Shown: in pieces, positions 1 to 64,000 of the stretch | Layout: every line of letters begins with the position of its first letter | Numbering within the stretch: the stretch's first letter is position 1 | Translations under genes and position numbers: made by a program | From: an uncultured Gammaproteobacteria bacterium | GTDB taxonomy: Bacteria > Patescibacteriota > Microgenomatia > UBA10105 > UBA927 | Assembly: GCA_964527425.1 (NCBI GenBank) | Contig: CAZGOA010000006.1 | Span: 13,928 to 77,927, forward strand | Length of the DNA: 64,000 bases | Direction of reading: 5' to 3' | Notes under the pieces: model-generated | What the model saw: the letters and a program-made list of their open reading frames with translations, nothing else | What the model was told of the DNA's origin: nothing | Databases searched by the model: none

Positions 1-2
1 TC

Positions 3-368
3 GTGGGTGTTTTTATCTGGATAGTAGGATTTTATATTGAGACTACTGCAGATATGCAGCTTACACGGTTTATACATAATCCTCAAAATAAAGGAAAGAT
101 TATGGACAAGGGGTTATGGCGATATTCCCGGCATCCGAATTATTTTGGTGAGGTGGTTCAGTGGTGGGGTATTTGGATGCTGGCTTTAGTAACCCCAATT
201 GGATTTTTCACTATCATAGGACCGCTGACAATAACATATCTTATTCTATTTGTGTCTGGAGTACCTCTTCTTGAGAATAAATATGAAGGCAGGTATGACT
301 ATGAGCAATATAAAAAAAGAACAAGTAAATTTTTTCCATTACCACCAAGGTCTAATAATACCCACTAA
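3..368 (+). CDS. C-terminal fragment of a membrane protein of the ICMT/DUF1295/steroid-5-alpha-reductase-like family. The 5' end lies outside the window.
   Basis: The translation contains the motif SRHPNYFGE followed by a hydrophobic segment, typical of the isoprenylcysteine carboxyl methyltransferase/DUF1295 superfamily. The ORF is open to the window edge. Confidence 0.5.
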   Translation: MGVFIWIVGFYIETTADMQLTRFIHNPQNKGKIMDKGLWRYSRHPNYFGEVVQWWGIWMLALVTPIGFFTIIGPLTITYLILFVSGVPLLENKYEGRYDYEQYKKRTSKFFPLPPRSNNTH

Positions 369-456
369 CGTTATAATAATGCTCTAGTACACGGACATGT
401 TAACAGTTTGTTAATGTGTAAATACATGGTATTATTTTAGTAATTCTAAAAACGCC

Positions 457-3168
457 TTGGATGATCTAGTTTATAGTTCATCAATTATTACCGGCCAAGA
501 ATTATACTGTGGTCGGTTTTTCATAAAAAATCCCCACAAAACTCTTAATTTTATGAAAGATAAGTCAACAGGATTATCTACACAGCAGGCAAATAAGAAA
601 CTATTAGAAGTCGGGTATAACGAACTTACTGAGCAAAAAAAAGCATCTCCATTAACAATACTTCTTAGACAAGTAAAAGGAAATTTTGTATTATATCTTC
701 TTATTTTTTCAGCTATTCTTTCATTACTTGTTGGTAAAGTAGTAACAACGTATGTAATTTTTTTCGTTATTTCGTTAGTTATTATCGTCGGATTCGTTTT
801 AGAATATAAGGCTGAAAAAGCAATAGAAGCACTGAAAAAAATGGTTCAGGAATTCTCATTAGTATTGCGAGACGGAAAAGAAATAGAAATTCCTTCAAGA
901 GAGCTTGTTCCAGGAGATATTATTCTTTTGCAAAGTGGTAAAAAAATACCGGCAGATGCAGTAATTTTGGAGGCAAATAATCTTCATGTAAATGAAGCGG
1001 TACTAACAGGTGAATCACAAGAGGTTGAAAAACAGGCTTTGGGATCTTCAGAAAATTCTGAAGATATCAATAAGGTCTTTATGGGTACATTCGTTGTAAA
1101 CGGAAAATGTATCGCCAAAGTAATTGACACTGGTATGAGTACAAAATTTGGTGGTATCGCTCATATGATTTCCAGTAGTGAAAAAGATCTTCCGCTTCAA
1201 GAAAAAATAAACCACATTACAAAATACATGATATTTGTATCTCTAACATTTTCCTTCTTAACGGGGTTGCTTATGTTTATGAGAAGTGACTCATTAACAT
1301 ATTCAGTCATTGCAGAAATATTAATCGTTGTGATTGCGTTATCTGTTTCTGCAGTACCTGAGGGTTTACCGGTTGTATTAGTAACTACTTTGGCCAATGG
1401 CGCAATGCGTATGGCGAAAAGAAATGCAATAGTGAATAGAATGTCTGTAATAGGTACTATCGGGGAGACAACGGTAATTTGTTCAGATAAAACCGGAACC
1501 ATCACCAAAGGGGAGATGACAGTAAAAAAAGTATTTACATCAGGTAGTATGTATGACGTTACCGGAGACGGGTATGAACATAATGGTGAAGTTGTAATAA
1601 ATAATCAGAAAGCCGTATGGTCAGAAGATCACTCATTTAATTTTTTGCTTCAGACAGCAGTACTCAATAATGATGCAAAAGTACAAAGAAAAGAAGGGGA
1701 AAATACATATTTAGTTTCAGGAACTCCAACAGAGGCTTCGCTTCTAATTTTTGCTGAAAAAGCAGGATTACAAATAGATACGCTCCCAAATAAACGTATA
1801 GAAGAAATACCGTTTTCTTCGACGAGGAAAATGATGTCAGTCTTAAGTGAAGATGGGAATATCTATGTTAAAGGTGCTCCAGAAATGATTTTACAGCATT
1901 GTTCAAGAATTCAAATTGGTGAAAAAATAGTGAATCTTGATTCTAAACATAAGTCAGAAATTATTAAAAACATGCAATCACTCGCAAACCAGGCCTACCG
2001 CACATTAGCGTTAGCGTATAAAGTTCATGGAACACATAAACAGTATCAAGAGACTGACCTTATTTTTCTTGGTCTAGTAGGCATAGAAGATCCACCTAGA
2101 GAAGAAGTAAAGCATGCTGTCGCAACATCGCTTGCGGCTGGAATCAAGGTCAAAATGATTACTGGTGATAACCCTGATACAGCATTTGCCATTGCAACTC
2201 AAATAGGATTAACCGGAAACATCGTAGAGGGTAAAGAAATAGATGCTCTTTCTGATGATGAATTAGCATACGCAATTAAGGATGTTGTGGTTTTTGCTCG
2301 TGTTCGACCGGAACATAAAGTACGCATTGTTAAAGCTCTAAAAAAGAACGGTGAACTCGTCGCGATGACTGGAGATGGAGTAAATGATGCACCAGCCCTT
2401 AAAGAATCGCATGTTGGTATAGCAATGGGAATAGCGGGTACAGATGTTTCCCGATCTGTTGCTGATATAACCCTTAAGGATGACAATTTTGCGACTATAG
2501 TAGCTGCTATTAAAGAGGGTAGGGGAATCTTTAGTAATATTCAAACCTTTGTCTCTTACCAGTTATCTGTAAATATGGCACAGTTATTTATTATCTTTAT
2601 TGGAGTATTACTGGGACCATATTTGGGTTGGCAAATTCCACTTTTTGTTGCTCTGCAAATTTTATTCGTAAATCTTATTACAGATAGTTTGCCAGCAATA
2701 GCTCTTGGTCTAATTCCAGCAGATAGTGAGGTTATGAAGAGAAAACCTGTACGCAGCGGTATACTTACTCTTCAGTTAACAGTATTTATAATTCTTATCG
2801 GTGTAACAACAGGCTTAGTTGTTTTAGCAACCTTCTTCCTTTTTCATGATCATTTTAATTTACCTCATGAAGAAGCACGGTCTTTAGCTTTTGTTAGTTT
2901 TATACTTATGGCAATTGTGAATGCATTTAATTTTCGTACATTACGATCATCTGTTTTCTCGCATCTTCACGTAAAGAATAATTATTTAGTAATCGCTTCA
3001 TTGATTTCTTTACTGGCAACATTGGTAGTAATTTATACGCCAATTAGGAGGTATTTTGAGCTTGTACCATTGACGTTTGAAGATTGGATGGTTGCGTTCC
3101 TTGCTGCATTTGCAATTACTACTTTTTTTGAAGTTATCAAATTTTTTCATCGAAAACTCTATATATAA
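457..3168 (+). CDS. P-type cation-transporting ATPase, type II (Ca2+/Mg2+-like)
   Basis: 903 aa. The TGES actuator motif, the CSDKTGTIT phosphorylation motif and the hinge TGDGVNDAPAL are present. There are multiple TM helices before and after the cytoplasmic domains. The N-terminus (KTLNFMKDKSTGLS...NEL) resembles canonical Ca-ATPase N-termini. An alternative start at 553 is possible. Confidence 0.9.
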   Translation: MDDLVYSSSIITGQELYCGRFFIKNPHKTLNFMKDKSTGLSTQQANKKLLEVGYNELTEQKKASPLTILLRQVKGNFVLYLLIFSAILSLLVGKVVTTYVIFFVISLVIIVGFVLEYKAEKAIEALKKMVQEFSLVLRDGKEIEIPSRELVPGDIILLQSGKKIPADAVILEANNLHVNEAVLTGESQEVEKQALGSSENSEDINKVFMGTFVVNGKCIAKVIDTGMSTKFGGIAHMISSSEKDLPLQEKINHITKYMIFVSLTFSFLTGLLMFMRSDSLTYSVIAEILIVVIALSVSAVPEGLPVVLVTTLANGAMRMAKRNAIVNRMSVIGTIGETTVICSDKTGTITKGEMTVKKVFTSGSMYDVTGDGYEHNGEVVINNQKAVWSEDHSFNFLLQTAVLNNDAKVQRKEGENTYLVSGTPTEASLLIFAEKAGLQIDTLPNKRIEEIPFSSTRKMMSVLSEDGNIYVKGAPEMILQHCSRIQIGEKIVNLDSKHKSEIIKNMQSLANQAYRTLALAYKVHGTHKQYQETDLIFLGLVGIEDPPREEVKHAVATSLAAGIKVKMITGDNPDTAFAIATQIGLTGNIVEGKEIDALSDDELAYAIKDVVVFARVRPEHKVRIVKALKKNGELVAMTGDGVNDAPALKESHVGIAMGIAGTDVSRSVADITLKDDNFATIVAAIKEGRGIFSNIQTFVSYQLSVNMAQLFIIFIGVLLGPYLGWQIPLFVALQILFVNLITDSLPAIALGLIPADSEVMKRKPVRSGILTLQLTVFIILIGVTTGLVVLATFFLFHDHFNLPHEEARSLAFVSFILMAIVNAFNFRTLRSSVFSHLHVKNNYLVIASLISLLATLVVIYTPIRRYFELVPLTFEDWMVAFLAAFAITTFFEVIKFFHRKLYI

Positions 3169-3406
3169 CATAGTAAAAAGAACAGGCGTTTAGGTTAACA
3201 ATTAATGTTTTAATCTGTAGTTTTTCGATAGGGGATGATCAATAGAGTATAGAATAATTGGTCTTTGTGTTACGCTTCTTGTCATGAATACTAAGTACTA
3301 CACATTACTTTCTCAACGCTACTTACGAAAAGAATAACAGACGCATGTTCGGTTCATAGCTTCTTATTATTGGGAAATATAGCATTGTTAACAACACGGT
3401 GGGTGT

Positions 3407-3847
3407 CTAAGAGGATTTATTCTCTGTATCCAGTTCGTGTTTAATAATATATTTAGTTTCCTTTTCAATATTTTCAATTTTTTGATCGAGCTGACTTATT
3501 CTTTCAAACAGCCTCTCCCAGTAAAATTCTTCTTGGTTTCTGCTCATACTCGAACTAATAATCGCAATGAGGGAACCAAAGAGCATAGTCCCTAAAATCT
3601 GCATAAAAATTCCTATAAAACGTCCGGCTTCAGTTACTGGTGTAACATCACCGTATCCAACCGTTGTGAGTGTTTGCACTGTCCACCAGAGCCCATCGCT
3701 GTAGGAGGTTATTTTTGCATTATTAGCCTGAGATTCAATTGGTACAATTGCAAAAGAAATAATTATGGATAACAGAACAGCTCCTGCTAACATTTGTTTA
3801 AATCGTCTGTGTCGTAAAAGCCGCTGTCTTAAGGAATGTATTTTCAT
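3407..3847 (-). CDS. Minimal two-TM potassium channel (KcsA-like) with a C-terminal coiled-coil tail
   Basis: 146 aa. The selectivity filter TTVGYGDVTP is flanked by two hydrophobic helices. The C-terminus is charged and heptad-like. Confidence 0.8.
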   Translation of the reverse strand: MKIHSLRQRLLRHRRFKQMLAGAVLLSIIISFAIVPIESQANNAKITSYSDGLWWTVQTLTTVGYGDVTPVTEAGRFIGIFMQILGTMLFGSLIAIISSSMSRNQEEFYWERLFERISQLDQKIENIEKETKYIIKHELDTENKSS

Positions 3848-3854
3848 ACGTTGT

Positions 3855-5702
3855 TTACCCTATTAAATCAAAAGCTTTTAGTTTTTCTTGTTGTTCATCT
3901 GAAGGGGATTTGAGAAGTTTTTGTTGTAGGGCAACAAGTTGAGCGTACAATCCTTTTTTATCTTTCAAAAGCTCCTTGTGGTTTCCGTATTGAGCAATTG
4001 TTCCATCTTGCAATACTAATATGGTATCAGCATTGGCAATAGTTGATAGTCGATGAGCAATTATTATCGATGTTCTGTCTTTTAATAACGCTTCTAATCC
4101 TTTTTGGACTTCGATTTCAGCTTTGCTATCGAGCGAGCTCGTTGCTTCGTCTAAAATAATAATAGGGGCATTTTTTAACATAGCTCTTGCAATGGCAATG
4201 CGTTGTTTCTGACCACCACTTAATTTAACTCCACGTTCACCAATCATACTGTCATACCCTTGTGAAAGATCTTCTATAAAATTGTGCGCATTTGCCGCTT
4301 TGGCAGCTGCAATTATTTCTTCATTTGTTGCCTGAGGTTTACCATATCTAATATTTTCTTTTATGGTTCCTGAAAAGAGCAGGGATTCTTGAAAAACGAC
4401 AGCAATATGTTCATGAAGCGATTGTTGAGATACATGTCCAATATCAACATTCCCAATCGTTATTGCGCCTTTTTGTGGTTCATAGTAGCGTAGAAGTAAA
4501 TTGACAATAGTTGATTTACCTTGACCGCTTTCACCAACTAATGCAAATTTTTCTCCTTGTTTTATTGTAAAAGATATATTTTGTAATACGTCCTTTCCTG
4601 ATTCATAAGAAAAATAAACTTTATTAAATTCGATAAAAGAATTATTTTTTTTCTGGTGTTTCTCTAAGTGGAGAGGTATTGTGTTTTTTTTGTCAGTAAT
4701 AATAGATTGTGTTTCTATAACTTGGAAAAAGTCCTTTGAACCACTCGTTGCTTGCTGAATTTGACCTAATATATACGACATTGCAAATAAAGGAAATCGA
4801 GCTTGTTGTACCAGTGTAAGCAACAATGTCATTTCTCCTAATGTAAATCGTTCTAAAAAGGTCCAATAGACGATATAGGCATAAATACAGAAAAGAATAA
4901 TATTTAACACTACCCGTCTAAAAAAATCATACAGGTGCCATTGTCTTGTCTGTTGAAGGGTTAGACCCTCTAGTTTTTTTCTGGCTTTTAAGTATGAAGC
5001 TAATTCTATGAGTTCTGCTGCAAAAGATTTAACGACTCGTATGCCAACTAAACTTTCAAATACTCTTCCTTGTGCCTGATCTTGAATTTGATTTTTTTCT
5101 TGCTCATGTTTCATCCATGCTTGACTTGAGCCATGAGAAATAAGGATGTAAATAGGAAACAGTACAGCCAATAAGATACTTATTACGTACGAATATTGTG
5201 CAAGCAGGAAAATAGTAACGAATGCTGTAAGGAAAAAAGGAAGAAAATTATTCAACATGTTTTGAATAAATTCAGTAATAGAAGTTATTCCTCTGTACAT
5301 CTTATTTACAATTTTTCCTGTTATTTCGTTATCATAATAGCCTATATGAAGACTTAAAATATGACTATAAAATTGCTTTGAAAGGAATGTTTGTAATCGA
5401 ACTGTAAAGATATCTCCGATCCACTGACTAACAGCTGTAAGGATACTTATCGAAATGTCAACAGCAATCATTAGTAAAAGTAAATAATAGAAATCAGAGA
5501 AATTTATGTCATAACCACTAATTTGATTCACAATAAGATCTACTACATTTTTAGACAAAAGGGGTACTACGAGAGAGAGGAGAGAGATAACTATTACAAA
5601 CAATCCTAATACGAGGTACCAAAGAGTATATTTTTTTGTAAAAGCGAGAATTTTTAGAATGGGATGCATGTGTTTATTGATTGAATAATAAAATTGTAGC
5701 AA
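3855..5702 (-). CDS. ABC exporter with fused permease and ATPase (MsbA/lipid-exporter type)
   Basis: 615 aa. The N-terminal half has six TM helices. The C-terminal half has Walker A (GESGQGKST), the ABC signature (LSGGQKQRIAIARA) and Walker B (IILDEATSSLD). Confidence 0.9.
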   Translation of the reverse strand: MLQFYYSINKHMHPILKILAFTKKYTLWYLVLGLFVIVISLLSLVVPLLSKNVVDLIVNQISGYDINFSDFYYLLLLMIAVDISISILTAVSQWIGDIFTVRLQTFLSKQFYSHILSLHIGYYDNEITGKIVNKMYRGITSITEFIQNMLNNFLPFFLTAFVTIFLLAQYSYVISILLAVLFPIYILISHGSSQAWMKHEQEKNQIQDQAQGRVFESLVGIRVVKSFAAELIELASYLKARKKLEGLTLQQTRQWHLYDFFRRVVLNIILFCIYAYIVYWTFLERFTLGEMTLLLTLVQQARFPLFAMSYILGQIQQATSGSKDFFQVIETQSIITDKKNTIPLHLEKHQKKNNSFIEFNKVYFSYESGKDVLQNISFTIKQGEKFALVGESGQGKSTIVNLLLRYYEPQKGAITIGNVDIGHVSQQSLHEHIAVVFQESLLFSGTIKENIRYGKPQATNEEIIAAAKAANAHNFIEDLSQGYDSMIGERGVKLSGGQKQRIAIARAMLKNAPIIILDEATSSLDSKAEIEVQKGLEALLKDRTSIIIAHRLSTIANADTILVLQDGTIAQYGNHKELLKDKKGLYAQLVALQQKLLKSPSDEQQEKLKAFDLIG

Positions 5703-5715
5703 AATTTCCCGAGCA

Positions 5716-6114
5716 TTATTCGTGAGTTTTTTCTATTCTAGAGTTTCGTTTAATTGGATCATTAATCGTCCCTGTTAATAAACACAAAGCGTAAAAGGCA
5801 AAAAGGTAGGCTGCATAGAGAATCATTGCATTTGCAGTCATATTAGGAAATATTGATTCCCAATAGATAAAGAGGGGAATTTCTAACAACAGGAATGTCG
5901 GAAATATTCTCCCGGCAAGTATTGTTTGCGTAACGTTGGTTATATGAAGCCGATCATATAACGTGTACGTCACCAGATACACGAGAGGAATTGTTATAAA
6001 AATAAGTATATATAACAGTGGACTATTTAAATTAAAGATAAGATGACCTAAAAGTCTAATGATACTCTGAGACAGAATCCATAATCCTAAACATATTACT
6101 GTAAATTTCATCAT
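5716..6114 (-). CDS. Small polytopic membrane protein, function unknown
   Basis: 132 aa, about four hydrophobic helices. It lies 13 nt upstream of the ABC exporter on the same strand and is probably cotranscribed. No recognisable motif. Confidence 0.4.
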   Translation of the reverse strand: MMKFTVICLGLWILSQSIIRLLGHLIFNLNSPLLYILIFITIPLVYLVTYTLYDRLHITNVTQTILAGRIFPTFLLLEIPLFIYWESIFPNMTANAMILYAAYLFAFYALCLLTGTINDPIKRNSRIEKTHE

Positions 6115-6132
6115 TCTAGCTATAATTATAGC

Positions 6133-6552
6133 ATGTCTTTAACCGCTAACATGCTTGATGTTGTTGCAATTGTCATTATTCAAGAGAGAAAAGTGTTATT
6201 CACCAAACCATTTAATAAGAAGGTTTATTATTTGCCTGGGGGAAAGAAAAAGAAAAAAGAAACAGATATGGACGCGTTAATAAGAGAAGTAAAAGAAGAA
6301 CTGGGTGTCGCTGTTATTGTTGATTCCTTAACGTTATTCTCTCAGTATTATACTGACGCATATGGAGAAGGAGAGGGTGTTAAACTACATATTCGGTATT
6401 ATTTAGGTGCTTTTGAGGGAACTATTACTCCTTTGTCAGAAATAGAAACGATTTCCTATATGAACGCTTCTGAGTATCTTTCAAAAAAAGAAGTTGCACC
6501 TGCGACACAATTGTTAGTTGCAGATTTAAAAAAAGCAAACTTAATCGATTAG
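6133..6552 (+). CDS. NUDIX hydrolase
   Basis: 139 aa. The Nudix box G-x5-E-x7-REVKEELGV is present as GGKKKKKETDMDALIREVKEELGV. Confidence 0.8.
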   Translation: MSLTANMLDVVAIVIIQERKVLFTKPFNKKVYYLPGGKKKKKETDMDALIREVKEELGVAVIVDSLTLFSQYYTDAYGEGEGVKLHIRYYLGAFEGTITPLSEIETISYMNASEYLSKKEVAPATQLLVADLKKANLID

Positions 6553-6555
6553 TTT

Positions 6556-6584
6556 TTGTAAATAGCTTACTAGTATGGTAAAAT
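6556..6584 (+). promoter_or_regulatory. Sigma-70-like promoter for the RRM gene. It is followed by a 5' leader of about 115 nt containing a hairpin (agaaag/ctttct).
   Basis: TTGTAA (6556-6561), a 17-nt spacer, then TAAAAT (6579-6584). A strong SD (aggagaaaggag) lies just before the ATG at 6702. Confidence 0.45.
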
Positions 6585-6701
6585 ACCCCAGTCTATATCG
6601 TTCACGTCTGATTGTATATCGTGTTTTGTCACAAGAAAGATTCCTTTCTGCAAACATACCGTGTTCGCGTTCGTGTGGTATAGGAGAAAGGAGTTCATTA
6701 T

Positions 6702-6962
6702 ATGAATCTCTTCGTCGGGAATATTCCCTACAGCATGACCGATCAACGTCTTGCTGAAATTTTTGCTGAAGCAGGAACTGTTGTTTCTGCAAAAGTGATC
6801 GTTGATAAGTTTTCAGGACGATCACGAGGATTTGCCTTTGTTGAAATGGCAAGCCAAGAGGAAGGCAAAAAAGCTATAGAGTTACTCCATCAAAAAGATA
6901 TTGATGGTAGACCTCTCGTAGTTAATGAAGCTCGTCCTCGAGAAGATAAACCTCGAAACTAA
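6702..6962 (+). CDS. RRM-type RNA-binding protein (Rbp-like)
   Basis: 86 aa. RNP-2 (LFVGNI) and RNP-1 (RGFAFVEM) motifs are present. The architecture is a single RRM. Confidence 0.9.
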   Translation: MNLFVGNIPYSMTDQRLAEIFAEAGTVVSAKVIVDKFSGRSRGFAFVEMASQEEGKKAIELLHQKDIDGRPLVVNEARPREDKPRN

Positions 6963-6975
6963 AAATATTATTTTT

Positions 6976-7010
6976 AAAGAGCTCCTTACTAAAAAGGAGC
7001 TCTTTTTTTT
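6976..7010 (+). terminator. Rho-independent terminator of the RRM gene
   Basis: 12-bp GC-containing stem (aaagagctcctt / aaggagctcttt), a 6-nt loop, then a T8 run. Confidence 0.8.
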
Positions 7011-7054
7011 GTGTAACACTTGCCAGATACACATAAACGCATTAGTCTTTAAGT

Positions 7055-7729
7055 ATGCCTAAAGTTAGTCAACCGAAAGTGACGGATAATGGATTAGTCG
7101 GAATTTTCCGACTGTGGGCATGGATTTTGCTGATTTGGTCTCTTTATCGTTACTTTTTTAATTTTTCTGAAGTAGTTGATGAATTTGTTGCAAAACCATT
7201 AGTATTTGTTGTCCCAATTTTTCTCTACGTATTATTTATTGAAAAACGTTCTCTTTCTTCATTAGGACTAACTTCCAAGAATTTTTTCACTAGTTTATAT
7301 ACAGGTATCGGTATTGGTTTTTTATTTGCATTGCAGGGGTTAGCAGCAAACTTTATTAAATATGGAGATTTTACAATTAATCCAATTCAGGCATTTAGAG
7401 AGTATGGATTTTTTCTCGTAGTTATTTCTTTAATGACCGCATTTAGTGAAGAATTACTTGGAAGAGGATTCTTATTTTCAAGATTTTTTGAAAAAAGTAA
7501 TGAAAATTTAATTTATTCTTCAGTTTATTCAACAGGAATGTTTGTTCTTCTGCATGTTCCAATATTATTAACAACGTTTAAATATCAAGGAACAACATTG
7601 ATCATGTTTTTTGCAACGAGTATAGCCATTGGGTTTGCAAACTCTATTTTATTTCGTTATTCCAAATCATTAGTTGCTCCAATATTGGTACATCTTTTTT
7701 GGAATATGACAGTAGCTCTCTATTTGTAA
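7055..7729 (+). CDS. CPBP-family (CAAX/Abi) intramembrane metalloprotease
   Basis: 224 aa polytopic protein. It has the EExxxR motif (FSEELLGRGF) and a distal H-x3-N-like motif (VHLFWN) characteristic of CPBP proteases. Confidence 0.7.
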   Translation: MPKVSQPKVTDNGLVGIFRLWAWILLIWSLYRYFFNFSEVVDEFVAKPLVFVVPIFLYVLFIEKRSLSSLGLTSKNFFTSLYTGIGIGFLFALQGLAANFIKYGDFTINPIQAFREYGFFLVVISLMTAFSEELLGRGFLFSRFFEKSNENLIYSSVYSTGMFVLLHVPILLTTFKYQGTTLIMFFATSIAIGFANSILFRYSKSLVAPILVHLFWNMTVALYL

Positions 7730-9354
7730 TTAGTTGAAGGTGAAGATTCTAGAGTATCAAGTAATAATTTAATTTTTTCTGTTTCTCCTGTTTCAGTATA
7801 CAGCTTAAGTAGTGCTTCATATGAAAAATAAAATGCTGGATTCACTTCTAAAGCTTTTAGTAAATAGTATTCCGCTGTTTGATATTGCTTTTGTTCTAAA
7901 TAGAGATTGCCGAGATTATGATAGGCATTGGGTAGCGAAGGATTAAGGGTTATAACTTGATTATATTCAACTATAGCTTTCTCTAGCTCACCACGTTTGT
8001 GATATTCCATGGCTAAATTATTTCTGACTCTAAAACTGTTTGGAACGTATCGCAATGTATGAGTATACAAACGAAGCGGATCCTGCCAGTCATGTTGCCG
8101 TATCCAAGACCTAACAACCCAAATCCCAATGATACACAGTATTAAAACGTACAATAACTTTTTTATAGCTTTTTCATTCTTTTTTGTAGATATAAAAATA
8201 AACAGTAATGACAGGAGTAAACCAAAAAAGAATACTAAAGGAGTATAGAGAAAATGTTCATACATTAATCCGTTTATCAGTAATAATCCTGAAAAAGGAA
8301 GGAAAGCAACAAAAAACCCTAGAAAGAAAAAAAGACAGATTGACCAAACAGGATGGTTTTTATAACGAATAAGTAGTAAAGCGAACATAGTTGTTAAAAA
8401 GAAAAAAACGAGAAATGAAGGGAAATGCCAGAGAGAAGTTGGAATAGTTACACTAAAATCCCTATCATAGTATAAATCTTTAGGAAAAAGCAGAATAAAT
8501 AGGTATTGTGGAAGTAGCGTTAAGAATACGACTATTCGTAATAGTGGTGAATATGTATATGGATGATCTCCCCAAATAGATGACATATCAATTTGTTGTA
8601 TTATCTGAAAGTGATAAATTAAATAGGTTATTGTAATTAATAAAAACATACCAAGACTTCTGAATGCATCAAATATAAGGTCAGTCTTTATTGAGCTTAT
8701 ACTGTTAATTTTTTTTGCTCTATTAAAGAGCCAAAGAAGTAGTATTATTCCACCAAAAATAATTCCTGATTCTTTAGACAAGAGGGATACGGTATAAGCA
8801 GTCATACTAGCAAATGGCATGTTGGTTGGTGGTGTTTTTATAAAGAGAAAAAGACTTAAAAAACCAAAAAAGGTGACCAAAGGATCTGATACCCCAGACA
8901 CATAACTAACCGCTTCTGTTTGCACAGGATGAATTAAGAAAATAAGGGAGATGACTAGAGCGAATATCTGATTATTACGCTTTAAATAGGATGTTGTGGT
9001 ATGGTGTTTATCGGGCAGTACATAGACAAACAGTGAATGTACAAACAAATACACAGTTATTGCTGCAAGTATATGAATGATAATGCTCACAGCATGGAAA
9101 AGAAGGGGAGAGGGACCATTTATCGCATAGAGTAAGGCATAGAGAATAAATTGTATTGGTCTAAAATAATTAGAATCTTTATTGCTGCCTTCAACTGCCT
9201 GTTGGGTAAAGAATTTATCGATTTGAAAGGTTTTTACATACTTATTTTCCAGGATAAAATCTGTATCGTCCCAAAATAATGATCCAGAAAAAGAAGGAAT
9301 ATATGAGATCAATCCAAGTATGATAATGAGGATATAAGCGACACTTTTTTTCAC
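7720..9354 (-). CDS. Polytopic membrane protein with C-terminal TPR repeats (TMTC/PMT-like putative GT-C glycosyltransferase)
   Basis: 544 aa. There are at least 10 TM helices. The first extracytoplasmic loop contains LFWDD. The C-terminal ~130 aa form TPR repeats (AIVEYNQVITLNP..., AYHNLGNLYLEQKQYQTAEYYLLKALEVNP). Confidence 0.6.
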   Translation of the reverse strand: MKKSVAYILIIILGLISYIPSFSGSLFWDDTDFILENKYVKTFQIDKFFTQQAVEGSNKDSNYFRPIQFILYALLYAINGPSPLLFHAVSIIIHILAAITVYLFVHSLFVYVLPDKHHTTTSYLKRNNQIFALVISLIFLIHPVQTEAVSYVSGVSDPLVTFFGFLSLFLFIKTPPTNMPFASMTAYTVSLLSKESGIIFGGIILLLWLFNRAKKINSISSIKTDLIFDAFRSLGMFLLITITYLIYHFQIIQQIDMSSIWGDHPYTYSPLLRIVVFLTLLPQYLFILLFPKDLYYDRDFSVTIPTSLWHFPSFLVFFFLTTMFALLLIRYKNHPVWSICLFFFLGFFVAFLPFSGLLLINGLMYEHFLYTPLVFFFGLLLSLLFIFISTKKNEKAIKKLLYVLILCIIGIWVVRSWIRQHDWQDPLRLYTHTLRYVPNSFRVRNNLAMEYHKRGELEKAIVEYNQVITLNPSLPNAYHNLGNLYLEQKQYQTAEYYLLKALEVNPAFYFSYEALLKLYTETGETEKIKLLLDTLESSPSTNYK

Positions 9355-9364
9355 AGTTATAATT

Positions 9365-10126
9365 CTAGCCGACTAACCATCCACCATCGATATATATAGT
9401 ACTTCCTGTCATGTAACTATTTTCTTCAGAGGCTAGAAATGTAACAAGGTTAGCTATTTCCTGAGTCGTTGCAAATCGTTTTAAGGGGATACGTTTAATA
9501 ATATGTTGAAAAAGCTGTGGGTTTTCCTTTATTGGTGTTGTAATGTCTGTTTCCACGTATCCAGGTGCCACTGCGTTCACCAAAATATTTTCCGAAGCTA
9601 ATTCGCTTGCAAGTGCGCTTGTTAATCCAACAACTGCAGCTTTACTCGATATATAACTCGAAATTTCTTTGTCTGATGCTCCAACACCACCAGTTAACAG
9701 AGATGAGATATTAATTATCCTGCCATATCGTTGTTTTACCATTTCTTGGGCAACTTTTTGAGTTACCATAAATGCCCCCTTTACGTTCGTATCCATGACT
9801 ATGTCCCAAGATTCTTCAGGAGTTTCAAGTAGTGGTGATTCTTTTACTACTCCTGCATTATTCACTAAGATATCGATGCGGCTGTGCATAGAAATCAGCA
9901 AATCAACACCTTTTTCTATTTGTTCTTTTTTTGTTACGTCAAAAGGAATAGGGATTAGTGTGAGTTGTTCTTTTTTTGCAAGAGCTGATAGTTCTTCGAG
10001 TTTTTCAATCTTACGGCTTGAAATTGCTACAATTGCACCCTGTTTTGCGAGTGTTAAGGCGATGGTGCGACCAATTCCACTTGAGGCACCAGTAACAAGG
10101 GCAATTCTACCAGTTAGGTTAAGCAT
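9365..10126 (-). CDS. Short-chain dehydrogenase/reductase (FabG-like)
   Basis: 253 aa. The cofactor motif TGASSGIG, the NNAG motif and the catalytic YxxxK (YISSK) are present. Confidence 0.85.
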
Positions 10127-10129
10127 ACG

Positions 10130-10786
10130 TTATGGATTAATCGCTGATTCTATGGCGTTGGTAAGATCTTGAGCTGATCGCATGGTGATTTTCTGTCCAT
10201 TCAAAAAGAATGTAGGAGTTGAATTTACGCCAAAACGGTTGCCAGCGGCAATATCTTCAGCGATCATGTCTTTAATTTCTCTGCTTTCGAGATCTTGATT
10301 AAATGTTGTTTCATCTAATTCTAATTTTTTAACAATTTCTGAGAGAGTTTGATCAGATAAGTTGGTTTGGTTAGCAAATAACTCGTCATGCATTTCCCAA
10401 AACTTACCTTGTTTTGCAGCAGCCTGAGCAGCCTTGGCTGCTTTTTCAGCGTAGGCATGTTGAGGTAAAGGATAATGTCTGTATGCTACAGTAAGAGCAT
10501 CACCATATTGTGTTATCAAGCTGTCAACTAACGGTGCAAAAGCTTGACATGCTGGACATTGAAAATCAGAGAATTCTACTAAATAGGCTGAAGCAGAAGC
10601 GTTTCCTTTTATTTGAGTATGGGAAGCTATCATTTCTTCACGGGGATAGATTGTTTGATTAGCTGAGGATTGTTCTTGCCGTGAAAATAAAAATAATGCA
10701 CCTACGATTAACACCACGCTAATAACAATAATGCTTAAGAACAATTTAGTTTCGCCAGTTAGTTTCATGGTTTGAATGTATGACAC
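10130..10786 (-). CDS. Membrane-anchored DsbA-like thiol:disulfide oxidoreductase
   Basis: 218 aa. It has an N-terminal TM anchor and the active site CPAC in FSDFQCPACQAF. Confidence 0.8.
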   Translation of the reverse strand: MSYIQTMKLTGETKLFLSIIVISVVLIVGALFLFSRQEQSSANQTIYPREEMIASHTQIKGNASASAYLVEFSDFQCPACQAFAPLVDSLITQYGDALTVAYRHYPLPQHAYAEKAAKAAQAAAKQGKFWEMHDELFANQTNLSDQTLSEIVKKLELDETTFNQDLESREIKDMIAEDIAAGNRFGVNSTPTFFLNGQKITMRSAQDLTNAIESAINP

Positions 10787-10803
10787 TTTTTTGAGATTTA
10801 CAA

Positions 10804-11229
10804 CTATTTCTTAATCTTTTTTAAAAGCGCATCAAGTTGGTTTAAGGCATCTTCTTCTGTTTCAAATTCTATTCTACCTTCTATATGAGGTGCTCCAATA
10901 AGCATTCTGCTAATACGTCGGTTTTTTTCATAGAGAAGATACACAGGAATATTTCGTTCTCTGGCGTATTCAATTTCTATACCTGTACCTGTCGAGGGTT
11001 CGCCAACATAGGCAATCATTACTTCACTTTTTTCTAATTCATAGGTATCAATTTGGAATACCCTATCAGGTAAAACATCTGGATTTTCTTCTGGGTCTGT
11101 GCCGCGTTGAAATGCCCAGTAATACTCAAATCCGTTTGCTTGAGCTACTTGTGCTAGTTTTATGTAAAACGCTTTAGTTTGATCAGGATTAGTTAAATCG
11201 GTTAATGGTCCACCAAAAAAAATTCTCAT
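10804..11229 (-). CDS. Nucleoside 2-deoxyribosyltransferase-like protein
   Basis: 141 aa. The N-terminal FFGGPL and the central GTGIEIEYA match the NDT-family catalytic-Glu region. The assignment comes from motif memory only. Confidence 0.5.
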   Translation of the reverse strand: MRIFFGGPLTDLTNPDQTKAFYIKLAQVAQANGFEYYWAFQRGTDPEENPDVLPDRVFQIDTYELEKSEVMIAYVGEPSTGTGIEIEYARERNIPVYLLYEKNRRISRMLIGAPHIEGRIEFETEEDALNQLDALLKKIKK

Positions 11230-11363
11230 AGAATATATATTATATCTCTTTTACGAAATTTAGGAAGGTGGTATAGTGGCATAATCTCTGAGACATGCAT
11301 CACATATAATGGATATAGATTCTTTTTATAATGATGAGATCTTAAAGAATAAAGGAGGTCAAT

Positions 11364-11687
11364 ATGGCTGATAAAACTTTTACAGATCAAAATTTTGATG
11401 CGGAGGTACTAAAAGCTGAAAAACCAGTACTCGTTGATTTTTGGGCAGAATGGTGTACTCCTTGTTTAGTTCAGGGGCCTATTGTTGATGAAATTGCTAA
11501 AGAACTAGAAGGAAAAGCCGTAATTGGTAAACTTAACGTTGATGAAAACATGAATACAGCTCAAACCTATGGTGTTATGTCAATTCCAACTGTTATGATT
11601 TTTAAAGGTGGACAATTGGCAAAACAATTTGTTGGAGTTCAAAGTAAAGAAACATTGATGAACGAATTAAATAAACTAATTAATTAA
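11364..11687 (+). CDS. trxA: Thioredoxin
   Basis: 107 aa. The active site WCTPC sits in a classic thioredoxin context (FWAEWCTPC). A strong SD (aaaggagg) precedes it. The reductase gene follows 3 nt downstream. Confidence 0.9.
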   Translation: MADKTFTDQNFDAEVLKAEKPVLVDFWAEWCTPCLVQGPIVDEIAKELEGKAVIGKLNVDENMNTAQTYGVMSIPTVMIFKGGQLAKQFVGVQSKETLMNELNKLIN

Positions 11688-11690
11688 TAT

Positions 11691-12689
11691 ATGTACGATG
11701 TTATTATTATTGGATCAGGACCAGCGGGATTAACAGCTGGAATATACTGTCAGCGACTAGGATTGCAGCCTGTAATTATTGCAGGGAGGAAATGGGGCGG
11801 TCAGCTTCAACAAACTACAGAAGTAGAAAATTGGCCAGGAACACGTTCTATTATGGGTCCTGAGTTGATGAGTAACATGAAACATCACGCAGAAGATCTG
11901 GGTGTGCCAATTATAGAAACAATGGCAGTAGATCTAACAACATCATCGCCATTTACCGTTACGCTAGAGGATGGAAAAAAAATTGAAGGGAAATCGATCA
12001 TACTTGCCATGGGAGCTGATACAAAATGGTTGGAAGTGCCCAGCGAAGCACGTTTGCGAGGAAGAGGTGTATCCTCTTGCGCTCCTTGTGATGCGTTTTT
12101 CTTTAAAGGGAGACCAGTTGCCGTTGTTGGCGGAGGGGACAGTGCAATGGAAGAGGCTCAAGTTATAGCAAAAGTTTCCTCCGATGTGGTGTTAATTCAT
12201 AGAAGAGATGAGTTTAAAGCTCAACAGTCAATGATTGACAAAGTTAAAGAGAATAAAAATGTAAGGTTCTTGTACAACAGTAGGGTAATAGATGTACTCG
12301 GTGATAAAGTGCTTTCTGGAATACTGATTGAGACCGATAGTATTTCTCCAAAACAAGGTGTTTCTTCGTTTGATCAGTTAGTAAATGAATTTAATGGAGA
12401 AAAGAAAAGTAACAATCAATGGATATTACCCAGAAGCGGTATATTTGTTGCCATCGGTTTAGTTCCTAATACGCAATTTTTAAAACAATTTGATTTGGAT
12501 AGTCATGGATACATAAAAAGAATTGAAGAAAAAGATAAAGAGGGAAATATTCTCTATAGTATGAAAACAAAGTATAACGGTATTTTTACTGCAGGGGATA
12601 TACACGATAATCGATATAAACAAGCCATTACTGCAGCTGCTTTTGGTTGTATGTCGGCACTTGATGTAGCTAAATGGTTATCTGAATAA
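11691..12689 (+). CDS. trxB: Thioredoxin-disulfide reductase
   Basis: 332 aa. FAD-binding GSGPAG, redox-active CAPCD and the NADPH-binding GGGDSA motif are present. It lies immediately downstream of trxA. Confidence 0.85.
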   Translation: MYDVIIIGSGPAGLTAGIYCQRLGLQPVIIAGRKWGGQLQQTTEVENWPGTRSIMGPELMSNMKHHAEDLGVPIIETMAVDLTTSSPFTVTLEDGKKIEGKSIILAMGADTKWLEVPSEARLRGRGVSSCAPCDAFFFKGRPVAVVGGGDSAMEEAQVIAKVSSDVVLIHRRDEFKAQQSMIDKVKENKNVRFLYNSRVIDVLGDKVLSGILIETDSISPKQGVSSFDQLVNEFNGEKKSNNQWILPRSGIFVAIGLVPNTQFLKQFDLDSHGYIKRIEEKDKEGNILYSMKTKYNGIFTAGDIHDNRYKQAITAAAFGCMSALDVAKWLSE

Positions 12690-12697
12690 TAAACAGT

Positions 12698-13402
12698 ATG
12701 ATTAAACCCCAAAAATTCCAGGCAGTTATTTCTGAAAAAAAATGGATTGCCAAGAAAGTGATAGAAGTTCGTTTTTTGATGAAAAATCCATCTTCTATTG
12801 TATTTAACGCTGGTCAAACAGTAATGATTTATATTATGCCTGGCATCAATCGTTCCATGTCAATTGCGTCAACACCATTAAATTCACAAGAAATAACGAT
12901 TTGTTGGGATGTCTCACCAATGGGACCCGGTGCACATTGGCTGTTGGATCACAAAGTTGGAGATCCGGTAGAATTTATGGCACCGTTAGGTGTTTTTACG
13001 TATGATGAAGAACATAAACGCACATCCATTTTTATGGCTACAGGCACAGGGATTGCACCATTCCGGTCATTTTTAGACACGTATTTAGCACAGGGAAAAT
13101 TAGGTGAAACACATTTATATTGGGGATTGCGACATGAGGATGATATCTTTTGGAAAGACATATTTGAGTCGTATCAGCAGTCTTATGAGCAGTTTAAATT
13201 TACGCTTTCACTGTCTCAGCCAAGTACGGCATGGCAGGGACTTAAAGGACGTATTACGGAGCATGTATTTAAAGAACCAGTGAATAAAGATGCTGATTAT
13301 TATCTCTGTGGCAGTGGAGCTATGGTTGAAGAGACATATACAACATTGACTCAAGCTGGTGTTGCGACAGACCATATTAAAAGGGAGTTGTTTTTTAATT
13401 AA
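12698..13402 (+). CDS. FNR-like oxidoreductase (FAD/NAD(P)-binding, PyrK/ferredoxin-reductase type) without a ferredoxin domain
   Basis: 234 aa. The FAD-binding motif (RSMSIAST), the NAD-binding motif (ATGTGIAPFRSF) and a C-terminal CGSGAMV are present. Confidence 0.65.
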   Translation: MIKPQKFQAVISEKKWIAKKVIEVRFLMKNPSSIVFNAGQTVMIYIMPGINRSMSIASTPLNSQEITICWDVSPMGPGAHWLLDHKVGDPVEFMAPLGVFTYDEEHKRTSIFMATGTGIAPFRSFLDTYLAQGKLGETHLYWGLRHEDDIFWKDIFESYQQSYEQFKFTLSLSQPSTAWQGLKGRITEHVFKEPVNKDADYYLCGSGAMVEETYTTLTQAGVATDHIKRELFFN

Positions 13403-13403
13403 T

Positions 13404-14246
13404 ATGTATTGCGTATTTAACGGTAGACTAATGCCTGTAAATGAAGCTTCTTTATCAATTACTGATTTAGGAGTACTGAGAGGATATGGATTTTTTGATT
13501 ATCTGCGTACATATAACGGAATCCCTTTTTTATTGGACGAACATCTCGATAGACTTGAGCGCACATCTTCAATTTTGAATCTTGAAATACCATATAGTAG
13601 AAATCAAATAATTCAATGGATCAATGAATTGCTTGAAAAGAACGGATTTCAAGAATCTCATATCAAGATTGTTGTAACGGGTGGTCCAAGTAGCGATGGA
13701 ATGACCGTTGAGTCTCCAACTTTTTATATATTGATTACCCCAGTAACTCCAAATCCTTCCTCTTTGTATACAGACGGCATTACGGTGTTGATGCATGAGT
13801 ATTTACGACCCTTTCCCGAAGCTAAGAGTCTGAATTATCTTACCTCTCTGTCTCTCTGGAAAAAAAGAAAAGAAATGAATGCATATGAAGTATTGTATAC
13901 CCATAATGGAAATGTGCTAGAAGCATCAACAAGTAATGTTTTTTTGTTTAAAAATTCTGTACTTATAACACCGAAAGATACTATTTTGGCAGGAATAACG
14001 CGTGATGTTGTTTTGCGAATTGCAAATGATGTGCATACCGTTGAAGTTAGGGATGTAACAATCGATGAATTATTACATGCTGATGAAGTGTTCATAACTG
14101 CATCAAATAAAGAAGTTATGCCTGTTGTGAAAATAGAGAATCAGACTATTGGGAACGGTATTCCAGGTCAACAGACATTATATTTACTAGATTTATACAG
14201 GAAAGCAATTGAGGAATATAGCAAGAACCATGCTTCGATTGATTGA
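13404..14246 (+). CDS. Class IV aminotransferase (branched-chain or D-amino-acid aminotransferase family)
   Basis: The N-terminus MYCVFNGRLMPVNEASLSITDLGVLRGYGFFDY matches the class IV fold. The ORF-track start at 13359 overlaps the previous gene, so the ATG at 13404 is preferred. Confidence 0.75.
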   Translation: MYCVFNGRLMPVNEASLSITDLGVLRGYGFFDYLRTYNGIPFLLDEHLDRLERTSSILNLEIPYSRNQIIQWINELLEKNGFQESHIKIVVTGGPSSDGMTVESPTFYILITPVTPNPSSLYTDGITVLMHEYLRPFPEAKSLNYLTSLSLWKKRKEMNAYEVLYTHNGNVLEASTSNVFLFKNSVLITPKDTILAGITRDVVLRIANDVHTVEVRDVTIDELLHADEVFITASNKEVMPVVKIENQTIGNGIPGQQTLYLLDLYRKAIEEYSKNHASID

Positions 14247-14271
14247 GTTGTACTTCAATATCACGTATAAT
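14243..14271 (+). promoter_or_regulatory. Putative sigma-70 promoter for rpsA
   Basis: TTGAGT (14243-14248), a 17-nt spacer, then TATAAT (14266-14271), about 40 nt upstream of the rpsA start. Confidence 0.35.
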
Positions 14272-14308
14272 CACTACTATTCTTTACAGAAAGGCGGAAA
14301 GTAATTAA

Positions 14309-15466
14309 ATGGCACCAACCAAAAAAAATAAAAAACAACCTAAACCACAAGAAATGGAGGCTACTCCAGTAAAAAAGTTTGAGGGTGAACCAACGACTAT
14401 GGATGAGTTACTCTCTCAAACTGGATACACCCTTAAAGGATTTAAAAAAGGAGATACTGTTGAAGGGACTATTACCCGGGTTTCTGCTCGTGAAGTATTA
14501 ATTGATGTAGGCGGTAAAGCAGAAGGCGTTGTAATTGACCGGGAGCTTGAAGTATATAAAGAATTATTACTCGCATTATCGCTGGGTGATAAAGTCATAG
14601 CACAGGTGATTGTTCCTGAGAATGATAGAGGACAGGCAGTATTATCACTTCGAAAGTTTATTACTGAAAGACGTTGGAATCTATTAACAGAGCAACATAA
14701 GAATAACGAATCTGTAGAAGTTATTATTCGCGAACCAGTGCGTGGTGGATTATTGGTAGAATATGGGGGAATTCGCGGATATATTCCTAATTCACAGCTA
14801 GAAAGTGGCTTCCAAAAACAACTTGACAAGATGAATGGAAGAAAAATTCAAGTAAAGATCATGGAAGTAGATAAGGAAGGGAATCGTTTGGTCTTCTCTC
14901 ACCGGGCAGTTGCTGAAGCAGAAGCATTTGCCAAGCAAAAAGACTTATTGGAAGTACTCGAAGAAGGTGAAACCATTCAAGTTACGATAACAACAGTTGT
15001 TCCTTTTGGAGCATTTGCTAAATTTAAAGTTACCAAAGATGACAAAGAACATGAAATAGAAGGACTCATACATATTTCGGAAATTGCTTGGGAAAAAGTA
15101 GAAGATGCTTCTCAATATGTTAAGTCTGGTGATTCAATCAAGGTGAAAATTATTGGATTAGAGAAAGAAAGTGGGAAAGTAAATCTTTCTATTAAACAAT
15201 TATTACCAGATCCATGGGAGCATGTACTTGATATGTTTGAAAAAGACAGTCAGGTAGGTGGTACGGTTTCTCGTGTCACACCAATTGGTATTTTTGTTAC
15301 CTTAAGTCCTGGAGTCGAGGGATTAATTCATGTCAGTAAATTATCTCCTGGTGATGAGTATAAAGAAGGAGATGAAGTGAATTGTTTAGTTGAGAATGTA
15401 GAGCCTGAAAAGCGGAAAATTAGTCTGTCTATTGCCTTAACAGAGAAGCCAATCATGTACCGTTAA
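14309..15466 (+). CDS. rpsA: 30S ribosomal protein S1, short form with four S1 domains
   Basis: 385 aa. It contains repeated S1 OB-fold segments (GDTVEGTITRV..., GDKVIAQVI..., GETIQVTITTV..., GGTVSRVTPIG...). Confidence 0.8.
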   Translation: MAPTKKNKKQPKPQEMEATPVKKFEGEPTTMDELLSQTGYTLKGFKKGDTVEGTITRVSAREVLIDVGGKAEGVVIDRELEVYKELLLALSLGDKVIAQVIVPENDRGQAVLSLRKFITERRWNLLTEQHKNNESVEVIIREPVRGGLLVEYGGIRGYIPNSQLESGFQKQLDKMNGRKIQVKIMEVDKEGNRLVFSHRAVAEAEAFAKQKDLLEVLEEGETIQVTITTVVPFGAFAKFKVTKDDKEHEIEGLIHISEIAWEKVEDASQYVKSGDSIKVKIIGLEKESGKVNLSIKQLLPDPWEHVLDMFEKDSQVGGTVSRVTPIGIFVTLSPGVEGLIHVSKLSPGDEYKEGDEVNCLVENVEPEKRKISLSIALTEKPIMYR

Positions 15467-15468
15467 CG

Positions 15469-16803
15469 ATGGCTGTGAAACTTAAGTCTTTTTATATTTG
15501 TCAGCAATGTAGTCATGAAACTCCCCAGTGGTTAGGGAAGTGTCCTAATTGTGGGAGTTGGAATAGTCTGGTTGAAACGGTAAAAGACATTGGCAAGAAG
15601 AAAGGCGCTGAAGCTGTACGTAAAGAAGGAGCAATCCCACAAATACTGTCACAAGTTAGCCATATAGAAACAAAAAGACTTGTTACCAATATTGAGGAGT
15701 TTGATCGTGTAATGGGAGGCGGAATTGTTCCGGGGAGTGTTACATTATTAGCTGGAGATCCAGGTATAGGTAAGTCCACATTACTTCTTCATATAGTTTC
15801 AAAGATTGGTGGAATGTATATTGCTGGTGAAGAATCGGCAGAGCAAGTTAAGCTAAGAGCATCACGATTAGGTATAAAAGGTGATAATATTATTATTCTT
15901 CCAGAAACAAATGTTGAAGCAATAGTAGAAGCACTATCTGTTATTCAAACGAAAACAACTGATAACACGAATAAGCAAATGCCTCTTGTTATTGTTGATT
16001 CTATCCAAACATTAACCTCATCAGATTTAGAAGGTATGGCAGGTTCTGTCGGTCAAATACGATACACTGCCGAGAAATTAGTGGTATTTGCAAAAACGCA
16101 TCATATTCCAATGATTTTGATTGGCCATGTTACCAAAGAAGGCACGATTGCTGGTCCGAAAGTCCTTGAACATATGGTCGATACCGTATTGTATGTAGAA
16201 GGGGAACGGTTTGCGAGTGCACGTATACTTCGAACGCTTAAAAATAGATTTGGAGCTATTGAAGAAGTTGGATTGTTTGATATGCAAGAACAAGGGTTAA
16301 AGGAAATAACGAATCCATCTGCATTGTTCCTTCAAGATAGAGTTGAACATGTTTCAGGATCAGTTGTCAGCGTTACGATGGAAGGGACAAGACCTCTCTT
16401 AATTGAGATTCAAGGACTTGTAGTACCTAGTCAACTTGCAATTCCCAGAAGAGTTGCAAATGGATTCGACTATAATCGATTACAGTTGTTAATGGCGATA
16501 GTACAAAAAAGGCTTAATCTACCTATCGGCACGTTTGATATGTTTGTAAATGTAAGTGGTGGGTTAAAGGTAGAAGAACCTGCCGTGGATTTAGCAGTCT
16601 GCTTGGCAATAATATCGTCTTTTAAAAATAAAGCGTTAGACCCCAAAACAGCAGTATTTGGTGAAGTAGGATTATTAGGAGAATTACGCGCTACTGTAGG
16701 GGAGGAAAGGCGGATAAAAGAAGCAAAAAGATTAGGTTTTTCTCATATTATTAGTCCCAAAACAGCTAAAACATTAAAGGAAGCAACAAAGTGGTTATTA
16801 TGA
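15469..16803 (+). CDS. radA: DNA repair protein RadA/Sms
   Basis: 444 aa. The N-terminal C4 zinc finger (CQQCSHE...CPNCGSW), Walker A GDPGIGKST, the RadA-specific KNRFG motif and a Lon-like C-terminal domain are present. Confidence 0.92.
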   Translation: MAVKLKSFYICQQCSHETPQWLGKCPNCGSWNSLVETVKDIGKKKGAEAVRKEGAIPQILSQVSHIETKRLVTNIEEFDRVMGGGIVPGSVTLLAGDPGIGKSTLLLHIVSKIGGMYIAGEESAEQVKLRASRLGIKGDNIIILPETNVEAIVEALSVIQTKTTDNTNKQMPLVIVDSIQTLTSSDLEGMAGSVGQIRYTAEKLVVFAKTHHIPMILIGHVTKEGTIAGPKVLEHMVDTVLYVEGERFASARILRTLKNRFGAIEEVGLFDMQEQGLKEITNPSALFLQDRVEHVSGSVVSVTMEGTRPLLIEIQGLVVPSQLAIPRRVANGFDYNRLQLLMAIVQKRLNLPIGTFDMFVNVSGGLKVEEPAVDLAVCLAIISSFKNKALDPKTAVFGEVGLLGELRATVGEERRIKEAKRLGFSHIISPKTAKTLKEATKWLL

Positions 16804-16820
16804 CAGGATAAGTAGCGTGA

Positions 16821-17726
16821 GTGTGCTACAATGAAACCATGAAGTTATATATTCCGGGTAAAAAACGTTCAAAACCCGAAATTGAAAAAAAAGGTAGTAA
16901 GGAAAACCGAAAAGATAAAAAACAGGAACAAATAACAGCGTTGGTTAAAAAACCACCAGAAAAATCTGCTGAAAAAACAGAAGGCTTTGTGCGACCCAAC
17001 CCGGCAGAATTTGCTGCACTCGTTGCCAGAGAAATTGTAAAAAATTTGACTTCACTTAGGGTTATACGACCTTTTTCTAAAGATGTAGCGATTGAAGGGC
17101 TTTCAGATATTCCCGTCCCTGAAGGATTAAACTTAATGCTCGTTGATACAAGTGTTTTAATTGACGGGCGTATCCTCGCAGTTATTCAGAGTGGTTTTAT
17201 GGCAGGTACATTACTCGTACCACAGTTTGTGTTAGGTGAATTGCAGCATATTGCAGATTCCAGTGATAGTTTACGCAGAGCAAAAGGAAGACGGGGTTTA
17301 GATATTGTTCAAAAAATGACAGTTCAAAAAAACAATACACTAGTAGCTACCAAGATTATTAAGGATGATATTGAACAGGTGAAAGAAGTAGATCATAAGC
17401 TTGCTGCACTCGCTAAACAGTGGAAGACTAAATTAATTACTGTAGACTATAACCTTGCCCAATTAGCTCGTGCTCAAGGAGTTCCTGTGTTAAATCTGCA
17501 CGATTTAGCACAGGCTATTAAATTAGCTATACTTCCTGGTGAAGAACTGACAATAAAAATTACACATGAAGGTAAAGAAAGAGAACAGGGTGTAGGGTAT
17601 CTTTCAGACGGAACGATGGTTGTTGTTGATCAGGCAAAAGATAAAGTAGGTATAGAAGTTGTAATTATTGTTTCTCGAATTGTAAACACTCCAGCAGGGC
17701 AGTTATTCTTCGCACGACTTAAGTAA
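16821..17726 (+). CDS. PIN-domain and TRAM-domain protein (YacL-like)
   Basis: 301 aa. It has a K-rich N-terminus, a PIN core (LMLVDTSVLIDGR...) and a C-terminal TRAM-like beta barrel. The radA-PIN/TRAM synteny is conserved in Firmicute-like genomes. The true start may be the ATG at 16839. Confidence 0.7.
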   Translation: MCYNETMKLYIPGKKRSKPEIEKKGSKENRKDKKQEQITALVKKPPEKSAEKTEGFVRPNPAEFAALVAREIVKNLTSLRVIRPFSKDVAIEGLSDIPVPEGLNLMLVDTSVLIDGRILAVIQSGFMAGTLLVPQFVLGELQHIADSSDSLRRAKGRRGLDIVQKMTVQKNNTLVATKIIKDDIEQVKEVDHKLAALAKQWKTKLITVDYNLAQLARAQGVPVLNLHDLAQAIKLAILPGEELTIKITHEGKEREQGVGYLSDGTMVVVDQAKDKVGIEVVIIVSRIVNTPAGQLFFARLK

Positions 17727-17893
17727 AGGGAACGCTAACATCTTCTTTATAGTTATCAATAAGTTATCCACAAAAATGTATTGGATTTATTTATATTGAT
17801 TTAGCAGTCTATTTTTTAAAGAAAATACTATGAGATTTGCATTTTTGACAACATAAATTTATATGGGTTATTGACTTACATGCAGGAGAGTGG

Positions 17894-18085
17894 TTGAATA
17901 AAACTATGACTGTTCAATCGAAACATAAATTGTCTAAGCTTATACAATGGCTTCTAACTGGAGAAATTCAGGAAAGTAATATAAACCCTACAGATTCTGA
18001 AAATTACGAATTTAGAAGGCTTATGCGAGATCAGCTAAAGCAATTAAAAGATAAAGGAGTACCAATTAGAATTATGACTCTCTAA
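17894..18085 (+). CDS. Small hypothetical protein of 63 aa
   Basis: The ORF sits alone in an AT-rich region with poor SD spacing and no recognisable motif. Confidence 0.2.
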   Translation: MNKTMTVQSKHKLSKLIQWLLTGEIQESNINPTDSENYEFRRLMRDQLKQLKDKGVPIRIMTL

Positions 18086-18470
18086 TTGACTACAAAAAAA
18101 GCATCACTACCGCTAGCAATTGAGAGCGCCACGAGTAGTAATGCCTTTTGACCGTACTAAAATCTTTGAGCAGGAAATCAGTACTTGTGTAGCTACACTA
18201 CACAAAAGTAAATGATTCGTCAAATTTTTTTTTGAAGCAAAAAAATCAATTTAGTTTGATCTAATAGGTAAATCATATATCTACTTCTGTCGGATTGACT
18301 TTTATTTTCCTTGGAACTACAATTATTACTTAGTCAGGCTGTCTTTAAAGTATTGAGTATTGAGCGTATACAGAGATAACCTTGATGGGTACATTTAATA
18401 TTCAAATAAAATCTATATTGTATGGGGGATAGTATGTTGGGCAGGCGTGCTATCTCCCATAGAGTGTAGA

Positions 18471-19772
18471 TTACAGATCTTCTACGATTACTTCGGAAGC
18501 TTTAATTCCTAACTCAACAGCATAGTTTGTTCCTCTATCCCAAGGATATATTGAATCCATATTAGCAATATATATTCCCTTAACAGGGGTTTTTAGGGGA
18601 GGTGCTTTGGTTGAATATTGTTGTGTATGAACCGGCTGTGCAAATGGTGCTTTAAATAGATATGAATTAATAATAGATGTAGGATTAAATCCAGAGTTTA
18701 TGCGTTTTATATAGGGATAAAAATGTTTCCAGAGTTTTTCTTTTGAATATGAAAGATACGGGTGTGATGGCGGAAGGTAATTTCCAATATACGTAATATG
18801 GTGATTAGCATAGTGTTTCTTATCCATGTAGTTGGTATGGGATACAACCGCTAAAAAAGGAAATGATCTATCAGTAATGTTTAGCCAATATACCTTGTCC
18901 AAAAGTGGTTGTTTGCTTTCTATGATTAATACCTGTGCATGCAAATGAGGGATAGTAAGTGGTTTTTTGAAATAAGACTGAGGTATGAACGGCACTATAC
19001 GTTGTGCAATAGGAGTGGGAGTCGTAAGCAGCACACAGTTTGTGGTTAATGATTTAGATTGATTGAAGTGAACTGTAAAGGTTGGCATATCAGCATTTGT
19101 ACTTTTTTGAGGAGTTATCTCTTTTACTGTGGTGTCAGTAAGAATAGTCCCGCCAGCCTGGTGTATATGGGTATGCAAACGATCAACAAGGGTTTGAAAA
19201 CCACCTTCAATATAGGCTAATGAAGGTGTTCTTTTTTTTATACGCGACCATAACCAGGAGGCGGTAATATCTGATGCGTAGGTTCCAAATTTACCTGTCA
19301 TTAATGGTTCCCAAATAACCTTCCATCCAGCCATTCCTCCAATTGATTGTGCAAGCGATTTTGCCGTTACCTGTTCGAGCGGTTTCCAGAAAGGATTACT
19401 TTTCATGAGTGCGATGAATAATCCTGTTCGTATTCGATCGAGAGGTGATAGAGCAGGAAACTGGAGGAGTGAGGATGCAGAATCCAATTGATACATCTGA
19501 TTGTTCCACAACGTAGCTGTTATTGGTCTCTTAATTATTAGTTTGTTATCTAACTCAAGCGTATGGATTAAGGCAAGTATTGCAGTATCATTGGTAAAAA
19601 GATGATGATATGCAGATTCTAAATGCCATGCCCATTGTTTATGTTTAAATCCCTGAGCTAAGCCTCCTAAAAAAGATTCTTTCTCAAGAAGCGTTATCGT
19701 ATGACCCTTGTTTATTAAAGTATACGCTGCGGTTAATCCCGTAAATCCGCCTCCAATAATTGTGATATGCAT
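18471..19772 (-). CDS. FAD/NAD(P)-binding oxidoreductase (amine-oxidase/CrtI/PPOX-like Rossmann flavoenzyme)
   Basis: 433 aa. The N-terminal dinucleotide-binding motif is IIGGGFTGLTAAYTL...LLEKESFLGGL. It is divergent from the UbiA-family gene. A UDP-galactopyranose-mutase-like role cannot be excluded. Confidence 0.6.
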   Translation of the reverse strand: MHITIIGGGFTGLTAAYTLINKGHTITLLEKESFLGGLAQGFKHKQWAWHLESAYHHLFTNDTAILALIHTLELDNKLIIKRPITATLWNNQMYQLDSASSLLQFPALSPLDRIRTGLFIALMKSNPFWKPLEQVTAKSLAQSIGGMAGWKVIWEPLMTGKFGTYASDITASWLWSRIKKRTPSLAYIEGGFQTLVDRLHTHIHQAGGTILTDTTVKEITPQKSTNADMPTFTVHFNQSKSLTTNCVLLTTPTPIAQRIVPFIPQSYFKKPLTIPHLHAQVLIIESKQPLLDKVYWLNITDRSFPFLAVVSHTNYMDKKHYANHHITYIGNYLPPSHPYLSYSKEKLWKHFYPYIKRINSGFNPTSIINSYLFKAPFAQPVHTQQYSTKAPPLKTPVKGIYIANMDSIYPWDRGTNYAVELGIKASEVIVEDL

Positions 19773-19895
19773 GTTGATGAGTATACGTCACAGATAGAGA
19801 AAAAATCGAGTAGAAATATTGATGAAATGTCATTATTGGAACTTTTTTAATGAGAAAGAGCTATACTCATGATATGATTCGTCAAAAGGGAAGTC

Positions 19896-20828
19896 ATGAA
19901 ACGCAATGTCTATCAATTTATTGAAGTGGCCAGACCCTGGTTGTGGGTTAAGAATTTAGGACTTCTGTTACCAGTTTTTTTAGCGGGGAGATTATTTGAT
20001 CCTTCAATTTTGCCAGTAGTGTTATTAGGTATTCTTGCTTTTTGTTTATTGTCTTCTTCAAATTATATTTTGAATGACATCCTTGATGCTGCTAAAGATA
20101 AAACACATCCTATAAAGAGACATAGACCTATAGCTAGTAATAGTATTACGGTTGAACAGGCAATTGCATTAGCATCATTGTTTGGATTTTTAGGTTTACT
20201 GATTGCTTTTTTTATAAATCAGACATTTTTTGTGCTTGCAACTGTATTTGTACTTATACATCATTTATCCTATTTCTTTTTTCGTAAGATGTCTGTTATT
20301 GATGTACTCGCTATTGGGAGTGGGTATTTACTCCGAGTTATGGCGGGGGAACAAGCTGCAGGTATAACAATGTCTGTCTGGTTATTTCTTGCTGTATTAT
20401 CAGGTTCACTGTTGATGGCAATTGGAAAACGTAGACATGAATTTACGCAAGTACGGGAAATTTCCAAGGTTAATAAAGATTTTCATCAAGATGACTTTAT
20501 TTACTCAGAAAAGATATTAGATTCTTATGTGGCAGTTTTTGCAAGTTCGACATTTATTGCATATTCGTATTTTACGTTTTTGATTGGTCCAACAATGGAA
20601 GGAATTTTTTTTAAAGGATATGCTGATTACATATTTCAACTTATAGGAAGAAAATGGATGATGATTACTGTGCCTTTTGTGCTATATGCTATTATGAGAT
20701 ACTTGCAGATTGTTTATTCAGGAAAAGGATTACTTTCTAAGGTCATATCAAATGACTATCCATTATTTATAGCGGGTATACTTTGGACTCTATCAGTATT
20801 AATTGTTGTATATGGTATAGGAGGATAA
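19896..20828 (+). CDS. UbiA-family prenyltransferase resembling decaprenyl-phosphate 5-phosphoribosyltransferase (DPPR synthase)
   Basis: 310 aa with about 8-9 TM helices. The first Asp-rich motif NDILDAAKD is followed by the HP-x-KR-x-RP-x-A signature (KTHPIKRHRPIASN) that I associate with the DPPR-synthase clade. Confidence 0.6.
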   Translation: MKRNVYQFIEVARPWLWVKNLGLLLPVFLAGRLFDPSILPVVLLGILAFCLLSSSNYILNDILDAAKDKTHPIKRHRPIASNSITVEQAIALASLFGFLGLLIAFFINQTFFVLATVFVLIHHLSYFFFRKMSVIDVLAIGSGYLLRVMAGEQAAGITMSVWLFLAVLSGSLLMAIGKRRHEFTQVREISKVNKDFHQDDFIYSEKILDSYVAVFASSTFIAYSYFTFLIGPTMEGIFFKGYADYIFQLIGRKWMMITVPFVLYAIMRYLQIVYSGKGLLSKVISNDYPLFIAGILWTLSVLIVVYGIGG

Positions 20829-21388
20829 TGGCAAAAAAAATTATACAAGTCGGCATAGATTTTGACGGTGTGTTAGCGTATAACCCATTTCGTGTTGTAA
20901 GAGCTCCAATAACGTATGTAAAGCGAAATATCTTAGGTGAGAATAAAACACGTTTTTATGTGCCGAAGACTCCTTTAGAGCGCATTGTCTGGGCAGTACT
21001 TCATGAATCCAGTGTTTTTCCTGCTCAGGGGGTAGACTTATTAAGAACGTTAGTAAAAGAAAAAAAAATTGAGGCGCATCTGGTAACGGCACGCTATAGT
21101 TTCTTACAACCACAGCTTTATACCTGGATTAACAAACACAATATTGAAAACTTATTTTCTTCAATAACAATAAATGAGAAAGATCAACAGCCCCATATAT
21201 ATAAGTCTAATATCGTAAAAGTAAAAAAGTTTGATTACTTTATAGAAGACAATTTAGATATTGTTAATCATATGGCTAAACTTCATCCTACAAATGTGTT
21301 ATGGATATATAACGTCATTGATAGAGGGTATCCATATCCGTATAAATTTCCTTATTTGCAGAAAGCATTGGAGTATATCGCTTCATGA
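20828..21388 (+). CDS. HAD-superfamily hydrolase (putative phosphatase)
   Basis: HAD motif I is IGIDFDGVLA and motif IV is FIEDNLD. The ATG overlaps the UbiA stop (TAATG) after GGAGG. Confidence 0.6.
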   Translation: MAKKIIQVGIDFDGVLAYNPFRVVRAPITYVKRNILGENKTRFYVPKTPLERIVWAVLHESSVFPAQGVDLLRTLVKEKKIEAHLVTARYSFLQPQLYTWINKHNIENLFSSITINEKDQQPHIYKSNIVKVKKFDYFIEDNLDIVNHMAKLHPTNVLWIYNVIDRGYPYPYKFPYLQKALEYIAS

Positions 21389-22515
21389 ATATAGTTATTG
21401 CATTAACATATTATACTCCGCACTGGACAGGACTTACGGAACATGCAAGGAGATTAGCAAAGGGGTTACTATCTAAAGGACATACAGTTACGGTAGTTTG
21501 TACTCAACATAAAAAAGAGCTACCAGTGTTTGAGGTTATGGATGGTGTAAACGTCATAAGGACACCTATTGTTGGCCGATTATCAAGAAGCGTTGTTTCA
21601 TTCGCGTTTATACCAACAGTAGCGTATTATGCAAAAAAAGCTGATATTGTGCTACTGTATACTCCACTTGCAGAGATACTTCCATTATCTGTTGTATTGC
21701 GTTTTTTGCAATTAAACATAATCATTGTTCATAACGGCGACCTATTACTACCGAAGGGAATATTAAACAGAGTCATAGAGTCTTTTTTTACTCTTTCAAT
21801 GCGAATAAGTGGGATAATGGTTCAGGGAATTATTAGTTATTCAGATGACTATACTCATCACTCACGTTTTCTAAAACTTTTCAAAAGTAAAACAGTATCA
21901 ATTCTGCCTTTATTTCCGGCATTACAACATGCTCCTTCAAAAAACATAGATTATCCTGTAAAAGCTGGTCCTATTGTAGGGTTTGCCGGCAGGTTTGTTG
22001 AAGAAAAAGGTTTTGATGTATTGTTGGACGCAATCCCTATAGTTGCAAACACATACCCAGACGTTCTCTTTATGTTTGCAGGAGAAAAACATATTGAGTA
22101 CGAAGCCTTTTATGAAACCAATAGAAGTAAGATAGAGAATCTGAAAAACTATTTACTTTTACTTGGTTTGTTAAGTCAGGAAGAAATGCAATCATTTTAT
22201 AACGCTTTAGATGTATTCGTGCTGCCTTCCAGAAGTGATTGTTTGGCCTTTGTTCAGGTTGAAGCGTTGTTATCAGACGTGCCTGTTGTAGCTACAGATA
22301 TTCCAGGAGCGAGAATTGCTGTTCAAAAAACAGGAATGGGATTATTAGTACAAGCTGAACATGCTGCAGACTTAGCCCAGGGTATTATCAAGGTATATAA
22401 AAGTAGATATCCATCGAAGAAAGTAAAAAAATCGGCTCAAAAAGTATTTGACTATGCTAAAACATTAGATGAATATAACACCTATCTTATGACTATGGCA
22501 CGAAAGAACATATGA
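21385..22515 (+). CDS. Glycosyltransferase family 4 (GT-B, retaining)
   Basis: 376 aa. The GT4 C-terminal domain has the EX7E-type region (FVLPSRSDCLAFVQVEALLSDVPVVATDIPG). The ATGA overlap with the HAD gene is present. Confidence 0.8.
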   Translation: MNIVIALTYYTPHWTGLTEHARRLAKGLLSKGHTVTVVCTQHKKELPVFEVMDGVNVIRTPIVGRLSRSVVSFAFIPTVAYYAKKADIVLLYTPLAEILPLSVVLRFLQLNIIIVHNGDLLLPKGILNRVIESFFTLSMRISGIMVQGIISYSDDYTHHSRFLKLFKSKTVSILPLFPALQHAPSKNIDYPVKAGPIVGFAGRFVEEKGFDVLLDAIPIVANTYPDVLFMFAGEKHIEYEAFYETNRSKIENLKNYLLLLGLLSQEEMQSFYNALDVFVLPSRSDCLAFVQVEALLSDVPVVATDIPGARIAVQKTGMGLLVQAEHAADLAQGIIKVYKSRYPSKKVKKSAQKVFDYAKTLDEYNTYLMTMARKNI

Positions 22516-23360
22516 ATGTATATCGTAAAAGAAGTAATGCATTCTTATCCAAAGAACTTGATCCTGCTTTTGCTAGGAGGGCATCAATTATTGCACGTAA
22601 TTTAGAATTAATCAAAAACGGACATCTATTAGAAATAGGATGTGGAAGAGGGTATTATGAAGGGTTTTTGTCCTATGTTTATCCTTCTTTGCGCATTACA
22701 GCGATTGATCAAAACACTACATATCTTACTACTGCCAAACAATACACGCAATCTAAGCGGGTAACATTTGAAGTAGGTGATGCACTTCATTTGAAGTATA
22801 AACGGAACAGTTTTAATGGCATTCTTGCCAGTGAAGTACTAGAACATCTTTCTGATGATGCGAAAGCCTTGGAAGAAATGTATAGGGTTGTAAAGCCTGG
22901 TGGAATTGTAATGATTACAGTTCCCAATGCATCATATCCTTTATTGTGGGACCCTCTCAATTATGTGCTTGAACGATTTGCAGGTAGTCATATACCAAAA
23001 GATATTTGGTGGTTGGCTGGTATTTGGGCTGATCATGTTAGGCTTTATACAAAACAGCAATTAGTAACAGTTTGTCAACGTGCAGGGTTTACCATTGAAT
23101 CCATATATTTTTCTACGCATTACTGTATTCCTTTTTCTCATTTTCTTTTATATGGAATAGGAAAGAATATTGTAGAATCTGGATTATTGCCAGATTTTTA
23201 TCGATTTAATCAACTGGCAAAGCCTTCATCTTTTTTTAGATTGGTTAAATCTATGCTGTATCTTCGAGATCATTTAAATAACGATTCTCAGTCAGAATAC
23301 CAATCTACTGTAAATATTATTTTGAAATTACGAAAAGCTTATTGGTTTAATAGGACGTAG
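22512..23360 (+). CDS. Class I SAM-dependent methyltransferase
   Basis: 282 aa. Motif I is LLEIGCGRGYY, the acidic motif II is ITAIDQN, and VVKPGGIVMITVPN follows. The ATGA overlap with the GT4 gene is present. Confidence 0.8.
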   Translation: MNVYRKRSNAFLSKELDPAFARRASIIARNLELIKNGHLLEIGCGRGYYEGFLSYVYPSLRITAIDQNTTYLTTAKQYTQSKRVTFEVGDALHLKYKRNSFNGILASEVLEHLSDDAKALEEMYRVVKPGGIVMITVPNASYPLLWDPLNYVLERFAGSHIPKDIWWLAGIWADHVRLYTKQQLVTVCQRAGFTIESIYFSTHYCIPFSHFLLYGIGKNIVESGLLPDFYRFNQLAKPSSFFRLVKSMLYLRDHLNNDSQSEYQSTVNIILKLRKAYWFNRT

Positions 23361-25267
23361 GGAGGGTTGTATTCTGGAGTCTTTTTAAAAATAGTAACTT
23401 TTGGATGATCGTACACTGTAAAACTTTCTTCTGCATAATCATCAATAATTACGATTCCTTTTGAGCAGTGGTTATCTAGTATTTCTTTAAACGCAGAATT
23501 ATCAGGGGTTATGTGTTTGTGAAGTAAAGTATCAACGCTACCATAAGAAAAAAACGGAACAGATATACAACCAGTAATAAAAGGTAAGTGTATTGTTGGA
23601 CGAGAGACAAATTGCGCTACAGGTTCAAATCCCAATTGATTAGAAAAAAGTAAATAATAAAAAACTGCTGTTTGCGGAAATTTATTAGTTGCTGATGTAA
23701 TTGATCCATACACTCTGTTACTCGAGATGATAAGATACTCTATCCTATTGAGCTTTTGTATGATTGTTTCCCATTTCTGAGAATCTTCTGGCGCAAAAAG
23801 TTCCAGTTCTTCTGTTTGATATTGCGCGTTGGCGCCAACATGTTCTAGATTTAGTGGAAGTCCATCATCCCAGTGTTCACTACTTAAGACTGAATTGTTG
23901 GGTATAGTATTGTATATCCACGTAGATGCCTGTACACGAGTATGCGGTTGAGTATATATTGACATATACGCAATCGGCCAACTACTAGCACTTAGTAGCA
24001 AAAATCCCATGATAATGTTTATGATTTTTTTAGGTTTAGTAGATAATAGATGTCCAATAGCAATACCACATAAAATAGAAAGAGAAGGTAGTATAGGCCA
24101 GAAGTATCGTAACGGCATGACATATTGAATACTTTGATACGCAAAAAAAGTGAATACTGCACTAAACGGTATTAGTAGAATGACTGGTGGATAGAGTTCT
24201 TGTATAGTATGTGTTTTTAACAGGTGTACTGTAACATTGTGTGATTTATACCTGAAGTGTTTTATATGCTGTGCTATTTTTTTAATAGCAAGAAGTAAAG
24301 AAATACCACTAATAATTGTTATCGGAATGCCTACTCCCCAAAATACTAATTGAAAAAGAGGAAAGATAATGGAAGTAGTATTAATCCATTGTACTCCAGG
24401 GGGAAACCAGGCATCGGGGGTATTAAAACTTTGTAATTCTTTTAAGTTATTAAGTACTTTTGGATTAATCTTATATAAAGATTCAGCAGTAAATAAATAT
24501 GGGTGGAAAAATCTAAAAAGACAAAAAAAGAAAAAACAAAAAAATAATATAAAATTAAATAATTGAATACTTTTATTTGTGTTATTTCCAAAAGAAATAT
24601 GAAAGAATAAATATAATATGAGAGTTGATCCTATAGGTGCAGCAGATATTTTTGCTGCTAAGGCTAGGGCTAAACAACAACCTGCTAGTATTCCAGTTTT
24701 CCAAGATGGATTAAACGTTAAAAAATAGAGTAATGCAGTTATGCTTACGATCACGTAAGGATCAACAGTTGCAAAATGAGCCAATTGTATTGGAAGAACG
24801 AGTATTGAATATATAAACATGGCAAATAAACCGGAGAGAATAGGGAATAGGTTGTTATGATAAGAAATACGATTAACTATACGTTTAGTTGTAAAGAATA
24901 CTAATAGAACAGTTAGGGTGTCTATACTTGCACTGAGAAACCTTCCAATTTCATGAATGTTTCCATACACTTGTCTATCCGTTAGTTGTGCAAATGCTTT
25001 AATTACAAGTAGAGGCCATGTTCCATAAACAAAAAAATTAAATCCAATAGTATGAGGGTTAAGTGGAGAAGAATTGGTATCAAGATATTCTTGTAGAGAA
25101 GAAGGCCATTTCATTGAAGTAATAACCATTGTAAGAAAACGTTCATCTGGATGAAGATAATTCCCCTGGTCCCAATTTAATCCGGTGAAACGGAAAGTTA
25201 TTGCAATTATAAGAATTACAATAAACGTAAATTTAGCTAAATGATGATGTATTTTGTTTACTTGCAT
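23339..25267 (-). CDS. GT-C-fold polytopic membrane glycosyltransferase candidate (PMT_2/ArnT-like)
   Basis: 642 aa with more than 12 TM helices. TM1 is followed by FRFTGLNWDQGNYLHPDERF, a DE motif in the first extracytoplasmic loop as in PMT/ArnT enzymes. Confidence 0.55.
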   Translation of the reverse strand: MQVNKIHHHLAKFTFIVILIIAITFRFTGLNWDQGNYLHPDERFLTMVITSMKWPSSLQEYLDTNSSPLNPHTIGFNFFVYGTWPLLVIKAFAQLTDRQVYGNIHEIGRFLSASIDTLTVLLVFFTTKRIVNRISYHNNLFPILSGLFAMFIYSILVLPIQLAHFATVDPYVIVSITALLYFLTFNPSWKTGILAGCCLALALAAKISAAPIGSTLILYLFFHISFGNNTNKSIQLFNFILFFCFFFFCLFRFFHPYLFTAESLYKINPKVLNNLKELQSFNTPDAWFPPGVQWINTTSIIFPLFQLVFWGVGIPITIISGISLLLAIKKIAQHIKHFRYKSHNVTVHLLKTHTIQELYPPVILLIPFSAVFTFFAYQSIQYVMPLRYFWPILPSLSILCGIAIGHLLSTKPKKIINIIMGFLLLSASSWPIAYMSIYTQPHTRVQASTWIYNTIPNNSVLSSEHWDDGLPLNLEHVGANAQYQTEELELFAPEDSQKWETIIQKLNRIEYLIISSNRVYGSITSATNKFPQTAVFYYLLFSNQLGFEPVAQFVSRPTIHLPFITGCISVPFFSYGSVDTLLHKHITPDNSAFKEILDNHCSKGIVIIDDYAEESFTVYDHPKVTIFKKTPEYNPPYVLLNQ

Positions 25268-26994
25268 AGAGAACTAACAGAATAGATTGTAATACCTGAT
25301 TCTGAGTTAGAATACATCTGACTGAATTGGTTTTTCCATAATGGGCTTATTGGTTTTAGAAATTCTTCTGGAGAATTATTCACTTCTACATACGATATGT
25401 GCTCCTGATTAAGTAATTGGCATACTTCTATCTTATCTTCTGATTGAAAAATTTCTTTCACAAGTGATTCTCTCTTATATGTGTCATAACCCGCTGACCA
25501 GGTAAAAAATGCATATCCATTATATATTTTTCTGCCCGCAGTAGAGGCAGGGTGATAAAACCAAGTGCTATTTAAGATGATTGCATCTTTAGGAATTGTA
25601 TCTCGTATAAAAGTAGCGTCTTTGTTTTTGGGAATATCAGTTAATGAGATTGTGTAATCATTTTTTATGGCAAAAAAGTCAATGAGCCCCGAGAGCGTTA
25701 GAATGATAAATAAAAGCGGTATTGTTACAAGGAATAATCGTAATGTTTTCTGTTTTGTGAACCATTCGGTTGCCAACACTAGGGCATATGACGAGTAAAG
25801 TGAGATGCATATTGTAAATAAGTTAATAAATTTATGATTATTGATCATATCTGTAGAAAATCTATATATATTAGGGAGTAAAAAAATAACAAGAACAGGC
25901 AGTGCTAGCCATCGTATACGTTTCGGAGCAAGAATCATGCCTATTGGGAATAGTAAGATATGAAGACCCAGATTATGCATCCAGAATTCAAGGAATGTTT
26001 TTATAGCAAGAGGTTTTTCTGACAAATAACCCGGTTCAAATACGGGGGTTCCACCTGTTTGAGCAATGGTATAAAAAAGTACTATCCATGGTATGGAAAT
26101 GAAAAATCCTATGATTAAAGATACTCTACTAGGTGGATGAAAGAGAAAAAATCCAATTGCAAAAATAACGGCTGGAACTAATGCTGCTTGATTTAAAAAT
26201 AGTAGGAGAGAGAATAACAATCCTATACATACAGAAACAGGTATTAATGAAGTGACAACCGGAAAGATTTTTTCAATATAGTTTGACGTGTGTTTTTTTC
26301 GCTGCAATGATAATAGAAGAATAATAATTGCCATCACCAAGGCGAATGATGCTGCTAAATGGCGTTGATTAGTATAGACATTTAAATTAGTAAATGCAGT
26401 TACGAGACTATGATCCCAAGGTCCAAAAGACGGAAAATCTTTAACTGAAGGAATATTTTTTATTGCCCCCAAAATAGTGTCATGCTTATTGAAATAGTTA
26501 ATAAAAGAAAGTGATCCATTAAAGAAAAAAAATACTATCGTTAATACACCTACACTTCTTCGCTGGAACAAAAGAACGGCAAGTTTATAGAGTAAAACGA
26601 GTAAAAGAAATAATCCAAGTGCGCTTGGGATATTTAATGCGTAATCAATGCGAACTCCAATTTTTTCTAATAAACCCACAATACTATAAAAAAGAAAATG
26701 ATATTTTATTTTTTCTCCAGGGAAGAGGGGATATTCTGGTGGCCAGTTTGATCCCAGAGAAAACGAACGTATCAAAGGAATATGTGCACCAAAGTCACTC
26801 CATACTTTGGAACCTAATACCATTTCATTTTCGCTTACGTTGTATCTAAGTGTGTGAAACATTAACCATAAACAACAAACAAATAGTAACGAGAAAAAGC
26901 CAAGTTCAAGTATCGTTAATAACCGATGATTACTAAAATGAAGACGCATGTGATGTATTGTATCTGTAGATTCGGTTGTAAAACTACTCCACAA
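25258..26994 (-). CDS. Large polytopic membrane protein (GT-C-like candidate)
   Basis: 578 aa with more than 12 TM helices. The first loop contains NWPPEYPLFPGEKIKYHFLFY. The gene overlaps the previous one by 10 nt. Confidence 0.4.
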   Translation of the reverse strand: MWSSFTTESTDTIHHMRLHFSNHRLLTILELGFFSLLFVCCLWLMFHTLRYNVSENEMVLGSKVWSDFGAHIPLIRSFSLGSNWPPEYPLFPGEKIKYHFLFYSIVGLLEKIGVRIDYALNIPSALGLFLLLVLLYKLAVLLFQRRSVGVLTIVFFFFNGSLSFINYFNKHDTILGAIKNIPSVKDFPSFGPWDHSLVTAFTNLNVYTNQRHLAASFALVMAIIILLLSLQRKKHTSNYIEKIFPVVTSLIPVSVCIGLLFSLLLFLNQAALVPAVIFAIGFFLFHPPSRVSLIIGFFISIPWIVLFYTIAQTGGTPVFEPGYLSEKPLAIKTFLEFWMHNLGLHILLFPIGMILAPKRIRWLALPVLVIFLLPNIYRFSTDMINNHKFINLFTICISLYSSYALVLATEWFTKQKTLRLFLVTIPLLFIILTLSGLIDFFAIKNDYTISLTDIPKNKDATFIRDTIPKDAIILNSTWFYHPASTAGRKIYNGYAFFTWSAGYDTYKRESLVKEIFQSEDKIEVCQLLNQEHISYVEVNNSPEEFLKPISPLWKNQFSQMYSNSESGITIYSVSSLCK

Positions 26995-27063
26995 TTATAG
27001 CTATAATAAGTAAATTATATCTTATTGTCTCTCTAAATATGGAACAGTAAGGTAGTAAAGTGT

Positions 27064-29445
27064 ATGTTTAATCAAGTATTCATTCATGACCTCCCGTTTA
27101 TTGTTACCTGGTGGGCAGTACTTTTTTTGATTGGAACAGCTGCTTTTCCTTTAACTCGACGGTTATTCTCTTCCTGGTGGGATCAGGGATATATCTTAAG
27201 CAAGTCTGTGGGATTAGCAGGAGTTTCCTGGATTGTTTGGCAGCTCGGGAGTTATAAAATTGTTCCTTTTTCACTGATTTCGATACTATTTTCGATAATT
27301 TTATTATTTTGTATAGGAATACTCATCACTATTTCGCTGAAAAAGCCCATGAATATTCAATGGAATAAGATTTTTTTCTTGGAGTTACTATTTTTTTGTG
27401 CGTTTATTTCCTGGTCTTTTGTAAAAGGTCACGAAGCAGATATCCGTAGTCTTGAAAAATTTATGGATTATGGATTTTCTAGAACAATTCAACAATCCGA
27501 TTATTTTCCACCTCCTGATATGTGGTATGCAGGCGGAACAATTAATTACTATTACTTTGGTCACTTAACCCAGGCGGTATTATCAACACTATCAGGAATT
27601 CATTTAAGCTATGGCTATAACTTAATGTTGGCTACACTTTTTGCATTCTGTTTTTCTATGAGTTTTGGAATTGGTGTACAGCTTTACCTAACGTATATAC
27701 AGAATGCTAAGAAACAATTTTCGAAAAAACATTTATTTTTTGCTTTATGTACAGGAATCCTTGCGGCATATCTGGTTAGCTTATCTGGAAACATGCAAAC
27801 AATATATGCATTTACTCAAGGGTATACAGGGGATAATCCACCACCGTTCTGGACTGTTTTTTGGAAACCAGACGAGTTTTTATCAAATGTATCTCAAGGG
27901 TTAAATACCTACTGGTATGCTAACGCGACTCGATTTATTCCTTTTACCATACATGAATTTCCAAGTTATTCTTTTGTAGTATCTGATAATCATGGGCATG
28001 TTTTTAATATACCATTTACTTTATTAGCCTTAGCATCGCTTTTTACCATATTTGTGATACGGCAACAGCAGCGTGATCGTGCATACAATATAGATATTCG
28101 AAGTGTATTTAAACCGGATACATTCAAGAATTCTATTGGATTGGTATTAAAAGATTTACTTCCTTTTATATTATTTGGGTTATTATGTGGTGTTCTGCTT
28201 ATGACAAATGCTCTTGATGGTCCTATTTATTTGGGTATTTTTTTCGTTTTACTCCTGTTTCAATACTCTCGGTATGAAGTGTTAAGCCTTTATTGGTTAG
28301 TCGAGAAGGGTATTACATTCTTGGCTGTGATAGGAGGATTTATTATTTCGGCATTTCCTTTCTTAATTAATTTTACCTCTTTTGCTTCTGGATTAGCGTT
28401 AAATTGTCCTCCTGCATTGTTAGCTAATAGTCAGATTGGTCCATTTCTTTTTGAAACAGTAGATAAATGTCAAAAATCTCCATTATGGATGATGTGGCTA
28501 TTATGGGGATTTTTCTGGTTTATGGGGATAGTGTTATTACTGCGGCAAGTAAGATTTATTCGATTAAGATTTATTCCCTTGTCTATAAAAACTACGAAGA
28601 CAGAATCATTTCTTACTTTGCTCTTCTTCTTATCGTTAGGGTTAATATTTTTTGCAGAATTCTTTTATTTTAAAGATATTTATCCTGCTCATTTCAGGAG
28701 TAATACAATGTTTAAGCTGGGTTATCAAGCATTTATTATCTGCTCTATACTTGCAGCGTTTGTGACCATTCAGGTATTTGTACAACAGACTCAAACAAGA
28801 CTACAGAAATTTATTAAATTAGTTTGTATAGTACTCATTGTTCCTCAACTACTGCTTGTAAGTGTGTATCCTTTATTTTCTGTTAAATCATATTTTGGAA
28901 ATTTAGAACAATATAAAGGGTTAAATGGTTTGGGGTGGTTTTCTAGAGATTTTCCTGATGACTATAAGGCAATGAGATGGTTGGAAGATCATGTTGATCC
29001 TAAAAACGATCAATCATCACATCAATGGCTTCGTGAGCTAGCAGTTGCAGATATGCATGTGCATGATAATTTTTTTACGTCTCATATATCTCATATACCA
29101 ACAATATTGGAAGCTGATGGAGATAGTTATACCGATTATAATAGAATGTCTGTTTTTACCGGATTGCCAACTATTATTGGATGGGGGGTTCATGAATGGC
29201 TCTGGAGAGGAAGTTATGATATTGTGGCACCTCGTAAAGAAGAAGTGAGAGAATTGTATGAAACCGGTAGTATTACCAGAATGAAAGAACTTATTGAAAA
29301 GTATAATATTCAGTATGTTGTTGTTGGTGCGTTAGAGCGTCAAAAATTTGTCGCTATGCCTGAATATAGATTTTTGTCTGTAGGAAAATTGGTCTATCAA
29401 TCTGGTTTAACGGAAATATATGCCCTTGACAAAATGAGAGAGTAG
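27064..29445 (+). CDS. DUF2298/Chlor_Arch_YYY-family integral membrane protein
   Basis: 793 aa and highly hydrophobic. The diagnostic YYYxG motif is present as GGTINYYYFGH. The C-terminal soluble domain is about 150 aa. Confidence 0.6.
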   Translation: MFNQVFIHDLPFIVTWWAVLFLIGTAAFPLTRRLFSSWWDQGYILSKSVGLAGVSWIVWQLGSYKIVPFSLISILFSIILLFCIGILITISLKKPMNIQWNKIFFLELLFFCAFISWSFVKGHEADIRSLEKFMDYGFSRTIQQSDYFPPPDMWYAGGTINYYYFGHLTQAVLSTLSGIHLSYGYNLMLATLFAFCFSMSFGIGVQLYLTYIQNAKKQFSKKHLFFALCTGILAAYLVSLSGNMQTIYAFTQGYTGDNPPPFWTVFWKPDEFLSNVSQGLNTYWYANATRFIPFTIHEFPSYSFVVSDNHGHVFNIPFTLLALASLFTIFVIRQQQRDRAYNIDIRSVFKPDTFKNSIGLVLKDLLPFILFGLLCGVLLMTNALDGPIYLGIFFVLLLFQYSRYEVLSLYWLVEKGITFLAVIGGFIISAFPFLINFTSFASGLALNCPPALLANSQIGPFLFETVDKCQKSPLWMMWLLWGFFWFMGIVLLLRQVRFIRLRFIPLSIKTTKTESFLTLLFFLSLGLIFFAEFFYFKDIYPAHFRSNTMFKLGYQAFIICSILAAFVTIQVFVQQTQTRLQKFIKLVCIVLIVPQLLLVSVYPLFSVKSYFGNLEQYKGLNGLGWFSRDFPDDYKAMRWLEDHVDPKNDQSSHQWLRELAVADMHVHDNFFTSHISHIPTILEADGDSYTDYNRMSVFTGLPTIIGWGVHEWLWRGSYDIVAPRKEEVRELYETGSITRMKELIEKYNIQYVVVGALERQKFVAMPEYRFLSVGKLVYQSGLTEIYALDKMRE

Positions 29446-29559
29446 TGTTGTAATAGGGAAAACTCCGAACGCTGATTGTATACTTTCACGTTCTTACTCT
29501 CAAACATTATAATAAATAGCCCAACATGAAGATATATAACCAACACCGCCCGCTTTTTT

Positions 29560-31107
29560 ATGGCATTTAAAGCAACACGCAAACCAACCGTTAAACGTTC
29601 CTCAACCACAAAATCTGCAAAAGAAGAAGTTGTTGAGTCTCCTGTTGTATCTGTAACTCCGTCTATCGATGATTTTATAGGGGCTCAAAAGTCACAAGAA
29701 CCAGTTGAACAACCAAGTGTTTCCGAGCCTCCTGTAGAGACATTTATTAAATCACAACCAGATGTACAGGTCAGGCCTCAAGAATCTCGCTATGAACGAC
29801 AAGATCGTCCAGATCAGTCTTTCCATGACCAACATCGCTATCAAGGTGGATATCAAGGGAATACCGGTGGAGGATATGGTGGTTATCGCGGGCGATTTGG
29901 AGGATACCGCAGGCCACCTATGAGACGAGATTTTGGTCCATCTGAAAATGGTATGCAGGATATTAATGTACCAACAGAAACAGTTAAGGGTTTGCTTGAT
30001 ATTATGCCTGAAGGGCATGGGTTTTTGAGACCAAAATTTACACCTAGCGATCGAGATGTATATATTTCTCAATCTCAAATAAGAAGATTTTTATTGCGTA
30101 ATGGTGATATGGTACAGGGACAGGCACGAATGCCTAAGGAAAATGAACGATATTGGGGATTATTAAAAGTAGAGACTATTAATGAAAATGCAGCAGAACT
30201 TATGCAGAATAGACCTCGATTTGATGATCTTACAGCGATTTATCCTAATAAATTATTAAAATTGGAGACGGGAACTATACCTTTATCAACCAGAATCATT
30301 GATTTAGTTGCACCTATTGGATTTGGACAACGAGGAATGATTGTATCTCCTCCAAAGGCAGGAAAAACAACTATTATAAAAGAATTAGCAACAGGAATTT
30401 CTGAAAATTTTCCTGATGTTCATCTAATGGCTGCATTAATTGGTGAAAGACCAGAAGAGGTAACAGATATTTCCAGAAGTGTTAAAGGGGAAGTATTGTC
30501 CAGTAATTTTGACGAGTCACCTCAAGAACAAACAAGAATAGCTGAGGTAGCACTTGACAGAGCGAAGCGTTTAGTAGAAATGGGTAAGGATGTTGTTATT
30601 TTGCTTGATTCTATTACCCGACTGGCTCGAGCGTATAATTTGGTTGTTAATCCATCTGGAAGAACGTTATCTGGGGGATTTGATCCAGCCGCATTGTATC
30701 CCGCCAAGAAATTTTTAGGAGCGGCACGTTGTGTTGAAGCTCCACCTGGTCCTGATGGTCAGCCTACGAAAGGTGGATCATTAACAGTTATTGGAACTGC
30801 ACTTGTAGATACGGGTAGTCGTATGGATGATCTTATCTATGAAGAATTTAAAGGGACTGGCAACATGGAATTACATTTGTCACGAAGTCTTCAAGAGCGA
30901 CGAATTTTTCCAGCTATAGATGTAGCTAAATCTGGAACACGTCATGACGAAATTTTATTAGGTGCAGATAATATGCAAAAAGTAACAACGTTACGACATA
31001 TGTTGTCTCTTCTTTCAGAAGAAGAGCGGACAATGATGTTAATTGAAAGACTTAAAAAATCAGAAAATAATCAAGAATTTTTGAATAGCTTAAGTGTTGG
31101 GGTATAA
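29560..31107 (+). CDS. rho: Transcription termination factor Rho with a low-complexity N-terminal insertion
   Basis: 515 aa. The first ~130 aa are S/P/Q-rich with RGG/YGG repeats (GGYQGNTGGGYGGYRGRFGGYRR). A canonical Rho core with Walker A (SPPKAGKTT) and C-terminal motifs follows. Confidence 0.9.
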   Translation: MAFKATRKPTVKRSSTTKSAKEEVVESPVVSVTPSIDDFIGAQKSQEPVEQPSVSEPPVETFIKSQPDVQVRPQESRYERQDRPDQSFHDQHRYQGGYQGNTGGGYGGYRGRFGGYRRPPMRRDFGPSENGMQDINVPTETVKGLLDIMPEGHGFLRPKFTPSDRDVYISQSQIRRFLLRNGDMVQGQARMPKENERYWGLLKVETINENAAELMQNRPRFDDLTAIYPNKLLKLETGTIPLSTRIIDLVAPIGFGQRGMIVSPPKAGKTTIIKELATGISENFPDVHLMAALIGERPEEVTDISRSVKGEVLSSNFDESPQEQTRIAEVALDRAKRLVEMGKDVVILLDSITRLARAYNLVVNPSGRTLSGGFDPAALYPAKKFLGAARCVEAPPGPDGQPTKGGSLTVIGTALVDTGSRMDDLIYEEFKGTGNMELHLSRSLQERRIFPAIDVAKSGTRHDEILLGADNMQKVTTLRHMLSLLSEEERTMMLIERLKKSENNQEFLNSLSVGV

Positions 31108-31116
31108 CATCCCTTC

Positions 31117-31141
31117 AGATTTGCTTCAAAATCTTTTTTTT
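31117..31141 (+). terminator. Possible weak intrinsic terminator after rho
   Basis: A 6-bp AT-rich stem (agattt/aaatct) is followed by a T8 run. The stem is weak, so this may instead be an attenuator or nothing. Confidence 0.25.
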
Positions 31142-31157
31142 GTTAACCTTAAACATC

Positions 31158-32270
31158 ATGGCTCGATTCCGCGCCATAGCCTCTACGTTTGATGAAATAT
31201 CCCGCTGGCGCAAGGGATGGTTTAATTACATCGAACGACACGTCACCACAAGTGCTAAATCTTTTGAACAGCATAAAGACATGGTGGTGGATATCCTCAT
31301 GGCTAGACGTGGGATGTATCAACGTCCCTTTATGCATTTTTCTGTTGGAGTATTGTTTGTTGCGGGTATCGTATCTGGTCCCATATTAGCAGATACATAT
31401 CCTGGTAGAAATAATAGTCAGGTTTTAGATTCATTTGTTCCTCCATCAGCAGTCGTTACTTCGTTAGATTTAACAGAGTATGGTGTAAAAACCCAAGTAT
31501 CAGAAAAACCCCGGGATCAAGTTATTGATTATTCGGTTGAAGAAGGGGATACATTAAGTACTATTGCAAATAAGTTTGGCATATCTACCGATAGTGTGCG
31601 TTGGTCAAATACGCTTAACAGGGATATGTTACAGGTAGGTCAGGTGCTGAAAATACCACCTGTAACCGGAGTTGTACATAAAGTACGAGAAGGTGAAACA
31701 ATTTATTCTATTGCAAAAAGATACGGTACAGAAGCACAAAAAATTGTTAACTATCCGTTTAATGATTTTGCAAATTTGGAAACTTTTGCGTTGAATGTAG
31801 GACAAACTCTTATTGTGCCTGACGGAGAAGTTGCTCCCGTAGCAACACAAAGGCCAACAACTCCTCGTACGGGGAGTACAACTGTTCAACCACCTGTTTC
31901 TGCAGGTGGTTCAGGACAACTTTCATGGCCTGCAGGGGGGCAAATTACACAGTATCCCATTTGGTATCATATGGCTCTTGATATCGCGAATCGTGAAGCT
32001 CCTGGCATTGCTGTTGCTGCAGATGGAGTAGTTACCTCTGTACAGTATCTTAAATATGGTTACGGCCAGCATGTTATTGTTGATCATGGTGGTGGTATGT
32101 CTACGCTATATGCTCATTTATCTGAGATATATGTAAAACCAGGGGATAAGCTCTCTAGAGGGCAAATACTTGGTAAAATGGGTTCAACAGGCAGATCTAC
32201 TGGCATACATTTACATTTTGAAGTGAGAATAAATGGGGTAGCGAAGAGTCCGTTAGGATACTTAAAATAG
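31158..32270 (+). CDS. LysM-domain and M23 (LytM-type) peptidase
   Basis: There is one TM anchor and two LysM repeats (DTLSTIANKFGIS...LKIP and ETIYSIAKRYGT...LIVP). A P/T-rich linker precedes the M23 domain with HxH (GIHLHFEV). The ORF-track start at 31140 is a TTG, so the ATG at 31158 is preferred. Confidence 0.8.
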   Translation: MARFRAIASTFDEISRWRKGWFNYIERHVTTSAKSFEQHKDMVVDILMARRGMYQRPFMHFSVGVLFVAGIVSGPILADTYPGRNNSQVLDSFVPPSAVVTSLDLTEYGVKTQVSEKPRDQVIDYSVEEGDTLSTIANKFGISTDSVRWSNTLNRDMLQVGQVLKIPPVTGVVHKVREGETIYSIAKRYGTEAQKIVNYPFNDFANLETFALNVGQTLIVPDGEVAPVATQRPTTPRTGSTTVQPPVSAGGSGQLSWPAGGQITQYPIWYHMALDIANREAPGIAVAADGVVTSVQYLKYGYGQHVIVDHGGGMSTLYAHLSEIYVKPGDKLSRGQILGKMGSTGRSTGIHLHFEVRINGVAKSPLGYLK

Positions 32271-32395
32271 ATAGGTAAAAATAGTGTGCTGCTTTTTGTG
32301 CTCCATCTGTTTAACACAGTGAGTATTAGGTATAATACAATATTATCTAAAGGGATTCGGTGTTCTATTTACGTCTGCACCACGCCTAAAAAATT

Positions 32396-32466
32396 GGGCC
32401 GTTAGTACAGTGGTAATACACCGCATTCGCATTGCGGATACGGGAGTTCGATTCTCCCACGGTCCA
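32396..32466 (+). tRNA. tRNA-Ala (anticodon CGC)
   Basis: The cloverleaf was folded by hand. Acceptor stem GGGCCGT/ACGGTCC carries the G3:U70 Ala identity pair. Anticodon stem CCGCA/TGCGG encloses loop TTCGCAT. T-arm GGGAG-TTCGATT-CTCCC. No encoded CCA. Confidence 0.8.
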
Positions 32467-32504
32467 CATAGTTACAGTATTAAGTAACGGATTATTTTGC
32501 AAAC

Positions 32505-32575
32505 GGGCCCGTAGTACACCGGTAGTATAACTCCATGGCATGGAGTAGAAAGGGGTTCGATTCCCCTCGGGTCCA
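32505..32575 (+). tRNA. tRNA-Ala (anticodon GGC)
   Basis: Acceptor stem GGGCCCG/CGGGTCC carries G3:U70. Anticodon stem ACTCC/GGAGT encloses loop ATGGCAT. T-arm AGGGG-TTCGATT-CCCCT. No encoded CCA. Confidence 0.8.
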
Positions 32576-32616
32576 CAACAATTCATGTGTCAGGGTAAAT
32601 TGTATTAAGAGAAGCG

Positions 32617-32838
32617 TTATCTGCCTGTAGAATATCCAGCAACTGTTGGAATGCCGCTATTTAATTCTGCATTAATGTAATTACCGACAATCACTCCAAC
32701 GCCTAACATAATTGCAAAAAGCACTAAAAACACCCAACTTCTTACTAAAATAACATATTTATCATCTTTTGATTGTCTTCGAACAGAAGATTGTCGTGTA
32801 CTATGAGTTTTTTTCTTTGGAGCTACTTTCTTTTTCAT
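32617..32838 (-). CDS. Small single-TM protein with a basic N-terminus
   Basis: 73 aa. A K/R-rich N-terminus is followed by one TM helix. It lies immediately downstream of the YfhO-like gene on the same strand. Confidence 0.35.
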   Translation of the reverse strand: MKKKVAPKKKTHSTRQSSVRRQSKDDKYVILVRSWVFLVLFAIMLGVGVIVGNYINAELNSGIPTVAGYSTGR

Positions 32839-32872
32839 ATATATCTAGTGTTCTCGATTTCAGTTGTTTTTG

Positions 32873-35392
32873 TCAAGAGGATTTTTTTGAAACATATCTT
32901 TTTATGCATATAAAAGTAAGTGCACTCATGCCTAATACCATGAGAAATAATTTTTGTTTAGAGGGTTCATAACGAACTTCTAATACAGCATCTTTGAGAT
33001 TAGAAACAGGCACTCCAATATAAAAAGGGAATACTGTTATTTTGTTTACTTTCTTACCATTGATGTAGGTATGCCAATTAGGATGGTCAGTGACTTTCAG
33101 TATAGCCAAACATTGGTTGCAATCCTCAGGTGCTGAGATTACGGTTTTATACATCATGTCTGCATTTACTGATTCTGGTCCGACGAGTTGCACACGTGAC
33201 GCTGGAGATTCATAGGTGGGTGTTTTATCAAATAGACTTATGTGTTCTCCTCCTCGAATTGAGTAGGTACTTTCATCAACCATTTGAAAATTTGGCAGTG
33301 TATGTGTTGCTGATTCTGCATACTTAAACGTAAGTTGAGGAAATATCTTATTTTTGACGTTATCTGACTGAAGCCATAATCGAATAACGTTTATAAAATG
33401 CTGTTTTTCACTATACACTACTGCTGCATGACTTCCAGTTGTAAAGTAACCCGAAGTTGGTACTGAATACAGTGTCCATGAATTGGTTTCATTGATTTTC
33501 TCCCAGAATGGTTTAGCTTCTATATCTTTTGTGGTAACTACATATCTTACATTCATTAAATCATAATGTTCTGCCCAATCTTCAATAAAGAATTGTTCTA
33601 CGTCTGAATTGGGGGACCATGTTTCTGGCAACCAAAGAATAACAGGAAGGCCATACGTTGAAAGATGCATAAAGTACGTGGTTTCTGCTATTTCTAGATC
33701 TTTTCCCCATGTACCACCACGTCCGGTGAATACTCTACCTGGTTTAAGTTCTCTTATTGTAGAGAATAATAGTTCTACATCTTCGTTTTGTTTAATAAAA
33801 TTATCATTACCTCTATTTATTAAAATATCGTTGAAATTTGCATACCGATAGGTTTGAGGATAGGCTAAGACACTTACCAATACTGCAACCAATAATATGC
33901 TCATTGAAAAAAGAACTGTTGAGTTTATTGAAATCTTCTGTATTAATTTGGAATCCTGGGTCGCTTGATCTTCAAATAGCTCTGCTGATTTTTGAAGTAA
34001 AGAAATACTTTTATGTATTGCTTGAGTAATAATAGATGAAAGCCACCAACAACCAATAGGAATAAGAAAAAATCCTGATAAATGAATACCAACAATAAAT
34101 CGTGATTGATGGAATTCTTTCATGCCTGGGAATAGATCAATTAAACCACCCCACGTAGTTCGACCAAAAAAAAGTACAAACCAAAAAAGAAAGAGGAACG
34201 ATAAAGGATATAACAGGATGTTATCCTTGTTATTACTAAATTGTTTACTAAGACGGGATAGTGAAAATGTAGAAAAACCTCCAATTAATACTAAAACAGT
34301 TAACACAGGAATTCTTCCAAAATCGAAGTGATGACCATTTATCAGCTGTATGACGACTTCTTTCCATCCCCATGAATTAAATTTCCATACCGGGTCCCAA
34401 AATGAAATATTGTGATAATTATCCTGCAGAAGAACTGGAACAATCCAATAACTCAAGATGAGTATCGTTGGTCCCGCAAGTAGTAATAACTTAAAAATAT
34501 TTGATATAAATGTGTCTCGTATTTCTTTCAAAGGCTTTTTTTCTAGTAATGCAAGAAATGTAGGAGATATAGCTACTATTCCTACGGACATTATTGTCAT
34601 AAGTCCTAATCCTAAATGTCCCATTATTGAAAGGGTTAAAAATAGTACTGCTGGTAAAAAGTTGTGTCTACATGAAAATGATAGAAGTGTAGATTTAAAT
34701 GAGTGAAATGTTAGATGTAAGGAGGGATTGTATTCTTGAAAAAAACGCAGCGCGTATGCAATTGCCAAAGGCATAAACATCATTGCGAATAATTGACTCG
34801 AAAGACCAAAACCTCTCCATAGAAACGACGATGGATCCAATCCATACAGTCCGTCCGTTGAAATATGACTTGCAATCAGGGCGCCAATGCCGCTTATTAA
34901 CCAAGGTAGTTTAATGACACGTAATGCTAAAAAGACAGAAATAGGGAATAAACAAAGTAATATATAGATAACAACATGATAATACGCAAATAGTGTTGTT
35001 TGATATGTATCTGTCATGCTATCCGTAACAGTTGTTTCAGTTATTGAATTAATAACTGGCAGTAATCTTATTGTTTTAAAAAGTCTGTATGTGGCTACTA
35101 TTGTTATTTGCGGAGCGTGTGAATAGTAAAAAGGAAGACTATACCCCTGTGCCCAATTGGGAACATTATGATCCACCAGGTATCCAACAAAACAGAGAGG
35201 AAATAACGGATTTTTGGGACACTGTTTGGCTGCAAAGTCCCACATTTCATTCGTTCTGTGCACTAGTGCATATTGAAATGGATTATCATTTGGATCAATT
35301 TTTGCGGTAGGTTCTAAACGATATAGCCATAGATTATAACTTACGGCAAATAGTACCATACAGACTGCAACAATTTTTTTAATCGATTTCAT
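32873..35392 (-). CDS. YfhO-like large polytopic membrane protein (GT-C candidate)
   Basis: 839 aa. It has many TM helices, a large C-terminal extracytoplasmic domain and a final C-terminal TM anchor. The C-terminal signature NWHTYINGKKV...ITVFPFYIGVPV...VEVRYEP resembles the conserved YfhO-family C-terminal motif. Confidence 0.5.
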   Translation of the reverse strand: MKSIKKIVAVCMVLFAVSYNLWLYRLEPTAKIDPNDNPFQYALVHRTNEMWDFAAKQCPKNPLFPLCFVGYLVDHNVPNWAQGYSLPFYYSHAPQITIVATYRLFKTIRLLPVINSITETTVTDSMTDTYQTTLFAYYHVVIYILLCLFPISVFLALRVIKLPWLISGIGALIASHISTDGLYGLDPSSFLWRGFGLSSQLFAMMFMPLAIAYALRFFQEYNPSLHLTFHSFKSTLLSFSCRHNFLPAVLFLTLSIMGHLGLGLMTIMSVGIVAISPTFLALLEKKPLKEIRDTFISNIFKLLLLAGPTILILSYWIVPVLLQDNYHNISFWDPVWKFNSWGWKEVVIQLINGHHFDFGRIPVLTVLVLIGGFSTFSLSRLSKQFSNNKDNILLYPLSFLFLFWFVLFFGRTTWGGLIDLFPGMKEFHQSRFIVGIHLSGFFLIPIGCWWLSSIITQAIHKSISLLQKSAELFEDQATQDSKLIQKISINSTVLFSMSILLVAVLVSVLAYPQTYRYANFNDILINRGNDNFIKQNEDVELLFSTIRELKPGRVFTGRGGTWGKDLEIAETTYFMHLSTYGLPVILWLPETWSPNSDVEQFFIEDWAEHYDLMNVRYVVTTKDIEAKPFWEKINETNSWTLYSVPTSGYFTTGSHAAVVYSEKQHFINVIRLWLQSDNVKNKIFPQLTFKYAESATHTLPNFQMVDESTYSIRGGEHISLFDKTPTYESPASRVQLVGPESVNADMMYKTVISAPEDCNQCLAILKVTDHPNWHTYINGKKVNKITVFPFYIGVPVSNLKDAVLEVRYEPSKQKLFLMVLGMSALTFICIKRYVSKKSS

Positions 35393-35397
35393 ACGTA

Positions 35398-37314
35398 TTA
35401 ATTATTGTATAGTTTTGGATTTAACCAATTGGTGTGATCATCTCTATTACTATCTCCTGCATCTTTCGTGATTAGAGTGAGTGTTTTAACTCCAACTACA
35501 GAAACCTTTGCGTGTTTTGGCAAATCAAATCTTCCCATTTTTTCAGAGATAAATAGAGGCTTGTTATCACCCCAAATTTCAAAAATAGCACTTGCACCAG
35601 TTCCTGCTGTAGTATCAATTCCAAAGTCAGTAGAAAATTGATCAAATTTCTGGGCTAAGTCATACCGTATTTCACTATTGGCATGAGTACCAATACCTTT
35701 TTTATAAAAGACATACTGTGTAGATAACCAAGTCCATGATTTTGGATCATATCCACCATTTACTGGCATATCTTTAACACGTTTTCCGAATTGCTGACTA
35801 CTATACCATGGTGTAAATGAACTTAATGGAATAGGTTTTTTAGTGATATAGGAAAGATTTGCAGAAGTAATCATAACAATAAATAATAAACCAGAGAGAA
35901 GGAAAGGAAAAAAAGTAATAGTTTTTCGAAAGAATAGTAAGAAAAGTATAAAACTGGTCATAAACATAAACGATACTGTCATAGTTGGAAAAGGAGTTAA
36001 AAACCATCCTTGTAAGATTTGAAATGTATTCGCAGGGTAATTAGCGGCAAACGCAGAGTGTAAGTTATAAAAATACAATACAGAGAGAATTACGTAACTC
36101 ATAATGAATATTGTTCTTCTTTTGTGTTCTAAAAAGGGAACAATGAATAAGAGAAACGCAGTTAGGGGATATGCGTAACGCTCATGTGATTGGGTAAGCA
36201 GCAAGAAAAACCCAGCATTAACTACTGAAAGTCCAATAAAAAAACGAAGAGTATTGTTTTTATCAAGATACTGATCCTCAGGTTGATCTTCAGAGTTTGT
36301 AAGTTTTTTTCCAATCAATATTGAGAATATGGTGGGATAAATAATTGATGTGATAGCCAGTAAATAGCTTGAAGAAAAGAGCATAACACCTAAATTATGT
36401 GCCGTTGTAATACCAATGGAAAGTAATTTATCTGATACTCCCATTCCATCTCCCTGGGCTGCAATCCACCACATGTTATACGCATGTAATGACATATAAG
36501 GAAAATAATCATAGTTATCAACAAGAGATCCAATTATGCGAGAACGGTTATTTGATACAAAGAATTCAATATTTAATCCTACAAAACCCGTAATTGCTCC
36601 CAAGAGTGAAACTAATACGTTTTTAAAACCATATTGCTGCCATATAAACGTAAACAATAATGGTCCATAAATCATATTTTGAAGTTTTGTCATCATCGCA
36701 AGCATAAAAATAAATCCAGCGATAAAAAGTTTTTTGCGGGCTATTGCGGCGAATGAGAGGAGAAAAAATATTACTCCCAGACTGTCTACTTGTCCCCACC
36801 ACGCACTATCCATGACAGTGACAGGATTCAGTAGAAATAAGGCAGCCATAACAAAAAATAACTGTTTACTAGAAAGATCAAATAGTGTTAACAATGTCCT
36901 TTTTTTCTTTTTTAGCTGTTCGGGAAATCCAAATTTTGCTGGGTTATTACCAATAAACAGTATTAGTGCTGCAATCCCAAAATCAGCGAGTATGGCAGGA
37001 ATTTTTGAAGCAAAAAGAAATCGGATATTCGTATTTGACCAGTATTGTTCAAAGTTATGAGGATCACCCCCGAGTATTCTGTACAGTGAAACCATTCCAC
37101 CTAGTGTATAAGCAAATGGAGTAGGATAATTATTATTTGTATTTAATATACTCCATACAGCACCTTTGTCAGCAGCAGCCAAACCCCAACCTTTCCAGAA
37201 AGCTACATCTGCTTCAAAACCAGGATTTGGGATAAAGGCTAGCCTTAGAATAAATGCAAGGGTAAAAAGAATAATAACCGGTAGATTTTTTTTCATACGA
37301 TACAATTTATTCAT
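35398..37314 (-). CDS. Polytopic membrane protein (GT-C-like) with a C-terminal NPCBM-like carbohydrate-binding domain
   Basis: 638 aa. The N-terminal loop is GFEADVAFWKGWG. After the last TM, the ~110-aa tail has GIGTHANSEIRYDL...GIDTTAG...AIFEIWGDNKPLF...VSVVGVKTLTLITKDAGDSNRDDHTNW, matching the NPCBM/NEW2 consensus as remembered. Confidence 0.5.
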   Translation of the reverse strand: MNKLYRMKKNLPVIILFTLAFILRLAFIPNPGFEADVAFWKGWGLAAADKGAVWSILNTNNNYPTPFAYTLGGMVSLYRILGGDPHNFEQYWSNTNIRFLFASKIPAILADFGIAALILFIGNNPAKFGFPEQLKKKKRTLLTLFDLSSKQLFFVMAALFLLNPVTVMDSAWWGQVDSLGVIFFLLSFAAIARKKLFIAGFIFMLAMMTKLQNMIYGPLLFTFIWQQYGFKNVLVSLLGAITGFVGLNIEFFVSNNRSRIIGSLVDNYDYFPYMSLHAYNMWWIAAQGDGMGVSDKLLSIGITTAHNLGVMLFSSSYLLAITSIIYPTIFSILIGKKLTNSEDQPEDQYLDKNNTLRFFIGLSVVNAGFFLLLTQSHERYAYPLTAFLLFIVPFLEHKRRTIFIMSYVILSVLYFYNLHSAFAANYPANTFQILQGWFLTPFPTMTVSFMFMTSFILFLLFFRKTITFFPFLLSGLLFIVMITSANLSYITKKPIPLSSFTPWYSSQQFGKRVKDMPVNGGYDPKSWTWLSTQYVFYKKGIGTHANSEIRYDLAQKFDQFSTDFGIDTTAGTGASAIFEIWGDNKPLFISEKMGRFDLPKHAKVSVVGVKTLTLITKDAGDSNRDDHTNWLNPKLYNN

Positions 37315-37339
37315 TCTAGCAAATTCATGAAACCAGATG

Positions 37340-39067
37340 TCATCTATCTAATTGGATTATGACTTCAGTAACTGAGTCAGGAATTTCTATCGGATAATTG
37401 CCTGTTTTTAAAAACTTAGTTTCGTTGTCCATCACGTTTTCTCCATTAACAGTAATTGATTGATTTGGAGGAGTTGTTTGCAGTTTATAGGTCTCTTCAA
37501 TAACAACAGGAAGAATGTTCGGATCAAATTGACTTAATAGTCCTCCTTCGTAGTTAGTTCTGGCACATACTCCTTGATTACATGTATATCTGTATCCAAC
37601 ACTATATATTTTTTTATATGGACTTTGAAGATAGTTTGATCGAATAAACGATAAATGTGGTTCAGGAACTAACCAAAATGCATAGCCACTTCTATCTAAA
37701 ACGATAAATTTGGTTTTATTTTGAATTAATGATTCTGTTAGTGGGGGAGGGAGTGGTTTAATCGTTTGAATAAAATTTGCGAATCGATGACAACACAGTA
37801 CATATCCAGGTGGTCGGTAAATATATGATCCAGTCATATCATAGACAGTTTCATTAGATTTAATGTGTGCTACGACATCTCTAATAACTTGCATTTGCTC
37901 TTGACTACTATTTTCCGGAAGTACACGACTTTTGAATTGTTCATAAAATGATACGAAAGAGAGTAAACAAACGAAGAAAAGTATTATTACATTGGTATTC
38001 TTAAATCGAAAAAGGCGGATACTATATCCGACAAATATAGCAGCAGGTATTGAGCCGATCATCATGACAGGTACAAAATATTGAACAAATGGTGTAGGAA
38101 ACAGGATTAGATATGATACAGCCCCTGAAATGAATAAGGAAAAAAACCAAAAGGCTTTCCATCTCTTGTCAATTGCAAGCAGTAACGTTCCTCCGATCAT
38201 TGCAAACAGTAAAAACGTATTATACGCCCAGGGGATACTTGGTCCCTCATAGGCAACATAGACAAATTGCCAGGGGGTTAAGGCTAAAAATGGAGAAAAT
38301 TTAATGATCTGAAGAGCATAAATATCTTTTGTTGTTCTTATAATAGCGTCCAATCCGATTAGTAACGCACCATTTATTATTAAGTAGAGTAAGAATATGA
38401 CAACAGGTACGCTGCCTCCGAGGATAAAGAAAGCCCATTGCTTCAGTGGTAACGCTGAAATTTTTTTGGTTTTAATCAATCGAAGCAGAGGAGTATAGAT
38501 TAGTAAAAAACCTAACGCTGGAATTGCAAATATCATTTTTTGAAATGTCATCATTGATAATCCAAGCATTAAACCAGATATAAACAATGTTTTAGAGGTA
38601 TGAGGTAAAACAAATAACATCCAAGTAGAAATAATAAAAAATAACACCATTAATACGTCAGGCCTTACTTCTATCCCTTTATCAATCATAATTGGGGAAA
38701 CAATGAGAAAAAGTACAGTTAATAATGCAGATATCTTATGTTTCGTTAAAGAACGTGTTAAATGATAGAGAAGTACTGCGCAAAGACTAAATAGAACAAA
38801 CATGATAATACGAGAAAAAATGATAGCGGCTGGTGAATGTGGAAGTAAAAAAATAGGTAATAAGAACCATTGAAAAAAAGGAATATGATAAATAAAAAAA
38901 TCTTTATACGGAACTTGGCCGATAACAAAATGATATGCCCAGTGTATATGCGCAAACTCGTCAGGGTCAAAATACCGATATATCGATAGATATAACCGCA
39001 TCAATCCCGTTATGCCAATAGAAAAAAGAAGCAATAATCGTAGTAATAAAGATTGACTCATCTTCAT
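37340..39067 (-). CDS. GT-C-fold polytopic membrane glycosyltransferase candidate (PMT_2/ArnT-like)
   Basis: 575 aa. TM1 is followed by YRYFDPDEFAHIHWAYHF, a DE motif in loop 1. There are more than 11 TM helices and a C-terminal soluble ~150 aa. Confidence 0.55.
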   Translation of the reverse strand: MKMSQSLLLRLLLLFSIGITGLMRLYLSIYRYFDPDEFAHIHWAYHFVIGQVPYKDFFIYHIPFFQWFLLPIFLLPHSPAAIIFSRIIMFVLFSLCAVLLYHLTRSLTKHKISALLTVLFLIVSPIMIDKGIEVRPDVLMVLFFIISTWMLFVLPHTSKTLFISGLMLGLSMMTFQKMIFAIPALGFLLIYTPLLRLIKTKKISALPLKQWAFFILGGSVPVVIFLLYLIINGALLIGLDAIIRTTKDIYALQIIKFSPFLALTPWQFVYVAYEGPSIPWAYNTFLLFAMIGGTLLLAIDKRWKAFWFFSLFISGAVSYLILFPTPFVQYFVPVMMIGSIPAAIFVGYSIRLFRFKNTNVIILFFVCLLSFVSFYEQFKSRVLPENSSQEQMQVIRDVVAHIKSNETVYDMTGSYIYRPPGYVLCCHRFANFIQTIKPLPPPLTESLIQNKTKFIVLDRSGYAFWLVPEPHLSFIRSNYLQSPYKKIYSVGYRYTCNQGVCARTNYEGGLLSQFDPNILPVVIEETYKLQTTPPNQSITVNGENVMDNETKFLKTGNYPIEIPDSVTEVIIQLDR

Positions 39068-39101
39068 GGTAATGTATTAACACAACATGTCTGAACCATG
39101 G

Positions 39102-39830
39102 TTATTGAGTAGTTGAATTAATTGTTGGTGTAGTACTCGTCTGATTGTTTGTTGGTTCTCCCCAGGTTAATGTGTCAACAATATTATCAAAAACAGACTC
39201 AGATAAGACTCCATTTGATAAATGAATCACAAGATTTTTGTTTGTTGGTACTTCAAAGAAAATATCATCATTTCCTGAAATGCCGTTTCTTGTAGTGTAT
39301 TTGGCTTTGTACCCTTTTAGACCATTGCTATTGGTAAATGGGGTAATTGAAGAAACTCCTGTTAATCCTCCGAATTGCTTCCACCAATTTTCGACATATA
39401 CAATTTTAGGTTGATTTATATATTGACGTAGATTTTCATTATTTTGTAAATTATCAACTCCAATAAGCACAGCTGACGATGGTGCTATTGATCCATATTT
39501 TACTGCCCAGATATCGTATGGATTATCATCTAGTCGGACTAACTCCAGAGATTCTGGTACTGTAAATGAATAGTTATATTGCTGTCCTTTTATTGTTTTT
39601 TTAGGTTCATCTTCAGGAGCAGTAAATTTGTCAGTTTGCTGAGGTTGATTTGGCCCAGGTGTTGGCGTTGGACCAGTGTACGTTACACCAGAGTGTAGAA
39701 CTACTTCACTTTGTCTTTTAACTGTCCATTGGTGCCATGTAAAAATTATGAGAACTAAAAAAATAAAAATAACACTTACGATAATACCTACTTTTAAAAA
39801 TACTTTTTCTTGTCCTTCTATTTCTTCCAT
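39102..39830 (-). CDS. Membrane-anchored extracytoplasmic protein with Pro/Thr-rich linkers
   Basis: 242 aa. A signal-anchor TM is followed by PTPTPGPNQPQQT, a globular domain and a C-terminal T/N/Q/S-rich tail (TNNQTSTTPTINSTTQ). Confidence 0.5.
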   Translation of the reverse strand: MEEIEGQEKVFLKVGIIVSVIFIFLVLIIFTWHQWTVKRQSEVVLHSGVTYTGPTPTPGPNQPQQTDKFTAPEDEPKKTIKGQQYNYSFTVPESLELVRLDDNPYDIWAVKYGSIAPSSAVLIGVDNLQNNENLRQYINQPKIVYVENWWKQFGGLTGVSSITPFTNSNGLKGYKAKYTTRNGISGNDDIFFEVPTNKNLVIHLSNGVLSESVFDNIVDTLTWGEPTNNQTSTTPTINSTTQ

Positions 39831-39894
39831 AGTAAAGTGATAGTACCTCTATTTGATAAAACAGAAAAGTAGGAAGAACAAAGAGGTTTAAAAC

Positions 39895-41694
39895 TTGATA
39901 CTTATGAATAAATACTATTCAAAATTAAAAGTTATTATACCCTCACTGCTTATTATTGGATTTATCTTATTCTCTTTTGTACCAACGTTTTATGAATGGG
40001 GTAGTAGATGGAAAATTAAACCAATACGTCATTTTGAATTAGTTCATAATTTTCCGACAGATTATAATTTGTATCTTTCTAAAATCCGTCAAGGAAAGGA
40101 AGGTTCATGGCTTGCTCGTGAAAAATATACTGCAGAACCTCATGAGGGTAGTTTAAGTCAAATTTTGTATGTGTTTATTGGGAGAGTATCGGATTGGGTA
40201 AAAGTACAAACACCATATATATGGTTTTCCTATCATGTTATGAGGTTTTTCTTTTCTGCTCTTTTACTTTTTGTTATTTGGCAGGTAACAGGTTGGGTAT
40301 TTCAACGGTTTTCTTGGAGAGTATTGAGTTTTCTTCTTATTGTGACTGCATCTACATGGCCAAAGTTTGAAAGTGTTGACGGCTGGCCGCGTTTTGGAGG
40401 CTACATGCCCTGGTATACCATGGTGGACAGCTTACAAAGAACAACGTTTATGCCCCATGTTATGTTTGGTCAAGCGATGCTGGCTTTTATTGTATGGGTT
40501 TTTGTGGGAGGGTTTTTAACAAAAAAACATCCTCTTAACTGGATATTTTTGGGATTAATTGGATTTATACTTGGCATTATTTTCCCTCCGGCAATATTTT
40601 TCTTATATGGGATGTTGGGAATGTGGTCTGCTTTTGAATTGGTGTTGCTGTTTTGGCATGAAAAAGAACACCTAGGTGATGTCAAGTCACTTGTTCGTAC
40701 ATTAAAAACATGGGGGATGGAACGATTATTCGGGAGAGTAGTGTTTATTGCAATGACGTTCCCGACTATGTTGTATTACGCATTATTATTCTCACAATAT
40801 CCATGGAAGCGATTGGTAGAGTTTGATGTTATTAATCCAACTAAATTTTCCTACATTGAATATTTTTTAGCCTTAGGTCCAACACTATTATTTGGAATAC
40901 TCGGTATTGTAGTTGTGTATATTAATCGAAAAAATGCAATGAGTCAGAAACTTACCGGTTTTTGTGTCTGGGTCATTGCGTGGTTACTATTTACGTTTAT
41001 ATTTAATTTTATACCTCAACAATCACCAACGCGTTTTTCGCAGATGATACCGCATCTTCCGTTAGGCTTGCTCACAGGATATTTATTTTATTCGCTTATG
41101 AATCTTGTAGGCCGTATGCGAAAAAATTATACTGCAAAACATACTAAAGACAGTCAAGTCTACACTGTATTAACGTTTATATTGTATGCTTGTTTCTTTG
41201 TGCCGCTTACAATTGTTTTATTTGGAATAGGTTCTATGTTTTCATCATGGCTATGGCAGAAAGATTTTGTTGATCATAAATTACGGGCAGATATTCCATT
41301 GGTTCCAACAGGGGCACAGGTCATGTATCCCTTAAAAGATTTAGCCGAAGCCATGGTTTGGTTACAAGTTAATACTCCACGTTCAGCAGTAGTATTTTCT
41401 GGTAAAGCGACAGGAAATATGATTCCGGTATATGCAGGAAATACAACTCATGTAGGACATGCAAATACCGTAGCTTCTGAAATTAAGGAGATTGCTGTAG
41501 CAAATGTCTATGGTCGTAAAGTTCCCCGTCAAATTGTTGAAGATTATTTCAAACAATACTCTATTGCCTACGTTCTATTTGGTCCCGAGGAAGCAGAATT
41601 AGCTTTTGGAGCGACTGATCTACGAGAATTTTATCCATTTTTAGAAGAGGTTTATAGGAATCAATTCGTTATTCTTTATAAAGTAAATCTATAA
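39895..41694 (+). CDS. Polytopic membrane protein, member 1 of a four-copy paralog family in this window
   Basis: 599 aa. The first extracytoplasmic loop carries DYNLYLSKIRQGKEGSWLAREKYTAEPHEG...YVFIGRV, shared with genes at 44962, 46606 and 55338. Confidence 0.5.
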   Translation: MILMNKYYSKLKVIIPSLLIIGFILFSFVPTFYEWGSRWKIKPIRHFELVHNFPTDYNLYLSKIRQGKEGSWLAREKYTAEPHEGSLSQILYVFIGRVSDWVKVQTPYIWFSYHVMRFFFSALLLFVIWQVTGWVFQRFSWRVLSFLLIVTASTWPKFESVDGWPRFGGYMPWYTMVDSLQRTTFMPHVMFGQAMLAFIVWVFVGGFLTKKHPLNWIFLGLIGFILGIIFPPAIFFLYGMLGMWSAFELVLLFWHEKEHLGDVKSLVRTLKTWGMERLFGRVVFIAMTFPTMLYYALLFSQYPWKRLVEFDVINPTKFSYIEYFLALGPTLLFGILGIVVVYINRKNAMSQKLTGFCVWVIAWLLFTFIFNFIPQQSPTRFSQMIPHLPLGLLTGYLFYSLMNLVGRMRKNYTAKHTKDSQVYTVLTFILYACFFVPLTIVLFGIGSMFSSWLWQKDFVDHKLRADIPLVPTGAQVMYPLKDLAEAMVWLQVNTPRSAVVFSGKATGNMIPVYAGNTTHVGHANTVASEIKEIAVANVYGRKVPRQIVEDYFKQYSIAYVLFGPEEAELAFGATDLREFYPFLEEVYRNQFVILYKVNL

Positions 41695-42348
41695 TCAGGC
41701 AAATACTTCTAGCATATCTTTTTTTTCTACATGTATTGCTTGTTTAACCATGGTGATAACTTGCTCTCTATCAGTTTCTGAATTTACTACATCAACTGAA
41801 TTACAATCTATAAATATTGTTGGAATATGCTTGTGGTTATCGATAACAGCTTTATTTAATTCATGTAATAATTCTATATATTGGAGAGGAATGTCCCTTT
41901 CATAACTCCTTCCACGTGTTTCAATGCGATTCATGATTGTTTCAATAGTTGCATCGAGGTAAATGATTAATGAAGGCTGAGGTAAATGGTTAATAATGCC
42001 ATTATATAATTTTATGTATAAGGCCCATTCATCTTGATCCATATTTCCTAAACGATGTTGAGCTAATGCATAGGAGTATACATCTTGAAAAATAGGTGTA
42101 TCTTGAACAACACTTGATACTTCAAGAGAAACACTAATTTCCTCAAGTTGTTTTGCTTTTTCGAGTAAAAAAAACGCTTGAGAATGAAATGCCCAGCGTT
42201 TCATATCAGTATAAAATCTCGGTAAAAAGGGATTGTCGTTATAGTTTTCTGTAACTAGTGAATACGCAAGTCTTTCTGCAAGAAGAGTAGAGTACGTTGT
42301 TTTTCCTATACCAAGAGTACCCATTACACTGATTAGCTGATTTAGCAT
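41695..42348 (-). CDS. Deoxynucleoside kinase (dNK family)
   Basis: 217 aa. The P-loop GTLGIGKTT, the ERS-type motif (ETRGRSYERD) and the overall size match dAK/dGK/dCK-type kinases. Confidence 0.7.
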   Translation of the reverse strand: MLNQLISVMGTLGIGKTTYSTLLAERLAYSLVTENYNDNPFLPRFYTDMKRWAFHSQAFFLLEKAKQLEEISVSLEVSSVVQDTPIFQDVYSYALAQHRLGNMDQDEWALYIKLYNGIINHLPQPSLIIYLDATIETIMNRIETRGRSYERDIPLQYIELLHELNKAVIDNHKHIPTIFIDCNSVDVVNSETDREQVITMVKQAIHVEKKDMLEVFA

Positions 42349-42363
42349 ATTTATTTGGTTTTA

Positions 42364-43062
42364 TCATTTTTTCATATCTTTATACAACCGTATCATTTCT
42401 TTAATAGTTACAACGATCATAGTTGGGTCACCACCCTTAGGAAATCCACCAATTCGTGAATGATACCGAAATCCAACGTCTGTAAATTTTGCTCCCATGT
42501 TCCATGCTTTATAGATAACTTCTGGTTGTATAAGAGCGCTTCTGTCGAGTGCAGTGATTTCTATTTGATCGAGAATTTTTTTCTTCCATAAAATTGCTGT
42601 AGATATTTCACGAAGTGTTACTCCAAACAATAATCTATACATCATATGAAATATAAATGAATTTAACTTACGGGTAATTGGTTCTGGATTGCTATTCCTG
42701 AATCCAACTACTACATCCACGTCTTTGGTTTTACTAATAAATAGAGGGAGAACATCCATTGATACTTGACCATCTGCTGGAGCTAAAAAAATCCATTCGT
42801 TTCGTGCTTTTTTATAACAGCTTTTAATTGCTCCAGAAAAGCCTTTGTTTTCGGCATGCCTTACTATTGTAATAGTTGGATGTTGTTTTGCTGCATTCTT
42901 CATAATGTCATATGTGTGGTCTGTAGATCCATCATCAACTAACAGTAATTCAAATTTTTCACTTACTTGAGGGCCGATTTGCAGAGCACTGTTAATTACA
43001 GTTTGAATAGACGCTTCTTCGTTAAAGGCGGGAATGGATATTGTAAGAGATGATACTTTCAT
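42364..43062 (-). CDS. GT2 polyprenyl-phosphate sugar synthase (DPM1/GtrB-like, soluble-sized)
   Basis: 232 aa. The GT-A motifs ISIPAFNEE...LLLVDDGSTD and a DxD-like region are present. There is no C-terminal TM. Confidence 0.7.
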   Translation of the reverse strand: MKVSSLTISIPAFNEEASIQTVINSALQIGPQVSEKFELLLVDDGSTDHTYDIMKNAAKQHPTITIVRHAENKGFSGAIKSCYKKARNEWIFLAPADGQVSMDVLPLFISKTKDVDVVVGFRNSNPEPITRKLNSFIFHMMYRLLFGVTLREISTAILWKKKILDQIEITALDRSALIQPEVIYKAWNMGAKFTDVGFRYHSRIGGFPKGGDPTMIVVTIKEMIRLYKDMKK

Positions 43063-43065
43063 GAG

Positions 43066-43527
43066 TTATTTATTAAGTATTCGTGCAGGATTTCCAACTA
43101 CAGTTGTCTGGGGAGGAACATCTTTTGTGACAACACTTCCTGCTCCAACCATTGCTCCTTCACCTATTGTTACTCCGCATCGTATAGTTGCTCCAGCACC
43201 AATTGCTGCACGTGTTTTAACGACTGTTTTTTCTACAATCCAGTCGCTGGGTTGTTTTAAATCACCGGTTTCTGATACTGCTGCTGGAAAACGGTCATTG
43301 GTAAAGGTGACATTCGGTCCTATAAATACGCCATCTTCTATGACGACGCCCTCAGGTATGAAAACAAAGGGTTCTATTTTTACTCTATTACCGATAATGA
43401 CAGTAGGTTTTATCTCTACAAACGTTCCGATTTTACAGTCATTGCCAATAGTACATCCATAAATATTTACTAATTCAGGATGAAATATACTGGTATTTTT
43501 GCCAATGATTGCCGATTTATGAACCAT
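43066..43527 (-). CDS. Left-handed beta-helix (hexapeptide-repeat) sugar N-acetyltransferase
   Basis: 153 aa. Tandem hexapeptide repeats ([LIV]GxxxxI) run throughout. The size and pattern are like amino-sugar-nucleotide N-acetyltransferases (QdtC/WxcM/PglD-like). Confidence 0.7.
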   Translation of the reverse strand: MVHKSAIIGKNTSIFHPELVNIYGCTIGNDCKIGTFVEIKPTVIIGNRVKIEPFVFIPEGVVIEDGVFIGPNVTFTNDRFPAAVSETGDLKQPSDWIVEKTVVKTRAAIGAGATIRCGVTIGEGAMVGAGSVVTKDVPPQTTVVGNPARILNK

Positions 43528-43532
43528 AATAA

Positions 43533-44957
43533 TTAATCTGTTGAAATAAATAATGTACTGATGCGTTTACATAGTATAACAATCCATTGGATTCCGATCA
43601 CGATTAAAATTGCGTAAAGGGGATAAAGGGGAATAAGAAATCTTCCTTCAACCCATTCAGAAGCCGATTGAAAAAAATGCTGAAATAAAAATAACACAGC
43701 AACACTTATTAAAGGTATATTTCTTTGTAAGAATACTTTTATGATGCCAATACCAGCAATGAACATAAGGAGGGAAGTGATTATGGGATAAAGAGTTTGA
43801 TTAAATTGGATAGTACGTGCAAATATTGTATTGATAACCTGATTCGTTCGTAATGGCTGACAATACTCGGGTATCCACATAAATCGACACTGTTTAGTTC
43901 CACATATCAGACAATCAGGTTCTACGAAGCCTAATTGGGTTAATACGTTGCCATAGTAGGGAATTGTATTTGGGGTAATCAAAGCCATAGAGATGATATG
44001 CTGAATGTACTTTAAGGGATGTTCTTTTATTCCTTGTATGCTAACAGCGAGAAATAAATTATCAATTTCGATTTCTGTGAGCTCTTTGGTATAAAAAGCG
44101 TTAGCAAACAGTGGAAGCATGTCCCACCAGGGTTTGGTGATATCCATATCCGGGGGAATATACTTAAAAAATTGTTGAACTGTTGGGTTATCTCTTATCT
44201 GAGGAATAAATTTTCCAGCAGTAATGACGTTATTATATGCGTGTCTTCCTGTAAAAGATGACATCATTACTTTGTTATAGTGAACCTTATTAAACAGAAG
44301 CCACCACACAATGATAAACAAGCCGACTATTCCAGGTAAAATTGATACTAATTTGTGAGGTCTGCTTTTAAATGCAGGCATCCAATTCCATAATCCAACA
44401 AGCCACCATATACCTGCAAATAACACCCAGGGAATAAATGCATATCTGGTCAAACTGAGTAAGGCACAACACAATAAGACGATACTTCTTTTCCAGTAAT
44501 CAGGTTTTATTTGTAGGTAAATATGCAACGTTAAAGCAACTAAAAACATTGTTGTTACTTCAGACATAAAAACAAAAGCATACAGGAGATTAAAGGGGAG
44601 TAATAAAAATACGACACTACTCACAAGTCTCATTGGTTTTGTTAGATACTGTTTTAGACAGAAATAAATAAGCAAACTGGAACCTCCAATCATTAACAGT
44701 TGAAGAAACGGTAGTGTAAACTGTATTCCTGGCTTGACGTAAACCAGTGGGTAGGAAAGCACAGCAAACAAGGGACCAAATAATGTTTGAGGTATTTCTG
44801 CATTTAGCGGGGCTACAGGCAGTAATTGTCCTGTTAGGAGATAATGCCCAAGTACATAATAAAAATATGCGTCAGGTATCTCAAATATTCCAATGTATAT
44901 TGAGGCAAAAAAAGAGACTAGTATGAAAATTACTGAACCGAGTAGAATTTTTTTCAT
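43533..44957 (-). CDS. Polytopic membrane protein (GT-C-like candidate)
   Basis: 474 aa, about 12 TM helices, with a first loop EIPDAYFYYVLGHY. It lies in an operon with the acetyltransferase and GT2 genes. Confidence 0.4.
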   Translation of the reverse strand: MKKILLGSVIFILVSFFASIYIGIFEIPDAYFYYVLGHYLLTGQLLPVAPLNAEIPQTLFGPLFAVLSYPLVYVKPGIQFTLPFLQLLMIGGSSLLIYFCLKQYLTKPMRLVSSVVFLLLPFNLLYAFVFMSEVTTMFLVALTLHIYLQIKPDYWKRSIVLLCCALLSLTRYAFIPWVLFAGIWWLVGLWNWMPAFKSRPHKLVSILPGIVGLFIIVWWLLFNKVHYNKVMMSSFTGRHAYNNVITAGKFIPQIRDNPTVQQFFKYIPPDMDITKPWWDMLPLFANAFYTKELTEIEIDNLFLAVSIQGIKEHPLKYIQHIISMALITPNTIPYYGNVLTQLGFVEPDCLICGTKQCRFMWIPEYCQPLRTNQVINTIFARTIQFNQTLYPIITSLLMFIAGIGIIKVFLQRNIPLISVAVLFLFQHFFQSASEWVEGRFLIPLYPLYAILIVIGIQWIVILCKRISTLFISTD

Positions 44958-44961
44958 ATTT

Positions 44962-46596
44962 TTATTGCTGTTTCACTTTGTAGACTGTAACATCAGAATT
45001 TGTGAATATGGATTCTAAGATAGTAGGATAAAGAGTTGTTGTGTTAGAAAATGATTTTTCATCCGGTCCCCAAAATACATGAGTAATATGTTCTTTTTGC
45101 AGTAATTCTCGTGCATCTTTATCGGAAAGCTGTGCTTTATAAAAATGTTCAGCTATCCATCGTCTTTCAAGCCAATCGGTAAACCCATGTCCTCCTCCAA
45201 TATATACTGATACTGGTCCAAACGCAGGTAACATTTCTCCAAAATATTCTTTTACCATTACATTACTCTGTTGGGGCAGGTTTTTCATAAACAGTACTCC
45301 CTGCCAGGTTTCTTTCGTTGGATAGATATTTATCCAAAAGTTTTCTTGAGCTGTATATATTTGTTTGGTATATTGCCAGGTAAAAAATGTAGAAATGAGA
45401 ATGAGAGTAATGGTCAATATAAATCCTACTGATTTTCGTACTGTCGAGGGAAAGATAGATAATAAGTGCCATATTCCAATAGTACTGAGTATTCCAGCAG
45501 GTGCGTAACCGTGCAGATCAACAAGCCGAAAATTTGCAAATGGAAACCACGACAAATGACTAATAGAAATTAAACCTATTGGAAATAGTAACCAGCTTAA
45601 TGAAAGGATAAAAGAGGTCCACAATTTCGTGGACATTTGCTTATAGCGAATAATACTTGCCCCAATAGCGGTAATTATAAAAGGAACATAGAGCAGTAAA
45701 GAATTTACATATTGGTTGATGACTACACTGTGCTGCATCCATGACTTTTCTTCAGCTGTCCATTCTGTCCAGGGACTCCCTTTACTAAATTCTACTTTTA
45801 ATAATAGGGCGGCAAGTATTATTCCAATAAAAGCTGAAACTAGGATGAGTGTGTAATATTTCCAATGGGTTTTCTTTTTAATAAGAAGAAATAGAAATGC
45901 AATACCTGACATGGCAAAGTAGGGAACGATAAAAGATGGAAGCACTGTCGTTGCCCAGAACCCAAGCAGAAACAGTAATACTGACTGAAGTATCCATAGT
46001 TTTTTCTTGGTACTTGGGTTAAATAGGCAATAGAGTATGAATCCGAAAAATAAAAACCCAAAGGCGTCTCCCCAGGTGTGATGAGGAAGAGAAAATCGTC
46101 GTTCAAATAATATATGAACATCCCACGCTGGTACTAATTGAAAGAGGCCATTTTTTAGTGAACTAAATGATGGACTTGTTTCTAAACCAACAGCTAAGAT
46201 GGTTGCAACAGTTGCCCATCTGGATGGAAATAATTGTTTAGCTAGGAAATATAAACAGAATGCACTACTTATTACCCCTGTTAATCGTAATAGTTGGTAC
46301 ATGTCTACTGGATCAATGGAAAAAAGTGAAGCTATTTTTCCAGCGACAACAAAAAAAAGCTGTGCATAAACGATTGGTGTTTCTCTGGTGGTATGAGTGT
46401 CTTTTATTCCCCAGCTTCCGTCTTTAGCTTGTCTTATCATCGAAGGATAATAAAAATTTTTCCCTAATACATTGTATGTTCTGCCTTCAGGAGCTATTGT
46501 GTATGGTCTGTTGCTTACGGATAAAAAATATATACTTTGAAAGATCAGTACAATAATGACAAACAGTATTGGATGAGAACGGATAAGTTTTAACAT
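44962..46596 (-). CDS. Polytopic membrane protein, paralog-family member 2
   Basis: 544 aa. The loop-1 motif is FYYPSMIRQAKDGSWGIKDTHTTRETPIVYAQLFFVVAGKI. Confidence 0.5.
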   Translation of the reverse strand: MLKLIRSHPILFVIIVLIFQSIYFLSVSNRPYTIAPEGRTYNVLGKNFYYPSMIRQAKDGSWGIKDTHTTRETPIVYAQLFFVVAGKIASLFSIDPVDMYQLLRLTGVISSAFCLYFLAKQLFPSRWATVATILAVGLETSPSFSSLKNGLFQLVPAWDVHILFERRFSLPHHTWGDAFGFLFFGFILYCLFNPSTKKKLWILQSVLLFLLGFWATTVLPSFIVPYFAMSGIAFLFLLIKKKTHWKYYTLILVSAFIGIILAALLLKVEFSKGSPWTEWTAEEKSWMQHSVVINQYVNSLLLYVPFIITAIGASIIRYKQMSTKLWTSFILSLSWLLFPIGLISISHLSWFPFANFRLVDLHGYAPAGILSTIGIWHLLSIFPSTVRKSVGFILTITLILISTFFTWQYTKQIYTAQENFWINIYPTKETWQGVLFMKNLPQQSNVMVKEYFGEMLPAFGPVSVYIGGGHGFTDWLERRWIAEHFYKAQLSDKDARELLQKEHITHVFWGPDEKSFSNTTTLYPTILESIFTNSDVTVYKVKQQ

Positions 46597-46605
46597 TATG
46601 TAATA

Positions 46606-48201
46606 TTATTTTAGTATTACTTTTGTAACACTGATTGAATCCATTTCAAAGACTTTCTGAAAATACGGCAATGTATTATATTTAGAATCGTTAAATGGAA
46701 TAGTCTCGTATCCCCAAATGATATAATCAACTTTTAACGAATCTAATACATTGTACACCTCCTCATTTGTTAAGTAATTGTTATAAAAGAGTCCGATTGT
46801 ATGTTTTTTTTCATCGTAGTAAGTGGTATTTCCATTGTGTCCTATAATTACTTTATTGTGAGAGATTGCTGGTATTGTAGAACTTAACGCTTCAGGTGCG
46901 AGGATAACACTCCGATATTCTGTTTTTGTTCTTAAAAAATGATAGACAGGAGTCATGGTAGTTATGAGTCTTGCAGTATTCGTATAATGAATATTTGGGT
47001 ATGAATATTCCAGGAGATTAGTGAGAAACGGGGGTACGGCAAATACTATACAGAATATGGCAAACATACTCGCAATAACATTTCGAAATCTAAAGGGAAT
47101 TATTGTACACTTTGAAAGTGTATAAGCAGATAATAATGCAAGAGGAATATGTTGATAGGTTTGAAATAATCTAATTCCTCCAGTAGGTATACCAATATTT
47201 GGCATATAAAATAATCCAATAGGAAGTAAACCCCATGCAATGAGAAAACGAGTTTGTACATTTTTCCAGTTTGAAGGTACCCAGAGTGATAAAAAAAACG
47301 GTATGAATAATGGTCCTAGTGCCAGTAAGTAATTCGGCAACGAAACCGCAGGTGGAGACCAAACCATGGTATCTGCATTAGCAGTCGAAGCATTCTGCCA
47401 CACATTGGTTAGTAAATATCGGTTATATACAATACTTGGGGCTGAAGCAATGATGGCAGTTAAACAATGAAAGAGCAATATCAGTGTTTGTTTCCTATTA
47501 AATAGAACTGCAGTTACTGATGTGAAGATAAAAAAATAGATAAGAAATATGACAACATAGGGATGGAGAAACGAAAGAAATATAAAACTTGTGAAGGTAA
47601 TCGTTAGTGAAGTAATAGTAAATGACAATGATGGCAAGCGCAGCCACAGCAAAAGTATCATTACTGAAGCAATATAATGATGAGGAGGAATGTGGATAAA
47701 TTTTTTTATAGCATTAAACCAATTAGAATATGTCTCTACATCTACGGCTTTGGTAATGTCATTGGCAATTAGATAATATACGCTTGTACTCGTTGTCCAA
47801 AGTACAAGACCGATATATTTAAAAGAATTTTTAATTAGTGTAAAAAAACTAAAAGTGACAAAGAAAATAAGTATAATAATTGCAAAAAATCTAGCTATTG
47901 TATACACATGAAACGGACTGATATTGAATGGAGAAGAAAGTAGGCCAAGTATATTGTAATGTGGCTGTAACAGCATGGGTGGAAAATTTTGTTCAGAGTA
48001 TTGGTTGTGGAAAAGCAATCTCCCTTCCTGTCCTGATTTAATCATCCATGCGTATTGCATTAAATCCATCGGATAGGGAGAAGGGAACCCATATTCAGTT
48101 GGTAATGATTGTGTATTGCTATACACAATATACATATATGCGTTTGTTACTACTGCAAATGCAATCATAACAAGCGATGTTATGATGTATGATCTCCTCA
48201 T
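46606..48201 (-). CDS. Polytopic membrane protein, paralog-family member 3
   Basis: 531 aa. The loop-1 motif is DLMQYAWMIKSGQEGRLLFHNQYSEQNFPPMLLQPHYNILGLL. Confidence 0.5.
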   Translation of the reverse strand: MRRSYIITSLVMIAFAVVTNAYMYIVYSNTQSLPTEYGFPSPYPMDLMQYAWMIKSGQEGRLLFHNQYSEQNFPPMLLQPHYNILGLLSSPFNISPFHVYTIARFFAIIILIFFVTFSFFTLIKNSFKYIGLVLWTTSTSVYYLIANDITKAVDVETYSNWFNAIKKFIHIPPHHYIASVMILLLWLRLPSLSFTITSLTITFTSFIFLSFLHPYVVIFLIYFFIFTSVTAVLFNRKQTLILLFHCLTAIIASAPSIVYNRYLLTNVWQNASTANADTMVWSPPAVSLPNYLLALGPLFIPFFLSLWVPSNWKNVQTRFLIAWGLLPIGLFYMPNIGIPTGGIRLFQTYQHIPLALLSAYTLSKCTIIPFRFRNVIASMFAIFCIVFAVPPFLTNLLEYSYPNIHYTNTARLITTMTPVYHFLRTKTEYRSVILAPEALSSTIPAISHNKVIIGHNGNTTYYDEKKHTIGLFYNNYLTNEEVYNVLDSLKVDYIIWGYETIPFNDSKYNTLPYFQKVFEMDSISVTKVILK

Positions 48202-48274
48202 AAAGTAAATATTAGAAAATTTAGGTACAAACAGTGTTGTATAACTCTATATTTTATATTATAGTTTGAGGACT

Positions 48275-49063
48275 ATGAAGACAATTATTTTATGCGGTGG
48301 ATTAGGATATAGATTAAAAGAAGAAACAGAATTTAAACCTAAACCTATGGTTTCTATTGGGAATAAACCGATGTTGTGGCATATTATGAAAATATATGCT
48401 GCGTATGGATTTAATGAGTTTATTATCGCATTAGGTTATAAAGGAGATTGTATAAAGGATTATTTTCTTCAACAGAAATATTTTCTTCATGATTTTACAC
48501 TCAAAACTAAAAGCGGAGTTACAAAAATATATAAAGGGAATGGAAACGCTGCTCGTGTTGATAATTTTTCTATTACGTTTGTAGATACAGGACTCGAGAC
48601 GCTGCCTGGAGAACGTATTCTTCGATGTAGAGAATTTATCCCAAATACAGATGAGCAATTTATGGTTACGTATGGAGATGGAGTATCGACTATTAATATT
48701 AAGAATTTAATTGCATTTCATAATAAGCAAGGTACGATAGGAACAATAACCGGTGTACATCCAAGAACAAAATTTGGAATGGTGAAGGTGAATACTCATG
48801 GTTTAGTAACGAACTTTATTGAAAAACCAGTGTTAAAAAATGATTGGGTAAATGGTGGATTTATGGTTTTTAAAAAAGAGTTTTTTGAGTACTTACGAGT
48901 TGGGGAAATGGAACATGAGGCAATAAAGCGATTAATTGCAAAAAAACAATTATCGTTATTTATTCATGAAGAATTTTGGCATGCTATGGACACCTATGTT
49001 GATGTGGAAAATTTAAATTCCTTATGGTATGCAAACCCACCATGGAAAGTGTGGAGTGACTAA
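48275..49063 (+). CDS. rfbF: Glucose-1-phosphate cytidylyltransferase
   Basis: The N-terminus MKTIILCGGLGYRLKEETEFKPKPMVSIGNKPMLWHIMKIY is the classic RfbF/DdhA signature. The ORF-track start at 48266 is a TTG, so the ATG at 48275 is preferred. Confidence 0.85.
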   Translation: MKTIILCGGLGYRLKEETEFKPKPMVSIGNKPMLWHIMKIYAAYGFNEFIIALGYKGDCIKDYFLQQKYFLHDFTLKTKSGVTKIYKGNGNAARVDNFSITFVDTGLETLPGERILRCREFIPNTDEQFMVTYGDGVSTINIKNLIAFHNKQGTIGTITGVHPRTKFGMVKVNTHGLVTNFIEKPVLKNDWVNGGFMVFKKEFFEYLRVGEMEHEAIKRLIAKKQLSLFIHEEFWHAMDTYVDVENLNSLWYANPPWKVWSD

Positions 49064-49064
49064 T

Positions 49065-50054
49065 ATGAAATCTTATAAACAATCATTTCCATATAAGTCG
49101 GTATTAGTCACTGGAGGAACAGGGTTTGTTGGTAGCCATCTTGTTGAAACCTTAATCGACAAACACATTCAAGTCATTGTTCCATATCGCAGTATTGATT
49201 ATGCTTCATATTTTTATAAAAAAGGATTGGAGAAAAAAGTAACTTTGGTGCCTTGCGATATAAAATCGAGAGAGCAAGTGCTGGATGTAGTTGGTAAGTA
49301 TGAAGTTTCTTTTATTTATCATCTTGCAGCTCAACCAATTGTTACGACTGCATTTTATAATCCTGTAGAAACATTACTTACAAATATTATGGGGACGGTC
49401 TATTTATTGGAAGCAGTCAAAGCACTATCACACGTTAAAGGTATTATTGTCGCTTCTTCTGATAAAGCATATGGAATGACAAAAAAAGAATATACAGAAG
49501 ATTCTCCATTGAGAGGGTTACATCCGTATGATGTTTCAAAATCTTCCTGTGATTTAATTGCACAAACATATGCAACTACGTATGATTTACCAGTAATAGT
49601 AACTAGATTTGGCAATATTTATGGTGAAGGTGACCGAAATATGAACAGAGTGATACCTGGTATTATTCAATCTATGTTGCGAAAAGAAGAGTTTATCATC
49701 AGAAGTGATGGAACATACGTACGGGAATATTTATATGTAAAAGACGTGGTGAATGGGTATATTGCTTTAGCAGAAAAATTTAAAGACGTAGTAGGCGAAG
49801 CGTTCAATTTTGGTACTTCTTACAGACGTTCTGTTATAGAGTTAGTTCATGATGTTGAAAAAATACTTAATGTAAAAGTGCCCTTTAAAATTGCCAATAC
49901 TGCAAAGAAAGAAATTCCATTTCAAGCGCTTAATTGGGATAAAGCAAAAAGCAAGCTTTTATGGAAACCAACTCATACGCTCTCTCAGGTTTTGCCGGCA
50001 ATAGTTGAATGGTACTCACATTACAATTCGTATGAGAATTTTGTTACTAGCTAA
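49065..50054 (+). CDS. rfbG: CDP-glucose 4,6-dehydratase
   Basis: This is an extended SDR. It has VLVTGGTGFVGSHL and the catalytic YDVSK, and it is syntenic with rfbF. The ATG lies 2 nt after the rfbF stop. Confidence 0.8.
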   Translation: MKSYKQSFPYKSVLVTGGTGFVGSHLVETLIDKHIQVIVPYRSIDYASYFYKKGLEKKVTLVPCDIKSREQVLDVVGKYEVSFIYHLAAQPIVTTAFYNPVETLLTNIMGTVYLLEAVKALSHVKGIIVASSDKAYGMTKKEYTEDSPLRGLHPYDVSKSSCDLIAQTYATTYDLPVIVTRFGNIYGEGDRNMNRVIPGIIQSMLRKEEFIIRSDGTYVREYLYVKDVVNGYIALAEKFKDVVGEAFNFGTSYRRSVIELVHDVEKILNVKVPFKIANTAKKEIPFQALNWDKAKSKLLWKPTHTLSQVLPAIVEWYSHYNSYENFVTS

Positions 50055-51471
50055 TAATTGGGTGGGGTGGGAGATAACAAAATTTCTTTCATCAGACACA
50101 GATGTTGATATTGTTGGACTTGGAATTCACGCACCTTCTAAACAAAAATATACCAAGTATATTCTTCAATCAGTTAATTTACCAAAGTCGAAAATTTTAT
50201 TAGGATCTACATTTAAACAATCAACAACCATTGAACGTATCAGACGATTAAAACCAGATCTAATAATCAGCGCATTTTGGGGGTATATCTTAACAAAAGA
50301 TATTATTGCTATTCCGACCAAAGGAAGTATCAACTTTCATCCAGGATATCTACCAACCAATCGAGGAATGAACCCTAATGTATGGCCGTTTATTGATAAC
50401 ACTCCCGCAGGAGTAACTATTCATTATGTTGATGAAGGTATTGATACAGGAGACATTATTGCTAGACGGAAAGTTCCTATTACTCCTTACGATACAGCAG
50501 AATCAATATATGAAAAAACAATGGCGGATATTGTTGAATTGTTTAAAGAAATATGGCCGAACATAAAAAAAGGCACTGCTCCTCGTATAAATCAGAAAAC
50601 ATTACCAGAAATATCAACGCATCATTATGCTCAAGATATTGAGTCTATTAATACTATAGATGTAGATAAAACGTATACTGGTCAACAACTTATCAATTTA
50701 CTTAAAGCAAGAAGTTATCAGGACAAGTTATTTTTATCCTATACGGATAAAGGTGATCAAGTATACCTTAGTGTACAGTTATACTCTCCAAAAAAATTAC
50801 CGGTCAATACCAAATCTGAGTATCAAAAGTATGTAGAGTATGCGTTAAAGTCATATAAAGAACCATATAGACCGTTAATAATTTCAGTACAAAATAACTT
50901 AAAAATTAAGTTAAAGCCATTTACAAGAAAAGATATAGATGATGAACAACTCGTTCAGATACTAACTAGATGGAGAAAAAAAGCCCAACCATTTTTCCCA
51001 AGTACATTTCGTGTAACCAATGAGAGGACAAAAAAATGGCTCCAATCAGAACTAATAAATAAAAACGATAGAATACTCTTTCTAATTTACTTGCAAGATC
51101 GAAAAACTCCCTTAGGACATGTTGGACTGTATCGATTTGAATGGGATTCATATTCGTGTCAAATCGATAATGTCATAAAAGGTATCAACAGGAAAGAAAC
51201 TAAAGGTATTATGACAATGGCAATACATGAATTAGGTGAATGGGCATTGAATCATCTTGGTGTTCGTACTTTAACATTATATGTCTTTGAAGATAATGAA
51301 AAAGCAGTCAATTTATATACACGCTGCGGATTCATTATAAAAAAAAGAATTCCTCAGCGATTTGAAAAACTAAACAGTCAGGAATTTCACTGGGTCAATG
51401 ATGATCGAATTTCGATAATGAAACCTGAGAGAGTATTGTTGTATATGGTCAAATATCTTTCTAAGGGATAG
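50030..51471 (+). CDS. Fusion protein: formyltransferase domain (ArnA-N/Fmt-like) and C-terminal GNAT acetyltransferase
   Basis: The N-terminal ~200 aa carry the formyl_trans_N core (HPGYLPTNRGMNPNVWPFID...GVTIHYVDEGIDTGDII). The C-terminal ~170 aa have a GNAT fold with the acetyl-CoA motif (GHVGLY...ETKGIMTMAI...LYTRCGF). Confidence 0.7.
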
Positions 51472-53641
51472 TCGTTTCATACAAACTAAAATCATAATCT
51501 GATTTTACTAATTTGCTGTATGGTTGTAATTTGGACCATAGTGCAGGATATGCATGTTTTGTTTCCCAATACGGAGAATAAAATTCTTTTTCATTGATAA
51601 ATACATAAAACGTTGAACCTCTTGCTATCTGTAAAGCATCTTCAATTTGTTCTTCACTAACGATTAAACTGCGTATGAAGGTATACGGTAAAGCTGGTTT
51701 TAAATGCAAGGCTGCGATTAAATCAATACTATTATCAAACAACACTATCTTAGAATTTTTAGGAATACTTGATAAGAAAACATATTGTTCTGATTGTTTT
51801 ACATCCCATTGTTTTAATCTGGTATGCATAATTGCAAAAATTTCTGATGTTGTATGGATAGGATTTTTCCAATATTCAACAATTAATAAGCCATTTCTAA
51901 AGGTTGCCAGCAACAGAATAAATCCGAATATGTATGTTACAACTCTGGGTAATATATGCTTATCCTTATACTGGTTTTCAATTATGTGTACTACCATCGT
52001 CATAAGTAGAATAGTAGGAATTAAGATACTGTAGAGCAGAGGAGGGAGTGATCGGCCAAGATAATAAGGAAGCAACGATAACTGTGTAAATGATACATAT
52101 AGTAATCCAATACCAATTTTATGTTGTTTGCTCATTAAATGGAGTCCCAGTACAATACTGATGACAGAAACTATAAAGGGAATAAGCATCATACCCTGTT
52201 TATCTACAGGAACTAAATAAAACCCAGAACTAAATATTTTTATGAACTCATAATACAGAGAAAAATCAGGGAACGTTTGTTTGGTTATGAGAGTAAGAAG
52301 TACAATACTAAATATTGAACCAACTAATGATGTAAGTGTAACTACACTTACTAATCGGAATAATGCAGTTTTTTTACTACTAAAAAATATTGCATAGATA
52401 CATATGCTTGCCAGTCCTGATACTGCTATACCAATACCGATTTCGAATGAAAAAAAGAACATAAGGACACTAGCAATAATAAATAAAATGAGAGGTAACT
52501 TTTTAGAATTGTGTATATAAGAAGCAAGAAAATAGAAAGGAAAAATCATAGGACCTAAACGCAGAGGAGTAAAAGCTGGTGCACCAATCAGTGACCATTG
52601 ATCTTCAAAATAAAAAGACCTATTTATTAGCGTATAGTAAACAGCTGTAAAAGTTCCAAGTGCAGAGAGAATATTGTTTTTTGTGATTTTTTTTAAAGTA
52701 ATGTAAAAAAATACATAATATACAAATAAAAATAATAAGGTAACCATTGATGTAAATTCTCTTGAAAGTGGGAGAAAAGGGAATGCTTTTATCCATATCA
52801 GCCAAGGCAATAAATAGATGATTCCGTATTGGCTAATAACATCTACAAATGGTGTGGCACCGGTAATAATATGATATGCAGGCAGAGTCGTAAAAAATAA
52901 ATCACCATAATATCTATCCAGAGTAAGAAATGGTAATAATACTAATACAAGAATGATTATTGTTGCGAATGTGATTATAGGATTAATAAATTTTATTGAA
53001 CGTATGTACTCGAATACCTGTTTTATAGCAGGTTTTATTCCCAACAAAAGGGGTAATACTATAAAAAGATAACTATACTGCATTATGATCTTATCAGGTA
53101 AAATTATGGCTGAAGAATCAATCGTTGGTGGAGAAAAGAGATACACCCCCGCATCTAATTCCAGGAAACCTGGAATAAAATATTTGGCAACCGAAGCGAT
53201 GAATAATAGCTGGGTAGTTTGAGCACTAAATGGTTTTTGTAAGATAAATAATTGAAACACAAGCACTATCATAAACAGGAGATAAAAGCGCATATCAGTT
53301 GCCAGTTGCAGTGGAAAAGGATAATCACCTACAACAAGTAATCCAATAAAGGTGCTCGGGAGAATATACATTGATATTTTTTCTAGAAGAACTCTATTTT
53401 CTGAAGTTGTGAACAAGTAAAGCAGTAATTGAGAAACAAGAATAAATAACGCGACAAGAATAATAAAACAAATATAAAAAAGTACATCTTTTTCTGGTGC
53501 AAAATGTCCGTCTATTAATAACGCGTAGGCTGGTTCTGTAGGAAGGGGAATACGAGAAATAATCAGTGGAGTTAGTATTGAAGAAAAGAAAGACGAAAGA
53601 ACAAACTGCAACGATAAAATAGGTAGAGCAAATAAATTCAT
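51461..53641 (-). CDS. Large polytopic membrane protein (GT-C-like candidate)
   Basis: 726 aa with more than 14 TM helices and a C-terminal ~150-aa soluble domain. No named motif. Confidence 0.4.
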   Translation of the reverse strand: MNLFALPILSLQFVLSSFFSSILTPLIISRIPLPTEPAYALLIDGHFAPEKDVLFYICFIILVALFILVSQLLLYLFTTSENRVLLEKISMYILPSTFIGLLVVGDYPFPLQLATDMRFYLLFMIVLVFQLFILQKPFSAQTTQLLFIASVAKYFIPGFLELDAGVYLFSPPTIDSSAIILPDKIIMQYSYLFIVLPLLLGIKPAIKQVFEYIRSIKFINPIITFATIIILVLVLLPFLTLDRYYGDLFFTTLPAYHIITGATPFVDVISQYGIIYLLPWLIWIKAFPFLPLSREFTSMVTLLFLFVYYVFFYITLKKITKNNILSALGTFTAVYYTLINRSFYFEDQWSLIGAPAFTPLRLGPMIFPFYFLASYIHNSKKLPLILFIIASVLMFFFSFEIGIGIAVSGLASICIYAIFFSSKKTALFRLVSVVTLTSLVGSIFSIVLLTLITKQTFPDFSLYYEFIKIFSSGFYLVPVDKQGMMLIPFIVSVISIVLGLHLMSKQHKIGIGLLYVSFTQLSLLPYYLGRSLPPLLYSILIPTILLMTMVVHIIENQYKDKHILPRVVTYIFGFILLLATFRNGLLIVEYWKNPIHTTSEIFAIMHTRLKQWDVKQSEQYVFLSSIPKNSKIVLFDNSIDLIAALHLKPALPYTFIRSLIVSEEQIEDALQIARGSTFYVFINEKEFYSPYWETKHAYPALWSKLQPYSKLVKSDYDFSLYETTIP

Positions 53642-53729
53642 GTAGATGGAATAGTAGGGTGTTACCTATGTTTGTATAGGTACTATAATAGTATACTTAA
53701 CAATACTATCAATTATCGTATCACTAATA

Positions 53730-55334
53730 ATGAGTAAAGTATCTTCATATTTCATCATCTCGTTTTTTAGTATTTGTTTAATAATAATTGGGTTATTTTT
53801 ACGATTATATAAATTGGATTCTGTTCCGTATGGATTAACGAATGATAATGTCGGAGGATATTATGCAAGCAGTATATTAATGAATACAGGTAAGAATTTT
53901 GAAGGAGTCTTTTTACCCCGTTCATTTCAGTTGGATAATTCTTTTTCTGCAGGGTTTGTTTATTTTTATGCACCGTTTACCATGCTTTTGCCAAAATCTC
54001 CATTTGCGGTGCGTTTTCCAGCTGTGTTAGCTAGTCTGATCGCTATATGGTTGTTATATAAGGTTGCCTATAATTTATTTAATAATCGAAATATTGCGTT
54101 GCTAAGTGCTGTAGTGTTAAGTGTATCTCCCTGGCATATTCATATGAATAGGGGAGCGTATGATGGGCCTATTTCTCTTTTTGTAATTTTATTTCTCTAT
54201 GCTCTTTTGTTATTTATACGATATAAGAACATATTACCGATGATTATTGCATTTCCTTTAGCTTACTATGTTTATCATCCAATAAAAATTTTCTTATTAG
54301 CGTTTATTCCTTTTATTAGTATTAATTATCTTCAATTTTTATTCTCACAAAAAAGAAAAGTCTTTTTATTTGGAATTGTATTCTTTGTAACAGTTATTTC
54401 TTTTTTTGTTGTCATTAAACAGGAGGGGGTTAATAGACAAGAAGTATTATTATGGAGTAATCAATCAAATGCTTCATCATTTGTAAATTGGGAACGAACG
54501 GTTAATCTTGCGCCTCAATTTATGCGTGTTTTATTTAGTAACAAAGTAACATACTACGGCTTTGAAATTGCGAGTAGATACATGGATGCCTTTTCTTTTA
54601 ATCGATTATTTATATCTGGTGAGGGTGGAATCTACGGTACGTACAGACATGGATTTTTTTACTTCATAGAATTAGGATTTTTTATTGTGGGTTTATATTA
54701 TCTTGTTACAAAACGCACTTATAAGGAAAGCATTATTGTCCTGGGTGGTTTATTTATTGCTCCTCTACCTACTGCATTTTCAAGTGATTTTTCGATGGGT
54801 TTGAGAAGTATAAGTATGCTGCCATTTATGAGCATTATTATTGGCTGCGGCATGTTTTATCTTACTGAATATATTGGTACCTTTCGAAGATTTTCTGTCC
54901 CCATAACAACATTAATTTTTTTAGGATATATGTTTTCTGTAATTGCCTTTGGGTATTTATATTTTTATAGATACTCCGTGTATGGAGCCGAATATTATTT
55001 TTCAAGCAACAGAGAGGTTATTGAGTATGTTACTACAAAAAAAGACAGCTACGATTCTATTCATTTTGTAAATACGGGTCCTATGTTTTTATTTCAATAT
55101 GCTTTTTTTAGTGATACAACTATGGATGAAGTACTAGTAGCATGGAAATCAGAGTGGCCAAAATCTCTTGGGAAAATAAAGTTTATTAATGATTGTGATA
55201 CATCAAAACTTTCTCTACAACCTAAAGAAATGTATATCGCACCAACGTCTTGTTTTAAAGAGACTACTCCATCAGCCACTATTGTTGACAAGGCTGAACC
55301 GTTGCGGGTTATCTGGAATATATTTGAGCGTTAA
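53730..55334 (+). CDS. GT-C-fold polytopic membrane glycosyltransferase candidate (PMT_2/ArnT-like)
   Basis: 534 aa. TM1 is followed by LRLYKLDSVPYGLTNDNVGGYY. The 12-13 TM helices and C-terminal soluble domain give an ArnT-like topology. Confidence 0.5.
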   Translation: MSKVSSYFIISFFSICLIIIGLFLRLYKLDSVPYGLTNDNVGGYYASSILMNTGKNFEGVFLPRSFQLDNSFSAGFVYFYAPFTMLLPKSPFAVRFPAVLASLIAIWLLYKVAYNLFNNRNIALLSAVVLSVSPWHIHMNRGAYDGPISLFVILFLYALLLFIRYKNILPMIIAFPLAYYVYHPIKIFLLAFIPFISINYLQFLFSQKRKVFLFGIVFFVTVISFFVVIKQEGVNRQEVLLWSNQSNASSFVNWERTVNLAPQFMRVLFSNKVTYYGFEIASRYMDAFSFNRLFISGEGGIYGTYRHGFFYFIELGFFIVGLYYLVTKRTYKESIIVLGGLFIAPLPTAFSSDFSMGLRSISMLPFMSIIIGCGMFYLTEYIGTFRRFSVPITTLIFLGYMFSVIAFGYLYFYRYSVYGAEYYFSSNREVIEYVTTKKDSYDSIHFVNTGPMFLFQYAFFSDTTMDEVLVAWKSEWPKSLGKIKFINDCDTSKLSLQPKEMYIAPTSCFKETTPSATIVDKAEPLRVIWNIFER

Positions 55335-55337
55335 CAT

Positions 55338-56939
55338 ATGATACATTCTTTTTTTCCTAAGATTACTAGTACGTTTTTGATCATGGTTGTAGTTGTTTGT
55401 ACTATTCTCTTCTCAAATATTATTCCAATATTATCTATTCAGCAAAAACTTCCTGGTGCAGTAGCTTATGGTTTTTTTAAGTCCCATCCTGAAGATTATT
55501 TTCAATATGTTTCAATGATTCGACAAGGCAAGGAGCATAATTCATTATTATTTACTAATCAGTATGATTCAACACAGTTGCGAACGTATTTTATTCAGCC
55601 TTTCTATAATATCGTCGGTGTTGTTACACAATTTCTCCCTTTTGATCAGTTTCAAATTTTTTTTTTAATAAGAATGATATCAGCGTTGTTGTTTTATCTG
55701 GTTTTTTTAGAATTAGTATTTAAAGTATTGTCCCAAAACCGACAACGATTATTTGCTATTCTTTTATTCAGTACTATTACTGCATTTAGTGTTGCTTCTG
55801 TGTGTGAGGGTATAGCTTGCAGAATGGATCCTCAAACATATGCAGGTGCTTATTTTAATGCTTGGTTACGACTGTTAATTTTACCTCCACATCATTACCT
55901 GGCATTGTTGTTGGTTATGAAATTCTTAATACGTATACCTAATCTAAACATATCTTACAGATCTTTATTAATTACTATACTTATGTCTGTTGTTTTAGGA
56001 TTATTACATCCATATATTGCTTCAAGTTTTTTTAGTATATTTTTCATCACTGTTTTTGTGAAAAGTATAGCTAAACGGGCATTTTTAAAAGAACTCACAG
56101 TACATTTATTCATCCTGGGATTTATTGTTGCTTTACTGGCTGTTTATACAAAAATTCAAACAAGATATGAGTTGGGAAGTGTATTTAGATATGTTCAATA
56201 TGAGTATGTTATTGAGTATATAAAAGCGCTTGGAACAGGAAGTTTGCTGTTGGTGTTATCAATGTTTTTTATACGAAAGATAGTAAAACTACCGCATGGT
56301 ATTCCCATGGTAGTATGGGCAATATTTCCTGGTTTAGCCATACTTACTCCTATAATACGAACACTATTAGGAGAATATAGAATTTTTCAGATAATGCAGC
56401 ATATACCAATAAGTATATTAGGAGGATTTGTTTTAGATTACATAATAAAAAAATTCAAGATCATAGGAATCATTACAACAACGGGTCTTTTTTTAGTAAT
56501 ACTGTATATACTCGCCCCTGTGTATCTTATTCATTGGAAGTATATGACAAATCCAGGTAGTGTCGAATTTTTTCAATATAAAATATTTTCAATTGTGAAG
56601 TCCATGGTCCCTTCATTAAACATGACTGGACCAGCATACAAAGTAGTACTCAGTGGAGATATGGTATCGGCTATGTTACCAGCATTAGGACCTTACAGAG
56701 TTGTAAATGCAAGAATAGGGAATACCCCTGATTTGGAGCAGAGCTTAGTGGACGTGCAACAGTTTTATTATGGTCTGCCTGAACAACAATTAATACGATT
56801 TTTTAATACATATCATCCATCAAGTGCTTTATTTGGGATTGATACAGTAACGTTTTCGACTAGTCAGTATACTCATTCACCATATTTTACAGAAACAGCA
56901 CGTATGGGAGAAATATCACTTGTAGAAATTAACCGTTAA
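55338..56939 (+). CDS. Polytopic membrane protein, paralog-family member 4
   Basis: 533 aa. The loop-1 motif is DYFQYVSMIRQGKEHNSLLFTNQYDSTQLRTYFIQPFYNIVGVV. Confidence 0.5.
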   Translation: MIHSFFPKITSTFLIMVVVVCTILFSNIIPILSIQQKLPGAVAYGFFKSHPEDYFQYVSMIRQGKEHNSLLFTNQYDSTQLRTYFIQPFYNIVGVVTQFLPFDQFQIFFLIRMISALLFYLVFLELVFKVLSQNRQRLFAILLFSTITAFSVASVCEGIACRMDPQTYAGAYFNAWLRLLILPPHHYLALLLVMKFLIRIPNLNISYRSLLITILMSVVLGLLHPYIASSFFSIFFITVFVKSIAKRAFLKELTVHLFILGFIVALLAVYTKIQTRYELGSVFRYVQYEYVIEYIKALGTGSLLLVLSMFFIRKIVKLPHGIPMVVWAIFPGLAILTPIIRTLLGEYRIFQIMQHIPISILGGFVLDYIIKKFKIIGIITTTGLFLVILYILAPVYLIHWKYMTNPGSVEFFQYKIFSIVKSMVPSLNMTGPAYKVVLSGDMVSAMLPALGPYRVVNARIGNTPDLEQSLVDVQQFYYGLPEQQLIRFFNTYHPSSALFGIDTVTFSTSQYTHSPYFTETARMGEISLVEINR

Positions 56940-57016
56940 TATTTCTTATGCATCGGATGTAAACGTTTTGTAATGGATTTATTGGAATGTATTCTTTTGA
57001 GCGGGAAGGTTGAAAA

Positions 57017-57547
57017 TTATTTTGTTTTGGGAAAAAGAATGAAAATTGATAATTGAATGAGTCTTCTGATTTTAAACATGAATGGTATTGTATTAAGGAT
57101 GTAGTCGTTTTTATCCTTTAAAAGAGCATGTTGAGTTTCCAATCTGTTGAGCCGCCGATTAATGATGACTTCTTTGTTATAGAGTTTCTGAAGATTATGT
57201 ACAGTTATTCCTTTTTTATGTTGAGCTATTAATGATAATAATTTAATCGTAATAGATGATTCAGTATAGCTATAGAACGTAAGTAAATAAAACGCTAATA
57301 CGATTAAGTTAATACATAATGAAACACTTGCATAAAACAGTATATTTATCAACGGATATTGAAGTACAACTAAGGTTAATCCAATTAGTAGACAATTCAA
57401 TATTGCGATGAGTATCGCACAAAGTACCAACCAATAATATGATGTCAGTTTATTCGTATATTTCAAAATGAATCGTTGTAAACACAGAAATAAAACACAT
57501 GATACTAAAGTAGTGCTGATTAGAATGATATCCATGTTATCCACCAA
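57017..57547 (-). CDS. Membrane protein with N-terminal TM helices and a C-terminal winged-helix-like domain, paralog A
   Basis: 176 aa. Three or four TM helices are followed by ITVHNLQKLYNKEVIINRRLNRLETQHALLKDKNDYIL, an apparent MarR/PadR-like wHTH. Confidence 0.45.
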   Translation of the reverse strand: MVDNMDIILISTTLVSCVLFLCLQRFILKYTNKLTSYYWLVLCAILIAILNCLLIGLTLVVLQYPLINILFYASVSLCINLIVLAFYLLTFYSYTESSITIKLLSLIAQHKKGITVHNLQKLYNKEVIINRRLNRLETQHALLKDKNDYILNTIPFMFKIRRLIQLSIFILFPKTK

Positions 57548-58046
57548 TAGATAATCCTAAACTTTTACTTATAGAGTAAAAAATGTCCCATATTGTATTA
57601 CCACGCTTGCTAAGTCTATACGTATTGACGTTGGATTTTATTATTATGTTTTTTGACTCCAGACTATCAAGTCGTTTAGTTATTAATAAATCATTAGAAA
57701 AGAGGGAGAAAATATCTTTTTTCGAGAGTATTTTTTTATGTAAAAATGCATCAAAAAGTGTATCAATAGGAGTTTGTCCTTCCTGAAATTGAAAAAAAGA
57801 ATACAGAGTAACAATACTAGATAGTAGTATAAAAAGCATTAAAGAGGTTACAGGAAGCGGAGAGGTATCTGTATGTATTAGTTGATAGTTCGTTGCGTAG
57901 AGAACAACTAATAGTAAAAATGAGACAATAGTAACGAATATACTAACCACAAACGGTTTTACTTGTTTAGAGCATACGCGATAAATAACACTTTGGAGAA
58001 TAAGCGAATTAATAAACATGAGCATGAATAACAGAACTTCATTCAT
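57537..58046 (-). CDS. Membrane protein with N-terminal TM helices and a C-terminal winged-helix-like domain, paralog B
   Basis: 169 aa. Three TM helices are followed by ILSKKDIFSLFSNDLLITKRLDSLESKNIIIKSNVNTYRLSKRG. The gene overlaps paralog A by 11 nt. Confidence 0.45.
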   Translation of the reverse strand: MNEVLLFMLMFINSLILQSVIYRVCSKQVKPFVVSIFVTIVSFLLLVVLYATNYQLIHTDTSPLPVTSLMLFILLSSIVTLYSFFQFQEGQTPIDTLFDAFLHKKILSKKDIFSLFSNDLLITKRLDSLESKNIIIKSNVNTYRLSKRGNTIWDIFYSISKSLGLSIGG

Positions 58047-58071
58047 ACGAATTACGCGCAGGATACATTGA

Positions 58072-59376
58072 TTAGACCTTTTGGGATTTCATAAACGAGT
58101 GAATTGTATTGACAACATACGAACGCATCGTATTTGTTATACCGGGATATACTCCAATCCAAAACCCATCATTCATGATGCGGTCAGTATTGGTTAATGC
58201 TCCGACGACACGATACTGTTGGTGTTTCATAAATGCAGGATGTTTAAGTAAATTTCCCGCAAACAATCGTCTTGTTGCTATATGGTTTTTTTCAAGAAAG
58301 TCAATTAAATCATTACTTGTAAACGGTGCGGTAGGGGATACTAGTATCATAAAACCAAACCAACTTGGAACTGCCTCATTAAGATGTTTGGTGAAGTTTA
58401 GTAGTGGTTCATACTGTTGTAAATGTTTTTTATAGAATGCAAATGTCTCGTTTCTTCTTTTGATAAAATCTGGAAGTTTTTGAAGTTGAGCTAAGCCTAT
58501 TGCCGCCTGCATATCTGTTAATTTTAGATTATATCCAATTTGTGAATATATGTATTTATGATCATATCCATACGGTAGATTGCCTAATTTCCAGTCAAAT
58601 CTCCGGTTACAGGTATTATCTTTTCCTGTTTTGCACCAGCAGTCTCTGCCCCAATCTCTGAATTGTCTTACGCTTCTGGATACTAAAGAATTATTTGTTA
58701 CGACTGCACCACCTTCTCCCATAGTCATTTGGTGTGCCGGGTAAAATGAATATGTTGCAACATGACCAAATGTGCCTACTGGTTTACCTTGATAGGTTGC
58801 TCCTAATGCATCACAACAATCTTCTACTAACCATAAATTATGCTCTTTACACAAAGAGACTAGTTCTTTAAGCGGCATAGGATTTCCTAAAGCATGCGCC
58901 ATCATTATTGCCTTAGTTTTTGGGCTAATAGCTTTTCGTAGATTTTCTATTGAGACATTCTTTGTGTTTAAATCTACGTCAACAAATACTGGTATAAGTC
59001 TATTTTGGATAATGGGATTAACTGTCGTTGGAAATGACGCAGCAAGTGTAATAACTTCATCACCTGGTTTGAGCGCTTTATCGCCAAACACATCTGATGT
59101 AAGAGCTGATAACGCCAAGAGGTTTGCAGATGAACCAGAATTTGTTAATGATACTAATTTGCATCCACAAATCTTTGAAAATTCACGTTCAAACTGTTGT
59201 GCAAATGCTCCTTCTGTCCACCAACCATCTAAAACAGCTTGTGTGGCATTCATAATTTCTTCATGATCGAAAATCTTTCCAGAGACAGGTACGGTAGATG
59301 ATCCGGCAATAAAACGAGATGGCTTATGATTTTTTTTATAGTATGACGTAATGGATGATGACAATGTTTTGTTCAT
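58072..59376 (-). CDS. rfbH: CDP-4-dehydro-6-deoxyglucose 3-dehydrase (E1; RfbH/DdhC-like). A PMP-dependent DegT-family enzyme.
   Basis: 434 aa. Near-colinear conservation with RfbH as I remember it: FIAGSSTVPVSGK...LDGWWTEG...NSGSSANLLALSALTS...ALKPGDEVITLAASFPTTVNPIIQNRLIPVFVDVD...EDCCDALGATY...FRDWGRDCWCKTGKDNTCNRRF (Cys cluster)...TDRIMNDGFWIGVYPG. Confidence 0.8.
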   Translation of the reverse strand: MNKTLSSSITSYYKKNHKPSRFIAGSSTVPVSGKIFDHEEIMNATQAVLDGWWTEGAFAQQFEREFSKICGCKLVSLTNSGSSANLLALSALTSDVFGDKALKPGDEVITLAASFPTTVNPIIQNRLIPVFVDVDLNTKNVSIENLRKAISPKTKAIMMAHALGNPMPLKELVSLCKEHNLWLVEDCCDALGATYQGKPVGTFGHVATYSFYPAHQMTMGEGGAVVTNNSLVSRSVRQFRDWGRDCWCKTGKDNTCNRRFDWKLGNLPYGYDHKYIYSQIGYNLKLTDMQAAIGLAQLQKLPDFIKRRNETFAFYKKHLQQYEPLLNFTKHLNEAVPSWFGFMILVSPTAPFTSNDLIDFLEKNHIATRRLFAGNLLKHPAFMKHQQYRVVGALTNTDRIMNDGFWIGVYPGITNTMRSYVVNTIHSFMKSQKV

Positions 59377-60338
59377 AGCATTGAATGCTCAGGTTTTTTG
59401 TCGAGATTAATAGTTTGCTTAATAATAAATCTTGGCCGGGCCTTTACTTCTAAAAAAATTTTAGCCAGATATTCTGCAATGACACTTAAGCTTAATAGCT
59501 GTACACCACCCAAAAACAGCGTTGCTATTAAAACTGTCGGTACACCAGGTGCACGTTGGTTAAAAACTAGTACCAAGAGTAAATTAAGAATAATAAATAA
59601 TATTGACATGATAGTAACAGAAAACCCTAAATAAGAAATCCATAGTAACGGTTGAAACGAGAAGTTTAAGATAATTTGTTTTGCCCACCATAATCCTTTA
59701 AAAAAACTCTCTGTTGATTGACCATGTATACGTGCTTGGCGGACATAGGGTATGCCTATTTGTTTAAATCCAACAAACGCTCTTAAACAGCGGACGAAAT
59801 AATCGTATTCCGGTATCCGTAATAATTCTTTTACAACCTGTTTGCTCATTAACGAGAATTCTCCAGCATCAAGGGGAACAGAAATGTATGCTAGTTTCTT
59901 AAGTAGGTAATAAAACGTTTTATAAGAAAGATTCCAAAAAAATCCATAGCCATCTCTTTTCGTTCTAATTCCGTACACTACATCATATCCAGCTTTCCAG
60001 GTTTGAATAAATGTAGGGATTATCTCAGGTGGATCTTGAATATCACCATGTAATAATACAACTGCATCGCCTGAAGCGTACGTCATACCCGCTAAAAAAC
60101 TTGGTTGAGGAGATCCAAAATTTCGACTCATTTTAATTACTTTAACTCGTTTGTCTTTTTTTGTTAATTTTGTGTAGATTGAATCTGAGTTATCGGTAGA
60201 ATCATTGTCAACAAAAATAATTTCTGGAGAATAATTTTTTAACTTTTTAAATATATTCACAATTCTTGAATACATTTCTTGAATATTCTCTTGTTCGTTG
60301 TAGCAGGTGATTACAATTGATAGTATTTCTCGTTTCAT
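59373..60338 (-). CDS. GT2 polyprenyl-phosphate glycosyltransferase with C-terminal TM helices (ArnC/GtrB-like)
   Basis: 321 aa. The N-terminal GT-A has SIVITCYNEQENI...IIFVDNDSTDNS. Two C-terminal TM helices are present. The size and topology are identical to ArnC-type lipid-linked sugar synthases. Confidence 0.75.
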   Translation of the reverse strand: MKREILSIVITCYNEQENIQEMYSRIVNIFKKLKNYSPEIIFVDNDSTDNSDSIYTKLTKKDKRVKVIKMSRNFGSPQPSFLAGMTYASGDAVVLLHGDIQDPPEIIPTFIQTWKAGYDVVYGIRTKRDGYGFFWNLSYKTFYYLLKKLAYISVPLDAGEFSLMSKQVVKELLRIPEYDYFVRCLRAFVGFKQIGIPYVRQARIHGQSTESFFKGLWWAKQIILNFSFQPLLWISYLGFSVTIMSILFIILNLLLVLVFNQRAPGVPTVLIATLFLGGVQLLSLSVIAEYLAKIFLEVKARPRFIIKQTINLDKKPEHSML

Positions 60339-61456
60339 GACCGTACTTTTAAGACCCGTCGTATCATTCTTGCAATATAATCTACTTCTTTTTCTTTTAA
60401 CATAACTCCACTTGGTAAATTTATACTGGAATACGAAACAGTATGAGCTTGAGGAGTCGGTATATGAGGAGTTTTATATAATTTGAAATCACTAATAGGA
60501 TAAAAAAATGCCCGGGTATCAATGAGTAAGTCTTTTAACTGCTTTCTCATCATGTCTCTATCGATGTGTAATGATTTATCTACTGTAATTGAAGTCATCC
60601 AAAAACTACTTGATACACCTTTTCGTTCAGGATTAAGACTTAATCCTTCAATACCATCCAGTCGCTCTTTATACCACGTATAAATTTTTTTCTTCCTCGC
60701 GATGAGATCATCAATATCTTCCAGTCTTGAAAGTCCCAGTGCTGCCTGAATATTAGACATCGGATACATATATCCTATGTCATTTATCCAAAATTGTCTT
60801 TGTAAATCAACGCCATGATCTACTAATGATAATGCTTTTTGGTACCAGTCTTTACGATTGGTAACAAACATGCCACCTTCCCCTATAGCCAACATTTTTG
60901 CTCCCTGGAAACTAAAGGCAGCACAATCGCCAATTGAACCTAATTGTTTACCATTTAAGGTGCTACCTAACCCTTCGCATGCGTCTTCTATGACGATTAA
61001 GTTGTGTTTTTTTGCAATGGTTAATATGCCATCCATATCTGCAACATTGCCGTATAAATGAACTGGCATGATTGCTTTTGTCTTTTTAGTAATATATGTT
61101 TCTACTTTGCTTACATCGATACTCCAGGTTTCTTTGTCAATATCAACCAGTACTGGTGTTGCTCCGCAATAATGTACTGCATTTGAACAGGCAACATACG
61201 TCATATCGGGTACGATAACTTCATCTCCAGGTTGAAGACCTGCCAGGACACATCCTAAATGCAGAGCAGAAGTACCAGTGGATACCGCTAGAGCATATTT
61301 AACGCCTAAATATTCTGCGAATTGTTTTTCGAATTTAGCGATATAGTCACTGTGATGAGTATTCCATCCATTTTTGGCCGCATCTTTTACATAAGCAAGA
61401 TCATGCGGAGAAATTTTGGGGCCAGCGGTTAGGATTAGCTTTTTAGGTGAAAACAT
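60335..61456 (-). CDS. DegT/DnrJ/EryC1/StrS-family PLP-dependent sugar aminotransferase
   Basis: 373 aa with the characteristic AVSTGTSALHL...PGDEVIVPDMTYVA...DACEGLGS...FSFQGAKMLAIGEGGMFVTN. Confidence 0.8.
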   Translation of the reverse strand: MFSPKKLILTAGPKISPHDLAYVKDAAKNGWNTHHSDYIAKFEKQFAEYLGVKYALAVSTGTSALHLGCVLAGLQPGDEVIVPDMTYVACSNAVHYCGATPVLVDIDKETWSIDVSKVETYITKKTKAIMPVHLYGNVADMDGILTIAKKHNLIVIEDACEGLGSTLNGKQLGSIGDCAAFSFQGAKMLAIGEGGMFVTNRKDWYQKALSLVDHGVDLQRQFWINDIGYMYPMSNIQAALGLSRLEDIDDLIARKKKIYTWYKERLDGIEGLSLNPERKGVSSSFWMTSITVDKSLHIDRDMMRKQLKDLLIDTRAFFYPISDFKLYKTPHIPTPQAHTVSYSSINLPSGVMLKEKEVDYIARMIRRVLKVRS

Positions 61457-61465
61457 ATAAGAATA

Positions 61466-62401
61466 TTAGTGTTTTTTTTGTAATACTTCAATTCTGTTTT
61501 TAATAGCATTACAAATAGAATTTACAGAAAGATGATTCACTTCTCGCATATATTCTTGAGGACCAATTGTTTTTGTAAATCTATCTGGTATACCAAAACG
61601 CAACACAGGAATTTGAATTGCGTTATCTGCTAAAGTTTCTAATACTGCGCTTCCTAGTCCTCCAATGATACTATGCTCTTCAAGTGTGACGAGGAGAGGA
61701 GTTTTAGCGGCAGCTTTCTTTATTGCTTCATTATCAAGTGGTTTAATCGTATGCATACTTATGAGTTGTGCATGTATATTTGTTGTTAATAATTGTTGTC
61801 TGACAAGATGTCCTGTTTCCAGCATCGTTGATGTTGCAATGATTGTTACGTCTTTACCTTCAGCCATTGATATTGCTTTTCCAATAGAAACGGTTTGATT
61901 TGATGAATGGAGTATAGGTTCTCCTTTTTTACCAATTCGAAGATATGTTGGTTGTGGATTGGTAAACAGCTGTTTGGTCAGTGCTTTTACTTCATGGGGA
62001 TCACCGGGTGCTAGAATTCTTAAGTTTGGAATGGTTCGTAGCATTCCTATATCCTCAAGAGCATGGTGTGTATGTCCGTAAGGTCCATATGAAAACCCAG
62101 CTCCAACCCCTACAATAGTAACTGGTAGATGTTGGTAACAAATATCATTACGAATTTGTTCAATATTGCGAATAGTAATAAAAGGAATGATGGAATAAAT
62201 AACAGGCAGGTAACCCTCACTTGCAAGTCCAGCTGCTATTCCTGTCATTGATTGTTCGATCATGCCACAGTTTATGTACTGATTTGGACATGCTTCTATT
62301 AAAGGCTCAAACACAGAAAACCCCAAATCTCCGGTTAAAAGAATTAAGCGTTTATCAGTTTTTGCTAATTCTAAGAATGTATTTGCAAACGTATTTCTCA
62401 T
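61466..62401 (-). CDS. Transketolase, C-terminal section (split TK)
   Basis: 311 aa. Pyrimidine-binding and C-terminal domains are present (GDLGFSV...MIEQSMTGIAAGLASEGYLPV...). It overlaps the N-terminal section by 4 nt. Confidence 0.8.
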   Translation of the reverse strand: MRNTFANTFLELAKTDKRLILLTGDLGFSVFEPLIEACPNQYINCGMIEQSMTGIAAGLASEGYLPVIYSIIPFITIRNIEQIRNDICYQHLPVTIVGVGAGFSYGPYGHTHHALEDIGMLRTIPNLRILAPGDPHEVKALTKQLFTNPQPTYLRIGKKGEPILHSSNQTVSIGKAISMAEGKDVTIIATSTMLETGHLVRQQLLTTNIHAQLISMHTIKPLDNEAIKKAAAKTPLLVTLEEHSIIGGLGSAVLETLADNAIQIPVLRFGIPDRFTKTIGPQEYMREVNHLSVNSICNAIKNRIEVLQKKH

Positions 62402-63207
62402 AGTTTTTTTAGTAAATCAGTATATTCTTTTTCTGTTGGAGCTTTGTATTGTGAAGAAATTTGATTAATATGCTGAGGAACACCGCCTTTTCCTTTGATG
62501 GTTTTTGCTCGGATGACAGTTGGTTTATCCATTGTATGTTGAAAACTTCTGTATGCTTTTTCTAATTGAGCATACGAATGTCCGTTAACTGTGATAACGT
62601 TGCAACCGAAGCTTTTCAGTTTAGATGATAATGGATATGTGTTAAGAACGTCTTTTGTATATCCAAATCCTTGAAGCTTATTTTCGTCAATAATGACGAG
62701 TAAATTATCAAGTTTGTGGTGTGCTGCAAACAGGAAAGATTCCCAAGTGGTTCCTTCATTTAATTCTCCGTCGGAAATAATCACAATGGTTTTCCAATGT
62801 TGTTTTTTACGTTTTGCTGCGAGTGCAATACCTACAGCTAATGGCAGTCCATGTCCTAATGAACCCGAACTGTAATCTATTCCAGGAAGAGATCCTCTAA
62901 TAGGATGACCAGCTAACAATCCATTTTGTTGTTCATATCCCTTAAAGAGTTCTAACGGGAAATATCCTCTTCTTGCCAGTACTGCATACAGCGCTTTTGC
63001 ATCATGTCCTTTGGAGAAAACTACTCTATCTCTGGTTGGCATGTCGGGTTTTTGAGGGTTAATATCGAGAAGCTTAAAATAGAGAGAAACAAGTATTTCC
63101 ACACAAGATAAAGCTCCACCAGCATGTGCACTTTGGGCTGTAAAACTCATGGTAAGAATATCGTGGCGGATATGTTTTGAGATGTCTTCTAAATTTTTTA
63201 CGTTCAT
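62398..63207 (-). CDS. Transketolase, N-terminal TPP-binding section (split TK)
   Basis: 269 aa with GHPIRGSLPGIDYSSGSLGHGLPLAVGIALA and the TPP motif ISDGELNEG. Confidence 0.8.
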   Translation of the reverse strand: MNVKNLEDISKHIRHDILTMSFTAQSAHAGGALSCVEILVSLYFKLLDINPQKPDMPTRDRVVFSKGHDAKALYAVLARRGYFPLELFKGYEQQNGLLAGHPIRGSLPGIDYSSGSLGHGLPLAVGIALAAKRKKQHWKTIVIISDGELNEGTTWESFLFAAHHKLDNLLVIIDENKLQGFGYTKDVLNTYPLSSKLKSFGCNVITVNGHSYAQLEKAYRSFQHTMDKPTVIRAKTIKGKGGVPQHINQISSQYKAPTEKEYTDLLKKL

Positions 63208-63301
63208 GATTTTGGTACAGTTACTCTACACTATTTTAGGCAAATTTCTAGGGGGAATCTATGGGTTTTAATAGAGTAAAAACATAATTAATAAATCGTA
63301 C

Positions 63302-64000
63302 TTATCGCACGATGTTTAGTAGTGTATCGACAACCATTTGAACTTCTTTTTTTGTTATCGCTGTGAAAACAGGCAGGCATACTGTTTCTTCTGAGGCAAG
63401 TTCTGTGTTGGGGAGTGATAAGGTTTTATACATACGTCTATATGGAGGTTGTAAATGAGCGGAGGGTATGCCTTGACGAATAACGATTCCGTTATCCAGC
63501 ATCTTTTGCATGACACGATTTCTTTTCCCTTTATACCCTTTTAACCGTACCTGGTAGGTCTGAAAGGTGTGGTGATATCCGTTGGGAACATAGGGTGGAG
63601 TAATAACGGGGTGATTGTCAAATGCCTGTGTGTACTGTTTTGCTACTTCCTGTCGTTTTTTCATGATGATATCGAGTTTATGAAATTGAGTTATGCCGAG
63701 TGCTGCATGGATATCACTCATACGGTAATTAAACCCTACAACGGGAAATTCTTCCGGAATGATTGTTTTGCTGGCATTGCGTGTTGCAACGGATACATTT
63801 GCTCCATGTGCTCTCATAATCGAAGCCAAATCTGCCCATTGTTTATTACGTGTTACTACTAAACCACCTTCTGCTGTCGTAATTGCTTTTCTGGGATGGA
63901 ATGAAAAAACGCCTATGTCTCCAAATGTGCCAGCATGTTTCTGTTTATACGTACTGCCGAATCCACATGCTGCATCTTCTAAAATGAGTAATTTGTGCTT
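63302..64000 (-). CDS. DegT-family sugar aminotransferase/dehydratase (partial; the 5' part continues beyond the window end)
   Basis: The frame is open all the way to position 64000. It translates as ...LILEDAACGFGSTYKQKHAGTFGDIGVFSFHPRKAITTAEGGLVVTRNKQWADLASIMRAHG...FNYRMSDIHAALGITQ. The ORF-track start at 63829 is an internal TTG. Confidence 0.75.
   Translation of the reverse strand, partial: KHKLLILEDAACGFGSTYKQKHAGTFGDIGVFSFHPRKAITTAEGGLVVTRNKQWADLASIMRAHGANVSVATRNASKTIIPEEFPVVGFNYRMSDIHAALGITQFHKLDIIMKKRQEVAKQYTQAFDNHPVITPPYVPNGYHHTFQTYQVRLKGYKGKRNRVMQKMLDNGIVIRQGIPSAHLQPPYRRMYKTLSLPNTELASEETVCLPVFTAITKKEVQMVVDTLLNIVR

Follow-up and report, generated by a model that had tools for sequence, protein, structure and literature searches.

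Gene content of the locus

Within the window, that is, the whole stretch of 64,000 nucleotides analysed here, a group of glycosylation genes extends from 18.4 to 29.4 kb and is flanked by radA/PIN and rho/M23 genes (Table 1). The five genes that an initial annotation had placed at 18471-23360 were all found as described. Four of them, encoding a UbiA-superfamily protein, a small HAD-like protein (HADl), a GT4 glycosyltransferase and a methyltransferase, form one overlapping operon; the genes are coupled by TAATG and ATGA overlaps, the ATGA type joining the methyltransferase to GT4, which bears out the earlier placing of GT4 and methyltransferase downstream in the same operon as UbiA and HADl. 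The flavoprotein gene is divergent, an arrangement that recurs in 12 related loci with gaps of 74-2451 bp.

Table 1. Genes and features of the glycosylation locus, in window coordinates
Feature	Position	Strand	Basis
FAD flavoprotein, NCBIfam PRK07233, amine-oxidase/PPOX/phytoene-desaturase fold, soluble	18471..19772	-	Pfam, NCBIfam, Foldseek
Divergent intergenic region, flavoprotein/UbiA operon, 123 bp	19773..19895	.	Sequence read
UbiA-superfamily polyprenyl-phosphate 5-phosphoribosyltransferase, DPPRS/PPPRS type, type-A paralogue	19896..20828	+	PDB, NCBIfam, residues
HADl, HAD-superfamily phosphatase-like protein, 186 aa	20828..21388	+	HAD fold and motifs
GT4-family (GT-B) glycosyltransferase	21385..22515	+	Pfam Glycos_transf_1 2e-25
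Class I SAM-dependent methyltransferase, variable operon member	22512..23360	+	Pfam Methyltransf_11 1e-20
TM642, polytopic membrane protein, remote PMT_2 (GT-C) homologue	23339..25267	-	hhalign, orthologues
TM578, polytopic membrane protein, remote DUF2298 homologue	25258..26994	-	hhalign
DUF2298/chlor_Arch_YYY polytopic membrane protein	27064..29445	+	Pfam DUF2298 7e-90; TIGR03662 435 bits

Three membrane proteins follow, and they are near-universal across the 17 HADl loci that are fully flanked. TM642 (about 10 hydrophobic segments) occurs in 17/17 and the DUF2298/chlor_Arch_YYY protein (about 13) in 16/17; the methyltransferase is present in only five. TM642 itself has no Pfam match; its orthologues have PMT/PMT_2 matches, and its family profile aligns with the window's PMT_2 protein (hhalign 94.6%, 280 columns). 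TM578 aligns with the DUF2298 family (hhalign 97.2%, E 3e-11, 510 columns), and in UbiA-less loci its gene stands directly after that of the flavoprotein.

A UbiA protein of the DPPRS type

The earlier assignment of the UbiA protein to the DPPRS type is upheld. Its best PDB match is Rv3806c (E 7e-22), and the NCBIfam DPPRS models give 167 and 163 bits. Quinone, heme, chlorophyll and ether-lipid prenyltransferases, the first three named at the outset as the contrary case, are set apart by score: models of other UbiA families reach at most 42 bits. The protein has about seven hydrophobic segments and retains the equivalents of Rv3806c R22, K28, Y70, N73, D77, K87, R90 and Y157. In Rv3806c the 5-phosphate is contacted by K28, Y70 and Y157, and the window protein keeps all three of these contacts together with those to Mg and pyrophosphate. 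The Rv3806c structure paper states that other UbiA enzymes do not conserve the phosphoribose-binding sites. Two paralogues, type A (the window copy) and type B, which adjoins a PMT_2 gene, could be compared: R22, K28, Y70, N73, D77 and R90 are kept in 14/14 type-A and 77/77 type-B sequences, while at the K87 position 12 type-A proteins have K and two have R, and at the Y157 position 13 have Y and one has F. Homologues that carry DPPRS or HAD-UbiA annotations in haloarchaea, Lactococcus, Burkholderia and Rhizobium have the PRPP-contact residues too.

That the protein is instead an ordinary prenyltransferase (for quinone, heme O, chlorophyll or archaeal-type ether lipid), in a cluster unrelated to PRPP, is very improbable. 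Such a reading can draw on the generic NDxxDxxxD motif of the superfamily and on a score below the DPPRS equivalog cutoffs (167 versus 234 bits), but it has against it the gap between the model scores, a PDB match to DGGGP synthase of just E 1.6e-3, the Rv3806c-specific 5-phosphate and pyrophosphate contacts, and a neighbourhood of glycosyltransferases with no quinone, heme or lipid genes. The shortfall against the cutoffs does count against the pathway proposed below, as do the Tyr138 position, at which type A is unlike all other DPPRS-type sequences, and two further type-A changes, Gln135 to His and Lys143 to Arg. Judged by its sequence, this membrane enzyme of an ultra-small, uncultured CPR bacterium probably attaches ribose phosphate to a lipid carrier that serves in building sugar chains at the cell surface.

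HADl and its constant partner

HADl has a genuine HAD fold with all four HAD motifs, no Pfam match, and belongs to a small subfamily whose members were found in this analysis only in CPR sequences. It had been proposed to remove the 5-phosphate from the UbiA product. Fold, motifs, translational coupling to UbiA and the precedents for a HAD phosphatase beside this type of synthase agree with this role, but the linkage across loci is to GT4: this gene lies directly 3' of HADl in 54/57 loci, whereas UbiA directly precedes HADl in only 8/48, which weighs against the pathway. At least nine HADl-GT4 fusion proteins occur, in several lineages and with the domain order HAD-N/GT4-C, against no HADl-UbiA fusion. 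The constant partner of HADl is GT4, not UbiA. Also to be counted against the pathway is that HADl is not a phosphoribose phosphatase of the PF12710 type, hhalign similarity being confined to motif I; its subfamily differs from the HAD phosphoribose phosphatases of published or annotated UbiA-type systems.

It is a real possibility, although we would put it short of even, that HADl and GT4 form a self-contained pair. GT4 would glycosylate a phosphorylated acceptor that HADl then dephosphorylates, as in sucrose-phosphate synthase/phosphatase, or HADl would supply an acceptor such as the diacylglycerol of a glycolipid anchor; either way HADl would act on something other than the UbiA product, whose ribose 5-phosphate would be retained or removed by another enzyme. 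Besides the gene order, the fusions and the lack of a family-level relationship to known phosphoribose phosphatases, three observations favour such a pair: one HADl-GT4 fusion adjoins only a PMT_2 gene, locus L171 has UDP-glucose dehydrogenase and epimerase genes beside HADl-GT4, and in about 74 type-B UbiA loci HADl is absent within 10 kb. Against NCBIfam, every GT4 match fell far under cutoff; no named GT4 family or SPS/SPP sequence was matched above it.

The PRK07233 flavoprotein

The flavoprotein scores 394 bits with PRK07233 (cutoff 252) and 1e-22 with Pfam Amino_oxidase. The best Foldseek matches of its AF2 model (pLDDT 92.8) are PPOX 2ive (8e-28) and rice phytoene desaturase 5mog (TM 0.85). 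Wherever enough upstream sequence is available, it is the divergent neighbour of the HAD-linked, type-A UbiA (12/12 loci), and locus L144 has an independent arrangement, FADox-UbiA-TM-TM. All four annotated proteobacterial PRK07233 genes lie inside HAD-UbiA-DprE1-DprE2-SDR-PRK07233-GtrA operons; the PRK07233 flavoprotein is linked to DPPRS-type pathways in two phyla.

The initial annotation had envisaged a convergent, decaprenyl-P-arabinose-like route in which UbiA makes polyprenyl-P-ribose-5-P, the HAD protein takes off the 5-phosphate, and the flavoprotein stands in for DprE1 (and perhaps DprE2), epimerising C2' to give polyprenyl-P-arabinofuranose. The UbiA assignment and the HAD fold hold, the flavoprotein always stands beside type-A UbiA, Pfam and NCBIfam profiles detected no DprE1 or DprE2 homologue in the CPR module, and the family is tied to such operons in another phylum. 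In those operons, however, PRK07233 coexists with DprE1 and DprE2 and therefore has another job there. Its fold places it in the PPOX/phytoene-desaturase/amine-oxidase class, in which the known enzymes oxidise C-C or C-N bonds, not sugar alcohols; the CPR module encodes no SDR reductase; and the flavoprotein is also conserved where UbiA is not nearby. Given the coexistence, the fold and the lack of a partner reductase gene nearby, 2'-epimerisation to arabinose is speculation and a role as DprE1 substitute is unsupported; the route as a whole appears improbable.

A tentative possibility, rather unlikely in our view, is that PRK07233 acts on the polyprenyl carrier, by saturating, desaturating or isomerising an isoprene unit, or generically on polyprenyl-P-sugars and not specifically on the pentose. 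The best TM-scores are with phytoene desaturase (0.84-0.85), and the next-best NCBIfam models, HpnE and CrtI/CrtD, are isoprenoid enzymes. In CPR bacteria the flavoprotein is tied more widely to GT-C/DUF2298 membrane proteins than to UbiA, heading an operon with DUF2298-like and PMT-like membrane proteins in UbiA-less loci; in Embleya a homologue of 30% identity, a putative PRK07233 member, is encoded behind a DegT-GT2 (ArnC-like) pair, and UbiA is absent from its surroundings. The many invariant polar and charged residues (clusters of R, K, H, D and N) speak against a carrier substrate, and the proteobacterial position between sugar epimerases and GtrA suits a sugar-modifying step equally.

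A proposed pathway

The explanation we favour, by a modest margin over even, is UbiA-type lipid-linked pentose synthesis within a module for envelope glycosylation that is conserved in Microgenomates-type CPR bacteria, into which a second, divergent DPPRS-type copy (type A) was recruited in this lineage. The overlapping, coupled genes count for it; the occurrence of the whole module, intact, without an adjacent UbiA in other loci counts against it, as does the lack of any GtrA, SMR or MATE flippase in the CPR module. The neighbourhood is read most coherently as making a polyprenyl-P-pentose donor for GT-C-like membrane proteins.

What was observed are the protein families, the conserved residues, the folds and the linkage and fusion of genes; the chemical steps, their order and the nature of the final sugar are all inferred. 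On the cytoplasmic face, UbiA would transfer 5-phosphoribose from PRPP to polyprenyl phosphate, as its conserved substrate contacts suggest. Loss of the 5-phosphate would follow, with the translationally coupled HADl as the most probable catalyst, a role that is only moderately likely because HADl mainly partners GT4. Further processing of the lipid-linked pentose, or of its carrier, may fall to the PRK07233 flavoprotein, with GT4 and the methyltransferase as possible contributors. Outside the membrane, the PMT-like GT-C protein, the two DUF2298-type proteins or both would then consume the product.

Comparison with known systems

Rv3806c of M. tuberculosis is the same type of first-step enzyme, sharing the UbiA fold, NDxxDxxxD and the PRPP 5-phosphate and pyrophosphate contacts, but identity is only about 30%, and the window paralogue departs from it at Tyr138, Gln135 and Lys143. 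As in the mycobacterial decaprenyl-P-arabinose pathway (Rv3806c, Rv3807c, DprE1, DprE2, GT-C arabinosyltransferases), the downstream users are likely of GT-C type; in contrast, the CPR phosphatase candidate is HAD and not PAP2, and VAO-type DprE1 and DprE2 are missing, with an arabinose product unsupported. Sucrose-phosphate synthase and phosphatase are a GT4 synthase and HAD phosphatase pair, and what such pairs share with HADl-GT4 is the coupling or fusion of a GT4 with a HAD phosphatase; the CPR proteins differ in their HAD-N/GT4-C order and in their setting among membrane glycosyltransferases, not compatible-solute genes.

The exchange of PAP2 for HAD, first taken as a sign of convergence, is not new, as HAD phosphatases fused or adjacent to UbiA-type synthases have been published or annotated. 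In the Lactococcus plasmid pLLF27D polysaccharide cluster, known from annotation only (533-aa membrane protein, DPPRS, stand-alone HAD-IB phosphatase, GtrA), a separate gene for a HAD phosphatase of about 190 aa follows the DPPRS-type UbiA at once, as in the CPR module; its HAD is PF12710 (7.5e-21), unlike HADl, and its GtrA has no CPR counterpart. A UbiA-type synthase, a HAD phosphatase and a GT-C have already been published as a system: the three-component pentofuranose system of Citrobacter youngae comprises ORF15 (HAD-PRP and UbiA-type PPPRS), a MATE flippase and a GT136 GT-C (Kelly et al., PNAS 2024, PMC11127046). Both systems have a PRPP-dependent UbiA-type synthase, a HAD-superfamily phosphatase, GT-C-type transferase(s) and optional auxiliary sugar-modifying enzymes. 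In the CPR module, however, the phosphatase is a separate gene of another HAD subfamily with GT4 as primary partner, no flippase gene is recognisable, and the auxiliary enzyme is the PRK07233 flavoprotein instead of SDR or DprE1/E2. Its membrane proteins are PMT-like and DUF2298-like, and homology between them and the proteobacterial ones is undetectable.

Proteobacterial plasmid operons known from annotation only, of the form PRK08238 (HAD-UbiA)-DprE1-DprE2-NAD-epimerase-PRK07233-GtrA (Burkholderia stagnalis, Rhizobium tumorigenes, Agrobacterium salinitolerans, Rhodobacteraceae SC52), likewise join the flavoprotein with a DPPRS-type UbiA, sometimes with an adjacent class I methyltransferase. 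They add DprE1, DprE2, an extra SDR and GtrA, all missing from the CPR module. The flavoproteins are of one family: PRK07233 gives 503-548 bits for three proteobacterial proteins (the Agrobacterium copy left out), and hhalign aligns them with the CPR protein at 100% probability over 416 columns, with only 24-28% identity. The flavoprotein and the glycosyltransferase-tied phosphatase are variant companions within an already published pathway type, and the chief point of interest is the link of PRK07233 to that pathway.

Gene organisation of the module

The five genes that the initial annotation had read as a possible pathway to a lipid-linked pentose donor were all recovered in place by gene calls on the window, and the calls from other assemblies of the same organism are concordant. 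The GT4 glycosyltransferase and the methyltransferase do follow UbiA and the HAD-like protein (HADl) in one transcriptional unit, as had been proposed: the four genes form a single tightly packed operon, in which the UbiA stop and HADl start overlap as TAATG with a GGAGG upstream, and the HADl-GT4 and GT4-methyltransferase junctions are ATGA overlaps. The flavoprotein gene is divergent from this operon, with a gap of 123 bp. The G+C content of the window is low, at about 35%, and the nearest homologues of its genes are found in Woesebacteria, Gottesmanbacteria and other Microgenomates-group CPR (ultra-small bacteria). Two tRNA genes lie between an M23 peptidase gene and the next membrane-protein block.

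Coordinates of the module genes, of other features of the window and of homologous loci on other contigs (L-numbers)
Feature	Sequence	Position	Strand	Remarks
Flavoprotein (FADox)	window	18471-19772	-	PRK07233
UbiA	window	19896-20828	+	type A
HADl	window	20828-21388	+	186 aa
GT4	window	21385-22515	+
Methyltransferase (MT)	window	22512-23360	+
TM642	window	23339-25267	-	642 aa
TM578	window	25258-26994	-	578 aa
DUF2298 protein	window	27064-29445	+
tRNA genes	window	32396-32575		two genes
Glycosylation island	window	32873-61456
GT87-like/NPCBM membrane protein	window	35398-37314	-
PMT_2 GT-C gene	window	37340-39067	-
PMT_2 GT-C gene	window	53730-55334	+
Unannotated membrane proteins	window	39895-41694, 44962-46596, 46606-48201, 55338-56939		530-600 aa, mutually related
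Small GT2 genes	window	42364-43062, 59373-60338
NDP-sugar modification genes	window	48266-51471, 58072-61456
FADox-UbiA-TM-TM	L144	17652-19816		co-directional
HADl-GT4 operon	L171	10001-13916		Gottesmanbacteria MAG
184-198-aa gene	L005	7338-7934		Gottesmanbacteria
184-198-aa gene	L177	9339-9893		Gottesmanbacteria
DPPRS homologue, PHP-domain protein	L167	5700-8617		Haloterrigena plasmid
PRK07233-like flavoprotein locus	L176	6702-10326		Embleya sp. NBC_00888
Entire module	nzgw408 contig	89-110 kb		Gottesmanbacteria, 1.22-Mb contig
Type-B UbiA	nzgw408 contig	329-350 kb		only UbiA seen

UbiA is a phosphoribosyltransferase-type protein

Pfam recognises only a generic UbiA domain in the window protein (1.8e-18). 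Among the NCBIfam models, three for decaprenyl-phosphate phosphoribosyltransferase (DPPRS) and PRK08238, the HAD-UbiA fusion, score 112-167 bits, while the quinone, heme, chlorophyll and ether-lipid UbiA families each reach at most 42 bits; the DPPRS models are the top-scoring families by a margin of more than 120 bits, with their equivalog cutoffs missed (167 bits vs 234, 163 vs 207). A sequence search of the PDB returns Rv3806c of M. tuberculosis first (E 7e-22) and DGGGP synthase next (1.6e-3), and Gottesmanbacteria homologues are already named "decaprenyl-phosphate phosphoribosyltransferase" by NCBI.

According to the Rv3806c structure paper, R22, K87, R90, K143 and Y138 contact the pyrophosphate, N73 and D77 the Mg, Q135 the ribose and K28, Y70 and Y157 the 5-phosphate, and other UbiA enzymes do not conserve the phosphoribose-binding sites. 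When 91 CPR sequences are aligned to Rv3806c, residues R22, K28, Y70, N73, D74, D77, D81 and R90 are invariant, K87 varies only between K and R and Y157 only between Y and F; the first Asp-rich motif NDxxDxxxD, which coordinates Mg2+ in Rv3806c, is likewise invariant across the 91 sequences (N60, D61, D64, D68). Four reference homologues, from a haloarchaeon, Lactococcus, Burkholderia and Rhizobium, conserve these residues in the same way. The 5-phosphate contacts correspond to K19, Y57 and Y144 of the window protein and are kept in both CPR paralogues, described below as types A and B, and in the four references, and R13, K74 and R77 are the retained pyrophosphate contacts R22, K87 and R90.

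The family scores, the match to Rv3806c and the 5-phosphate contacts bear out the DPPRS-type assignment of the initial annotation; because of them and of the other conserved PRPP contacts, a clustering with quinone, heme or chlorophyll enzymes, which it had named as the outcome that would count against it, does not hold. Three other readings, a carotenoid or lycopene-elongase cluster, a heme O synthase with a protoporphyrinogen oxidase (PPOX), and an ether-lipid synthase with its reductase, run counter to the UbiA family scores and residue pattern. Judged by its sequence, the protein is quite probably a PRPP-dependent lipid-pentose synthase.

Two UbiA paralogues in CPR bacteria

A scan for UbiA with one genome per species returned 80 loci, and the window neighbourhood is shared only by the five closest of them (50-60% identical); the other approximately 74 (40-49% identical) have no module gene within 10 kb, one example being the arrangement Glycos_transf_4-UbiA-PMT_2 (L001/L002). 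In a neighbour-joining tree of 182 columns rooted on Rv3806c, the HAD-linked proteins (type A) fall into essentially one clade, separate from the commoner type B, and a 10-kb search around the type-B loci revealed neither a phosphatase nor a flavoprotein. Both types occur on one contig (L010 and L066) and, in a second assembly, on separate contigs (L012, L029); a search for a second UbiA gene in the window found none. Type B retains Q135, Y138 and K143, whereas type A has His, Ser/Leu and Arg there, and the window protein and most type-A sequences show Q135 to H, Y138 to S (with a Tyr one residue on) and K143 to R; in type A these positions are H122, S125/Y126 and R130. On these changes, the window holds the more divergent of the two paralogues. 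The more canonical type B (L001, L011-L086) is widespread in Gottesmanbacteria and Levyibacteria. Many contigs whose UbiA is 41-49% identical to that of the window are titled "uncultured Gammaproteobacteria bacterium"; this is the same identity range as in loci titled Gottesmanbacteria, and the labels look wrong.

A HAD-like protein whose partner is GT4

HADl has no match in Pfam, NCBIfam, a phmmer search of the PDB or a PDB profile search, and its fold was recognised by structure prediction alone: a Rossmannoid HAD fold in which motifs I (DxD), II (T/S), III (K) and IV (E/D-D) are all present. It is a candidate for a true HAD phosphatase and could reasonably serve as 5-phosphatase on the UbiA product of the window operon; that it does remove the 5-phosphate is a possibility to which we give slightly less than even weight. 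The known phosphoribose phosphatases belong to PF12710, to which HADl does not; in Rhizobium and Burkholderia they form one protein with UbiA (PRK08238), and on a Lactococcus plasmid a separate gene of this type follows DPPRS. Membership of HADl in that family was rejected, as hhalign gave only motif-I similarity to the Lactococcus stand-alone and the R. etli fused HAD. The use of a HAD protein instead of PAP2 had been taken as one mark of a convergent pathway. This feature is not novel: a HAD phosphatase working with a UbiA-type synthase is a known variation, represented by HAD-PRP in the system of Kelly et al. (PNAS 2024, PMC11127046) and by annotated loci.

The HADl family is tiny, with 195 representatives among 1.84 billion proteins. 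At least nine of these are fusions of an N-terminal HADl to a C-terminal GT4 (seven complete, two truncated); a HADl-UbiA fusion was sought among the 1.84 billion representatives and none was found, the fusions scanned being to GT4. One HADl-GT4 fusion checked on its contig adjoins a PMT_2 gene only. In a set of 80 metagenomic loci built around HADl, the next gene is GT4 in 54 of the 57 with enough sequence, UbiA precedes HADl in 8 of 48 and a divergent DUF2298 gene does so in 19 of 48. The evolutionary partner of HADl is GT4, and the HAD-GT4 unit is a further uncharacterised two-step module. In a Gottesmanbacteria MAG (L171), the HADl-GT4 operon continues with an NAD-dependent epimerase/dehydratase and a UDP-glucose/GDP-mannose dehydrogenase, which suggests a uronic-acid- or pentose-nucleotide donor for GT4.

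The PRK07233 flavoprotein

The flavoprotein passes the 252-bit cutoff of PRK07233, a family annotated "hypothetical protein", with 394 bits over residues 1-431. Its AlphaFold model (pLDDT 92.8) is closest to protoporphyrinogen oxidases (E 8e-28), with further matches to plant phytoene desaturase (TM 0.84-0.85) and to two function-unassigned archaeal proteins; VAO-type enzymes and UDP-galactopyranose mutase are absent from the top 50 structural matches. On this last result and on the lack of a GLF Pfam match, a mutase-like role appears unlikely. The protein is an Amino_oxidase/PRK07233 member and not DprE1, whose model NF053785 matches a Burkholderia neighbour and not the PRK07233 family. A pair of VAO-type DprE1 oxidase and SDR reductase was not found in the CPR module, which has no SDR gene.

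Wherever a type-A UbiA locus has at least 1.5 kb upstream, the flavoprotein is divergently adjacent (12/12). In one locus with a basal UbiA (L144) both genes point the same way, two PMT-like genes come after them, and a HADl-GT4-MT operon lies at a distance of 7 kb. The flavoprotein family exceeds that of HADl (3,728 vs 329 search matches) and often has no UbiA nearby; in such loci its gene is the first of an operon, FADox-TM578-TM642, that runs divergently from DUF2298. The Gottesmanbacteria contig nzgw408 carries the entire module, and the only UbiA seen on it is of type B and distant. Two Gottesmanbacteria loci (L005, L177) have, between flavoprotein and DUF2298, a gene of 184-198 aa whose product contains a single hydrophobic segment; the window lacks such a gene.

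When plasmid records were searched by tblastn with the flavoprotein, eight full-length homologues (24-30% identity) were obtained. Four annotated ones were examined, those of Burkholderia stagnalis, Rhizobium tumorigenes, Agrobacterium salinitolerans and a Rhodobacteraceae strain, and all of them lie in one common operon type: HAD-UbiA fusion (PRK08238, 635 bits in Burkholderia, the only one scored), DprE1 homologue, DprE2-like SDR, NAD-dependent epimerase, PRK07233 (503-548 bits in the three proteins scored) and GtrA. The Rhizobium and Rhodobacteraceae records continue after GtrA with large membrane proteins; in Agrobacterium such proteins are encoded on the other strand, and the Burkholderia record has no annotated one downstream of GtrA. 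The CPR family aligns with the Rhizobium protein at 100% hhalign probability over 416 columns. These operons independently tie PRK07233 to PRPP-dependent lipid-pentose pathways. They also show that the flavoprotein is not simply a replacement of DprE1/E2, as the initial annotation had suggested, because it co-occurs with both. We lean slightly towards a role of the CPR flavoprotein in the UbiA lipid-pentose pathway, and 2'-epimerisation to arabinose as that role is highly improbable.

In the actinomycete Embleya sp. NBC_00888 the genes for a DegT aminotransferase and a 325-aa GT2 precede that for a 30%-identical PRK07233-like flavoprotein, with two GMC oxidoreductases downstream and no UbiA within 9 kb; this context hints at a broader role on polyprenyl-P-sugars. 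A literature search found no publication on this CPR module or on PRK07233 in such pathways, and the supplement of Kelly et al. 2024 (PMC11127046) does not mention an FAD oxidoreductase. PRK07233 is a candidate for the "more elaborate" pentofuranose diversification noted there without explanation, and Rhizobium and Burkholderia, being cultivable, make it accessible to genetics. PRPP-dependent lipid-pentose operons of both CPR and Proteobacteria are now linked to this uncharacterised flavoprotein family.

Membrane proteins of the module and the neighbouring island

TM642 is a remote homologue of PMT_2 (GT-C; hhalign 94.6%) and TM578 of DUF2298 (97.2%, 510 columns), and TM642, TM578 and DUF2298 are present in 14-17 of the 17 fully flanked HADl loci. 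PDB sequence searches with the DUF2298 protein and TM642 gave no match. Comparison of the CPR membrane proteins with the large hypothetical ones encoded in the proteobacterial, Lactococcus and R. etli loci showed no homology, and none was seen for TM642 against the GT136-context proteins of the proteobacterial loci. DUF2298-type proteins are likely users of the lipid-linked donor. The module genes include no MATE, GtrA or SMR Pfam family and no small multi-TM ORF that could serve as flippase; as candidate flippases, small ORFs at 17.7-18.5 kb were rejected, and so was the gene of 184-198 aa that adjoins the flavoprotein at other loci, since neither is multi-TM.

Further along the window lies a large glycosylation island with PMT_2 genes, mutually related unannotated membrane proteins and small GT2 genes. 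One of its membrane proteins begins with a weakly GT87-like region and carries an NPCBM glycan-binding domain (1e-29) at its C terminus; this combination of GT-C and carbohydrate-binding module is reminiscent of ORF12 of the Citrobacter system and of EmbC. Two regions hold NDP-sugar modification genes (nucleotidyltransferase, 4,6-dehydratase, formyltransferase-GNAT fusion), with two DegT aminotransferases flanking a 321-aa GT2, and resemble an Arn-like pathway whose product would be a lipid-linked amino sugar with a formyl or acetyl group.

Overall reading and comparison with known systems

The gene arrangement first described is confirmed and its interpretation is partly supported. Taken together, the results allow a speculative reading, which we consider unlikely to hold as a whole: PRK07233 would represent a class of enzymes, so far overlooked, that acts in the metabolism of lipid-linked pentofuranose (or of polyprenyl-P-sugars), and in CPR, where DprE1/E2 are lacking, one such enzyme would work with a UbiA altered in its substrate site and a novel HAD-GT4 unit; the donor would be neither plain ribofuranose nor derived from a known epimerase route, and would feed DUF2298-type proteins, which, if all this were true, would be a new kind of glycosyltransferase. 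CPR bacteria have a minimal metabolism, and despite this the window spends tens of kilobases on membrane glycosyltransferases. Identifying the lipid-linked donors of these enzymes would help to explain how CPR episymbionts build their envelopes.

In the three-component system of Kelly et al. (PNAS 2024, PMC11127046), PRPP is the substrate from which a HAD-PRP/UbiA-type synthase produces undecaprenyl-P-ribofuranose; this is flipped by a MATE protein and then serves a GT-C, with SDR or DprE1/E2 epimerases diversifying the pentose. That system has a dedicated flippase, whereas the CPR module has no recognisable one; its HAD is of the PRP type, whereas HADl shares the HAD fold and motifs but belongs to another subfamily. 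Where the DprE1/DprE2 pair combines a VAO-type FAD oxidase with an SDR, the CPR module has PRK07233 as its sole redox enzyme. Phosphatase variants of this pathway type are seen in the annotated Lactococcus locus, with its stand-alone HAD, and on a Haloterrigena plasmid, where a PHP-domain protein follows the haloarchaeal DPPRS homologue; the latter is the best plasmid match to the window UbiA (32% identity), and divergently upstream of it lie an SDR epimerase and two GT39/PMT genes. The basic scheme of UbiA-type synthase, phosphatase and GT-C is already established, and what is new here is the CPR setting with two UbiA paralogues, a distinct HAD subfamily coupled to GT4, a module with no redox enzyme other than the PRK07233 flavoprotein and, likely, DUF2298-type proteins at the receiving end.

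Follow-up and report, generated by a model that had tools for sequence, protein, structure and literature searches.

In the stretch of DNA analysed here (the window, 64 kb in length), at least 13 genes code for large polytopic membrane proteins. Four of them, paralogs A to D (Table 1), had been singled out in an earlier note, which gave the coordinates and strands of their open reading frames exactly and quoted motif strings that recur verbatim in the translations. Paralog A, whose TTG start codon is preceded by an AAAGAGG sequence 8 nt upstream, stands alone, with a gene for a small membrane-anchored protein transcribed divergently from it. Paralogs B and C belong to one tightly packed operon with the gene order C-B-G474-acetyltransferase-GT2-dNK, in which the acetyltransferase is of the hexapeptide type, and D is co-transcribed with the PMT_2-type GT-C gene at 53730-55334, convergent to a GT2-containing operon. 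The proposal that three of the paralogs share operons with GT2 and acetyltransferase genes applies to B and C but not to A and D. A scan for promoters and terminators gave no useful information; promoter-like sites were rarer than in shuffled sequences.

Table 1. Genes discussed in this study, with positions in the window.
Feature	Position	Strand	Product (aa)	Remarks
Distant fifth relative	25258-26994	-	578	Nearly full-length alignment to the family profile
DUF2298 gene	27064-29445			In the same window
PMT_2 gene	37340-39067			Pfam PMT_2, ~1e-11
Paralog A	39895-41694	+	599	GT-C-fold member, A subfamily
Short GT2, B/C operon	42364-43062	-	232	Pfam Glycos_transf_2, 3.8e-25
Hexapeptide-repeat sugar acetyltransferase, B/C operon	43066-43527	-	153	Pfam Hexapep, 1.8e-23
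Paralog B	44962-46596	-	544	Used for the structure model
Paralog C	46606-48201	-	531	First gene of the minus-strand operon
Sugar-nucleotide genes	48266-51471	+		Divergent from C
PMT_2 gene	53730-55334			Pfam PMT_2, ~1e-11
Paralog D	55338-56939	+	533	Starts 3 nt past the stop of the PMT_2-type gene
Two small overlapping membrane proteins	57017-58046	-	176 and 169	Flanked by D and the RfbH/GT2 operon
GT2 with C-terminal TM helices	59373-60338	-	321	Beside the D locus; Pfam GT2

The four proteins align beyond chance from end to end, and their similarity is not confined to the short motif by which they had been recognised. In BLASTP comparisons at a nominal database size of 1e6, C and D share 25% identity over 545 columns (E 2.3e-36) and A and B 21% over 560 columns (E 6.9e-9), with E-values of 1.2e-5 for B and C and 0.009 for A and D. 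A family HMM scores the paralogs at 358-475 bits (A, 475) and every other open reading frame of the window at 31 bits or less. While the homology of the four thus stands, the count does not, because the window also contains a distant fifth relative, detected with an hhalign probability of 96.6% (E 5.9e-10, 484 columns) and by hmmsearch (E 2.3e-10, HMM positions 18-534). Its loop 1 reads SDFGAHIPLIRSFSLGSNW, and a Pfam search with it gave no match. Four further reading frames (32873-35392, 51461-53641, 43533-44957 and 23339-25267) were rejected as members, with hhalign probabilities below 18%; PDB sequence searches with 23339-25267, 32873-35392 and the fifth relative returned nothing meaningful.

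The family is large. An exhaustive HMM search identified 4,679 full-length representatives at 50% identity (E ≤ 1e-3), 453 of them at E ≤ 1e-30; it was needed because a word-indexed search retrieved just 2 matches with D as the query and 18 with the family profile. In agreement with the earlier note, which assigned these proteins to no named family, A-D have no Pfam match at E ≤ 1, none in NCBIfam and no significant PDB sequence match, nor did any search point to a well-characterised non-glycosyltransferase family. Cluster look-ups gave 'hypothetical protein' as the only name, and the literature on GT-C enzymes and oligosaccharyltransferases (OSTs) in Patescibacteria, CPR bacteria and Gottesmanbacteria, as well as on DUF2298, yielded nothing on the A-D family.

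Each paralog falls into a clade of its own with 5-48 cluster representatives, which stem from other genomes. It shares 35-45% identity with members of this clade, compared with 15-25% with its paralogs in the window. This pattern indicates that the duplications behind A-D are ancient and that the paralogs represent old subfamilies, bearing out the suggested diversification by duplication. The accompanying term 'lineage-specific' holds for the A subfamily, the one surveyed in a species-level genome collection, which occurs almost only in metagenome-assembled genomes of Gottesmanbacteria/Microgenomates/Patescibacteria. Orthologs of A were found at 80 genome loci with conserved synteny, and 58 of 81 related loci carry two to four family members. 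In the syntenic relative L001, the layout of the locus is kept at ~80% identity. Since the paralogs are so divergent in amino acid sequence that synonymous sites are saturated, dN/dS was determined for orthologs. The values obtained with the L001 orthologs of C (80% identical, dN/dS 0.15) and D (P0002, 78.5% identical, dN/dS 0.14) resemble those of neighbouring enzyme genes and show that both are under purifying selection.

The architecture predicted for A-D comprises an intracellular N-terminus, 11 transmembrane (TM) helices, a long first extracytoplasmic loop (EL1) and, after the last TM helix, an extracytoplasmic α/β domain of ~125 residues. A high-confidence AlphaFold model of B, built from an alignment of 147 sequences (the four paralogs alone gave an unusable pLDDT of 39.5), contains 11 TM helices and a domain at residues ~420-544, with EL1 (residues 35-95) forming two helices. 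Model and positive-inside rule agree with the topology initially proposed, namely one TM helix, a long loop, about ten further TM helices and a C-terminal soluble domain. The comparison with GT-C structures called for in the earlier note returned GT-C enzymes only, with STT3A, AglB, Stt3 and PglB as the top Foldseek matches, so that the predicted polytopic structure superposes on solved GT-C enzymes, as is typical of the GT-C_A fold. The model thus supports the original reading of these proteins as GT-C glycosyltransferases, which would presumably be active as such.

The C-terminal domain has its best structural and sequence matches in the C-terminal domains of AglB-S2 and STT3 and is homologous to their core, a feature shared with the STT3/AglB/PglB proteins (GT66; PF02516) and particularly with the short AglB-S2 of Archaeoglobus fulgidus. 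Together with the Foldseek ranking, this relationship would suit divergent single-subunit OSTs that hand over preassembled glycans en bloc to proteins, with polyprenyl diphosphate as the carrier. A conceivable glycoprotein substrate is a membrane-anchored protein with Pro/Thr/Ser-rich segments whose gene is divergently paired with A at no fewer than 35 of the 80 related loci. However, the family lacks the WWDYG motif, the DxD motif in EL2 and the TIXE/SVSE acid of GT66. In a profile alignment, WWDYG of AglB-S2 coincides with 'agetvG' of the family, in columns that read [SA]-G-E-[YTF]-x-[GS] and conserve neither Trp nor Asp, and the OST metal acids (DxD/ExD in EL2, the TIXE/SVSE Glu in EL5) have no conserved counterpart among the 147 members. 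Moreover, A-D have 11 predicted TM helices rather than 13, an invariant P-H(-H) motif of their own at the start of TM4 and no match to Pfam STT3 at E ≤ 1, and a PDB profile search matched solved OSTs weakly (E 0.025 and 2.1) and in the C-terminal domain only, with no match in the membrane domain. These differences place A-D outside GT66 as defined, and the absence of OST signatures argues that they are not sequon-dependent N-oligosaccharyltransferases. En bloc transfer of the OST type is, in our estimation, very unlikely.

Profile-profile comparison also revealed homology to the DUF2298/'YYY domain' proteins (PF10060, TIGR03662; 97.7%, E 1.6e-12) that spans the final TM helices and the C-terminal domain in full, and the loop-1 string 'D-Y-G-F...I-Q-Q-S' is similar by eye. 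However, DUF2298 proteins measure ~750-800 aa and there is no significant alignment over the N-terminal two-thirds, limiting the homology to the C-terminal ~40%, and A-D reach no Pfam or TIGRFAM threshold with the whole-protein DUF2298/YYY HMM. No Pfam-detectable relation links A-D to the ArnT/PMT_2, GtrC-type or YfhO families; for YfhO (PF09586), no match was obtained for A-D at E ≤ 1 or for 21 other members at E ≤ 0.1, and no solved YfhO structure is among the fold-search matches.

The loop-1 motif of the family is D-[YF]-x-x-Y-x-S-x-I-[RK]-Q-G-x-x-G-x-W. The acidic position highlighted in the initial consensus (K/Q-E/D-G) does not qualify as conserved, being acidic in just 75 of 147 members, whereas an Asp four residues before an invariant-like Tyr is retained in 127. 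This is the only acidic column strongly conserved across the family: EL2 column 343 contains D, N or E in 62, 38 and 12 of the 147 sequences, respectively, and in the last loop an Arg is conserved but no acid is. Judging from the alignment, this loop-1 Asp, rather than the residue flagged before, is a candidate catalytic acid. Other highly conserved residues that are predicted to be extracytoplasmic include Tyr50, Gly60, Gly86, Arg104, Pro171-His172, Pro220, Trp335, Arg357 and Pro457; given the topology, they may cluster with the Asp in one pocket. Paralog A keeps the loop-1 Asp (Asp56) along with Glu81, the EL2 residue Asp178, His188 and Arg380, C keeps Asp46, His174 and Arg344, and D keeps Asp53, His185 and Arg348.

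The combination of a long EL1 with a conserved acidic residue, as expected for GT-C_A enzymes, is therefore seen in the family but not in B, which has Lys46 at this position, or its relatives. Among 21 B-subfamily sequences, the Asp position is occupied by K, G, Y, E or D, and the EL2 Asp/Asn is absent as well. Because the loop-1 Asp is missing, B may use another residue or be non-catalytic. Some members, B above all, could accordingly serve as GT-C-fold scaffolds, substrate-presenting partners or lipid-carrier-binding subunits beside catalytic paralogs, a role that the translational adjacency of B to C and another polytopic protein would fit. However, B retains the invariant His172 as well as Arg166, Arg357 and Trp335 and possesses 'TTR' and an 'AKDG' motif instead, whose Asp59 position is acidic in 14 of the 21 sequences; its subfamily is also widespread, forming the largest exclusive clade with 48 representatives. 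A non-catalytic role thus appears quite unlikely, and Asp59 may be the alternative residue.

The genes surrounding the paralogs are consistent with a supply of activated sugars. The Gtr, Arn and GT136 systems are established examples of a three-component logic, in which a polyprenyl-phosphate-sugar synthase is combined with a flippase and a GT-C enzyme (PMC11127046). As in the Gtr, ArnC/ArnEF/ArnT, PgfS/PgfM and GT136 systems, GT-C genes here lie beside a polyprenyl-phosphate-type GT2 gene and sugar-modifying genes. The GT2 beside D shows full-length NCBIfam matches to PgfS (1.5e-71) and ArnC (4.4e-41) and resembles the GtrB/ArnC/PgfS-type polyprenyl-phosphate glycosyltransferases, whereas the short GT2 of the B/C operon, whose best NCBIfam matches (PgfS, ArnC, PpgS and dolichyl-phosphate hexose transferase) are weak, is a candidate polyprenyl-phosphate sugar synthase supplying a lipid-linked donor. 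Since the matches of both fall below the equivalog cut-offs, this donor-supplying role is assigned by family resemblance only. The acetyltransferase matches the NeuD/PglB/VioB family (1e-24), and the genes divergent from C encode a glucose-1-phosphate cytidylyltransferase, a CDP-glucose 4,6-dehydratase and a sugar N-formyltransferase fused to a GNAT domain. RfbH, aminotransferases and a formyltransferase are encoded near D, and an ArnA-like formyltransferase and DegT aminotransferases are shared with the three-component systems. Unlike these systems, the locus contains several GT-C paralogs rather than one and no recognisable flippase gene, as judged from Pfam and NCBIfam searches of the window for GtrA, SMR/ArnEF, MATE and Wzx proteins. 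The two small overlapping membrane proteins, which match nothing in Pfam or NCBIfam but are conserved in L001, are the only candidates for this function.

Alternatively, A-D could be PMT-like protein O-glycosyltransferases, which would move single sugars from polyprenyl phosphate to Ser/Thr residues of proteins that are secreted or exposed at the surface, the product of the conserved neighbour 39102-39830 being one example. While the adjacent genes 37340-39067 and 53730-55334 match PMT_2, A-D match neither the PMT nor the PMT_2 HMM at E ≤ 1, and the family profile aligns with these two genes at hhalign probabilities below 4%. Compared with PMT, PMT_2 and ArnT proteins (PF13231, PF02366; GT39, GT83), the loop-1 motifs differ, loop 1 lacks the Asp-Glu pair and the MIR domain is absent, and the proposed acceptor is entirely speculative. 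We regard this option as unlikely, albeit less so than an OST-type activity.

Collectively, our results make it probable that A-D represent a large, as yet unnamed family of membrane glycosyltransferases with the GT-C(A) fold in Gottesmanbacteria/Microgenomates (Patescibacteria). The task of these enzymes is most likely to decorate the cell surface, with lipid-linked sugars as donors. A cytoplasmic pathway would first produce nucleotide sugars, in this case CDP-derived amino/deoxy sugars carrying N-formyl or N-acetyl groups. A GtrB/ArnC/PgfS-type GT2 would then move the sugar onto polyprenyl phosphate, and the product would be flipped across the membrane. The PgfS/ArnC-like GT2 neighbours and the outer-face Arg and His residues suggest that a polyprenyl-(di)phosphate sugar, probably a lipid monophosphate, acts as the donor on the extracytoplasmic face, where the GT-C enzyme could bind its phosphate via Arg104, Arg/Lys166, the invariant His172 and Arg357 (B numbering). 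The loop-1 Asp may serve as a base or acceptor-positioning residue during sugar transfer to an acceptor at the cell surface, conceivably a glycopolymer or a surface protein rich in Ser/Thr. Differences in donor, acceptor or linkage are likely among the four paralogs. It is tempting, if distinctly improbable, to go further and view the family as a bacterial (CPR) sister lineage of STT3/AglB that constitutes a new, sequon-independent assembly line of multiple paralogs for surface-protein or cell-wall glycosylation. Such a lineage would have retained the GT-C core together with a C-terminal domain of the AglB type, while the sequon-reading WWDYG motif and the metal site would have been lost or never present; its paralogs would build the envelope glycans of ultra-small bacteria outside the cytoplasm, with the Asp-less B subfamily using a different catalytic arrangement.

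Our findings extend the known diversity of GT-C enzymes rather than establish a new principle. They provide a family of thousands of members that lacks a Pfam or NCBIfam model with a fold, a topology, a set of candidate catalytic residues open to testing and a plausible pathway of donor supply, which would improve the annotation of CPR genomes. As a relative without WWDYG, the family also bears on how the OST C-terminal domain evolved. Gottesmanbacteria/Microgenomates are uncultured and have genomes of ~1 Mb. Evidence of the GT-C type exists for nine proteins of the window, comprising A-D, the fifth relative, the two PMT_2 proteins, the DUF2298 protein and a weak GT87 match, and the A-D family suggests that these bacteria assemble glycans extensively outside the cytoplasm.

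The open reading frames of the four membrane-protein paralogs A to D lie at exactly the coordinates reported in an earlier note on this DNA, and the strings that it quoted from their long first extracytoplasmic loop (loop 1) occur verbatim in the encoded proteins. Paralog A starts at a TTG codon (39895) with a Shine-Dalgarno-like element (AAAGAGG) 8 nt upstream; translation could alternatively begin at ATG 39904. The similarity extends beyond the loop-1 motif, with B, C and D aligning to A end to end at 19-21% identity. Pairwise BLASTP comparisons (database size 1e6) linked C to D (E 2.3e-36, 25% identity over 545 columns), A to B (E 6.9e-9), B to C (E 1.2e-5) and A to D (E 0.009). These E-values and the end-to-end alignment indicate, at the sequence level, that A-D constitute a true family whose members are old and divergent. 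None of six other large membrane proteins of the same region matched A-D by BLASTP (E<=10).

Coordinates of the four paralogs and of associated genes
Feature	Coordinates	Strand	Details
Paralog A	39895-41694	+	599 aa
Paralog B	44962-46596	-	544 aa
Paralog C	46606-48201	-	531 aa
Paralog D	55338-56939	+	533 aa
Distant fifth family member (large membrane protein)	25258-26994	-	578 aa; hhalign 96.6%; hmmsearch E 2.3e-10, HMM positions 18-534
DUF2298 / chlor_Arch_YYY protein (large membrane protein)	27064-29445	+	793 aa; TIGR03662 7e-130
Large membrane protein	23339-25267
Large membrane protein	32873-35392
Large membrane protein	43533-44957
Large membrane protein	51461-53641
GT87-like/NPCBM protein	35398-37314		weak GT87 match; NPCBM glycan-binding domain
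PMT_2 protein	37340-39067		PMT_2 match
PMT_2 protein	53730-55334		PMT_2 match
Anchored protein	39102-39830	-	242 aa; divergently paired with paralog A
Two small membrane proteins	57017-58046	-	176 and 169 aa; genes overlap by 11 nt

Paralogs A-D have no Pfam-A match at E<=1 and no meaningful NCBIfam match, 21 further family members also lack a Pfam match, and a profile search of PDB sequences returned no significant full-length match; in the source records, family members are named 'hypothetical protein'. With a profile built from the four sequences, an exhaustive HMMER search of 1.84 billion cluster representatives retrieved 4,679 sequences at E<=1e-3, of which 2,823 pass E<=1e-10 and 453 pass E<=1e-30, and nearly all of the 150 matches listed are 500-600 aa long and matched end to end. 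AlphaFold supplied with only the four paralog sequences reached a pLDDT of 39.5; an alignment of 147 family members was used instead, yielding a model of paralog B with a pLDDT of 94.9 and a pTM of 0.94. This model comprises 11 transmembrane (TM) helices, a first external loop of 60 residues containing two helices and a C-terminal α/β domain (residues ~420-544), in agreement with the previously proposed topology of one TM helix, a loop, about ten further TM helices and a soluble C-terminal domain. The short loops have a charge pattern compatible with an N-in topology that places the C-terminal domain outside. When the model was compared with the PDB using Foldseek, the leading 28 matches were all GT-C glycosyltransferases, among them STT3A (6.3e-9), AglB, yeast Stt3, DPY19, PglB, AftA, ArnT and AftD, after which the scores fell abruptly to noise. 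Independently, a profile search pointed to the AglB-S2 domain (E 0.025), the same domain as in the fold match, and, in the same profile region, to the C-terminal domain of yeast STT3 (E 2.1). A-D belong to a large unannotated GT-C family in which an 11-TM GT-C(A) core is joined to an AglB-type C-terminal domain lacking the signatures of STT3/AglB/PglB oligosaccharyltransferases (OSTs). Nor do they match the PMT, PMT_2 or YfhO models, even though two genes nearby yield PMT_2 matches.

In the 147-member alignment, loop 1 has the consensus D-[YF]-x-x-Y-x-S-x-I-[RK]-Q-G-x-x-G-x-W-L ... Y-T-x-E ... G-K, with the last G invariant. It is followed by a conserved R close to the outer end of TM2, [RK]-x5-P-H-H (first H invariant) where TM4 begins, P-W and Y-x4-G-P in one of the later loops, a conserved W within TM9, R-L-x-Q-x4-P in the final loop and S-V-V-L-x5-G-x2-I-P-A-x5-V-x2-G-H ... 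F-x2-G ... L ... I-x-Y-V-x2-G in the C-terminal domain. The hallmark of OSTs is the WWDYG motif, and their metal ligands are the acids of the DxD and TIXE/SVSE motifs. In the profile alignment to AglB-S2, WWDYG is aligned with 'a-g-e-t-v-G', and the corresponding family columns read [SA]-G-E-[YTF]-x-[GS], without the conserved Trp-Trp-Asp. Only one acidic column is strongly conserved family-wide, a loop-1 Asp (127/147), whereas the EL2 acidic position varies (D 62, N 38, E 12 among the 147 members) and the last loop contains a conserved Arg but no conserved acid in these sequences. The DxD and TIXE/SVSE ligands therefore have no counterpart in the family. Lacking both these ligands and WWDYG, it cannot be placed in GT66 as defined, and a role in sequon-dependent N-glycosylation appears unlikely.

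The conserved acid is not the one in the 'K/Q-E/D-G' segment highlighted previously, which is acidic in only 75 of the 147 members, but the Asp four residues before a near-invariant Tyr. It is present in all A-like (23/23), C-like (16/16) and D-like (5/5) sequences. By contrast, the B-like sequences (n=21), which have K, G, Y, E or D at this position, show conservation of 'A-K-D-G' (acidic in 14/21) and of 'T-T-R' instead, so that paralog B may either use a relocated acid or be non-catalytic.

Each paralog shares 35-45% identity with cluster representatives from other genomes, compared with 15-25% with the other paralogs in the window. Neighbour-joining places A, B, C and D in exclusive clades of 34, 48, 14 and 5 representatives, with a small shared clade (19 tips) only for C and D. 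As judged from these sequences, the family is present in Microgenomates as ancient paralogous subfamilies. Together with the fold matches, this leaves the initial interpretation, an unnamed GT-C family diversified by duplication, essentially intact. Divergence between the paralogs is too high for dN/dS estimates, which were obtained from orthologs (~80% identity) on a 98-kb contig with the same gene order (L001). The values for C (0.15) and D (0.14; Nei-Gojobori) lie within the range of neighbouring enzyme genes (0.06-0.16). A scan with the A-subfamily alignment, using one genome per species, identified 89 loci, nearly all in Candidatus Gottesmanbacteria, Woesebacteria, Microgenomates or 'Patescibacteria group' MAGs. 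Of 81 related loci, 58 contain two to four ORFs that reach 100 bits or more with the family HMM. A orthologs and Gottesmanbacteria-type synteny occur in many third-party MAG records that bear the title 'uncultured Gammaproteobacteria bacterium' (L003-L069); given this synteny, the titles are probably placeholders or wrong labels.

Paralogs C and B form a minus-strand operon with genes for a 474-aa membrane protein, a hexapeptide acetyltransferase, a 232-aa GT2 protein and a deoxynucleoside kinase (gaps of 3-15 nt). Divergent from C are genes for glucose-1-phosphate cytidylyltransferase, CDP-glucose 4,6-dehydratase and a sugar N-formyltransferase-GNAT fusion. Paralog D begins 3 nt after a PMT_2 gene and faces a convergent operon for the two small membrane proteins, RfbH (E 8e-199), a 321-aa GT2 protein, a second DegT aminotransferase and a split transketolase. 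The 321-aa GT2 protein has C-terminal TM helices and full-length matches to PgfS (1.5e-71) and ArnC (4.4e-41). This layout is that of Gtr/Arn-type three-component systems, in which a GT-C transferase acts together with a flippase and a polyprenyl-phosphate sugar synthase (PMC11127046). On this basis, we propose that A-D would use polyprenyl-phosphate-linked sugars as donors for the glycosylation of surface acceptors, with conserved outer-face Arg and His residues binding the phosphate and the loop-1 Asp acting on the acceptor. No recognisable flippase was found in the window. The sole candidates are the two small membrane proteins, which have several TM helices each, a soluble C-terminal part and no family match, and are kept in L001. 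CDP-hexose pathway genes are located at 48266-51471 and 58072-63207 (cytidylyltransferase, CDP-glucose 4,6-dehydratase, RfbH 3-dehydrase, two DegT aminotransferases, formyltransferase-GNAT fusion and split transketolase), a set that suggests an unusual N-acylated amino-dideoxy or branched sugar. At 18471-20828, a UbiA-family protein encoded next to an FAD amine-oxidase-like gene has decaprenyl-phosphate phosphoribosyltransferase as its best NCBIfam match (7e-49, below cut-off) and may provide a second lipid-linked (pentofuranose) donor pathway for nearby GT-C proteins.

Near A orthologs, the recurrent gene order is Rho, LysM/M23 peptidase, 839-aa membrane protein, GT87-like/NPCBM protein, sometimes PMT_2, and the 242-aa anchored protein paired with A. 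The order of the segment 29560-41694 is kept in dozens of Gottesmanbacteria-type genomes (L002-L081), which points to a core cluster for envelope biogenesis. Between the gene for the M23 peptidase and the cluster of membrane-protein genes, the plus strand carries a tandem pair of tRNA-Ala genes (32396-32576; anticodons CGC and GGC) separated by 37 nt. The anchored protein, which has an N-terminal TM helix, a Pro/Thr-rich linker, a Ser/Thr-rich C-terminus and no family match, is the nearest recognised product encoded upstream of A in at least 35 of 80 loci (GT87-like gene, 17/80). Given its divergent pairing with A, it could be a glycosylation substrate or a partner.

The distant fifth member, whose loop 1 reads SDFGAHIPLIRSFSLGSNW, aligns with the family over its full length and has no Pfam match. 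Its gene adjoins that of the DUF2298 protein, whose final TM helices and C-terminal domain are shared with the family (profile-profile 97.7%, E 1.6e-12); no described function for DUF2298 was found in the literature searched. The remaining unassigned membrane proteins of the window are not detectably related to the family. In total, 13 large polytopic membrane proteins are encoded within ~34 kb (23339-56939), namely A-D, the fifth member, the DUF2298, GT87-like/NPCBM and two PMT_2 proteins, and four (642, 839, 474 and 726 aa) without family assignment, and the density of GT-C-like genes is very high for a genome of ~1 Mb.

Follow-up and report, generated by a model that had tools for sequence, protein, structure and literature searches.

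A conserved CDP-deoxysugar cassette with a split transketolase and a putative lipid-loading glycosyltransferase in a probable CPR bacterium

The genes at one end of the window (the whole 64-kb stretch of DNA that was analysed) raise the question of which sugar they make and how it is delivered to the cell surface. A sequence-only reading had proposed that a CDP-linked amino-dideoxy sugar is loaded onto a lipid carrier by an ArnC-like glycosyltransferase, in the manner of the Arn pathway. The best explanation, to which we would give slightly less than an even chance, is that the cassette makes an unusual CDP-activated deoxysugar for lipid-carrier-dependent surface glycosylation, through transketolase branching and loading by the membrane glycosyltransferase. 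All of the genes listed earlier were present at or near the positions proposed for them, and the features relevant here are as follows:

48275..49063, + strand, RfbF-like glucose-1-phosphate cytidylyltransferase (TIGR02623, PDB 1TZF), role in CDP-hexose synthesis
49029..50054, + strand, RfbG-like NDP-hexose 4,6-dehydratase, its CDP specificity suggested by context
50032..51471, + strand, fusion of a sugar N-formyltransferase domain and a GNAT N-acyltransferase domain (Formyl_trans_N, N_formyltrans_C, Acetyltransf_3)
53730..55334, + strand, PMT_2 GT-C glycosyltransferase, candidate user of a lipid-linked sugar (PF13231, E=1e-10)
55338..56939, + strand, polytopic membrane protein, possible GT-C, with paralogues at 46606-48201 and 44962-46596
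57017..57535, - strand, second small membrane protein of a pair (119 cluster representatives)
57537..58046, - strand, small membrane protein with three predicted TM helices and a C-terminal domain of ~75 aa, paralogue of 57017-57535
58072..59376, - strand, E1/RfbH CDP-6-deoxy-L-threo-D-glycero-4-hexulose 3-dehydrase (NF011936, Yersinia E1 3BCX)
59373..60338, - strand, GtrB/ArnC/DPM1-type polyprenyl-phosphate glycosyltransferase (GT2, C-terminal TM hairpin; PF00535)
60335..61456, - strand, DegT-family PLP aminotransferase, DegT2 (PF01041, 364 bits)
61466..62401, - strand, divergent split transketolase, C-terminal subunit, TK-C (Pyr and C-domain; Transket_pyr, Transketolase_C)
62398..63207, - strand, divergent split transketolase, N-terminal subunit, TK-N (PP-domain; Transketolase_N)
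63302..64000, - strand, 3' part of a PseC-like DegT aminotransferase, from a separate SDR-hexapeptide acetyltransferase-DegT trio

The leftward genes, from TK-N to 57017-57535, were separated by 4-nt overlaps or by gaps of at most 25 nt, and the 4-nt overlaps at TK-N/TK-C, DegT2/GT2 and GT2/RfbH mark a tight operon; on the other strand, the dehydratase gene began 35 nt before rfbF ended. The partial DegT gene, which had been counted in this operon, was present but belonged to the trio that runs past the window. Its full product has 374 aa, and the gene and its neighbours were visible on Logan contig L001, scoring 322 bits to PseC and 175 bits for a LegB/RmlB-like SDR, with a NeuD/PglB-like hexapeptide protein as the third member.

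The first steps were the most clearly recognizable. The RfbF-like protein scored 262 bits against TIGR02623 (cut-off 300; next family 83 bits), had Salmonella glucose-1-phosphate cytidylyltransferase 1TZF as its best PDB match (192 bits; next 69 bits), and had orthologues with 63-74% identity within the cassettes of loci L007, L104, L107 and L108. For the proposed RfbG, the assignment as an NDP-hexose 4,6-dehydratase stood but that of CDP as its nucleotide was ambiguous, in that CDP_4_6_dhtase scored 201 bits (cut-off 278) versus 172 bits for the dTDP-type, both below their cut-offs, and PDB matches gave 144 bits for the dTDP-type and 125 bits for the CDP-type. RfbH reached 661 bits against NF011936, above the NCBIfam equivalog cut-off of 423, and matched Yersinia E1 3BCX over its full length (498 bits). 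As the sequence-only reading had it, this is an E1-type Fe-S, PMP-dependent 3-dehydrase: His215 occupies the PLP-lysine position, and four cysteines have the E1 spacing (Cys188-x57-Cys246-x-Cys248-x7-Cys256), a motif kept in 90 of the 91 homologues examined. The same residues exclude a generic aminotransferase. Strong sequence evidence points to a route from RfbF through the dehydratase and RfbH to CDP-4-keto-3,6-dideoxyhexose, while we infer the later steps from comparative genomics.

We confirmed that the 64-kb window contains no E3 (RfbI) reductase; the sole relative of that class was a 234-aa FNR-like protein at 12698-13402. SpnQ of the forosamine pathway, an E1 homologue that is likewise an Fe-S/PMP 3-dehydrase, lacks a dedicated E3, is partnered by general cellular reductases and is followed by an aminotransferase, as in the window, so the missing E3 carries no weight as a sign of an unusual product, and we did not accept it as one. 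SpnQ differs in acting on a TDP-2,6-dideoxy sugar, and the RfbH described here is far closer to the CDP-specific Yersinia enzyme.

Eight functions (RfbF, RfbG, RfbH, TK-N, TK-C, DegT, GNAT and GT2) recurred in loci L102, L107 and L108 in differing orders. L007 had the same functions without the GT2, and in L047 a soluble GT2 and a flippase of the Wzx type came after a cassette with a GNAT-DegT fusion, an arrangement that represents the conventional route. The cassette is conserved in Microgenomates-type CPR bacteria, the window holding one copy, and the source organism is probably a CPR bacterium.

The proposed delivery of the sugar involves the GT2. Its similarity to the GtrB and ArnC structures over the full length, its HGDIQDPPE motif and a hairpin of two TM segments at the C-terminus bore out the earlier assignment as a polyprenyl-phosphate-type transferase. 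The label ArnC-like was correct as to relationship but not as to the nearest relatives, which were GtrB (5EKP of Synechocystis, 215 bits, versus 122 bits for ArnC) and PgfS (241 bits, versus 141 bits for ArnC, whose equivalog cut-off is 529; both family scores fell below cut-offs). We examined the contigs of seven homologues with 62-88% identity, five of which lay inside the cassette (L102, L104, L106, L107 and L108) in differing gene orders and two among housekeeping genes. Additionally, more distant GtrB-type GT2 genes (34-37% identity) were present in six loci of other phyla, at most 100 nt from RfbH. In related genomes the GT2 remains linked to the CDP-sugar genes even where the loci are rearranged, which supports their coupling; two of the seven close homologues occur in housekeeping contexts, so that the CDP-sugar is a putative substrate of the GT2 only.

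The best characterized relatives of this GT2 use UDP-sugars, with GtrB, PgfS and CsbB loading UDP-hexose onto polyprenyl phosphate, and we know of no CDP-sugar:polyprenyl-phosphate transferase. Abequose, tyvelose and yersiniose enter O-antigens by soluble Leloir transfer onto a lipid-pyrophosphate-linked glycan. The cassette could, by analogy, make a CDP-sugar for a soluble Leloir glycosyltransferase acting on such a glycan, while the GT2 loads an ordinary UDP-hexose for the nearby GT-C proteins. This would suit the closeness to GtrB and PgfS, the two homologues far from sugar-nucleotide genes, the arrangement in L047 and the presence of other glycosyltransferases in the window (a GT4 at 21385-22515 and a 232-aa GT2 at 42364-43062). 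However, no glycosyltransferase other than the membrane GT2 stays inside the CPR cassettes when gene order changes, its distant counterparts lie near RfbH in other phyla, and no UDP-sugar-forming gene stands beside it in the window; we consider such separate delivery fairly unlikely.

Of the many ArnT-like GT-C candidates proposed for the locus, two of the ten large membrane proteins tested matched a GT-C family, both PMT_2 (53730-55334 and 37340-39067), and the other eight had no such match. The former was 83% identical to an orthologue that occupies the equivalent place in L102, and PMT_2 genes flanked the cassettes in L104 and L107. The protein at 55338-56939 had no Pfam match and an unusable AF2 model (pLDDT 44); it was 27% and 20% identical to its paralogues at 46606-48201 and 44962-46596, sharing the invariant motifs Y-x2-M-I and P-H-H, and its relatives adjoined the cassette in L108 and L106. 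No significant match lay behind the wHTH label given to the two small membrane proteins, which are paralogues with 29% identity. Specifically, 57537-58046 matched nothing in Pfam or NCBIfam, and a profile search with 57017-57535 gave only non-significant PDB matches (2LVS, E=0.6; SemiSWEET 4QNC, E=4.9). The AF2 model of the latter was poor (pLDDT 59), and its relatives in a set of 1.84 billion proteins amounted to 119 cluster representatives, each of about 165-185 aa. In L102, L103 and L104 the pair again stood next to a GT2 or GT-C gene, and 57537-58046 is possibly an accessory or flippase component.

With respect to the product, DegT2 was LegC/PseC-like but below the cut-offs of those families, and its closest solved relative was GDP-perosamine synthase (316 bits). 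Three domain families matched the formyltransferase-GNAT fusion, as had been described. The best solved relatives of the formyltransferase domain were PseJ and VioF-type sugar N-formyltransferases, and the GNAT domain resembled PseH, with free orthologues in L007 (42%), L104 (44%) and L107/L108 (33-36%) and a further one (33%) forming the GNAT part of the L047 fusion. The sequence-only pathway, in which DegT2 would aminate C4 of the RfbH product to give a CDP-4-amino-3,4,6-trideoxyhexose for N-formylation or N-acetylation and GT2 loading, the transketolase making a second, branched product or supplying something else, draws on these likenesses: perosamine synthase is a ring-C4 aminotransferase, and both acyltransferase domains are most like enzymes for 4-amino-4,6-dideoxy sugars. 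Extra SDRs after RfbH in L007 could, moreover, reduce a branch ketone independently of DegT. Against this, DegT2 orthologues (at least 40% identity) and RfbH never occurred without a ThDP enzyme in the eight complete loci, which independent C4 amination does not predict; GNAT and DegT accompany that enzyme whether it is a transketolase or YerE-like; and a branch ketone made by the transketolase would stay unprocessed in the window operon, which has no reductase. We regard the sequence-only pathway as distinctly unlikely.

The ThDP enzyme, underweighted in the earlier account, is part of the cassette. TK-N scored 205 bits to the C. hydrogenoformans split transketolase 6YAK and TK-C 185 bits to 6YAJ. 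TK-N kept His26, His66, His100, Asp155 and Asn185, and TK-C Glu411 and His473, donor residues being assigned after PMC7661550. In TK-N, SDG replaced GDG and the His261 position was occupied by Gln. In TK-C, the residues that we take to bind sugar phosphate in canonical transketolases were replaced (His461 by Gly, Asp469 by Tyr and Arg520 by Lys), a pattern common to the RfbH-linked subfamily. The pair keeps ThDP and donor residues (H26, H66, H100, H473 and E411) without the canonical sugar-phosphate-binding set. In L104, otherwise orthologous to the window locus (identities of 66% for RfbF, 49% for RfbG, 64% for GT2, 44% for GNAT, 40% for DegT and 63% for RfbH), the TK pair gives way to DmpF-DmpG-YerE, the erwiniose module, of which ErwI, ErwJ and ErwE act on CDP-4-keto-3,6-dideoxyglucose (PMC9306805). 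Among 80 RfbH loci, 33 had a YerE-like enzyme, seven a split transketolase and one both. YerE-like enzyme and TK stood together in L059 and L090, and the two are not strictly interchangeable. TK pair and RfbH occurred together in Patescibacteria, Chloroflexota, Acidobacteriota, Gammaproteobacteria and a Micrarchaeia archaeon. By these comparisons, the split transketolase is divergent and specific to the cassette, a ThDP enzyme in alternation with branching enzymes of the YerE type. Although some bacteria do use a split transketolase for housekeeping and the nearest solved structure is from the active C. hydrogenoformans enzyme (PMC7661550), a pentose-phosphate transketolase present in the operon by chance is very improbable given the substituted His461, Asp469 and Arg520, the association with RfbH across several bacterial groups and an archaeon, and the replacement by YerE in L104.

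Because the transketolase is cassette-specific and alternates with YerE, a C4-branched sugar is more probable than the plain 4-amino-3-deoxy sugar first suggested, and the likeliest product would be a C4-branched, side-chain-aminated, N-acylated 3,6-dideoxyhexose. Apart from the likenesses of DegT2, which fit a simpler 4-amino product, and of the acyltransferase domains, it counts against this that a single amine would not obviously need both formyl and acyl transferase domains, and that the operon genes include neither an E3 nor a branch-ketone reductase.

The Arn pathway (ArnB-ArnA-ArnC-ArnD-ArnE/F-ArnT) shares with the window a DegT aminotransferase, an N-formyltransferase domain, an ArnC-related membrane GT2 and a PMT_2-type GT-C. 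The proposed Arn-like logic held at this level of enzyme class but not beyond it: the nucleotide is UDP there and CDP here; no ArnD deformylase, ArnE/F homologue or ArnA UDP-GlcA decarboxylase domain is present; the GT2 is nearer GtrB; the formyltransferase is nearer VioF/PseJ types and fused to GNAT; and the cassette adds E1 dehydrase and transketolase steps. "Arn-like" reduces to a generic scheme with three components: a synthase for the lipid-phosphate sugar, a flippase and a GT-C. The GtrA/GtrB/GtrC systems (also CsbB/GtcA and PgfS/PgfM) share the GtrB-type GT2 with its C-terminal hairpin and adjoining GT-C membrane proteins, but a GtrA-family flippase was not recognizable in the window, and the donor would be an operon-made, CDP-linked modified deoxysugar rather than UDP-Glc or UDP-GlcNAc. 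The yersiniose, erwiniose and caryophyllose pathway (RfbF-RfbG-E1, YerE/ErwE, YerF) has the same three enzymes to CDP-4-keto-3,6-dideoxyhexose and a cassette ThDP enzyme, and the L104 module at the TK position is of erwiniose type (PMC9306805). In the window, by contrast, an aminotransferase and N-acyltransferase stand in for the YerF-type reductase, the cassette glycosyltransferase is a lipid-phosphate-loading GT2, and the split transketolase belongs to another ThDP superfamily, so that a hydroxyacetyl unit, not an acyl unit, is the probable donor. Split transketolases have been proposed to move hydroxyacetyl onto ketosugars in miharamycin, amipurimycin and 13 Streptomyces clusters (PMC12247030). 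By their description, these resemble the TK pair in having two subunits beside deoxy-ketosugar-forming enzymes and a proposed ketone acceptor (PMC12247030), but they belong to uncharacterized actinomycete secondary-metabolite clusters, whereas the window-type TK occurs with E1/RfbH in cell-envelope glycan loci (CPR, Chloroflexota, Acidobacteriota and others).

In our preferred reading, RfbF would form a CDP-hexose, which the dehydratase would convert to CDP-4-keto-6-deoxyhexose and RfbH, drawing electrons from a general reductase in the absence of a dedicated E3, to CDP-4-keto-3,6-dideoxyhexose. The split transketolase, in the YerE/ErwE role, would attach a two-carbon hydroxyacetyl unit, carried on ThDP, at the C4 ketone. 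This would create a tertiary-alcohol branch whose carbonyl DegT2 would turn into an amine, and the GNAT domain, plus the fused formyltransferase domain in this genome, would N-acylate that amine. The GT2 would then transfer the completed sugar from its CDP carrier onto polyprenyl phosphate, and after flipping, in which the conserved small 3-TM pair may take part, nearby GT-C proteins (PMT_2 and the unclassified paralogues) would attach it to a protein or polymer at the cell surface. If true, this would be lipid-carrier loading of a CDP-sugar, a route so far shown for no CDP-sugar.

All genes named by the sequence-only reading, which had proposed an Arn-like pathway built on a CDP-sugar with a 3-deoxy amino sugar as a possible product, were recovered at their positions by ORF listing and family scans. 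Three mutually overlapping genes on the forward strand and a longer run on the reverse strand comprised the following:

48275-49063, forward strand: RfbF-like cytidylyltransferase (TIGR02623, 262 bits, next family 83; Salmonella RfbF 1TZF, 192 bits)
49029-50054, forward strand: NDP-hexose 4,6-dehydratase, nucleotide preference ambiguous from sequence
50032-51471, forward strand: formyltransferase-GNAT fusion
62398-63207, reverse strand: N-terminal subunit of a split transketolase (TK-N)
61466-62401, reverse strand: C-terminal subunit of the split transketolase (TK-C)
60335-61456, reverse strand: DegT aminotransferase (DegT2)
59373-60338, reverse strand: membrane glycosyltransferase (GT2)
58072-59376, reverse strand: RfbH dehydrase
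57537-58046 and 57017-57535, reverse strand: two small membrane proteins

Junctions on the reverse strand were 4-nt overlaps or gaps of at most 25 nt, making co-transcription of this operon very likely. A scan of the window for consensus promoters and terminators returned fewer sites than shuffled sequence. Upstream, in the 94-nt gap before TK-N, a weak terminator-like hairpin (63295-63313, reverse strand) overlapped the stop codon of a PseC-like DegT gene and may mark a boundary between two sugar pathways; such sites were no commoner than in shuffled sequence. Beyond the window end, the contig carried the remainder of the PseC-like DegT together with a hexapeptide acetyltransferase and a LegB/RmlB-like SDR, and an RmlD-like reductase came after these. 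The SDR, acetyltransferase, and DegT form a separate amino-sugar trio, and the partial DegT that had been counted into the CDP-sugar pathway therefore probably lies outside it. The window had a G+C content of 35%, its proteins were found identical on Logan metagenome contigs as long as 100 kb, and the closest relatives of its RfbH and GT2 came from Gottesman-, Roizman-, and Shapirobacteria. The DNA thus probably derives from a CPR bacterium of the Microgenomates type.

The split transketolase had been recognized earlier and its role overlooked; comparisons among cassettes (gene sets of RfbF, RfbG, RfbH, TK-N, TK-C, DegT2, GNAT, and GT2) indicated that it is key to the pathway. In transketolases, His461, Arg520, and Asp469 (E. 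coli numbering) hold the phosphate and C2-hydroxyl of sugar-phosphate substrates. These were replaced by Gly, Lys, and Tyr, respectively, in the window protein, ruling it out as a housekeeping enzyme. His461 was lost across the whole RfbH-linked subfamily and retained in the active split transketolase of C. hydrogenoformans, the closest solved relative, while Asp469 was Tyr in the window clade and variable elsewhere, and His261 was Gln in the window clade. The cofactor and donor residues H26, H66, H100, E411, and H473 were kept in the alignment of RfbH-linked transketolases, and the ThDP/metal-binding motif GDG...N was present with SDG replacing GDG. Of these residues, H66, H100, and H473 are named as donor-binding, and DXS has Phe at the H100 position (PMC7661550), such that retention of H100 favors a transketolase-type dihydroxyethyl donor, which would give a hydroxyacetyl branch.

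The pair co-occurred with RfbH in Patescibacteria, Chloroflexota, Acidobacteriota, Gammaproteobacteria, and one Micrarchaeia archaeon, and a metagenome scan with TK-C returned 12 loci, four of them close relatives. Among 80 RfbH loci, 33 had an enzyme like YerE, the ThDP enzyme that adds the C4 branch in yersiniose synthesis, seven had a split transketolase, and only one had both. Moreover, in CPR locus L104 an otherwise orthologous cassette carried DmpF-DmpG-YerE where the transketolase pair would stand. An aldolase/dehydrogenase/ThDP-enzyme module of this kind has been shown for erwiniose, in which ErwE puts a keto-acid-derived branch on C4 of CDP-4-keto-3,6-dideoxyglucose (PMC9306805). The window held the RfbF, RfbG, and E1 (RfbH) set for supply of CDP-4-keto-3,6-dideoxyhexose, and its operon contained neither a YerE-family ThDP enzyme (TPP_enzyme_N/M/C) nor a YerF-type extra SDR. 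Based on the exchange in L104 and the scarcity of RfbH loci that have both enzymes, we read the split transketolase as a probable functional analog of YerE. Both enzymes lay beside RfbH in L059 (5809-16405) and in L090 (33-7585), the latter from the metagenome scan, showing that they can coexist, for two products or two successive steps. A ketone-accepting split transketolase has only been proposed, for miharamycin, amipurimycin, and 13 Streptomyces clusters (PMC12247030), and we found no relevant literature on a transketolase with RfbH, 3-dehydrase, or O-antigen.

The distribution of DegT2 bears on what follows branching. Its orthologs (at least 40% identity) occurred only where a ThDP enzyme was also present, that is, in eight complete loci (six with transketolase, two with a YerE-like enzyme), while ThDP enzymes conversely also occurred without DegT2, which fits DegT2 acting after branching. 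In the route we propose, the split transketolase would add a hydroxyacetyl branch at C4 of CDP-4-keto-3,6-dideoxyhexose; DegT2 would then aminate the branch carbonyl, because C4 would by that stage be a tertiary alcohol; the N-acyltransferase domains would act on the branch amine; and GT2 would load the CDP-sugar onto polyprenyl phosphate for GT-C glycosylation outside the cell. Further processing of acyl branches by reductases, transaminases, or oxygenases has been noted (PMC9306805). Free GNATs in four of the loci compared (L007, L104, L107, and L108) were orthologs of the window GNAT domain, as was a GNAT-DegT fusion in a fifth (L047). However, the best solved relative of DegT2 is perosamine synthase, a ring-C4 aminotransferase, the two acyltransferase domains are similar to enzymes that handle 4-amino-4,6-dideoxy sugars, and the presence of two such domains for one amine is unaccounted for under branch-carbonyl amination. 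The linear branched-amino-sugar route appears most likely, only modestly ahead of a 4-amino product. The earlier interpretation was supported in part and is here redirected to a transketolase-branched sugar; every functional step past family assignment is one that we infer. Our searches returned no relevant literature on amino-substituted 4-C-branched 3,6-dideoxy sugars. A role for the transketolase and GNAT in forming an N-glycolyl donor, for which quinocarcin-type pathways are the precedent, was dropped since no lipoyl/E2 or ACP partner was present.

The GT2 had an N-terminal GT-A domain (PF00535, 102 bits) and a C-terminal transmembrane hairpin (hydrophobic segments at approximately 230-266 and 264-292), and contained VDNDSTD and HGDIQDPPE; the D-x-D...QDPPE catalytic motif marks GtrB/DPM1/ArnC-type glycosyltransferases. 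Residues 6-315 aligned with GtrB (5EKP, 215 bits) and with ArnC (9HWJ, 9BHC, and 8VXH, 122 bits), and both GtrB and PgfS outscored ArnC. These features assign it to the GtrB/ArnC/DPM1-type polyprenyl-phosphate glycosyltransferases, as the ArnC-like label had implied, but not as an ArnC equivalog (NF007986, 141 bits versus a cut-off of 529). Among seven GT2 homologs whose contigs were read (62-88% identity), five lay inside the cassette, with differing gene orders:

L102: order syntenic with the window
L108: RfbF-RfbG-GT2-DegT-GNAT-TKN-TKC-RfbH
L107: RfbF-RfbG-TKN-TKC-(DegT-GNAT, reverse strand)-RfbH-GT2, then convergent PMT_2
L106: RfbG-GT2-DegT-GNAT, then contig end
L104: RfbF-RfbG-GT2-DmpF-DmpG-YerE-GNAT-DegT...RfbH

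The other two (L103 and L105) were among housekeeping genes. Six loci of other phyla carried more divergent GtrB-type GT2 genes (34-37% identity) within 100 nt of RfbH. This linkage, which has outlasted rearrangement, is the strongest available evidence for GT2 acting on the cassette product, and it makes the CDP-sugar of the cassette the candidate donor. To our knowledge, characterized ArnC/GtrB family members use UDP- or GDP-sugars. A faint precedent for CDP-sugar lipid loading, speculated rather than demonstrated, comes from mycobacterial LOS clusters, in which a DPM-like GT2 adjoins a glucose-1-P cytidylyltransferase and for which a route by way of a polyprenyl link was suggested (PMC4403928).

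The Arn-like logic held for the enzyme classes (DegT, formyltransferase, membrane GT2, and GT-C) but not for the features that define Arn. Apart from the missing ArnC equivalog, the ArnA UDP-GlcA decarboxylase was missing, the formyltransferase domain being fused to a GNAT instead and scoring 91 bits against the ArnA model (cut-off 777), and searches for ArnD, ArnE, and ArnF gave no polysaccharide-deacetylase or EamA/SMR-type matches among genes of 43.5-64 kb and the flanking contig. The scheme is better described as a generic three-component system of the GtrB type, supplied by a dedicated cassette for the CDP-sugar, in which known parts, branched-deoxysugar biosynthesis and lipid-phosphate/GT-C glycosylation, are combined in a new form. 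That the divergent split transketolase family was recruited independently as a second ThDP enzyme for branching CDP-4-keto-3,6-dideoxyhexose, leading with a side-chain aminotransferase and N-acyltransferases to an undescribed class of C4-branched amino sugars, and that GT2 is also the first CDP-sugar:polyprenyl-phosphate glycosyltransferase, is a joint proposal that we advance tentatively and regard as somewhat unlikely to hold in full.

The dehydrase at 58072-59376 proved to be a genuine E1/RfbH. It scored 661 bits against NF011936 (equivalog cut-off 423), and residues 7-428 aligned with Yersinia E1 (3BCX, 498 bits). His215 occupied the PLP-lysine position, where FYPAH215QMTMGEGG aligned with the E1 sequence FYPAHHITMGEGG, and the [2Fe-2S] motif C-x57-C-x1-C-x7-C (Cys188, Cys246, Cys248, and Cys256) had E1 spacing and was conserved in 90 of 91 collected homologs. 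A generic aminotransferase is ruled out by His215, the Cys motif, and the end-to-end E1 alignment. As noted from the sequence earlier, no dedicated E3, the RfbI-type reductase partner of E1, was present: searches for RfbI/AscD across the window and the examined CPR cassettes found none. The sole E3-class relative in the window was a 234-aa FNR-like FAD/NAD(P)H reductase (12698-13402) without an Fe-S domain, the only candidate there for the electron source of an E3-less E1 dehydrase. Thioredoxin, thioredoxin reductase, and this FNR-like reductase were side by side at 11364-13402.

Of the many GT-C candidates proposed for the locus, two were PMT_2 proteins (53730-55334, E=1e-10 against this broad GT-C family, and 37340-39067), the only ones recognizable as GT-C among ten large membrane proteins tested. 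A paralogous polytopic trio (44962-46596, 46606-48201, and 55338-56939; 20-27% identity) had no family match, shared the invariant motifs Y-x2-M-I and P-H-H, and had relatives flanking the cassette in L106 and L108. The two small proteins (57017-57535 and 57537-58046) were paralogs of about 170 aa, each predicted to have three TM helices and a soluble domain at the C terminus, in a family of 119 representatives. The pair recurred beside GtrB-type GT2 or PMT_2 genes in L103 (7929-8933) and L104 (4248-5242), one of these contexts being housekeeping. The family profile had no significant match in PDB and Pfam (best, 2LVS, E=0.6, and SemiSWEET 4QNC, E=4.9), which lends no support to the earlier wHTH label or to a flippase identity. 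Word-indexed homolog searches gave two matches each for the small protein and 55338-56939, and predicted structures had pLDDT values of 58.7 for the small protein at 57017 (reverse strand; three-sequence alignment) and 44.2 for 55338-56939 (AlphaFold, four sequences), both too low for a fold to be assigned. Separately, gene 51461-53641 (reverse strand) contained an A8 homopolymer on its coding strand (52687-52694) that was A7 in Logan contig L001, 99.93% identical elsewhere, where the 726-aa membrane protein is split into ORFs of 337 and 362 aa; either phase variation of the tract or an error in assembly may explain the difference.

More broadly, 18-64 kb reads, from its gene content, as one large envelope-glycosylation island. 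A region resembling a second lipid-linked sugar module (18471-23360) encoded an FAD amine-oxidase-like protein (18471-19772), a UbiA-type decaprenyl-phosphate phosphoribosyltransferase-like protein (19896-20828; 167 bits, below cut-off), a GT4 (21385-22515), and a methyltransferase (22512-23360). The stretch 42364-48201 may hold a third unit of this kind, a lipid-phosphate sugar synthase: a 232-aa GT2 without TM helices, weakly matching PgfS, ArnC, and PpgS, and a NeuD/PglB-type hexapeptide acetyltransferase directly preceded three large membrane proteins that fell in no known class. A DUF2298 membrane protein (27064-29445) and an NPCBM-domain protein (35398-37314) were among GT-C-like genes, and two adjacent tRNA-Ala genes (32396-32576; anticodons CGC and GGC) lay between a Rho/LysM-M23 block and the glycosylation island.

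The natural exchange of transketolase for YerE suggests that a nucleotide-ketosugar can serve as a transketolase acceptor, and no ketone-accepting transketolase has been characterized so far (PMC12247030). Alongside it, DegT2 is a candidate side-chain sugar aminotransferase, and GT2 may be a CDP-dependent enzyme of the ArnC/GtrB family. The surfaces of CPR/Patescibacteria are almost uncharacterized and their cells rely on host attachment; a conserved gene set devoted to one exotic surface sugar offers a testable handle on the chemistry of their envelope. If the sugar were delivered conventionally, this would be one more deoxysugar locus, whereas if transketolase branching and CDP-sugar loading both hold, ultra-small CPR bacteria would possess an extracytoplasmic route dedicated to glycosylation with this sugar.
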